In this document: piece by piece, positions 1-27,934 of the stretch
How the letters are laid out: every line of letters begins with the position of its first letter
Position numbering within the stretch: the stretch's first letter is position 1
Origin: an uncultured virus (IMG/VR IMGVR_UViG_3300021387_000008)
Taxonomy: Duplodnaviria; Heunggongvirae; Uroviricota; Caudoviricetes; Crassvirales
DNA: 27,934 nt
Strand: one strand, 5' to 3'
Virus record (IMG/VR): IMGVR_UViG_3300021387_000008
The notes under the pieces: model-generated
What the model was told of the DNA's origin: nothing
The model's input: only the letters and a program-made list of their open reading frames with translations
The model's database searches: none
Position numbers and translations under genes: made by a program

Positions 1-356
1 TGTTGATGAAAATATAAACCAATACTAATAAATATAATACCAAGACCTAATTGAAAAGCAACCATAGGTCTTAAACCAAGAGGAATACCATAAGTGTAAT
101 CATACCAATTTATAATGCCTTCTACTAATATGTAATATAAAAATATTCTATGCCATCTGCAAAACTGAAAGCAGAATGAAGATAAATATAAAAATAACCA
201 TATTAATAGAGCTATAATATAAGATATAGTCGCACCTTCATAATCAAAATATGATAGCAGCGTATCAGTAAAACTTAACACTGCTACCACCATTGGTATT
301 ATCTTAATCCAATGTAATTCTATTTTATATAAACTATTCCGTAGCTTTGCCTCCAT
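1..356 (-). CDS. Multi-pass membrane protein, truncated by window edge
   Basis: Hand-translated from ATG at 356 (MEAKLRNSLYKIELHWIKIIPMVVAVLSF...LGLGIILLVLVYIFIN); open to base 1, several hydrophobic segments; not in the ORF track. Confidence 0.7.
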   Translation of the reverse strand, partial: MEAKLRNSLYKIELHWIKIIPMVVAVLSFTDTLLSYFDYEGATISYIIALLIWLFLYLSSFCFQFCRWHRIFLYYILVEGIINWYDYTYGIPLGLRPMVAFQLGLGIIFISIGLYFHQ

Positions 357-456
357 CTTCAAGTCTTCTACGTCTTTTAGTAAAACCTGCTTTAGGAATA
401 CTGGGTGCAGCAACACCTCTATCTTTAATCTTTTTATTAGCTATAACAGTATCCAT
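334..456 (-). CDS. Small basic 40-aa protein
   Basis: MDTVIANKKIKDRGVAAPSIPKAGFTKRRRRLEDGGKATE*; immediately downstream of a Bacteroidota-type promoter, overlaps start of next gene. Confidence 0.55.
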   Translation of the reverse strand: MDTVIANKKIKDRGVAAPSIPKAGFTKRRRRLEDGGKATE

Positions 457-463
457 TTGATTA

Positions 464-495
464 CAAATATAAGTATTAATTTTTAATTATGCAAA
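464..495 (-). promoter_or_regulatory. Bacteroidota primary-sigma promoter (-33 TTTG / -7 TAnnTTTG)
   Basis: Minus strand TTTG (495-492), 20-nt spacer, TATATTTG (471-464). Confidence 0.7.
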
Positions 496-563
496 CTTTG
501 GGCGTTAAATGATATTAATTTCATCTATTTGCTTACTATTAGCCCCGTAAAGAGTTTGAATAT

Positions 564-604
564 AGCCTGCTGATAGTTTGTTAAGGCTCACTATCAGACA
601 GGCT
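564..604. other. Intergenic hairpin
   Basis: AGCCTG-CTGATAG (564-576) pairs with CTATCAG-A-CAGGCT (591-604): 13 bp with one bulge. Confidence 0.6.
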
Positions 605-669
605 GAAATTGAATTTTAACTTCTACAAAGAAATTAAGTTAGAATAAACATTAGTATTATCTCTTGTGT

Positions 670-697
670 AAAGACAGCCACCGAAGTGACTGCCTTT
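670..697 (-). terminator. Stem-loop with UUCG tetraloop after tailspike gene, probable intrinsic terminator
   Basis: Minus strand AAAGGCAGTCAC-TTCG-GTGGCTGTCTTT, 3 nt past the stop at 701; mismatches are G-U compatible only on minus; U-tract short. Confidence 0.7.
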
Positions 698-700
698 TGT

Positions 701-2512
701 TTATACTGGATTACCATTTACATCACTCCAAACATCATTTTTACATACTAAAAGTTTATTTAAAGTTGTATCAAAATATGTTTTTCCCATATTTATACCT
801 AAAGGACGTTCTACTGTAGTACCATAAAGAGGAATTTCTCTTTTAATTACATTAAATGCATAACAAGAATATACAGTAAAGTCGTAAGAATTATTATTAA
901 TAGAAACAGCTACAAAAATTTTATTAACACCATCTGGAACTTTAATATATCTAACATATTGATACATTTGATATGAATTATAAAACGAAGCACTAGGTGA
1001 AGGTTTTGGATAATCAAATAAATTGTTTATTACTGCATTACCTGCGTCATTTAAATATGTTGCCATAACATTTCTATCAAACCAAAAATATTTATTTGTA
1101 GATGTATCTATAATATAACCTACAGAAAGTTGATAATAAGATGCAGAATAAGTAGCATATGTTGCTTTATCTATATCAACTAATAAAGACTTTCCATCTA
1201 TACTTGTTCTACAAAATATACAATTTTCAGGATAAGATATAACACTACCTAAAGGAGCATTAAGTTTATAACTTAAGGATTTATAATAATTAGTATTTAT
1301 TCTTCCACTAGAATTATCTTCAGATACATCCAAAAGTTTTGGGGGTATTGTATATCCCTTTATATAATCTATTGCTGTATTACCACTACATTTCATTAAA
1401 CAAGTAGCTCCTTCTTCTCTACACTTTTCAACTCTTAAAGTAGTTATATTTCTAGCATATATCATAGTCCAATTTTGTTCCATTGAAGTATATTCTATAG
1501 TAATATTACCACTACTATCATTACTATCTGGATATGCTAATTTATAAGAAGATAAATCAATAGCAGGACCGCCAATAACAACTGCATAACAAGCACCTCT
1601 TGGTTTACTCAATCCTGGTAATGTAATTCTATTTATTCTTACTACTGTTTGATTACACCAAGAAATTCCATTTGGTCCATTATGTTGATAAAATCTTAAA
1701 TTATAATTTCCACCACATAAATAATTACCTTCTATATTATTGTAACTACATCCTAAACCATAAATATCTTGCATTCTTAAGTTTTCATTAAACCAAGCTA
1801 TAGCATTGAATGTAATATGACAATCATTACAAGAAGTAATAGCCAATCCAATAAAATGAATACTTCGATTATCACTATAATTTATTTCATTTCTATGAGG
1901 GTCTATATTAAGTTCGTTAAGATAAATAAATAAATTTGCAGATTTTTCTATATTAATAGCAGCATTTAAATTTGTTAAAGTTCCTGTATAAGTAAATACA
2001 GAATCTAAGTTTACAGCTCTCATTCCTGTTAAAACTACAGGAGTACTTAAATCGAACTTACGATTTGGAGTACAAAGTCTTTTAAAATATTGTTGAGCAT
2101 AATTCAATTTAGCTCCAATATCATTTCCATTTTCGATCCAAGTAGCATCGAACATACTATTTTTAATGTCACCTGCAAAAATAACATTATTAAATTTAGG
2201 TAATCCTTTTAAATAACAATTATTCATTGTTAAGGTACAACCTGCAGCACCAATAATAGAACCTCCTTCAAAATCAAGTACACAATCAGAAGGAATTGTA
2301 ACATTATTACTTAAAACAAAATCATCATGTATAACATATATCTTATTAGTTTGAGTTAATTGACTTTCAAAACTAACTTCATTACCAGCTTTATCATATT
2401 TAACAAGATGAACTACTTTTTGACCAAAGTCAACATCTTCTGAACCACAAACGTGACCACCAACAGCAGCATTATATACTCTGCTAGGAATAGGACTCAT
2501 ATGTTCACTCAT
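701..2512 (-). CDS. Tailspike / receptor-binding protein, probable parallel beta-helix
   Basis: 603 aa; N-terminal YVI..DF.L...VTIP..CVL.FEGGSI module, Asn/Ile-rich beta-strand middle, C-terminal GTT..RP....G..YFDTTL.K motif typical of phage spike ends; lies in the tail module. Confidence 0.7.
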   Translation of the reverse strand: MSEHMSPIPSRVYNAAVGGHVCGSEDVDFGQKVVHLVKYDKAGNEVSFESQLTQTNKIYVIHDDFVLSNNVTIPSDCVLDFEGGSIIGAAGCTLTMNNCYLKGLPKFNNVIFAGDIKNSMFDATWIENGNDIGAKLNYAQQYFKRLCTPNRKFDLSTPVVLTGMRAVNLDSVFTYTGTLTNLNAAINIEKSANLFIYLNELNIDPHRNEINYSDNRSIHFIGLAITSCNDCHITFNAIAWFNENLRMQDIYGLGCSYNNIEGNYLCGGNYNLRFYQHNGPNGISWCNQTVVRINRITLPGLSKPRGACYAVVIGGPAIDLSSYKLAYPDSNDSSGNITIEYTSMEQNWTMIYARNITTLRVEKCREEGATCLMKCSGNTAIDYIKGYTIPPKLLDVSEDNSSGRINTNYYKSLSYKLNAPLGSVISYPENCIFCRTSIDGKSLLVDIDKATYATYSASYYQLSVGYIIDTSTNKYFWFDRNVMATYLNDAGNAVINNLFDYPKPSPSASFYNSYQMYQYVRYIKVPDGVNKIFVAVSINNNSYDFTVYSCYAFNVIKREIPLYGTTVERPLGINMGKTYFDTTLNKLLVCKNDVWSDVNGNPV

Positions 2513-2524
2513 AATTTTATAAAT

Positions 2525-4261
2525 TTAAATTGTTATATTAAAATTACCATCATATTGATTAACTGACTTAAGAATATAATAATCTTGAATTGTAGTAGTA
2601 TCAACAGGTTCCATAGGAACAGGAAAACCACTCATAGTAAGATTAAACATAAACTCAGAATCAGCAGGATAAATAACATAAATGTAATCTTGGATACATT
2701 CAATGTTGAGAGGATTATTTACATTAATATTTTCATATTTGTAATCATCATTATCATAAACTTCACTATAGTTTTGACCTGGACCAATCCAAATATTTCC
2801 ATTAATTATACCATAAAAAGTTTCAACAGATTTATCATATCCAGCAGCTACAGCTTCTTCATAAGGAGTACAAGACTTAACTTCAAAAGTAGAAGTACTA
2901 GCATCATTATATAAGATAGTGTAAGTATCTATAAGACCTACTCGTCCTGTTTTAGTAATACTTACTATTCCTCTACCGTTAGTAACAGTATAATCTTGAT
3001 GTGTATCATCATTAAATGTTATTCTATAAGTATCAGTTAATACATTAGTACTTAATAAAGCGATACTCGAAATACCTTTTCCGTTAGTTACAGTAAAAGT
3101 ACTTGTTGTATTATCATTATACGTAATTGTATAAGTATCAACTAATACGTTTGTAGAAGTCTTTTCAATCTTAGTTACTCCTCTACCATTTACAACAGTA
3201 TAAGTAGTAGTTGTATTATCGTTCCAATAGATAGTGTAAGTATCTGTAAGAACGTCAGTAGAAGTCTTAGCTATTCTGTCGATACCCTTACCATTAGTAA
3301 CATTGTAAGTGAATGGGTCACCTTCAGAGAAAGTAATAGTATATGTGTCTACAAGAACATTAGTTCCAGTCTTTGAAATATCAGCAATACCTTTACCATT
3401 TTTAACAGTAATAGTTGCTGTTGTACCATTGTCAAAAGTAATTTCTAAAGTACTCTGATGACTATCAGCTAAATCTTCTGTCCACTTTGTAGATTTAACA
3501 CCGTTACCTTTAAGATAATCAAGTATGAAATTAGTATGAAGATAGCCATGAGAATCAATACTTTCTTCTTTATCAATAGCTATTGTACCATATTCATCAC
3601 AATGCTCACCTTTACTTAAAGTAAGATAGTTTCTTCCAGGAGGACCTTGAACAATTTGAAATGCTAAGTCATAAATAACATTATTAAGGAAAATAAAGTC
3701 ATTATATTTTTGCCTATAAACATAAAGGTCACCGTTTTCTTTAGTATGACTTGCTACAAGGTAAAGTTTAGCATCATGTCTAATAGCCTCAGCTTGAAGT
3801 TCATCAAAACTATCAAATACTCCCCAAAGACCCCAAGGTTCACCCATATTACCTTGTTCACCAGGTTTACCTTCTAAACCTTGAGGGCCTTGCAAACCAG
3901 TATATCCTCTAGGACCTCTTGGACCTTCTGGACCAGGAATACCTTCAGGACCTTGTGGACCTGTAGGACCAGGCAGACCAGGAAGACCATCAGCTCCTCT
4001 AGGACCAGTAGAGCCTTGGGGACCAGGATTGCCAGTAGCACCCTTATCACCTTTGGCTCCATCATGACCACGTTCTCCTTGCTCACCTTGAGCTCCTTTT
4101 TCACCTTTGATTTCAGCTCTAAACGCAGGTTCAGAAATAAATCTATAAAATTCATTAACCTGGTCATACAAATCTTGTATGGTTTTAGTCTGCTTATCAA
4201 GGGTATCAAGAGCCTTGTAATCAGGAGTGTAATCTCTTATAATCTTTCTTGGTTTAAGCAT
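2525..4261 (-). CDS. Collagen-like fibre protein with tandem 35-aa beta repeats
   Basis: 578 aa; 30 uninterrupted Gly-X-Y triplets plus five G[KR]G[IV]..I.KT.T.VL.DTY.I...D.....[YF].V.N repeats. Confidence 0.8.
   Translation of the reverse strand: MLKPRKIIRDYTPDYKALDTLDKQTKTIQDLYDQVNEFYRFISEPAFRAEIKGEKGAQGEQGERGHDGAKGDKGATGNPGPQGSTGPRGADGLPGLPGPTGPQGPEGIPGPEGPRGPRGYTGLQGPQGLEGKPGEQGNMGEPWGLWGVFDSFDELQAEAIRHDAKLYLVASHTKENGDLYVYRQKYNDFIFLNNVIYDLAFQIVQGPPGRNYLTLSKGEHCDEYGTIAIDKEESIDSHGYLHTNFILDYLKGNGVKSTKWTEDLADSHQSTLEITFDNGTTATITVKNGKGIADISKTGTNVLVDTYTITFSEGDPFTYNVTNGKGIDRIAKTSTDVLTDTYTIYWNDNTTTTYTVVNGRGVTKIEKTSTNVLVDTYTITYNDNTTSTFTVTNGKGISSIALLSTNVLTDTYRITFNDDTHQDYTVTNGRGIVSITKTGRVGLIDTYTILYNDASTSTFEVKSCTPYEEAVAAGYDKSVETFYGIINGNIWIGPGQNYSEVYDNDDYKYENINVNNPLNIECIQDYIYVIYPADSEFMFNLTMSGFPVPMEPVDTTTIQDYYILKSVNQYDGNFNITI
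2873..3397 (-). repeat. Five tandem 105-nt (35-aa) coding repeats
   Basis: Repeat-initial Gly codons at 3397, 3292, 3187, 3082, 2977 (exact 105-nt period); one divergent unit precedes them. Confidence 0.9.
3836..4105 (-). repeat. Collagen Gly-X-Y tract, 30 triplets
   Basis: GEK GAQ GEQ ... GNM GEP, residues 53-142. Confidence 0.95.
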
Positions 4262-4295
4262 AATAATCTAATTATACATTTCTTCTACGGGCGTG

Positions 4296-4616
4296 CTAAT
4301 CAAAGAGATTAACATTCTTATAATCAACTTTGAAATGCTTACAAATAGGTTTCATAATCCAAGACCAAAAAACAGGAGCAAGAATAGCACTGTTTAAAAT
4401 AGTTCTAGTATCATTACCTAATAGATAGTATAGCACCCCTATAGAAAGAATTACCAACAACAACACAAGTCTTTTACTCCAAGTTGTTAAATCTTTGTGT
4501 CCATTTCTATCATTGATAAGTCTAATTATAAGATAAGTTAGAACATTAACTATGATACAAAATGCAAAGTCAAAACTTTCAAGAGTAGTTTGTATTGTAT
4601 TACTTAGTATCTCCAT
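4296..4616 (-). CDS. Holin-like small membrane protein
   Basis: 106 aa, about three hydrophobic helices, charged C-terminus. Confidence 0.5.
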   Translation of the reverse strand: MEILSNTIQTTLESFDFAFCIIVNVLTYLIIRLINDRNGHKDLTTWSKRLVLLLVILSIGVLYYLLGNDTRTILNSAILAPVFWSWIMKPICKHFKVDYKNVNLFD

Positions 4617-4864
4617 TATCTTCTAAATATTTTATTAAAATCAAGTCCGTTACTAACAAGATTAGCCATTACATTCATATTAAAATCATTAGCATTTTCT
4701 TGTGGATGATGTCTAATCCAAGTATTAATAACTTTAATTATTTGTCGTAGCATAATATTATTCTCGTGAGTTTCTTTTATAAGTTGTTTAAACTCAGGAC
4801 TTCTAATAGTTTCTTGTATCTCTATAAGAGTATCAAGAACATAACTTTCTTCTTTGTATGTCAT
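4616..4864 (-). CDS. Hypothetical protein
   Basis: 82-aa ORF, stop overlaps the next start. Confidence 0.6.
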   Translation of the reverse strand: MTYKEESYVLDTLIEIQETIRSPEFKQLIKETHENNIMLRQIIKVINTWIRHHPQENANDFNMNVMANLVSNGLDFNKIFRR

Positions 4865-4951
4865 ATTTCTCCATTCTTAATTTTATTAATATACTCTTTA
4901 GAAGTTAGATTTCTATAAGGCATATTACTATTAGTAACTTTATCTTCTTTA

Positions 4952-5335
4952 TTATTCATACAATCCTGTAAAAGTTGTAATTCCTGTAGGAGTAACATCA
5001 GAAAAAATAGTATAATTATATAAGTTAACTACTTTAGTTGTAGTACCTGTTAAAGTATAACTATTTCCAGTAGAATTTGCAATACTACCACCATCGAACT
5101 CTAAAATACATCCTGCAGGTACAGTAATATTTTCTCCAAGCACATAATCATATTTAACTACATACTTAGTATTAGTAGCAGACATCATTTCTTGTGTAAG
5201 AGTATTAACTCCATTAACAAGATTCTTTTTAAGAATAATTGTTTTATATGTAACAGGCACATTCGGATTAGTAGTTAAAGCAGTCACTCTAACATTAACA
5301 TCAGCCGAACTACCTGGAGCTATTACATTACTCAT
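4952..5335 (-). CDS. Short protein sharing the tailspike N-terminal module
   Basis: Residues 54-85 match residues 55-86 of the 603-aa spike, 17/32 identical with no gaps. Confidence 0.7.
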   Translation of the reverse strand: MSNVIAPGSSADVNVRVTALTTNPNVPVTYKTIILKKNLVNGVNTLTQEMMSATNTKYVVKYDYVLGENITVPAGCILEFDGGSIANSTGNSYTLTGTTTKVVNLYNYTIFSDVTPTGITTFTGLYE

Positions 5336-5347
5336 ATCTTTTCAATT

Positions 5348-6346
5348 TTAATAATTAATATCAATTGTATAAGTTCCAGCTTGATAAGTATTTAAACTTG
5401 TGTAAGCTGTGTAAATTCCAAAAGTAGTAGTATCCATAGGAATATTGAAATCATTCATTTCAATTTGTTCAATCTTAGATACATCAGCAGTAGGAAGAAT
5501 GATAATAATTCTCTGACCTTCTTCTACTTCAATAGTATAACTTCCTGTAGGATCACCATCATAAGGTTTAGTATACTGAGGATTATAAACATCTTCATAA
5601 GTAGCACCTGCGCCAATAAAGAAATCTGAAGCCATAGTTACAGTCTTTTCGTAAGTATAAAGTTTACCAAGAACTTGAGCCTCAACTTTAATAGTAGTTG
5701 TTCCACCAATAGTTCTATCTTCTGAGAAAGTAGCAACAGAAGTTTCTTCAATAACTTTTTCTCCATTAAAGTAAACTTTAACAAAGTCAAATAGACAATA
5801 ATCAGCAGTAGCAGCAATGTTTACAACAGCAGCTTCATTACTAAAGAAACTATCAGGAGTAATACTAATTTGTACATCACCGACTTCAATTCCAAGAGTA
5901 TCAAAGATAAGCTGATAAAGTCCATTAATAGTTTCAGTAAGAGTCTTCTGAGTAACACCCATCACATTACTATTACCATACATTGTACTGAAAGCTTCTC
6001 CACCACTAGCAGTAGCAAGGAACGATTGCATTTGAGTTTCTAAATCATCAATACGTTTTGCTAGAGCGTTAATTATAGCACCAAACGCACCAAGTTTAGC
6101 AATAACTTCTTGTTTAAATTTATCGTAATCAAATACAATATCGTTATGTATTCTACCTATGGGTTTCCAATATTTAATATCAGTGATTGGAGTTCCAGCA
6201 GGTACAGCTTTACGACTAATATAAGTAATCCAAGTACTATAATCAGTAGTAAGAGTCAATCTAGGGAAAGGAAGATTAATATCCCAATCCTCTACATTAA
6301 TAGTAACGTGTCCTAGTTCATCAAGTTGTAGTTTCATAAGTCGCAA
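5348..6346 (-). CDS. Putative tail fibre-associated structural protein
   Basis: 332 aa; coiled-coil segment, beta-rich middle, C-terminal domain resembling that of the collagen fibre. Confidence 0.55.
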   Translation of the reverse strand: MRLMKLQLDELGHVTINVEDWDINLPFPRLTLTTDYSTWITYISRKAVPAGTPITDIKYWKPIGRIHNDIVFDYDKFKQEVIAKLGAFGAIINALAKRIDDLETQMQSFLATASGGEAFSTMYGNSNVMGVTQKTLTETINGLYQLIFDTLGIEVGDVQISITPDSFFSNEAAVVNIAATADYCLFDFVKVYFNGEKVIEETSVATFSEDRTIGGTTTIKVEAQVLGKLYTYEKTVTMASDFFIGAGATYEDVYNPQYTKPYDGDPTGSYTIEVEEGQRIIIILPTADVSKIEQIEMNDFNIPMDTTTFGIYTAYTSLNTYQAGTYTIDINY

Positions 6347-7049
6347 TTACATAATTATGTGTCATAGTTCCACCATTATAATAAGCTGTAACTCTGAGTT
6401 TAACACTACTAGGATTAGTCACAGTATATTCAGATAAGTTAGGAACATAATGTTCATCAATATAATAATCTACCTCAACATTTGCATATTCATAATTTGG
6501 CATAGGCACACCATCAATATAATATACAAGTTTAGTAGTTATCTTTCCGTTAGAGTAAGAAGCTTCACAATCAAAATCAAAAGGATAAACATAACTGCCT
6601 TCTCCGTTTTCATCGTCAATTGAATAATCTTCTTCAAAACCAAGACCTTGATTTTGTTTCATCAAATCTTCCTCTTCGTTAATCCAAAAACGAGGTCTAT
6701 CATTACAACTAACAAAAGCTTTAAGTTTTCCATTTTCATCGATAGGAAATACATAGCTTGTTGAATTATCTTTACCTTTGTATATCTGATTTATCTTAGC
6801 TTTAATATAATTAATAATAAGTTGTGCTTTCTTTTCTTGACCAAGAAGTCTTGCAGCACAAGCAGCATTAAACATATTAAAACATTCAATAGCACCACTA
6901 TTTCTATCAGTACAATTTGCTTTACAATCTTTTAGCATATCTTCACCGTAATCAGCTAGCATAGCCATAATACGATGATAGACACAAACATATTCAGCAG
7001 GAATAGTTAGATAAATATACTCAGGAATAACTTCTTTTCTGTAACTCAT
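6321..7049 (-). CDS. Putative tail-associated structural protein
   Basis: 242 aa, Cys-containing helical N-terminus; sits between capsid genes and fibre genes. Confidence 0.5.
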   Translation of the reverse strand: MSYRKEVIPEYIYLTIPAEYVCVYHRIMAMLADYGEDMLKDCKANCTDRNSGAIECFNMFNAACAARLLGQEKKAQLIINYIKAKINQIYKGKDNSTSYVFPIDENGKLKAFVSCNDRPRFWINEEEDLMKQNQGLGFEEDYSIDDENGEGSYVYPFDFDCEASYSNGKITTKLVYYIDGVPMPNYEYANVEVDYYIDEHYVPNLSEYTVTNPSSVKLRVTAYYNGGTMTHNYVIATYETTT

Positions 7050-7282
7050 AATGTCATCACTTTATTATATAAAGTTTCAAGTTTATTATGTTGTTCGACA
7101 GAAAGAACATCGATGTTATCAAATGCGCCAATCATAATTGTAGTCCAAGAAAGTTTATTAAATTTATTCTTATTAGGAATATAACCCTCTTGGATAAGTG
7201 ACACACAAACATCAACAATGCTAGATACTCTATTATTAAGAGTATCTAGCATATCTTGTTTCTTTTCGGCATCGTATAACAT
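7046..7282 (-). CDS. Hypothetical protein
   Basis: 78-aa ORF, ATGA overlap with the downstream gene. Confidence 0.65.
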   Translation of the reverse strand: MLYDAEKKQDMLDTLNNRVSSIVDVCVSLIQEGYIPNKNKFNKLSWTTIMIGAFDNIDVLSVEQHNKLETLYNKVMTL

Positions 7283-7287
7283 AAACC

Positions 7288-7935
7288 TTATGTATTAAAT
7301 GTCTTATTGTTAATGTAAGTTGAATACTCATTAACACAAACATTAAGTCTGTTATTAACTTGAGTAATTCTAGTCATAGCATCTTGACCGTTGTAAATAA
7401 TATCTACTAGGTTATCAGCTATTTCTTTAATCCATTCTTCTTTTAGTCTACTTGCTACATTTACATCGTTAATTTCATAAATTGCTAAAGCAGAGTATAG
7501 TCTATAATATTCGTTACTAACAAGTTTGTTAATATTACCAACGATAAACTCTCTGTTCTTATCAATATTATTGTGAGCAATAATAGAAGCAGCTTCTTGA
7601 ATTATCCGCAAAGATGAAGCTTTAAAAGCTAAATCTATAGCACTCTCACATTGACGAACTTTCTTTTTCTCTGCACCTTGTAAAGTTTTATCTAAAACAC
7701 CATTTAGTCTAACTACATTTTCAGTGTTTTCTTTTATAGCCTCAGCCATTTCTATAAGAGGTTTGTTTTTAGCTTTTCCTTTAAAATATCCAATAAGTTG
7801 AACAATTAAAGTATAAAGAATAAACACACAACTTGAAATAGCTACAGTGTAATAAGAAGAATTTCGAACACTTTCATTAACAATATCGTTTACTGTTTGA
7901 AAGTCATTCATAACATTAAGTATTAAGTCCATCAC
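7288..7935 (-). CDS. Membrane-anchored hypothetical protein
   Basis: 215 aa, one N-proximal hydrophobic helix followed by helical domain; start is GTG 7935 or ATG 7932. Confidence 0.65.
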   Translation of the reverse strand: MMDLILNVMNDFQTVNDIVNESVRNSSYYTVAISSCVFILYTLIVQLIGYFKGKAKNKPLIEMAEAIKENTENVVRLNGVLDKTLQGAEKKKVRQCESAIDLAFKASSLRIIQEAASIIAHNNIDKNREFIVGNINKLVSNEYYRLYSALAIYEINDVNVASRLKEEWIKEIADNLVDIIYNGQDAMTRITQVNNRLNVCVNEYSTYINNKTFNT

Positions 7936-7968
7936 CTCCCCCGTAGAAGAGATGATGGATTACTTAAT

Positions 7969-8916
7969 TTAAGGATTCTCGTCATTGTTTGCTTCTTCAG
8001 CAGGAACATTTGGTAAAACAGGCTGTTCAAGAATAGCCTTAATAGTATCCAAACTAGCATTGTTAGTAGGTACTGCAATATGTACATACTGCCAAACTTG
8101 TTCGTCACCAGTCTTACCGCTCTCACGCTTAGTAGCAAAGCGAAGATTAAATACAGTGTAACCCTTAGTAGCAATATCAGCCTGTGCAATCTGCTCTACA
8201 ACCTCAGGATAACCAGGATAGATATCCTTAGAAGCCTGGTCAAGATATACAAAGCCCTTGCCTGCAGCACAACGCTGAGCCAAATCCTGAATATAAGCTG
8301 TATCGCCAATGTTAGGCTCAGCCTCAGTAATTGTTACAGTTGTACCAAACAGGTCATCGCCAGCCAGAAGATTAAACTGCTCACCAAAGTTAAGACCATC
8401 AACAGTAATCTTAGCAGAAGCTACAGTAACTGCGATGTTAAGAGAACCTGCATCAGCAATAGCCTGAAGTTGATCGCCAAGAGACTTAGCCATATCAGCA
8501 GCAGACATAGACTTACCAACACGACGAGTATCAGTAACATTCCACTGATAACGTTCTCCAGGAACAGTACCCTTCTTAACAATAGTCAGAGTGAAATCAT
8601 CACCTTCTGCAGGAGCAGGAATAGTAATCTCACCCTTGAACTTTTTACCAGCAACAGGAGCAGCAAAGTTAACGTTAAGGGTATTAATATCTACCTCAGG
8701 AATTACGAAAGCAGGAACATTAGCACCTCTACCCAAAGCAATACCAAAGTTCTCAGTAGGCTTTGTATTAAAGAATGTAACTTTACCTTCGTTAGCACCT
8801 GAAGCATCAGGACTCAGATGGAAGAAACCAATCTGACCTGCATCAAGAACAGTCAAGTCATCGGCAACACCAGTCTTGACAGCCTTAGCACTATTTACAA
8901 TAAGTAACTGTTTCAT
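7969..8916 (-). CDS. Virion structural protein, candidate auxiliary capsid protein
   Basis: 315 aa, beta-rich, higher-GC codon usage like the MCP; third gene after MCP as in Crassvirales (synteny inference). Confidence 0.55.
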   Translation of the reverse strand: MKQLLIVNSAKAVKTGVADDLTVLDAGQIGFFHLSPDASGANEGKVTFFNTKPTENFGIALGRGANVPAFVIPEVDINTLNVNFAAPVAGKKFKGEITIPAPAEGDDFTLTIVKKGTVPGERYQWNVTDTRRVGKSMSAADMAKSLGDQLQAIADAGSLNIAVTVASAKITVDGLNFGEQFNLLAGDDLFGTTVTITEAEPNIGDTAYIQDLAQRCAAGKGFVYLDQASKDIYPGYPEVVEQIAQADIATKGYTVFNLRFATKRESGKTGDEQVWQYVHIAVPTNNASLDTIKAILEQPVLPNVPAEEANNDENP

Positions 8917-8932
8917 TTGTTATAAAATTAAT

Positions 8933-9763
8933 TTAAGATTGATAACCATCATTATCAGGACGAGCATTATTTCTAACAAGCTCTTGTTGATTTTGTTGAG
9001 CATTCTGTTGATTAGCATACAGAGAACCTTGGATAGAAACTCTATAAAGGTCAACTGCATGCTTAAGCATAGGAATTTGAAGTTGCTCAGGAAGATCAGA
9101 ATCTACGTTAGTTCCGCCAATATCAGTTAAATACTTAACTTCATTAGGCTTCTTAATATAAGACATTCTGACATCTTTAACAGTAAGAGAGTCTGCTAAA
9201 GTAGACATACCTGTAGCATCATTCTCACCTAAATAGATTTCCAAAGTACTAGCTTCTACAGAATTATCCTTTGCATATACTACCATAACTGGAGTACGCA
9301 TACGAGGAGAAAGAACCCAATCGTTAAGAACGTCAGCAAGGTAAGCATCATCTATAATACGAATTGGGAACCATCTTGTAGTAGTAGCTGATTGACCATC
9401 ACTATTTTGGTATCTAATAGAGAAATCAACAAAATATAATGCTTTAGCTGTACCAAGCATAGTATCTGAGTCCAATGTAAGAGGAGAATTCTTATAAGAA
9501 TTAACAGTACCTCCATTAGGAACAGTATACGTTTTTACTTTATATAGTGTACGAAGTGCATTAATGTTAGCGAGTTTAGCGTTATCCGTAATGATTCTAT
9601 CGTTAGTTGTTCCGACATTACGATTGACCACCTCATCAATAGTGTCCTTAATAGACGTATTGATGAGAGTGTCAATCTGTTCGGGAAGGATTGCACGAAC
9701 ATTCTGCATACCCATTTGAGTAGCATATTGTCTAAACCATACGTGCATTTCCGCTATTGTCAT
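8933..9763 (-). CDS. Candidate tail ring / head-tail connector protein
   Basis: 276 aa; MT..EM...F start and Y..KP...LPE motif typical of tubular/ring proteins; two genes after MCP. Confidence 0.6.
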   Translation of the reverse strand: MTIAEMHVWFRQYATQMGMQNVRAILPEQIDTLINTSIKDTIDEVVNRNVGTTNDRIITDNAKLANINALRTLYKVKTYTVPNGGTVNSYKNSPLTLDSDTMLGTAKALYFVDFSIRYQNSDGQSATTTRWFPIRIIDDAYLADVLNDWVLSPRMRTPVMVVYAKDNSVEASTLEIYLGENDATGMSTLADSLTVKDVRMSYIKKPNEVKYLTDIGGTNVDSDLPEQLQIPMLKHAVDLYRVSIQGSLYANQQNAQQNQQELVRNNARPDNDGYQS

Positions 9764-9775
9764 AACTCAGAATAT

Positions 9776-10876
9776 TTAGAATAACTTATATTTGTTCTGC
9801 ATTGCTTCCAGTACATTCTTATTATTAGGATTATTGAAATAAGCTACTGCCTCATTCATATTACTACCAATAAATGTACCATCAGCCGTAGAAATCTGTT
9901 GATTGTATTCTGGACGTATAAGCTCACCTCTAGAAATAAGACTTTCGATAAATGCCTTCATTTCAACATTCTTATCCTCAAACAAGTTGTTGAACTTATC
10001 AGGACTTTCATTAAGGAAAGACATAAGAGCAGAAACTTGTTCGTCTGCAGACTTAAGCATAGCTTCACCAACATTGCCGTTATTATTAACAATCATTTGA
10101 ATGTAAACAGCATTACGTTTCTTGTCACTAGCCTCAAGTGCAAGGAAGTTACGCATAGCTTTACGACGTTCATCAACAAGCCTCTTAGCACGCTCTGCTT
10201 CTTTATTTTCATCACGGATATAGAACCTAAGGGAAGCATCTGAATTAATCAAAGAAATATCCTTAGCTACGTCACGATAAAGAATACAATGACGATAAAT
10301 AAGATATTCTTCAATATTTTCTGGGCGACCATATAGATATTTAGTTGATTCGAGTTCATTAATTTCAGTTACCCAAACCTTAATAGCATCCTTAATAGCA
10401 GATGTGTTATTTCTAGCAACAGCATCTCGTTTGGCATTAATCTTATCTTCTTGTTCCTTAATCTTTAAATAATCTTTCTTATGATTATAACGGAAAGAGA
10501 TATTCAGAGGAGTACCCTTCTCGTTAACATTGAAAGAAATATTATTAAGGTAAGCCTTAACATGAGATGTAAATTCTTGATGACTTGGAGATATACCGAT
10601 AAGTTCAGGGAAATAAGCCTCAACTTCACCCTTATTAGACGAAAGAATGCGACTAGAGTTAATAGAACTTCCAATCACAGTCTTACGAGGACCAATGCTA
10701 GCTTTGTTAGCGTTACGATAAGCTGAGAAAAGTTGTACAGGAGCAATAGTCACAGTACGCTTATCAAGATATGGCTCATTAAGTTCGGCTTCTTTAGCAG
10801 CAGTATTCTCAGCTACTGTCTTACCTCCATTAACATTTGCAGGATTTACCTGGGGTGTAGGTTTAATATTATCCAT
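9776..10876 (-). CDS. Crassvirales-type protein downstream of MCP, function unknown
   Basis: 366 aa helical protein directly after MCP. Confidence 0.65.
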   Translation of the reverse strand: MDNIKPTPQVNPANVNGGKTVAENTAAKEAELNEPYLDKRTVTIAPVQLFSAYRNANKASIGPRKTVIGSSINSSRILSSNKGEVEAYFPELIGISPSHQEFTSHVKAYLNNISFNVNEKGTPLNISFRYNHKKDYLKIKEQEDKINAKRDAVARNNTSAIKDAIKVWVTEINELESTKYLYGRPENIEEYLIYRHCILYRDVAKDISLINSDASLRFYIRDENKEAERAKRLVDERRKAMRNFLALEASDKKRNAVYIQMIVNNNGNVGEAMLKSADEQVSALMSFLNESPDKFNNLFEDKNVEMKAFIESLISRGELIRPEYNQQISTADGTFIGSNMNEAVAYFNNPNNKNVLEAMQNKYKLF

Positions 10877-10902
10877 TGTTTAAATCTATTAATTATTTAC
10901 AT

Positions 10903-12378
10903 TTACAGAACACACTTCAACTGCATCATCTTAGTAGCGTTGTTCACTTGCAGACCATAAGAGTTCTTGATTTCGTAAGAGCTCTTATCAACAGTAGTAG
11001 AAATACTATTGTTAGGAACAGCACCCCAAGAAGCAGGAATAGGAGTAAGACCCTTCAGAACACCCTGATGATAAATCTGTCCCTTCTGACGAACCTTACG
11101 AATATTACGAACACCTTCATAAGTACTCATATCAAGCATAAATGCCTGGTGAGAACACATAGGAAGACCAGTACGAGGATGGATGTTACCGTTAGCACGG
11201 TCACTATCAGCAAGAGAACCCTTAGTCAAGAATGACAGAGTCTTCAAAGTAATAGTATGACCATCAACAGTCTTATACTGACGGAAGTACTTACCATAAG
11301 AAAGACCACCTTCAGTTTCCTCAATCATCTTATCACCAAGAGGAGTAAGGAAACCTTCTGACTTAGCATCCTCACGAATCATAAGGTCAAAGTCCTCAAC
11401 AAAGCCCTTACCACAACCAAGAACTACTTCCATAGAACCTGTATCGGTAGATTTATCAAGAACATCACCAATAGTACGATTGAACTTATTAAGAGTAAGA
11501 CGCTCTCCATAAGTATCGTAGTTAGATTCACGACAAATCTGCTGCATACCAGCAGTGTGAGGAATAGGATTACCGTTGTCAGGGTCAATCAGAGGAATAG
11601 TACCATCTTCAAGACGGTTATACTCTGCGAACCAAAGACGTTCCTCATCCATAACACGAATTTGAAGGTCATGCTGACGCATCTCTTCGTTAATCCAAAG
11701 ATTAGTAGTACCACCATTCTTTGTTCTAAACTCATAAGTAACAATAACGTTACTCAGATTACCAGCAATTTCCTTAGAATAACGGTGGAACTCAAGTTGA
11801 GAAGTCATCTTACCAGGTCCCATAACGTTACTACGATTACCCTTAGAATAACTCTCAGGGATAGTAGGAGCGCTAAGAGTCCAATACTTACCAACAGCAA
11901 GCAAGTCTGGGTCTACAAAAGCATTAGGATTAGGACTAGTAATCTGAAGTCTATAGAGATAACCACCATGAGCACCAGGACCAAGGTCTTTCATAATACG
12001 AACCTGAGTCATACCATCGGGTGCAATCAAACCGTACTGCTCAATAAACCAATGAGTAGCAAATTCAACCTCAAACTGAGCACCACCCTTACCAGGAGTA
12101 GTATTTGCAGTGTTGAACCAAAGAACATAGTCATTAAACTTAGTACGACCCATAGTCTTCCAAGTCCACTGAACTGTGTCAATATCAACTGTACCGATAG
12201 AACCCTGACCCTCTGTCAAGAATGTAAGCGGGAATCTATCATCGTCATAACCATAAGTATAAGTCAGAACGTTGTTGATTTCCGCAGCTTTAGTAATGGC
12301 AAGATTAGCAATGGTTTCCTCGTTAGAGTAACCACGGTCATCATAAGTGCCACGTTTTACTTCTCTAAGTCTGTACAT
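10903..12378 (-). CDS. Major capsid protein (crAss-like)
   Basis: 491 aa, strong codon bias, position in terminase-portal-scaffold-MCP order, resembles crAss-like MCPs as recalled. Confidence 0.85.
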   Translation of the reverse strand: MYRLREVKRGTYDDRGYSNEETIANLAITKAAEINNVLTYTYGYDDDRFPLTFLTEGQGSIGTVDIDTVQWTWKTMGRTKFNDYVLWFNTANTTPGKGGAQFEVEFATHWFIEQYGLIAPDGMTQVRIMKDLGPGAHGGYLYRLQITSPNPNAFVDPDLLAVGKYWTLSAPTIPESYSKGNRSNVMGPGKMTSQLEFHRYSKEIAGNLSNVIVTYEFRTKNGGTTNLWINEEMRQHDLQIRVMDEERLWFAEYNRLEDGTIPLIDPDNGNPIPHTAGMQQICRESNYDTYGERLTLNKFNRTIGDVLDKSTDTGSMEVVLGCGKGFVEDFDLMIREDAKSEGFLTPLGDKMIEETEGGLSYGKYFRQYKTVDGHTITLKTLSFLTKGSLADSDRANGNIHPRTGLPMCSHQAFMLDMSTYEGVRNIRKVRQKGQIYHQGVLKGLTPIPASWGAVPNNSISTTVDKSSYEIKNSYGLQVNNATKMMQLKCVL

Positions 12379-12411
12379 AACTTTTAATTAATTATTAAAC
12401 TTTAGTTGTGA

Positions 12412-13731
12412 TTAACCTAGAACAATATCATCAACTGAAGATTTACTAGCAGGCTTAGTTACCTTTACTGTTTTATGAGCACGATTTTCTTTTGATTTAA
12501 GTTTAAGAGTACGAACCTCGTTCTCCTTAATAGCCATAGTAGCTAAATCTTTATACGTACCACCAGTAAACATAAGCCAAGCAGTAATTAGCTCACGAGC
12601 TAAATAATCATCATCAGATTCATTTGCTAGGTCTTTCTGATATCCAGTAATTCTGTTACCATCAGCATCAACTTCAGTTTGCCTACTAAGATAATTATAG
12701 AAGTCTGTAGGTGTTAGAGTTTGCTTTTTACCATCTACTTCTTTAACAAAACTGTCAGGCAGTTTATATCCAGCAATAGTTCTGCCGTTAATAACGTCAT
12801 TAACTTTATTCCAATATGTTTCAATCTCTTGTTGCTCTTGTGCACGAGCAGCATTAGCACGCTGTTCAATCTCAGCTCTAACAGTCTTATCTTTATCCTG
12901 CAAAGCCTTAAGTTGATTTACAGCCTCATCATAAAGACCACCTGTGTCTTTAAGATATTTAATGTAATTGTCATTCAAAGAAGCATTACCAAATTCTCTG
13001 GCTGCCATACGAACTATAGTTTCCTGCTGAGCTGCATTATCTTTATCAATCTGCCAACCAGTTCTATCAGGAAGCTCACCAAAACCACGAGGAGAACCAT
13101 TAACCTGAACATAATCAATAAACTGCTTAAGCAGAGGATTATCAGCATACAACTTATTAACAGCACCTTCGGCTATTTCATTACGCTGTAAATCTACTAC
13201 AGCTTTAACGTAAGCTTGAACACCAGCAGCATCATTCGTAAATTCTACAGGTTTTCCATCTTCTCCAACAATTGTCTGACCGAAAGCATCCTGAATAGTT
13301 TCAAGACTAATGGTATCATCGGTTTCTTCCTGAAGAGATTCAATCCATTCTTTTACGTCTTTAGCTTCTTTAAAGACTTTACCATCTTTGTCAACTAGAT
13401 CACCATTCTCAGCAACAGTGTAGGTTTCACCTTCAAATTCAACATTGTCACCAGCTGCAAGCTCCCCCGTAGAAGAATTGTTTGCATTGTTGTTGTCATT
13501 GTCATTGTTGCTGTTATTAGCATCATTGTTGTTGTTGACATCATCGTTATTAGAATTGTTATTATTAGCGTTATCTTTACTAGTGATATCGCTATTGTTA
13601 CTGTTATTCAAATCAGTAACATCTTGCTGATTATTGTTATTGTTATCAGCATTGTTACGAGAGTTATTGTCAGAATTATCAGAAATCTGATTATTATTCT
13701 GTCCCTCAAAATCAATATCAATTTCTGCCAT
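12412..13731 (-). CDS. Putative scaffolding/assembly protein
   Basis: 439 aa immediately upstream of MCP; Asn/Asp low-complexity N-terminus, coiled coil, short basic C-terminus. Confidence 0.6.
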   Translation of the reverse strand: MAEIDIDFEGQNNNQISDNSDNNSRNNADNNNNNQQDVTDLNNSNNSDITSKDNANNNNSNNDDVNNNNDANNSNNDNDNNNANNSSTGELAAGDNVEFEGETYTVAENGDLVDKDGKVFKEAKDVKEWIESLQEETDDTISLETIQDAFGQTIVGEDGKPVEFTNDAAGVQAYVKAVVDLQRNEIAEGAVNKLYADNPLLKQFIDYVQVNGSPRGFGELPDRTGWQIDKDNAAQQETIVRMAAREFGNASLNDNYIKYLKDTGGLYDEAVNQLKALQDKDKTVRAEIEQRANAARAQEQQEIETYWNKVNDVINGRTIAGYKLPDSFVKEVDGKKQTLTPTDFYNYLSRQTEVDADGNRITGYQKDLANESDDDYLARELITAWLMFTGGTYKDLATMAIKENEVRTLKLKSKENRAHKTVKVTKPASKSSVDDIVLG

Positions 13732-13780
13732 AACTTAAACTTTAGATTTATAATAATTATTACTTTGTTATAAGACGCTA

Positions 13781-13811
13781 CAAATATAATACTTTTATCT
13801 CAATCTGCAAA
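13781..13811 (-). promoter_or_regulatory. Bacteroidota primary-sigma promoter for scaffold-MCP operon
   Basis: Minus strand TTTG (13811-13808), 19-nt spacer, TATATTTG (13788-13781), 50 nt before ATG at 13731. Confidence 0.7.
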
Positions 13812-14080
13812 ATATTTTAAAACTTTTTAATAAATATATGTACCATTGCCACTGATACCACAATTAAATAATGTACGCACGAAATTAATGATGCCAACAA
13901 TTTAAGCACAAACTTTAATAGCTTGAGCAGCAATCAATAATCTTTTCTAAAGGGGTGCAAATACTATCTAAAAATCCTCTATTTGCTATCATAAGTTTGT
14001 CATGTTGTTTAGAAATATGTCGGTCGATAAGTTATTCAGCAAGACTATACAAACCTGCCAAAATGAATTTTCAATCCTAC

Positions 14081-14127
14081 AAATAAATAAAGTGTCCTGA
14101 ATAGTACATTTAATACTACCAGGACAC
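14081..14127 (-). terminator. Intrinsic terminator
   Basis: GTGTCCTG (14092-14099) / CAGGACAC (14120-14127) stem, followed on minus by TTTATTTATTT, just after stop at 14153. Confidence 0.65.
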
Positions 14128-14152
14128 AGAGTAACTTGGGAATGCACTCAAG

Positions 14153-14566
14153 TTAATTTACATTGTTTTCGAAATCAAACATCTTTCTTAAATTTTCTAT
14201 TTCTTTTTCATCAGTTATATTATGTTCTTTAATAACCTTTTGAAGAGCTTCTTTCATATGTTCTTTAAACTTAGCTTTATCTTCTTCACTAAACGTATTA
14301 TAAATACTTTTATAGTCTATCGGCTTATTAAAGAACATTTGTTCAATGACAGCTTTACCCAATAAGTTGGAGAGATTGTTATTTCCTTTTATAAGATTAT
14401 CTCTAAACTTTTTACTATGAACATACCGCCATTTAAATATTTTAAGTTTAAAGGCTACTTTATAATACCGATAAACAGCTTTAATACCACCTGCTTTATA
14501 GTTTAGACCTATATTAAAAAAGAAATTTCCAATCTTCATAAAAATATTACTTTCAAGCGTTTCCAT
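14153..14566 (-). CDS. Hypothetical Lys-rich protein
   Basis: 137-aa ORF co-oriented with neighbours. Confidence 0.6.
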   Translation of the reverse strand: METLESNIFMKIGNFFFNIGLNYKAGGIKAVYRYYKVAFKLKIFKWRYVHSKKFRDNLIKGNNNLSNLLGKAVIEQMFFNKPIDYKSIYNTFSEEDKAKFKEHMKEALQKVIKEHNITDEKEIENLRKMFDFENNVN

Positions 14567-14624
14567 ATTATTTTAATTTTAATTAGTTATACTATAAAAC
14601 AAATCAAGTGCCAAATTTGTTATT

Positions 14625-14726
14625 TTAAGTGTTTGCAAACTTAATCATCTTTTCAATAGTTTCTTCTCTAAGATTAAGATGTTTATCTTTAACGTATTGA
14701 ACAAGACGTTCTTTTAGTTTATTCAT
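14625..14726 (-). CDS. Small hypothetical protein, 33 aa
   Basis: MNKLKERLVQYVKDKHLNLREETIEKMIKFANT*; ATGA-coupled to upstream ORF. Confidence 0.45.
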   Translation of the reverse strand: MNKLKERLVQYVKDKHLNLREETIEKMIKFANT

Positions 14727-14872
14727 ATCTTTAATTTATTAATATATTTATTAACTATTTTATTGCTAACTTCATTTAATGCTTTATTAGCTTCTTCAGA
14801 ACCAAGCAAATCAAGTACGCTTGTAGTAATACCTTTTAATTGTTCTGTTAGTTCAGCTCTAGTTTTAATCAT
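14723..14872 (-). CDS. Small hypothetical protein, 49 aa
   Basis: MIKTRAELTEQLKGITTSVLDLLGSEEANKALNEVSNKIVNKYINKLKI*; starts 12 nt after previous stop. Confidence 0.5.
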   Translation of the reverse strand: MIKTRAELTEQLKGITTSVLDLLGSEEANKALNEVSNKIVNKYINKLKI

Positions 14873-14884
14873 ATTATAAATTAT

Positions 14885-16819
14885 TTAATGATTCCATTTA
14901 CTTGCATTTCTTGCAAAATTAGCTTTCTTAACCATAGCAGGAGAATAAGAGTCTTTATTTCTTAAAACTCTAGAAGCAAATTCTTGAACTCCCATTCCAT
15001 GTTTAGTTGCAGCAGCTGTGAAAGTACCACGCTTAGAAGGAGCAATATGAATAGAACCTCCGTTAGAATACTTATTTCTTATATACATAAAATGACCACC
15101 TCCAGCGCTTGTAGTATTTTGCTTATCGTAATCTCTAAGGTCTTGTGCAGAAATATTCTTTCCATTACGTGTTCTAAGACCTCTATTGTAAGAACCGTTA
15201 TCAAGTTGATAATATCTAACAGGTTTACCTTTATGATTCTTTTGCATAAGTTCAAGTTCTTGAATAACGTGTTCAATACTTCCAGCTACAACTCTAGTTT
15301 CATTTCCTACTTGCAAAAGAACACGACCGCCAGAAACATTACCATAACTTCCATCAAGACTTCTCTTTTTGCTCATTGTAGTAAGAACACCTCTTCCTTT
15401 TTCACCTCTTTTGAGATTTCCGTTTTCATCATAAGTAGACTCGCCATAAATATCAACGACAGGTTGAAAACGACCTGGATTATTTCTATCTTCAACATAT
15501 TGAATGTTTCCGTTAGCATCTCTAGGAACTCCGATAATATCAGAATAATAAACTTGTGTCATAGTGTCTCCAGGACCAAATTTAGATAGAGGACCTATCT
15601 TAAATTTTCCATCTTTATCGTAACCCATAAAATGATTTTGGTGACCTTCACTATCTCTATCTACGGCTTTATAATTTTTACCAGCATAGGTTATTCCTTT
15701 TACATAGTTTTCGTATTTATGAATTGGACGATATGTAGTAAGCGGTGCATTATTAGAATCTAAATCTCTATATTCAAGCCTATTTCTAGAGCCAAATCTC
15801 ATATCATCTGTGATAGGATATGACTCTTGAATATAATATTTATTTCCAGTTCTATCTACAGGTACTCTGTCCCAAGTAAGAGTATCAGTTCCATTTCTAG
15901 TTTCTTTAGCAAAAGCTTCATCCAAAACTTCTTTAGGTGTTTCTTTAGTTGTTTTAAGTTGACGTTTTTGAGTTTTTACTTGTTTGTCATCTACAAAATG
16001 TTTAGCTACACCATTCCAAGCGGTTTGAATAAAATCTCCAATATCACCAGATTCCCTAATAACATCTTTAACATCTTGTATTTTGCTTTCTATAAAATTA
16101 GGAGCATTAAGTTCTTCTATAGATTTTGTACTATTTAATATAGGAGCAACATAAAGACTATTAGCTTGTTCAGGTCTATTGAAATTAGGTTCTTCTAAAG
16201 ATAGTTTAAGCCTATTTTTCTTTTCTCTCTTATGACCTGTAACAACTACTTCTGGAAGTTCATTATTCTTTATGGTATTTGTAAAAGAGGTAGGTATTAT
16301 AATATCTTGTCCTACTTCTATTCTATCAGGATTAGCAATATTATTAAGTTTAACAAGCTCATTATATCTCATTGCATTACCTGTATACTCTCTAGCTATC
16401 TTAGAAAGTGTATCACCTCTTTTGATTTTTCTATGAATACCACCTTCTTTAAATTTATTACGTTTCATTAATAAATCTACAGAAGGAACAAAATATTCTC
16501 CATACCAAGTACCACCTGTAAGACCTTTAGGATTATACTGACTCTTTTTACCACTATATTTACTTTCTTTACTAAAAGTTGGATGATATACAGTTTTAAA
16601 TTCATCAGTCCAATGGTCTACAGCATTACCTTTACCATTAGGATATTTATTATAATATCCTCTATAGTTATATGTATTATCGTTAAGTGCCTGGACAAGA
16701 GCAGCATCAGAACTAGGAAGACCCCAATCTTTATAATTCTGTTCTGCTACTCTTTCCATAATCTGAAGATATTGAGAATCAGATATACCAGCACTCTCTA
16801 AACTTCTTCTTTTAGGCAT
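14885..16819 (-). CDS. Modular LysM-domain protein, candidate virion cargo
   Basis: 644 aa; LysM at residues ~128-176 (IKRGDTLSKIA...LVKLNNIANPDRIEVGQDIIIP); start overlaps portal stop. Confidence 0.75.
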   Translation of the reverse strand: MPKRRSLESAGISDSQYLQIMERVAEQNYKDWGLPSSDAALVQALNDNTYNYRGYYNKYPNGKGNAVDHWTDEFKTVYHPTFSKESKYSGKKSQYNPKGLTGGTWYGEYFVPSVDLLMKRNKFKEGGIHRKIKRGDTLSKIAREYTGNAMRYNELVKLNNIANPDRIEVGQDIIIPTSFTNTIKNNELPEVVVTGHKREKKNRLKLSLEEPNFNRPEQANSLYVAPILNSTKSIEELNAPNFIESKIQDVKDVIRESGDIGDFIQTAWNGVAKHFVDDKQVKTQKRQLKTTKETPKEVLDEAFAKETRNGTDTLTWDRVPVDRTGNKYYIQESYPITDDMRFGSRNRLEYRDLDSNNAPLTTYRPIHKYENYVKGITYAGKNYKAVDRDSEGHQNHFMGYDKDGKFKIGPLSKFGPGDTMTQVYYSDIIGVPRDANGNIQYVEDRNNPGRFQPVVDIYGESTYDENGNLKRGEKGRGVLTTMSKKRSLDGSYGNVSGGRVLLQVGNETRVVAGSIEHVIQELELMQKNHKGKPVRYYQLDNGSYNRGLRTRNGKNISAQDLRDYDKQNTTSAGGGHFMYIRNKYSNGGSIHIAPSKRGTFTAAATKHGMGVQEFASRVLRNKDSYSPAMVKKANFARNASKWNH

Positions 16820-19239
16820 TACTTATCGTATTTATTTTTATTAGTCTTAGCAATTCTCTCTTTAGACTTAATGTCTTCCATTTTAACAGCTCTATCAGCA
16901 GCTTTATTATAAAGGTCTGCTTGCATTTGTTGACGTTCAAGTTCTATCTTAGCTTGGTCATTTCTAGCTTTGTTATCTTCAGCAGCTGCTGCTAATCTAT
17001 TCTTAGCTTGTTCTGCTTCATCTCCACCAGCACTACCGAGCATAGACATATCAACATCAACATATTTAAGAGCCATTTCGTGTTGGAATTTAAGTTCTTC
17101 AAGTTGCCTATCTTGGTCACCTTTAGCTTCGATCTCACGAAGTTTATTTTGAATCTCTTCTTCTTTAAGTTGAGCATCAACTTGTTTCATTTGTTCTTCG
17201 TGTTGAGCTTTTATCTCATTGAATTTTTGGACAGTTGCTTTAATCTGAGATATGTTATCGCCTGTAATAGCGGCAAGAGCCATATCAAGATCACCGTTTT
17301 GAGCAGCACTAAAAGCCCATTGACGAAGTTGTTGAAGTTTATCTTGTTCTTTAGCATCATTTTTAACAGTTACTCCATATGTAGAATATACAAAACTATT
17401 AACATCAAGACTAATATAATGACGATTACCATCAGCATCAAGATATGCTGTATCAAGTCCATCGATATATGCTAGTTTACAAAAGTCAATATCCCTTTGA
17501 TAATCACGACGGCGCATCTCATCAAATACTTGAACAATGATAACACTACCCATAGATGAACGAGCAATAGCCTCTTGTGTTGTACCAACACCAGAAGACT
17601 GAGCAATGTCACCATAACGCTGGGCATTCATATCAACTGTATCCCAAGCTTCTTGACGAGTAGCTTCCATAAGTTGAGTAATTTGAGAAATGTAATCTCC
17701 CATTTGAGCATTAAGCATTCTTATGTTAGCCATCTTCTGAGAGTTAGCATCTTCACTATCATCTACAAGAAGAACTCCGTCAGCTGCCATTCTATAAACT
17801 CTATCTTCAGACTTACTAGATACAAGACTTTCAGGAAGAATAAGAATAAGCATCTTGTTCTTTGCTATAACCATTTCACGATGATAAGCAAAGATATTAC
17901 GCATAATCTGATAAGGAGTAATAGTCTTAATAATACTGAACTTACCCATATAAGGAATTACTTCCATAATACCATTATAAGGAAGTTTACCATCACGTTC
18001 AAAAGCTATAGGTCTAGCTTTGATAGGATAAATAGCAGTGTATCTTCCACCAATACGATAGCCTTCATAAACCTGTGGCTTATATGCCCATTCAATAGAA
18101 ATATCTCCAGCTTGAGTATCTAGTTTATAAGACTCATCTACAACTCTAGTTGTAACAAGACCTACTTCGTTTACATAAGTAAGAATACCTTGTCTAGCAT
18201 AACCTCTCCAAACAACGTGCCATACTTCATATAAATTGTTATTAACAGCTTCTACTCGTACACCTTCGTTCTTAAATAGATTACGTTCTTCTTTTGTGAA
18301 CTTCTCACAAACATCAGGATAGTACTCAAAGAATTTAGAATACATAAGTTGAGTAGGACCACTAGCGCTACTGTAATCATAGTATTTCTCTAAGTAAGCT
18401 CTATCTTCTTTTGTAAGAACATCATCAAACATATCAAGAATCTGAGGATAAGACATAAGCTGACGTCTTGCAAACATATCATGGTCTTCTACAAAAAACT
18501 CCCCGTTAGGAATAGGAAATGCATCAATTACAGGAATATGTTCTTTAACAACTTTCTCACCTCTAATATCAGAATAAGTATAACATTCTCCAAGAGAAAC
18601 ATAATCAAAGAAAGCAGAAAGATAAATCATAATATCAGAAGTAATACTTCTAACAAAGTTAAGAACATCTTGTCCTTGTTTACTTTCATCATCAATATAT
18701 TTCTCATTAAAGTTCTGCATAAACTCTTCAGGATTAGGCATAGCTTCTTGAGGATTAATTTGCTCAGGTGGAACACCTTGTTGAGCAGCCTCAGCTTGCA
18801 TTTGCTGAAGTCGTCTTTCAAACTCTTGCTGAAAAGCTTGAGAAGCCATAATACCAATCTCTTCTCTAAGTTTAGCAGATTTCTTAATAACAATCTCTGG
18901 ATTACTAGCAGATACAATAAACTCGTGAATACCTTTAAAGTATTCAGATACATATCTTCTAATAATATCAGACATAATATCAAGATTCCTCATAGTAGCA
19001 GGAAAACGAGTATATTTCTCATTATTACTATTATAAGGGTTAAGAGTCTTTTTATAAAACTCATTAGGAATATTACCGTGAAGAATATCTAACTTTCTTT
19101 CGGTATCATTCCTATCATTACAACTAAGACCCATATCAATGATATAGTCTATAGAGTTCGCATACCATTCTGCTTTTTGTTTTTCAGAATATGGAACTCT
19201 TTGTTGTGGAAAGTTTCTGTCAATTCTACCTAATTCCAT
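16819..19239 (-). CDS. Portal protein
   Basis: 806 aa directly after terminase; P.Q..P..EK...W N-terminus, long C-terminal coiled coil. Confidence 0.85.
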   Translation of the reverse strand: MELGRIDRNFPQQRVPYSEKQKAEWYANSIDYIIDMGLSCNDRNDTERKLDILHGNIPNEFYKKTLNPYNSNNEKYTRFPATMRNLDIMSDIIRRYVSEYFKGIHEFIVSASNPEIVIKKSAKLREEIGIMASQAFQQEFERRLQQMQAEAAQQGVPPEQINPQEAMPNPEEFMQNFNEKYIDDESKQGQDVLNFVRSITSDIMIYLSAFFDYVSLGECYTYSDIRGEKVVKEHIPVIDAFPIPNGEFFVEDHDMFARRQLMSYPQILDMFDDVLTKEDRAYLEKYYDYSSASGPTQLMYSKFFEYYPDVCEKFTKEERNLFKNEGVRVEAVNNNLYEVWHVVWRGYARQGILTYVNEVGLVTTRVVDESYKLDTQAGDISIEWAYKPQVYEGYRIGGRYTAIYPIKARPIAFERDGKLPYNGIMEVIPYMGKFSIIKTITPYQIMRNIFAYHREMVIAKNKMLILILPESLVSSKSEDRVYRMAADGVLLVDDSEDANSQKMANIRMLNAQMGDYISQITQLMEATRQEAWDTVDMNAQRYGDIAQSSGVGTTQEAIARSSMGSVIIVQVFDEMRRRDYQRDIDFCKLAYIDGLDTAYLDADGNRHYISLDVNSFVYSTYGVTVKNDAKEQDKLQQLRQWAFSAAQNGDLDMALAAITGDNISQIKATVQKFNEIKAQHEEQMKQVDAQLKEEEIQNKLREIEAKGDQDRQLEELKFQHEMALKYVDVDMSMLGSAGGDEAEQAKNRLAAAAEDNKARNDQAKIELERQQMQADLYNKAADRAVKMEDIKSKERIAKTNKNKYDK

Positions 19240-19254
19240 TTTATTTTAATTAAT

Positions 19255-21531
19255 TCAATACCAGGCTCTAGTCCATATATTATCACTATTCTTTTCTATT
19301 TTCTTACGATGAGCTAGTTCTTTTGCAGCTTGAACATCAAAAAGACGCCAACGAAGAGCTCTCATAATCATCTCAGAGACCCTATCAAAGTTACCAAGAT
19401 TATTCCATTTTTTAAGTTCAAGAATAGATTGATAATCATAGATAGTTTGGAAGAAATATACATCATGACCTAATTCATCTTTACCTATAACAGTGTAAAG
19501 CATTTCTTTAAGCAGACGTAATCCTTCGAGTTTCTTAGTACCATCTCCCATATTAACACCATAAGTACCAGCTACTTTACCTTTAAGAGAAGTATCCCAT
19601 ATTTCTACAGGGTCTTTCATAAGATAACGTAAAGCTTTCCATTTAGTAAAATTACTTACAGTTTCACCTCTGTTAATTTCGACGGCAGTAGTACCAACAC
19701 AATTATACATTCTAGCTAACAAATAACATATCCAATCAGCCTCTTCAAGTTTTTCAGGACGACCATAATAAGCAGCTGCAAGAGCAGGCTTAAAATTATT
19801 ATATTGACATGGTTCCATCCAAACTTTAATACTATTATGAGAATGTTTATTTGTAATAGCTCTATTTTCTTTATTTACACCAACAGGGTCATAGCTTATA
19901 GAATAAATACCTGGAGGAGTTCCCATAACTTGATTTCCATCTTTATCAGTATATTGTACCTTAATAGGATTAAACCAAAGACGAACACAACCGTGAGGAT
20001 GTTCGTGACCTTTACGAGGAACACCTTGTATCCATTCATAAAAATCCTGATTAAGTTTTCCTCCTTCAGCTTCTATTCTAGCATTAGTTTTGAAAATAAC
20101 TCTTCTCTTATCATTAGGATCTTCAATAACAGTACCGTCAACATAGAACTTAAATCTATTATCTGTTCTAAGACTTTCTTCCCAAGACATAAGAGATTCA
20201 CTACTAAATAGGTTTTCAGTAGTAGAACTGAAAGACTCAGAAGGCATATTAGCATACTGACCAAGATAATTGATATAGTCAGCAAAAGTCTTAGATGTAG
20301 CTTTCTTATGTTCTCTTTCTTTAAATGCAATCTGAAGACCAATAACTAGATTAGAGTTACCATCTTCATCCATTGCATACTGGTCACCAATCTGACCTTG
20401 AAGACCCCAGGCATAAGGTTTGAAATATCCACAGCATTCATTACGACTATCTTTATCCCAAACATTTTCAAAAGGCATAAAGCCAAATGATTGTGGGGAA
20501 TAAAAGTTAGTTTCAAATACTTGCATATTTCCAGAAGTAGCAGTACCCCAACAGAAAAGATTACCTGTAACATAACTACCAGTTCTCATAGCAGGTTCAG
20601 TTACAGACATAAAGTCATCAAAGTTATCCATAGTAGATAACTCCTCAACCTTAACCTTCATAGCGTCTTTACCAATAGCACAATCTGGATTATTCATCGC
20701 AGATACACTAAACAAAGCACTATTCCAAGATTTAGGAGATACTGTACCATTAGGAAGTTTAAAGCCTAGTCTAAAGTTTTCTGAGTTGGTTGAGAGAATA
20801 CCTCTAACAAAAGGAGTCTTAGTTTCATAGAAACGTAGATTGTTAATTGTAAAATCAGTAAGACCTCCAGTTGCTGTAAGATACTTTTTATCAGCAGCTA
20901 CATGAATACCAACCTTTCTAGAATTTAAATTCAAATCGTTAGCAGAATCAGCAGCCATAATATAAGAGAATCCACCACGTCTAGTTTTATCTATAATAAG
21001 ATGAAAACCATTACGTTGTACAAATTCCATTATATGCCAAGTCCAAAATTGAGCATCAATAAACTTTGGAAAGTCATATACTTTTCTACCTGTTGAGGCT
21101 TTATCTGTAGCTTTAGCTGATTTAGTATCAAGCTGCTCAATCATAGTATAGTTCAAGTAATTATACATACCACCAGTGATACGTACATCTTGAACTACAC
21201 CATTACGCATAAGACAAGGAGCAGTATATCCGTGTTTACGACGATATTCTTCTCTCTTTCTAAAACGTCTATGAGGAACACTATCTTGTTTAAAAAAAGT
21301 GTAACATTTATTTTTACGATAGAAATCAGCAGCCTCTGTAAATAGATGAGTATTTACAAATCTATCTCCAGGTTGAATATTAAGAAGAAAACCGCCAGAC
21401 TCTCCAATAAGAAACAAATCATCAGGGTCATCATAGCCTGCATCTTTTGCATGCTTATAATGACTCTTATCTTCATTTATATATTGAAGAAAAGGATAAT
21501 CCTTAATATATTTCTCAACAGTCTGTTCCAT
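19255..21531 (-). CDS. terL: Terminase large subunit
   Basis: 758 aa; Walker A-like KTRRGGFSY, Walker B VKVEE, GTAT coupling motif, RNase H-like YDP / VEINRG / FDRV. Confidence 0.9.
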   Translation of the reverse strand: MEQTVEKYIKDYPFLQYINEDKSHYKHAKDAGYDDPDDLFLIGESGGFLLNIQPGDRFVNTHLFTEAADFYRKNKCYTFFKQDSVPHRRFRKREEYRRKHGYTAPCLMRNGVVQDVRITGGMYNYLNYTMIEQLDTKSAKATDKASTGRKVYDFPKFIDAQFWTWHIMEFVQRNGFHLIIDKTRRGGFSYIMAADSANDLNLNSRKVGIHVAADKKYLTATGGLTDFTINNLRFYETKTPFVRGILSTNSENFRLGFKLPNGTVSPKSWNSALFSVSAMNNPDCAIGKDAMKVKVEELSTMDNFDDFMSVTEPAMRTGSYVTGNLFCWGTATSGNMQVFETNFYSPQSFGFMPFENVWDKDSRNECCGYFKPYAWGLQGQIGDQYAMDEDGNSNLVIGLQIAFKEREHKKATSKTFADYINYLGQYANMPSESFSSTTENLFSSESLMSWEESLRTDNRFKFYVDGTVIEDPNDKRRVIFKTNARIEAEGGKLNQDFYEWIQGVPRKGHEHPHGCVRLWFNPIKVQYTDKDGNQVMGTPPGIYSISYDPVGVNKENRAITNKHSHNSIKVWMEPCQYNNFKPALAAAYYGRPEKLEEADWICYLLARMYNCVGTTAVEINRGETVSNFTKWKALRYLMKDPVEIWDTSLKGKVAGTYGVNMGDGTKKLEGLRLLKEMLYTVIGKDELGHDVYFFQTIYDYQSILELKKWNNLGNFDRVSEMIMRALRWRLFDVQAAKELAHRKKIEKNSDNIWTRAWY

Positions 21532-21533
21532 TC

Positions 21534-21905
21534 TTATTTGAATATTGTGAGTACAGCCAAGGATAAGGTGACGAGTACTCCTCCCCCAATAGCGATATTA
21601 CGTTGTCTTTTAACTTGTTTAACTTGTTTCTTAAGAGCATCAATGTTACGGCTGTATTCTCGCATAATGATGTCATCATTTTTAATAATTGAACGAAGTG
21701 AATCATTAATCTCTTTCTCATACTTAAGTTCGACCATCTTTGCATTAGCTTTACGAAGGTCATCAAAATCAATGAGTATAGAGTCATGACTAGCAGTAAG
21801 CTCCCCCGTAGAAGAAATTGTAGCATTATCATTCTGACACCAGCTCGTAGAACAACTTAAGAGTACTATCATTGTCGAGAGTACTAACCTCAATAACTTT
21901 TGCAT
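21534..21905 (-). CDS. Spanin-like protein (signal/lipobox, coiled coil, C-terminal TM)
   Basis: N-terminal hydrophobic stretch ending LLSC, coiled coil, C-terminal IAIGGGVLVTLSLAVLTIF; overlaps upstream gene out of frame. Confidence 0.6.
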   Translation of the reverse strand: MQKLLRLVLSTMIVLLSCSTSWCQNDNATISSTGELTASHDSILIDFDDLRKANAKMVELKYEKEINDSLRSIIKNDDIIMREYSRNIDALKKQVKQVKRQRNIAIGGGVLVTLSLAVLTIFK

Positions 21906-22107
21906 CTTTAATACTATCTAATTTTTCAACTTTAATTTTTATGCTATCGTTTACAGTAATAAGAGAATCAATAACAGTATTATTCTCTACGCAGATGTTA
22001 TTGTTACGTTGTACTATTAATGTTATTAAAGTACCAATTATATATCCTACAAAAAGTATTATAACAATGTTTATAAACCTATTTAATTTAGATATTTTAT
22101 TGTTCAT
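21829..22107 (-). CDS. i-spanin-like protein
   Basis: 92 aa, single N-terminal TM, helical tail, ATGA-coupled to putative endolysin. Confidence 0.55.
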   Translation of the reverse strand: MNNKISKLNRFINIVIILFVGYIIGTLITLIVQRNNNICVENNTVIDSLITVNDSIKIKVEKLDSIKDAKVIEVSTLDNDSTLKLFYELVSE

Positions 22108-22718
22108 ACCAATTCCTCCTCTTTAAGCAATGTATAAGTAAAGTTTTTACCAAGACCATTTTGAATTTGCTTTTGGCAATAATTCATAAAACATTTGAAA
22201 TCTGTTTCACTAGCAAATACTTGACAACCTGCTGACCAAGTATCAACACGTTGACTAAGTTTACCAGCTTTATGAATATTAATACCAAACATTCCTTCAT
22301 CTAAACTATTAATATCCCAATCATATACTTGATTCTTATTATTATCACGATAAACCTTAACTGGCTTTTTCTGACAAAGAGCAAGATACTTACCACGATG
22401 TTTATCTATTTGATAAGCTCCTCGATATTGACCAGGAACAAGAATAGCTGTACCTTTACGAGTAGTAGGATTAAGCATATAATATCTACCTGGGTCTGTA
22501 GTAATATTATAAATCTGACGTTGCCATTGTCCACTAGAACTTTTGTAAATTAATACAAGAACATCATCAAAACTATTTGTTATATTACGACCAGCAGCAC
22601 GAACGCCAATAATATTTAAATTATAAGCGCCGTTAGTAAAATAAGCATAACCTTTCTTTTTAAATAGTTCTTCAAAGTCATATTCTTTGACTTTACTATA
22701 AAGAGCATTTTTAATCAT
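22104..22718 (-). CDS. Putative endolysin, L,D-transpeptidase (YkuD)-like
   Basis: GINIHKAG...WSAGCQV matches the His...S-x-G-C signature; adjacent to spanin-like genes. Confidence 0.65.
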   Translation of the reverse strand: MIKNALYSKVKEYDFEELFKKKGYAYFTNGAYNLNIIGVRAAGRNITNSFDDVLVLIYKSSSGQWQRQIYNITTDPGRYYMLNPTTRKGTAILVPGQYRGAYQIDKHRGKYLALCQKKPVKVYRDNNKNQVYDWDINSLDEGMFGINIHKAGKLSQRVDTWSAGCQVFASETDFKCFMNYCQKQIQNGLGKNFTYTLLKEEELV

Positions 22719-22719
22719 A

Positions 22720-23706
22720 TTAAAATAAACTTAGTTGTTGATTACTTGTTTTATTATCAGCTTTCAATCTGTAATATCTATCTTTAAGAAGAGCCTTAGC
22801 TTCGTTCTTAAGATATTGTATTTTAAACCATTTAACTGTTTCTTCACCGTTTGGGTCAACATGATAACCTTCATTATCTCTAAGAGGCTGACCATATTTA
22901 TTTAAAACCCAAGGACTTCCTATATGACAAAGACCAAGTCCTACACAAGGAATGTCCAAAATGATTTCAGCCATAATAGCATAGAGAGAAAGCTGCATAG
23001 TATAATGCATACCATTACAATCGTCGAGATGATTGAGAGGAGGAAGCATACTTTGCTTTTTCTTAACCCATTCATTAGTTAGTTGATTAGGAATTGTAGA
23101 CTTATCTTTTTTATAATACCCAGCTTCAAATTTAAGACCATCTCTATTTGTTTTCCAATCTAAAATAACAAAATCAGTAGGACGATAACAGAAAATGTCA
23201 ATAGTTCCACTAATAAGATAGTCGATAAGGAATGCTCCAATTTCGGAGTATATAGTATATCCTCGCTCAGTATAGAAATCAAATACTCTATATATTTCGG
23301 GATATTTATTATTAGTTGCTGCTTTAAACTCTTCGACATCTAAAGGTCTAGGTATTAAATCAGGAATATCTGCAATAGTAATGCATCTTCCAGACTTTGC
23401 TTCTTCTAAGTATTTTATAGCTTCTTTAAACTTACTAACACTTTTAATAGCATCTTCTATACCATTATGTGTAGCAGTTCCTCTTTCACAAGCTTCATCT
23501 TTAATTCTATTCCATTCAGCACGGATTTGTTTTTCAGATTTACCTTGTTCTCTAGCTTTCTTATGAGCCCAATAATCTGCATCGAAATGATTATAATAAT
23601 CGCCAATCAAAGTTGTTACGCTGCGATATTCATTTCCAAGAGTATCAGTGTATTTATGAGCTTGTTCTTCAAAGAAAAGAAAGTTATCTTTATATCTATT
23701 ATCCAT
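22720..23706 (-). CDS. PD-(D/E)XK family nuclease
   Basis: SVTT, RGT..H, SE, GTIDIF, ILDWKT, QLSLY motifs in order. Confidence 0.85.
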   Translation of the reverse strand: MDNRYKDNFLFFEEQAHKYTDTLGNEYRSVTTLIGDYYNHFDADYWAHKKAREQGKSEKQIRAEWNRIKDEACERGTATHNGIEDAIKSVSKFKEAIKYLEEAKSGRCITIADIPDLIPRPLDVEEFKAATNNKYPEIYRVFDFYTERGYTIYSEIGAFLIDYLISGTIDIFCYRPTDFVILDWKTNRDGLKFEAGYYKKDKSTIPNQLTNEWVKKKQSMLPPLNHLDDCNGMHYTMQLSLYAIMAEIILDIPCVGLGLCHIGSPWVLNKYGQPLRDNEGYHVDPNGEETVKWFKIQYLKNEAKALLKDRYYRLKADNKTSNQQLSLF

Positions 23707-23709
23707 AGC

Positions 23710-24318
23710 TTAATTATCTTCAGCATCCATTGAACTTAAAACAGCATTACCTCCACGAGAAAGTTCTGTTTCTTGTTCATACATAAGATTTTGTTTAGCT
23801 TCTTCAAGCTTTTTAAGTATAGAAGGAATATCTCCAGCCTCTTTCTTGACTGCTGCTATATTAGCAAACATAACAGATAGTTCTTCACCACTGAGAGTTG
23901 GCTTAGCAAGTTGGTCATTGAAATACTTATTAAGATGACTAATAAGAAGATTAACGTTATGAATAGTCTGAAGTATATTTTCTACAACACGACCAGCTTC
24001 AGTAAGATTTTCATCTTCATATCTCTTAATAAGACGAAGCACTAGAGAATCAGGTATATAATCTTTTTTAAGACCTGCTTGCTCAATAGCATAAGCAAGA
24101 GCTTCTCGTTCGCTTAATCCAGATTGTCTAGCAGGAGATTTAGGATCACCTAACTGATAAATAACTATAGCTTCAGCCATATATTGTTTCTTATCAGGAG
24201 ATTTATCTCTACTATAAAGAGTTCTAATATCTCTATCAAGTAATTGTCGAATTTCAGGAGCCTTAGGCATTCCTGTATCATCAACAACAAGCAAGCTATC
24301 AATAGTTACCGTTTTCAT
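23710..24318 (-). CDS. Hypothetical helical protein
   Basis: 202 aa with C-terminal coiled coil; a small-terminase role is possible but unsupported. Confidence 0.65.
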   Translation of the reverse strand: MKTVTIDSLLVVDDTGMPKAPEIRQLLDRDIRTLYSRDKSPDKKQYMAEAIVIYQLGDPKSPARQSGLSEREALAYAIEQAGLKKDYIPDSLVLRLIKRYEDENLTEAGRVVENILQTIHNVNLLISHLNKYFNDQLAKPTLSGEELSVMFANIAAVKKEAGDIPSILKKLEEAKQNLMYEQETELSRGGNAVLSSMDAEDN

Positions 24319-24808
24319 CTTCTACAGGAATATATTCGTTTTCAACAGCAGTAATACTAGAAATAAGAAAAAAATGAATACGAGCATATCCAACACCTTT
24401 CTCTTTACATAGTTTCTTAAATAGATTTCTATTTTTAGCAACTGCCATACTTAAAACATAGTTATAATATCTAGTAGCTTTAACTCGCTTTTCATTACTA
24501 TAAGCAAGTTCTCTTCTAAACATTACAAACTGTTCATTAGTAACAGTATGAATAGCATCATCAATAAGTTGTTTTTGTTCTGGTGTATTAGACATTTTAA
24601 CAACATCAGGAACTTTAATGCTACCCATAAAAGGAATACCTGTCCAACGACCTTTACGCAAAAAGTTAGCGGCATCAACTTCACATTGTTTAACAATAGC
24701 TAATGCTACTTCTTTGTCAACAATGTTACAATTAATAGTGTTAATGATATCTTCTTTACGAACTACCTTAACATCATTACCGCCTGGAAATTTATATGTA
24801 TCAGTCAT
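24299..24808 (-). CDS. Divergent HU/IHF-like DNA-binding protein
   Basis: RKEDIINTI ... ANFLRKGRWTGIPFMGSIKV follows the HU pattern K.ELI..I ... L..G..V.I.GFG.F.V. Confidence 0.45.
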   Translation of the reverse strand: MTDTYKFPGGNDVKVVRKEDIINTINCNIVDKEVALAIVKQCEVDAANFLRKGRWTGIPFMGSIKVPDVVKMSNTPEQKQLIDDAIHTVTNEQFVMFRRELAYSNEKRVKATRYYNYVLSMAVAKNRNLFKKLCKEKGVGYARIHFFLISSITAVENEYIPVEDENGNY

Positions 24809-24884
24809 TTTATTTCTTTTATAATCTACGGAGGTTCTTGTAAGAACAGCACCTCAACAAGCACCCCCGTAGAGAAAGTGATGA

Positions 24885-25427
24885 TTAAGCTTCCCCACCC
24901 TGAGTAAATACCTTATGAACAAAAGGATTAGTAAAACTATTCTTAGTCTTATCAAGTTTAGATTTAATAGCACCTATAGGAACTAGTTTAAACTCAACAA
25001 GACAAATAGGAGTATGTAACTCTAGAGTACTCTGATAAAATTCCTTACCTGCGTTTTGACAAACTCTAACAATGTTATCAGGAGTGATTTTATTATAAGG
25101 AGAATTAATATGATTACCAATAGAAAGATCGCTACCAGAAACAACAATCTTATCTCCCATATTCAAACCATTAACAAATTCAGAATCTGTAGTTCCAGCC
25201 TTAATGAAAACAGGAACAATAGCAACATTAGCACCTTCTTTTCTTTTAGATGCAGTAAGAATAAGGTTCAGAGAATCCTTATACACAATTGCAACCAAAG
25301 CATAATTAGGAGCAGGATGTACAAAATCAGTACACTGTTTGAAATAATCAACAGGAATCTCTTCAAGACTCTCAGGAAGGCTAAGTTCAAATTCACCTAA
25401 AGCCCCATTTACTTTAAAATTCTTCAT
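24885..25427 (-). CDS. Hypothetical protein with GroES-like motifs
   Basis: HPAPNYALV...LILTAS...FIKAG...LNMGDKIVV parallels GroES motifs. Confidence 0.4.
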   Translation of the reverse strand: MKNFKVNGALGEFELSLPESLEEIPVDYFKQCTDFVHPAPNYALVAIVYKDSLNLILTASKRKEGANVAIVPVFIKAGTTDSEFVNGLNMGDKIVVSGSDLSIGNHINSPYNKITPDNIVRVCQNAGKEFYQSTLELHTPICLVEFKLVPIGAIKSKLDKTKNSFTNPFVHKVFTQGGEA

Positions 25428-25459
25428 ATTACTTAAATGTTTAAATTAATAATTTGGGA

Positions 25460-25582
25460 TTACCCATTTGTATTATTAGCATTATGTGTTGGAACATTAT
25501 ATCCAGTATTTGTAGAGTTATCAGTCTTATAAGGACTGTAATCATAATTTTGCTGAACTATTCCGTAAGGAGTATAAATCAT
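25460..25582 (-). CDS. Small hypothetical protein, 40 aa
   Basis: MIYTPYGIVQQNYDYSPYKTDNSTNTGYNVPTHNANNTNG*; first ORF after the -7 element at 25625. Confidence 0.45.
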   Translation of the reverse strand: MIYTPYGIVQQNYDYSPYKTDNSTNTGYNVPTHNANNTNG

Positions 25583-25624
25583 AGAAAATATAATTTAAAT
25601 TAATGTTCCAACCACTATTTAGGG

Positions 25625-25632
25625 CAAAGATA
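25625..25632 (-). promoter_or_regulatory. Bacteroidota -7 promoter element heading the minus-strand operon
   Basis: TATCTTTG on minus; only TTTC at the expected -33 position. Confidence 0.5.
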
Positions 25633-25913
25633 AGAATAATATTCCATATAATGAAATTTTTTAATATTAACATATTTTAATTAACATTCCTTAACATAGT
25701 ACTAGTAAAGTTAGTGAGAGTATTAATGATAGTAATAAAGAGAGTAGTAGCTTGATGCTAATCATCAATTCTTTCTACGGGGGTGCTTATAAGTACGAGT
25801 AACACAATTATTATTAATAGTATAATCTAAGTAACACTTCATTAGGATTATAAGTACAAGTAATAGCTAAAATAGTAATAAAAGTACATATTTTATTAAA
25901 TAATCTTAAAAAA

Positions 25914-25945
25914 TTTGCAAATTTGCCCAAAGTGTTGTAATTTTG
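25914..25945 (+). promoter_or_regulatory. Bacteroidota primary-sigma promoter, rightward
   Basis: TTTG (25914-25917), 20-nt spacer, TAATTTTG (25938-25945). Confidence 0.6.
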
Positions 25946-26290
25946 CTGCCAATAGGGGAGATTTATTAGGGATAATAGTATTCCAGAAATTAGTAATATT
26001 AATAATTATATAATTAAATATTATATCAATAATAATAAAATTAATAATAAATATAATTATAATTCTCTTACTTTAGTAATAGAACTTATAATATACCTAA
26101 TTAAAATAATAATAGAACATCTAAAAATAATAATGATATAAATAATTAAAGTAATGAATTTGTTAACCTTAATAATGATTGTTTTAGGTTAGTAGTAATA
26201 TTTATAGTTTTAGGTTTTTAGTTATTGATAACATGACAGCGGTTATGCGTACAAAAGGTTAACAGATAAAGGTGTGTTTTTCATGGTTTT

Positions 26291-26327
26291 AAAGCTAGGG
26301 CTTGTGAAAGTCTTAGCTTTTATTTTT
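26291..26327 (+). terminator. Intrinsic terminator with GNRA loop
   Basis: AAAGCTAGGGCTT-GTGA-AAGTCTTAGCTTT then TATTTTT; G-U pairs work on plus. Confidence 0.7.
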
Positions 26328-26727
26328 GTCTTATAGTTAGAGATAATTAATTTTGTTCAAGATTTTATTATATAATTATGATAATAGAATTGAAGATTAT
26401 GAAGATTAGAGTGAGATTATATAAAGAGATAATAAGAATGATTTAAGAAGAATTAGAGGTAAGAATTAGAGAAGGACTGAGAGTTAATCAGGTGATGCTT
26501 TGGTTGATTAAGATAGAGGTGAAAACGGAAAAAGTGAAGTTTATAAGTGAGAGAGTGAGCCTTAGAGTTAAGCTAATAGCTAATCAGGTAAAGGAGATGA
26601 ATTTAAGGTTAAAGGTAATTAAGGCAAAAGTAGAATGTATAGGTGTAAGAGTGGACCTATTGACCAAACTCCCCTCCACTCTTAACTTAACTTTAATGCC
26701 CCCCAGGGCTACTTTTTCAAAAACCAA

Positions 26728-26750
26728 TTCTACTTGAATCAAAGAACCAA
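26728..26750 (+). repeat. 23-nt repeat, copy 1
   Basis: TTCTACTTGAATCAAAGAACCAA. Confidence 0.85.
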
Positions 26751-26844
26751 TTTTTGCAACAGAAAGTTCTATTGCTGCGATTAGCATTGGCAGTGCTATT
26801 CGTATTAATTAATTGCCCGCTGTAAAGGCAGCGTATTTACGGCT

Positions 26845-27234
26845 ATGAAAATTATTAATGTTGTAGCTTTCGAGGAGTCTGTTATGTTTAATGTTAGTGA
26901 GAATGTTCCAGCTTACAAAGCTGATGAGAACGGCGCTATGGTTCAGACTGAAGACACCAGTTTCTCAATGAGTTATGCTGATTTAGCACGTCAGTGCTAT
27001 CCTCTGAATGCAGACATCGCTGAGCTTCGCTCTCTTCGTGGTCAGCATCTTTCTGGTGAGGATTGGATTAAGTTGCTCACTGGTGCTACTGTCACTGTTG
27101 ACTTCAAGTTTGTTGAGGCTGACACCGAAGTTGACGGTTACACCTACGAGAACACAGGTTACATCAAGACTATCAAGTCCTTGAAACTTGATGAACGTGT
27201 TGCTGCTCGTCTTGACCGTGCTCTTGGCTTCTAA
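26845..27234 (+). CDS. Hypothetical protein, first gene of plus-strand block
   Basis: 129 aa, higher GC and biased codons suggesting high expression. Confidence 0.8.
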   Translation: MKIINVVAFEESVMFNVSENVPAYKADENGAMVQTEDTSFSMSYADLARQCYPLNADIAELRSLRGQHLSGEDWIKLLTGATVTVDFKFVEADTEVDGYTYENTGYIKTIKSLKLDERVAARLDRALGF

Positions 27235-27242
27235 TGTCCTCT

Positions 27243-27320
27243 TGCTGATGGTGTCCTTTGTGGCATCATCAGCATTCATTGTGGTAGTAGTGGTTACCTT
27301 GATAGTTCCACTATTGCCAC
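27243..27320 (+). other. Twin 13-bp RNA hairpins after the gene
   Basis: 27243-27255/27262-27274 and 27281-27293/27308-27320; each has two G-U pairs and no other mismatch. Confidence 0.75.
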
Positions 27321-27344
27321 AAATGATTTTGCTTGATTTCACCC

Positions 27345-27391
27345 TTCTAATGAAATCAAAGAACCAACTTCTACAGAAATCAAAGAACCAA
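27345..27391 (+). repeat. 23-nt repeat, tandem copies 2 and 3
   Basis: TTCTAATGAAATCAAAGAACCAA (27345-27367) and TTCTACAGAAATCAAAGAACCAA (27369-27391). Confidence 0.85.
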
Positions 27392-27493
27392 ATCTTGATG
27401 ACAATGGAAACAAATCAGATAAGCATTCTTGTCTAATAAGTATTTAATTTGTTCATCTTACTTCAATAATTATTAATTAAAAATATTATAACT

Positions 27494-27676
27494 ATGTATG
27501 GAATTAAAGTTTTACTAAAAACCTTTGTAACAGCATTAGTACTGTGTGCATTGGTATTGGTTTGGTATGATGAACCAGCTTGTGGAACATTTGTAGCCAA
27601 ATGTGTAGCATCTTTGTTTATTGTAATTGCAGTAATGGCATCAAAAGAAATTTCGCATTATGAACAAGAAATATGA
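27494..27676 (+). CDS. Small two-TM membrane protein
   Basis: 60 aa, two hydrophobic helices, AT-rich leader. Confidence 0.6.
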   Translation: MYGIKVLLKTFVTALVLCALVLVWYDEPACGTFVAKCVASLFIVIAVMASKEISHYEQEI

Positions 27677-27770
27677 ACAAGAGCTACAAGAGGAAATCCT
27701 CAATGAAGAGGAAATTCAATATGATAATGATGATGTGGAAAATGAATATTTGAAGCATCTCTGGGATTAG
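27660..27770 (+). CDS. Small acidic protein, 36 aa
   Basis: MNKKYEQELQEEILNEEEIQYDNDDVENEYLKHLWD*; overlaps the end of previous ORF. Confidence 0.45.
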   Translation: MNKKYEQELQEEILNEEEIQYDNDDVENEYLKHLWD

Positions 27771-27934
27771 AAATAGTTTGTTTGTTGTAGTTTTAGGTTA
27801 AGCATTTAGTGCAATACTTTGTGCAAACGATTGCATACTTGTGTAAAAGTAATAGTATGATTTCCATTTTGTTTGCGCATTGTGTTGCACATAAATGCAA
27901 ATTAAGAGCAAGTTGTGCAAATTGTTGTGCAAAA

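Follow-up and report, generated by a model that had tools for sequence, protein, structure and literature searches.

Seven copies of a GC-rich motif found in the 27,934-nucleotide stretch of DNA analysed here (the window) belong to a strand-specific DNA word that recurs genome-wide in crAss-like phages. The window belongs to a crAss-like phage of the Intestiviridae whose nearest named relative is cr271_1. The motif first noticed, CCCCCGTAGA, lies at the core of a longer word, the asymmetric TA-[G/A]-C-[T/A]-CCCCC-GTA-GA-RRR, which is followed by around ten C-poor bases. In all, the word comprises about 20 conserved bases plus this C-poor tail of about 10, with 17–26 positions being nearly invariant.

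A first-pass annotation of the window had reported five exact copies of the core, two variants and a weaker copy at 542–551. The first seven were all recovered, the two variants with one mismatch each (Table 1), compared with 0.18 copies expected, and none of 100 dinucleotide-preserving shuffles of the window gave seven or more matches. The eighth carries two mismatches and scores below 10 of the ~39 bits possible on a weight matrix, and may be a decayed copy. CCCCCGTAGA is the most over-represented 10-mer of the window, and its enrichment holds under a Markov background, with five exact copies seen against 0.001 expected from a second-order model. Scanning the window with the weight matrix (maximum ~39 bits) identified six strong sites of 27–36 bits, all six of which contain GTA, together with two weak look-alikes, at 4430 (+) and 13942 (−), that were matched by nothing in the shuffles and are possibly decayed copies. 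The prefix AAGC[A/T] that the annotation had attached to the motif is present at four of the seven sites (13464, 21803, 24864 and 25774) but not at the other three, where TAGCA (4284), CACCT (7938) or no equivalent (24825) is found. Its statement that orientation is independent of transcription is borne out: genes from position 1 to 25427 all lie on the minus strand, the strong sites are divided four plus to two minus, and four of the six are antisense to genes.

Table 1. Copies of the word and weak look-alikes in the window
Feature	Position	Strand	Core	Context
Word copy, one C-run mismatch (CGCCCGTAGA)	4276..4299	-	4284-4293	Intergenic, gene sense; 27-30 bits
Weak look-alike (GCACCCCTATAGAAAG)	4430..4453	+		13-14 bits; 0 in shuffles; excluded from site count
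Word copy, exact core	7932..7955	+	7938-7947	Intergenic, between ORFs 7288-7932 and 7969-8916; antisense to genes
Word copy, exact core, closest to consensus	13458..13481	+	13464-13473	Within 439-aa gene, antisense; 36 bits
Weak look-alike (GCACCCCTTTAGAAAAG)	13938..13961	-		12-13 bits; excluded from site count
Word copy, exact core	21797..21820	+	21803-21812	Within 123-aa ORF 21534-21905, antisense, encoded as SSTGEL
Degenerate copy, one mismatch (CCTCCGTAGA)	24825..24834	-	24825-24834	16 nt upstream of ATG at 24808
Word copy, exact core, tail GAAAG	24858..24881	+	24864-24873	Intergenic, between ORFs 24299-24808 and 24885-25427; antisense to genes
Word copy, exact core	25766..25789	-	25774-25783	Long non-coding strand-switch region 25428-26494

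Several copies have counterparts in related phages. The copy within the 439-aa gene, which lies upstream of the major capsid gene and encodes SSTGEL at 20% of its length, keeps its place and orientation in four relatives (G001, G003, G004 and G005), and crAssphage gp75 has a counterpart within ~15 residues, in a low-complexity stretch. The contigs of relatives diverge just past this copy, where a variable low-complexity stretch begins. The ORF at 21534–21905 is located directly upstream of the large terminase gene, and its copy is matched in cr271_1 (G003 7005) and in crAssphage gp78 (91287). The copy at 7932–7955 has its counterpart in the corresponding intergenic gap of cr271_1 (G003 20441). 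The degenerate copy at 24825 points away from that at 24858, and a similar strong-plus-degenerate pair is seen in cr271_1 (G003 3520/3546); the sole inverted pair in the window, 24825/24864, consists of one strong and one degenerate copy. Finally, the copy at 4276–4299 lies ~22 nt upstream of the start of a gene (2525–4261) that is tail-fibre-like by its PHROG tail-fibre matches, and its TAG overlaps the stop of the ORF at 4296–4616.

As these counterparts indicate, related genomes carry the word at orthologous positions, and they do so over their whole length. The nine-base core CCCCGTAGA occurs 10–27 times in each of five complete relatives (forward/reverse counts of 15/12, 4/6, 5/8, 10/9 and 9/11), with a reversed control word giving 0–1 copies per genome. 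A sister spelling is found 31 times in prototype crAssphage (18 forward, 13 reverse); here the presence of GTR at 31 of 31 sites follows from the construction of the search pattern, and counts by eye (6/10/10/5) revealed no covariation between the Y before the C-run and the R of GTR. A third word, one that contains CTG, occurs 27 times in cultured crAss001. Spelling is uniform inside one genome and different between lineages, and the word seems to characterise the crAss-like phages as a family. A crude search of phi14:2 did not find the strict word; the best candidate there (20 matches, 2.2 expected) is concentrated on a single strand of the structural genes and was rejected, as it resembles a Gly-Gly-Ala coding bias. 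No published description of the word was found, and the motif strings matched no phage paper. Passages of PMC8375218 contain no such motif.

A host origin for the signal was also considered, the first-pass annotation having suggested that host genomes be checked. A scan covering 185,579 bacterial species found 42 loci with the exact 17-mer but no bacterial genome carrying it in multiple copies: ten of the loci (11 matches) fall in one phage-sized contig of 93.8 kb and the remaining 32 of the 33 contigs have a single match each. A host signal is accordingly rejected for the exact 17-mer.

The word is maintained at orthologous places, in and between genes, by selection at the DNA level. Of 84 sites, 32 are intergenic, in genomes where ~10% of the DNA is non-coding, and 52 are coding. 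The coding sites make use of all five open frames and never of the frame that would read TAG. Thirty-five of the 52 are antisense to genes, and same-sense copies lie inside essential genes. The codons that they impose stand at 0.3–3.6% of their synonym sets (within the word, GGG 1.0%, ACG 1.8%, CCC 1.1% and CGG 0.3%). That copies are translated in frame using the rarest codons, and occupy gap-free aligned columns of translated sequence across relatives, shows that they are not insertions or mobile elements. Hairpins or REP/MITE-like repeats were similarly rejected, the mean folding energy being −2.83 kcal/mol at 83 sites and −2.89 kcal/mol in 300 random windows. No known RNA families or tRNAs are found at the sites, and the one region examined for an ordinary promoter or terminator gave no pattern. 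The annotation's general reading, that of a cis-acting system at the DNA level which is neither an ordinary promoter nor a ribosome-binding site, is supported by these results.

The spacing of the word, with one copy per 5–10 kb on each strand, bears on how it is read. In crAssphage, the coefficients of variation of the per-strand gaps are 0.31 and 0.43 (P<0.0002 and P=0.001), compared with ~0.92 for random placement, and those in G001, G004 and G005 are 0.40–0.63. Spacing is evener than random at P≤0.05 in nine of 12 strand sets; of the others, evenness is only weak for the minus strand of G001 (P=0.085) and the plus strand of crAss001 (P=0.08), and it is absent, with the strict core, from the plus strand of cr271_1 (CV 1.03, P=0.83, five sites). 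None of 25 neighbour gaps below 1 kb is between copies on the same strand, all 25 being opposite-strand, and the smallest same-strand gaps are 1.1–5.6 kb. Opposite-strand copies, by contrast, lie 29–600 bp apart, with minima of 29 bp in crAssphage and 127 bp in G004. Each strand thus carries an even set of its own, indicating that a directional or single-strand process, rather than a plain duplex-binding protein, reads the word. Uniform spelling within genomes and variation between lineages likewise imply a lineage-varying factor that reads one strand or acts directionally. Judged from sequence, this factor would most simply be phage-encoded. There is no strand switch along the genome, except for a one-sided structural block in cr271_1, where seven of the eight sites scoring at least 20 bits between 3.5 and 48 kb are on one strand.

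By analogy with bacteriophage T7, we tentatively propose that the copies are preferred start sites of a phage DnaG-type primase, a reading that we consider possible rather than probable. Each copy would be a preferred site for a DnaG/Toprim-type enzyme on the word-bearing strand, with the invariant GTA (GTR in crAssphage) as the recognition trinucleotide. The primer would begin opposite the central T of GTA and run 5'-wards on the template across the C-run; in a genome of 29–33% GC, the resulting RNA primer would be G-rich and stable. The primase would dock on the 3' flank formed by the purine block and the C-poor tail. Since each strand may serve as template for lagging-strand synthesis, sites at Okazaki-scale intervals would be needed on both. 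The start base is chosen from the sequence by analogy alone. According to passages of PMC12839067, T7 primase uses ~14–26 active genomic sites, defined by a pentanucleotide together with 10 nt of 3' flank; its binding is all but lost when C occupies positions 9–10 of that flank, and no Okazaki fragment is below 1 kb.

Consistent with the primase proposal, intervals on one strand are indeed of Okazaki scale, and the ten bases 3' of the purine block contain 5.0% C compared with 14.3% genome-wide (82 sites, P=1e-17). The equivalent 3' block in crAssphage, GAGGATGGA, contains no C; depletion of C in the 3' flank was not seen in crAss001. A candidate enzyme exists in cr271_1 and crAssphage, both of which encode proteins matching PHROG 12622, ‘DNA primase’ (E 4e-61 and 2e-168), the gene being outside the window. 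The nearest ESM Atlas clusters of this protein contain Toprim_2 in 16–100% of members and in some cases Zn_ribbon_DnaG, which is a lead only, and sequence searches gave no match to Pfam or to solved structures. Against the proposal, known primases have a trinucleotide and modest flank preferences, unlike 17–26 nearly invariant bases. Priming solely at the words would also give fragments of 5–9 kb, with gaps of up to 21 kb, and a strand switch, which is not seen, would be expected if replication ran in both directions from a single origin.

The main rival to the primase reading is site-specific nicking, in which a phage enzyme would cut the word-bearing strand of mature or replicating DNA on both strands; we regard this as unlikely. 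Nicks of this type have precedents, described in passages of PMC11780129, in T5, phiKMV-like phages and the Pseudomonas phages tf and Rembedalsseter. The last is nicked at 13 WACTRTGAC sites, and the motif is enriched in 60 related phages (PMC11780129). Among published cases, nick motifs come closest to a word that is conserved in a lineage and dispersed both within genes and between them. In addition, the strand-specific outcome of nicking matches the per-strand spacing, and relatives encode a DNA ligase. The nick motifs described in that source are, however, on one strand only, whereas the word is about equally frequent on both, and apart from this paper the literature on nicks in crAssphage yielded nothing relevant. 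Double nicking at the closest opposite-strand copies in crAssphage and G004 would leave only a short overlap to hold the genome together. No candidate nickase was found. An HNH protein encoded beside the ligase gene of cr271_1 was considered as a conserved nickase and rejected, being a homing-type NUMOD4-HNH_3-NUMOD1 protein whose positional equivalent in crAssphage has no HNH match.

It is improbable that the word is instead a promoter-like element, read toward the purine block, from which primers or antisense RNAs would be made on both strands, possibly by the giant crAss-specific polymerase that prefers single-stranded templates. Promoters of phage single-subunit polymerases are asymmetric, near-invariant and lineage-specific, with a purine-rich stretch after the core, and a 17–26 bp asymmetric, lineage-specific word with its own purine-rich stretch shares this layout. 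The virion polymerase of phi14:2 transcribes single-stranded and denatured DNA, according to parts of a preprint (10.1101/2020.03.07.982082), but the same parts describe early transcripts of that polymerase that share no upstream motif, and sigma-70-like promoters for the middle and late classes. The predominance of antisense copies in coding regions, with the same-sense ones within essential genes, also argues against promoters, as do the annotations of cr271_1 and crAssphage, which list no T7-type polymerase. RNA contigs continue across the sites at 21803 and 24825/24864 (three RNA runs, 7901–27900), although this is weak evidence.

The first-pass annotation had offered, as examples, a DNA-organising protein, Chi-like sites or packaging and ejection signals. 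That the copies are duplex binding sites of a genome-organising, packaging or ejection protein is very unlikely: they are dispersed and gene-independent, and IHF/HU-like proteins are annotated in relatives, but an asymmetric duplex site is bound alike in either orientation, so that even spacing would be expected over all copies, and close opposite-strand neighbours are left unexplained. Packaging and ejection are moreover unidirectional and need a single orientation, whereas both are present. A Chi-like role, switching a host or phage helicase–nuclease from degradation to recombination and so marking phage DNA as self, is highly improbable, for while orientation-dependent reading from either side explains two independent, evenly spaced strand sets and the phages encode a RecD/Pif1-like helicase, a PD-(D/E)XK exonuclease and (by annotation) RecT and a Gam-like inhibitor, Chi sites are host-specific and only 5–8 bases long, and the word has 17–26 conserved positions and a spelling that tracks phage lineage. 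DNA uptake sequences (USS/DUS) were rejected on the even spacing per strand only, with close opposite-strand copies, and on the bacterial scan.

The crAss-like phages dominate the human and animal gut virome yet are mechanistically poorly understood, and selection that overrides codon choice at dozens of places points to an essential, undescribed step of their life cycle. Extending the primase proposal, crAss-like phages, among them the human gut's most abundant virus, might hard-wire the starts of their DNA strands, with a phage enzyme (a primase or an RNA polymerase preferring single strands) firing only at the word; we put this forward as a speculation that may well prove wrong. Such an enzyme would explain why the word is needed every few kb on both strands despite the rarest codons. 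If true, this would be sequence-programmed synthesis of the lagging or complementary strand, undescribed for any double-stranded DNA virus, and a built-in means of copying phage DNA alone. If the word does act in priming, it would represent an extreme natural example of how primases choose their sites, a problem not yet settled even in T7. With its reader identified, the word would offer a sequence handle with which to recognise and classify crAss-like contigs, help to orient studies of replication or nicking in cultured members, and act as a constraint on recoding or engineering these phages.

How does the word compare with known systems? Like Chi, KOPS and USS/DUS, it is over-represented and oriented, runs through genes in tolerated frames and is spaced more evenly than chance. 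Those elements, however, are of 8–12 bases, number hundreds to thousands in the cellular genomes to which they belong and are recognised by host machinery, whereas the word is phage-borne, longer, lineage-specific and multi-copy in no bacterial genome scanned. Promoters of the T7/T3/SP6 type share its asymmetry, near-invariance per genome, spelling that co-varies with lineage and purine-rich stretch after the core, and some of them lie inside upstream genes, but all are gene-oriented and require a T7-type polymerase. The nick motifs, as far as passages of PMC11780129 describe them, are also lineage-conserved, show no relation to expression and number ~10–30 per genome, both within genes and between them, their function being unknown even with the nicks proven; they differ in being confined to one strand, clustered in part of the genome and shorter. 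The sites of T7 gp4, 5'-(G/T)2GTC-3' with a 10-nt 3' flank, as set out in parts of PMC12839067, are strand-specific and read on a single-stranded template, combine a trinucleotide with a copied stretch on the 5' side and a docking flank on the 3' side where C is disfavoured, and number a few dozen effective sites per genome, at least 1 kb apart, in and out of genes. On the primase reading, the word would resemble them in all of this, but the T7 sites are loose preferences known from biochemistry, whereas the word, known from sequence alone, has near-invariant positions at orthologous places and tiles both strands genome-wide.

The stretch, which carries copies of a strand-specific repeat of about 20-30 bases (the word) built around an exact 10-mer core, is the block of structural genes of a crAss-like phage and includes a tail-fibre-like gene together with genes for the major head protein, the portal, the large terminase and an exonuclease. 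Its nearest named record is the uncultured phage cr271_1 (Intestiviridae, Obtuvirinae), with ~76% identity over one third of the query, and its capsid, portal and terminase genes also match those of the prototype crAssphage (Carjivirus communis), at ~72%. All five exact 10-mers and both one-mismatch copies located by the first-pass annotation were confirmed at their positions; a further, weaker copy that it had proposed proved to carry two mismatches and to fall under the weight-matrix threshold. Allowing at most one mismatch, the window contains 7 matches where 0.18 are expected, a number reached by none of 100 shuffles, and the exact 10-mer (five seen, 0.001 expected under a second-order Markov model) tops all 10-mers of the window for over-representation. 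The six strong copies comprise four that are antisense and two that are sense to the genes. The structural block is one-sided in word orientation in both the window and cr271_1; in cr271_1, 7/8 sites of at least 20 bits between 3.5 and 48 kb run antisense to the genes.

Coordinates of word copies and other features in the window and in two relatives
Sequence	Position	Strand	Feature
Window	7938	+	exact 10-mer
Window	13464	+	exact 10-mer
Window	21803	+	exact 10-mer
Window	24864	+	exact 10-mer
Window	25774	-	exact 10-mer
Window	4284	-	one-mismatch copy
Window	24825	-	one-mismatch copy
Window	542-551		two mismatches, under threshold
Window	1-25427	-	all genes; strand switch after
Window	3739-3892	-	inside tail-fibre-like gene; sub-threshold Rfam match, Tombusvirus 5' UTR family
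Window	12412-13731	-	gene before major capsid gene
Window	14147-14894		skipped by contigs of related DNA run
Window	15061-16438		skipped by contigs of related DNA run
Window	14885-16819		644-aa ORF, lysozyme/transglycosylase-like segment
Window	25910-26576	+	RNA contig pile-up, especially 26195-26335
Window	26195		contig end adjoining sequencing-adapter letters
Window	26291-26320		13-pair terminator-like hairpin plus T-run
cr271_1	74894-75502		NUMOD4-HNH_3-NUMOD1 homing-type endonuclease
crAssphage	22901/22930		convergent word pair, intergenic
crAssphage	28077/28175		convergent word pair, intergenic
crAssphage	95745/95867		convergent word pair, intergenic

Other features of the block were seen in passing. 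The first ~100 codons of the gene before the major capsid gene encode a low-complexity stretch rich in Asn, Asp, Gly and Gln that is different in every relative and has a word copy at its end. Between this gene and the portal gene, 155-1376 bases are left out by contigs of a related DNA run, and depth drops to ~5 over 15.2-16.6 kb; in related strains, the 644-aa ORF is apparently either variable or missing. The Tombusvirus 5' UTR match (34.6 bits, E 0.003; gathering score 43) is most likely due to chance.

Pooling 83 core copies, drawn from four complete relatives as well as the window, gave a consensus that, on its own strand, opens with (C)TA, then G (62/83) or A, C, and T (68/83) or A, followed by CCCCC, GTAGA and four purines. 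The 10 bases 3' of the purines are T- and G-rich and contain 5.0% C, against 14.3% genome-wide (P=1e-17); the C-poor 3' flank is real in this clade, and no conservation beyond it was found among the pooled copies. The word is non-palindromic, and folding around its copies is no better than in random windows (-2.83 vs -2.89 kcal/mol).

A scan of viral contigs with a 17-mer form of the word returned at least 139 loci in at least 50 contigs (counted by eye among the matches listed), many of them ~90 kb in length. In five complete relatives, the 9-base core is present in 10-27 copies each, in two orientations (15/12, 4/6, 5/8, 10/9 and 9/11), against 0-1 for a reversed control word, and the word leads the over-represented k-mers in all four relatives analysed. 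A sister word, G-G/T-n-T-A-K-A-C-Y-CCCC-G-T-R-GAGGATGGA, occurs 31 times in crAssphage (18 plus, 13 minus). Neither spelling is present in the first 100 kb of the cultured crAss001 (Steigviridae), which has a word of its own, CTTCTGGAG, with a G-poor 5' flank and 27 copies, 10 of them plus and 17 minus, where 2.0 are expected; the reversed word occurs twice. The same crude method found no convincing word in phi14:2; MH675552 was analysed without its last 2.7 kb and NC_021806 without its last 0.4 kb. In a set of 185,579 species, each represented by one genome, the exact 17-mer was found at 42 loci, 10 of them (11 matches) in a single 93.8-kb contig, with 32 other contigs having a single match each. 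The exact 17-mer is not a bacterial signal. The multiple-match contig, JAFRAK010000011.1 (93,767 bp, the size of a crAss-like genome), had been assigned to a 'Bacilli bacterium' MAG from goat gut; it is evidently crAss-like and most likely a mis-binned phage genome. Another may be a 97-kb contig in a Porphyromonadaceae MAG. A literature search found no published description of the word.

Selection acts on the DNA and not on the protein. By simple ORF calls in the relatives, 32 of 84 copies are intergenic, though only ~10% of the DNA is non-coding, and the remaining 52 are spread over all five stop-free frames, with no coding copy in the frame that reads TAG. Antisense coding copies translate as SSTGEL-type (24), [F/L]YGGA (9) or LLRGS (2) peptides and sense copies as S[S/T]PVE (14) or PRR (3), using the rarest codons of these genomes (among synonyms, GGG 1.0% of Gly, ACG 1.8% of Thr, TCC 1.2% of Ser, CGG 0.3% of Arg, and CCC 1.1% and CCG 1.4% of Pro). 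Because the copies occupy gap-free columns in protein alignments of the relatives, for example at [F/L]YGG[A/S] in the primase and PVEE in the helicase, an origin by insertion is ruled out. Four of the six strong window copies have a counterpart in cr271_1. Two have one in crAssphage that shares both gene and orientation, one of them in the gene preceding that for the capsid and the other in the small gene preceding that for the terminase; the relatives' helicase and primase copies are likewise matched in crAssphage.

A further regularity concerns spacing on each strand, measured with strict cores that miss degenerate copies. Same-strand gaps in crAssphage have a coefficient of variation (CV) of 0.31 on the plus strand and 0.43 on the minus strand, against ~0.92 for random placements, of which (5,000 in all) 0 and 0.1% were equally even. 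Corresponding values are 0.48 and 0.63 (P=0.002, 0.085) in the complete relative G001, 0.58 (P=0.08) and 0.46 (P=0.002) in crAss001, and 0.49 and 0.44 (P=0.017, 0.012) in G004 and 0.40 and 0.58 (P=0.004, 0.05) in G005, two genomes closely related to, and not independent of, each other. In cr271_1 the minus strand is even (CV 0.43, P=0.016) and the plus strand, where just 5 copies have the strict core, uneven (CV 1.03, P=0.83). All 25 neighbour gaps below 1 kb in the seven sequences separate copies on opposite strands. The three convergent pairs of crAssphage are 29-122 bp apart, and two of them adjoin the two RepL-like genes at strand-switch regions; were words to initiate DNA synthesis, it would proceed outwards both ways from pairs of this kind, as at an origin.

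The window's own strand switch, which is non-coding, shows an RNA contig pile-up in two ruminant-gut metatranscriptome runs (summed contig depth 14,400 and 1,463, against mostly 0-100 elsewhere) that may represent an abundant small phage RNA. Its fold is unexceptional (z -1.5), and neither an Rfam match nor anything similar in six relatives was found. Highly transcribed intergenic regions are described for phi14:2 in a preprint (10.1101/2020.03.07.982082).

What, then, reads the word? With one spelling per genome, spellings that differ between lineages and bacteria that lack the word, these counts suggest a reader that most likely differs from one phage lineage to another and that the phage itself probably encodes. 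The restriction of the spacing rule to copies on the same strand implies a reader that acts on one strand or moves directionally. We tentatively rank first the possibility that words are primase start sites. The relatives' primase matches PHROG 12622 and its nearest Atlas clusters, as a lead only, carry Toprim_2 and sometimes the DnaG zinc ribbon; no Pfam or PDB sequence match was found. Counting against this reading, fragments would be 5-9 kb long, replichore-like polarity of the words is absent, and we know of no primase that requires so long and strict a site.

There is an appreciable chance that the true explanation has yet to be conceived. Site-specific nicking at the word would have its nearest published analogue in nick-associated phage motifs, which are one-stranded (PMC11780129), and nicks at opposite-strand copies just 29 bp apart would be risky. 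No conserved nickase was found: the homing-type endonuclease of cr271_1 directly adjoins the DNA ligase gene, but the crAssphage protein at that position has no HNH match, and we consider nicking unlikely. The layout of the word would also suit a promoter-like start for RNA polymerase, which is decidedly improbable, as neither the copy orientations nor the phi14:2 data in the preprint (10.1101/2020.03.07.982082) fit. Duplex-binding organisers are a poorer fit and more doubtful again, being orientation-indifferent where the sets are strand-specific. To a plain binder of an asymmetric duplex site orientation would be immaterial, and two copies close together would be equally redundant whether they lay on opposite strands or on the same one. 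Chi-like sites fit less well than primase, nick or promoter sites and are very improbable.

The case for primase start sites comes from comparison with known enzymes. DnaG-family primases recognise a trinucleotide on a single-stranded template, start at its central base and copy towards the template's 5' end. The word is laid out as a DnaG-type site would be, with a run of pyrimidines on the 5' side of an invariant GTA/GTR (in crAss001, CTG); as template in an AT-rich genome, that run would give a primer that is rich in G and stable. According to one study, T7 primase selects ~14-26 active sites from 177 candidates via the 10-nt 3' flank, where C at two positions almost abolishes binding, and yields fragments of 1-6 kb with none below 1 kb (PMC12839067). 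On its 3' side the word has a purine-rich, C-poor flank, which fits this layout.
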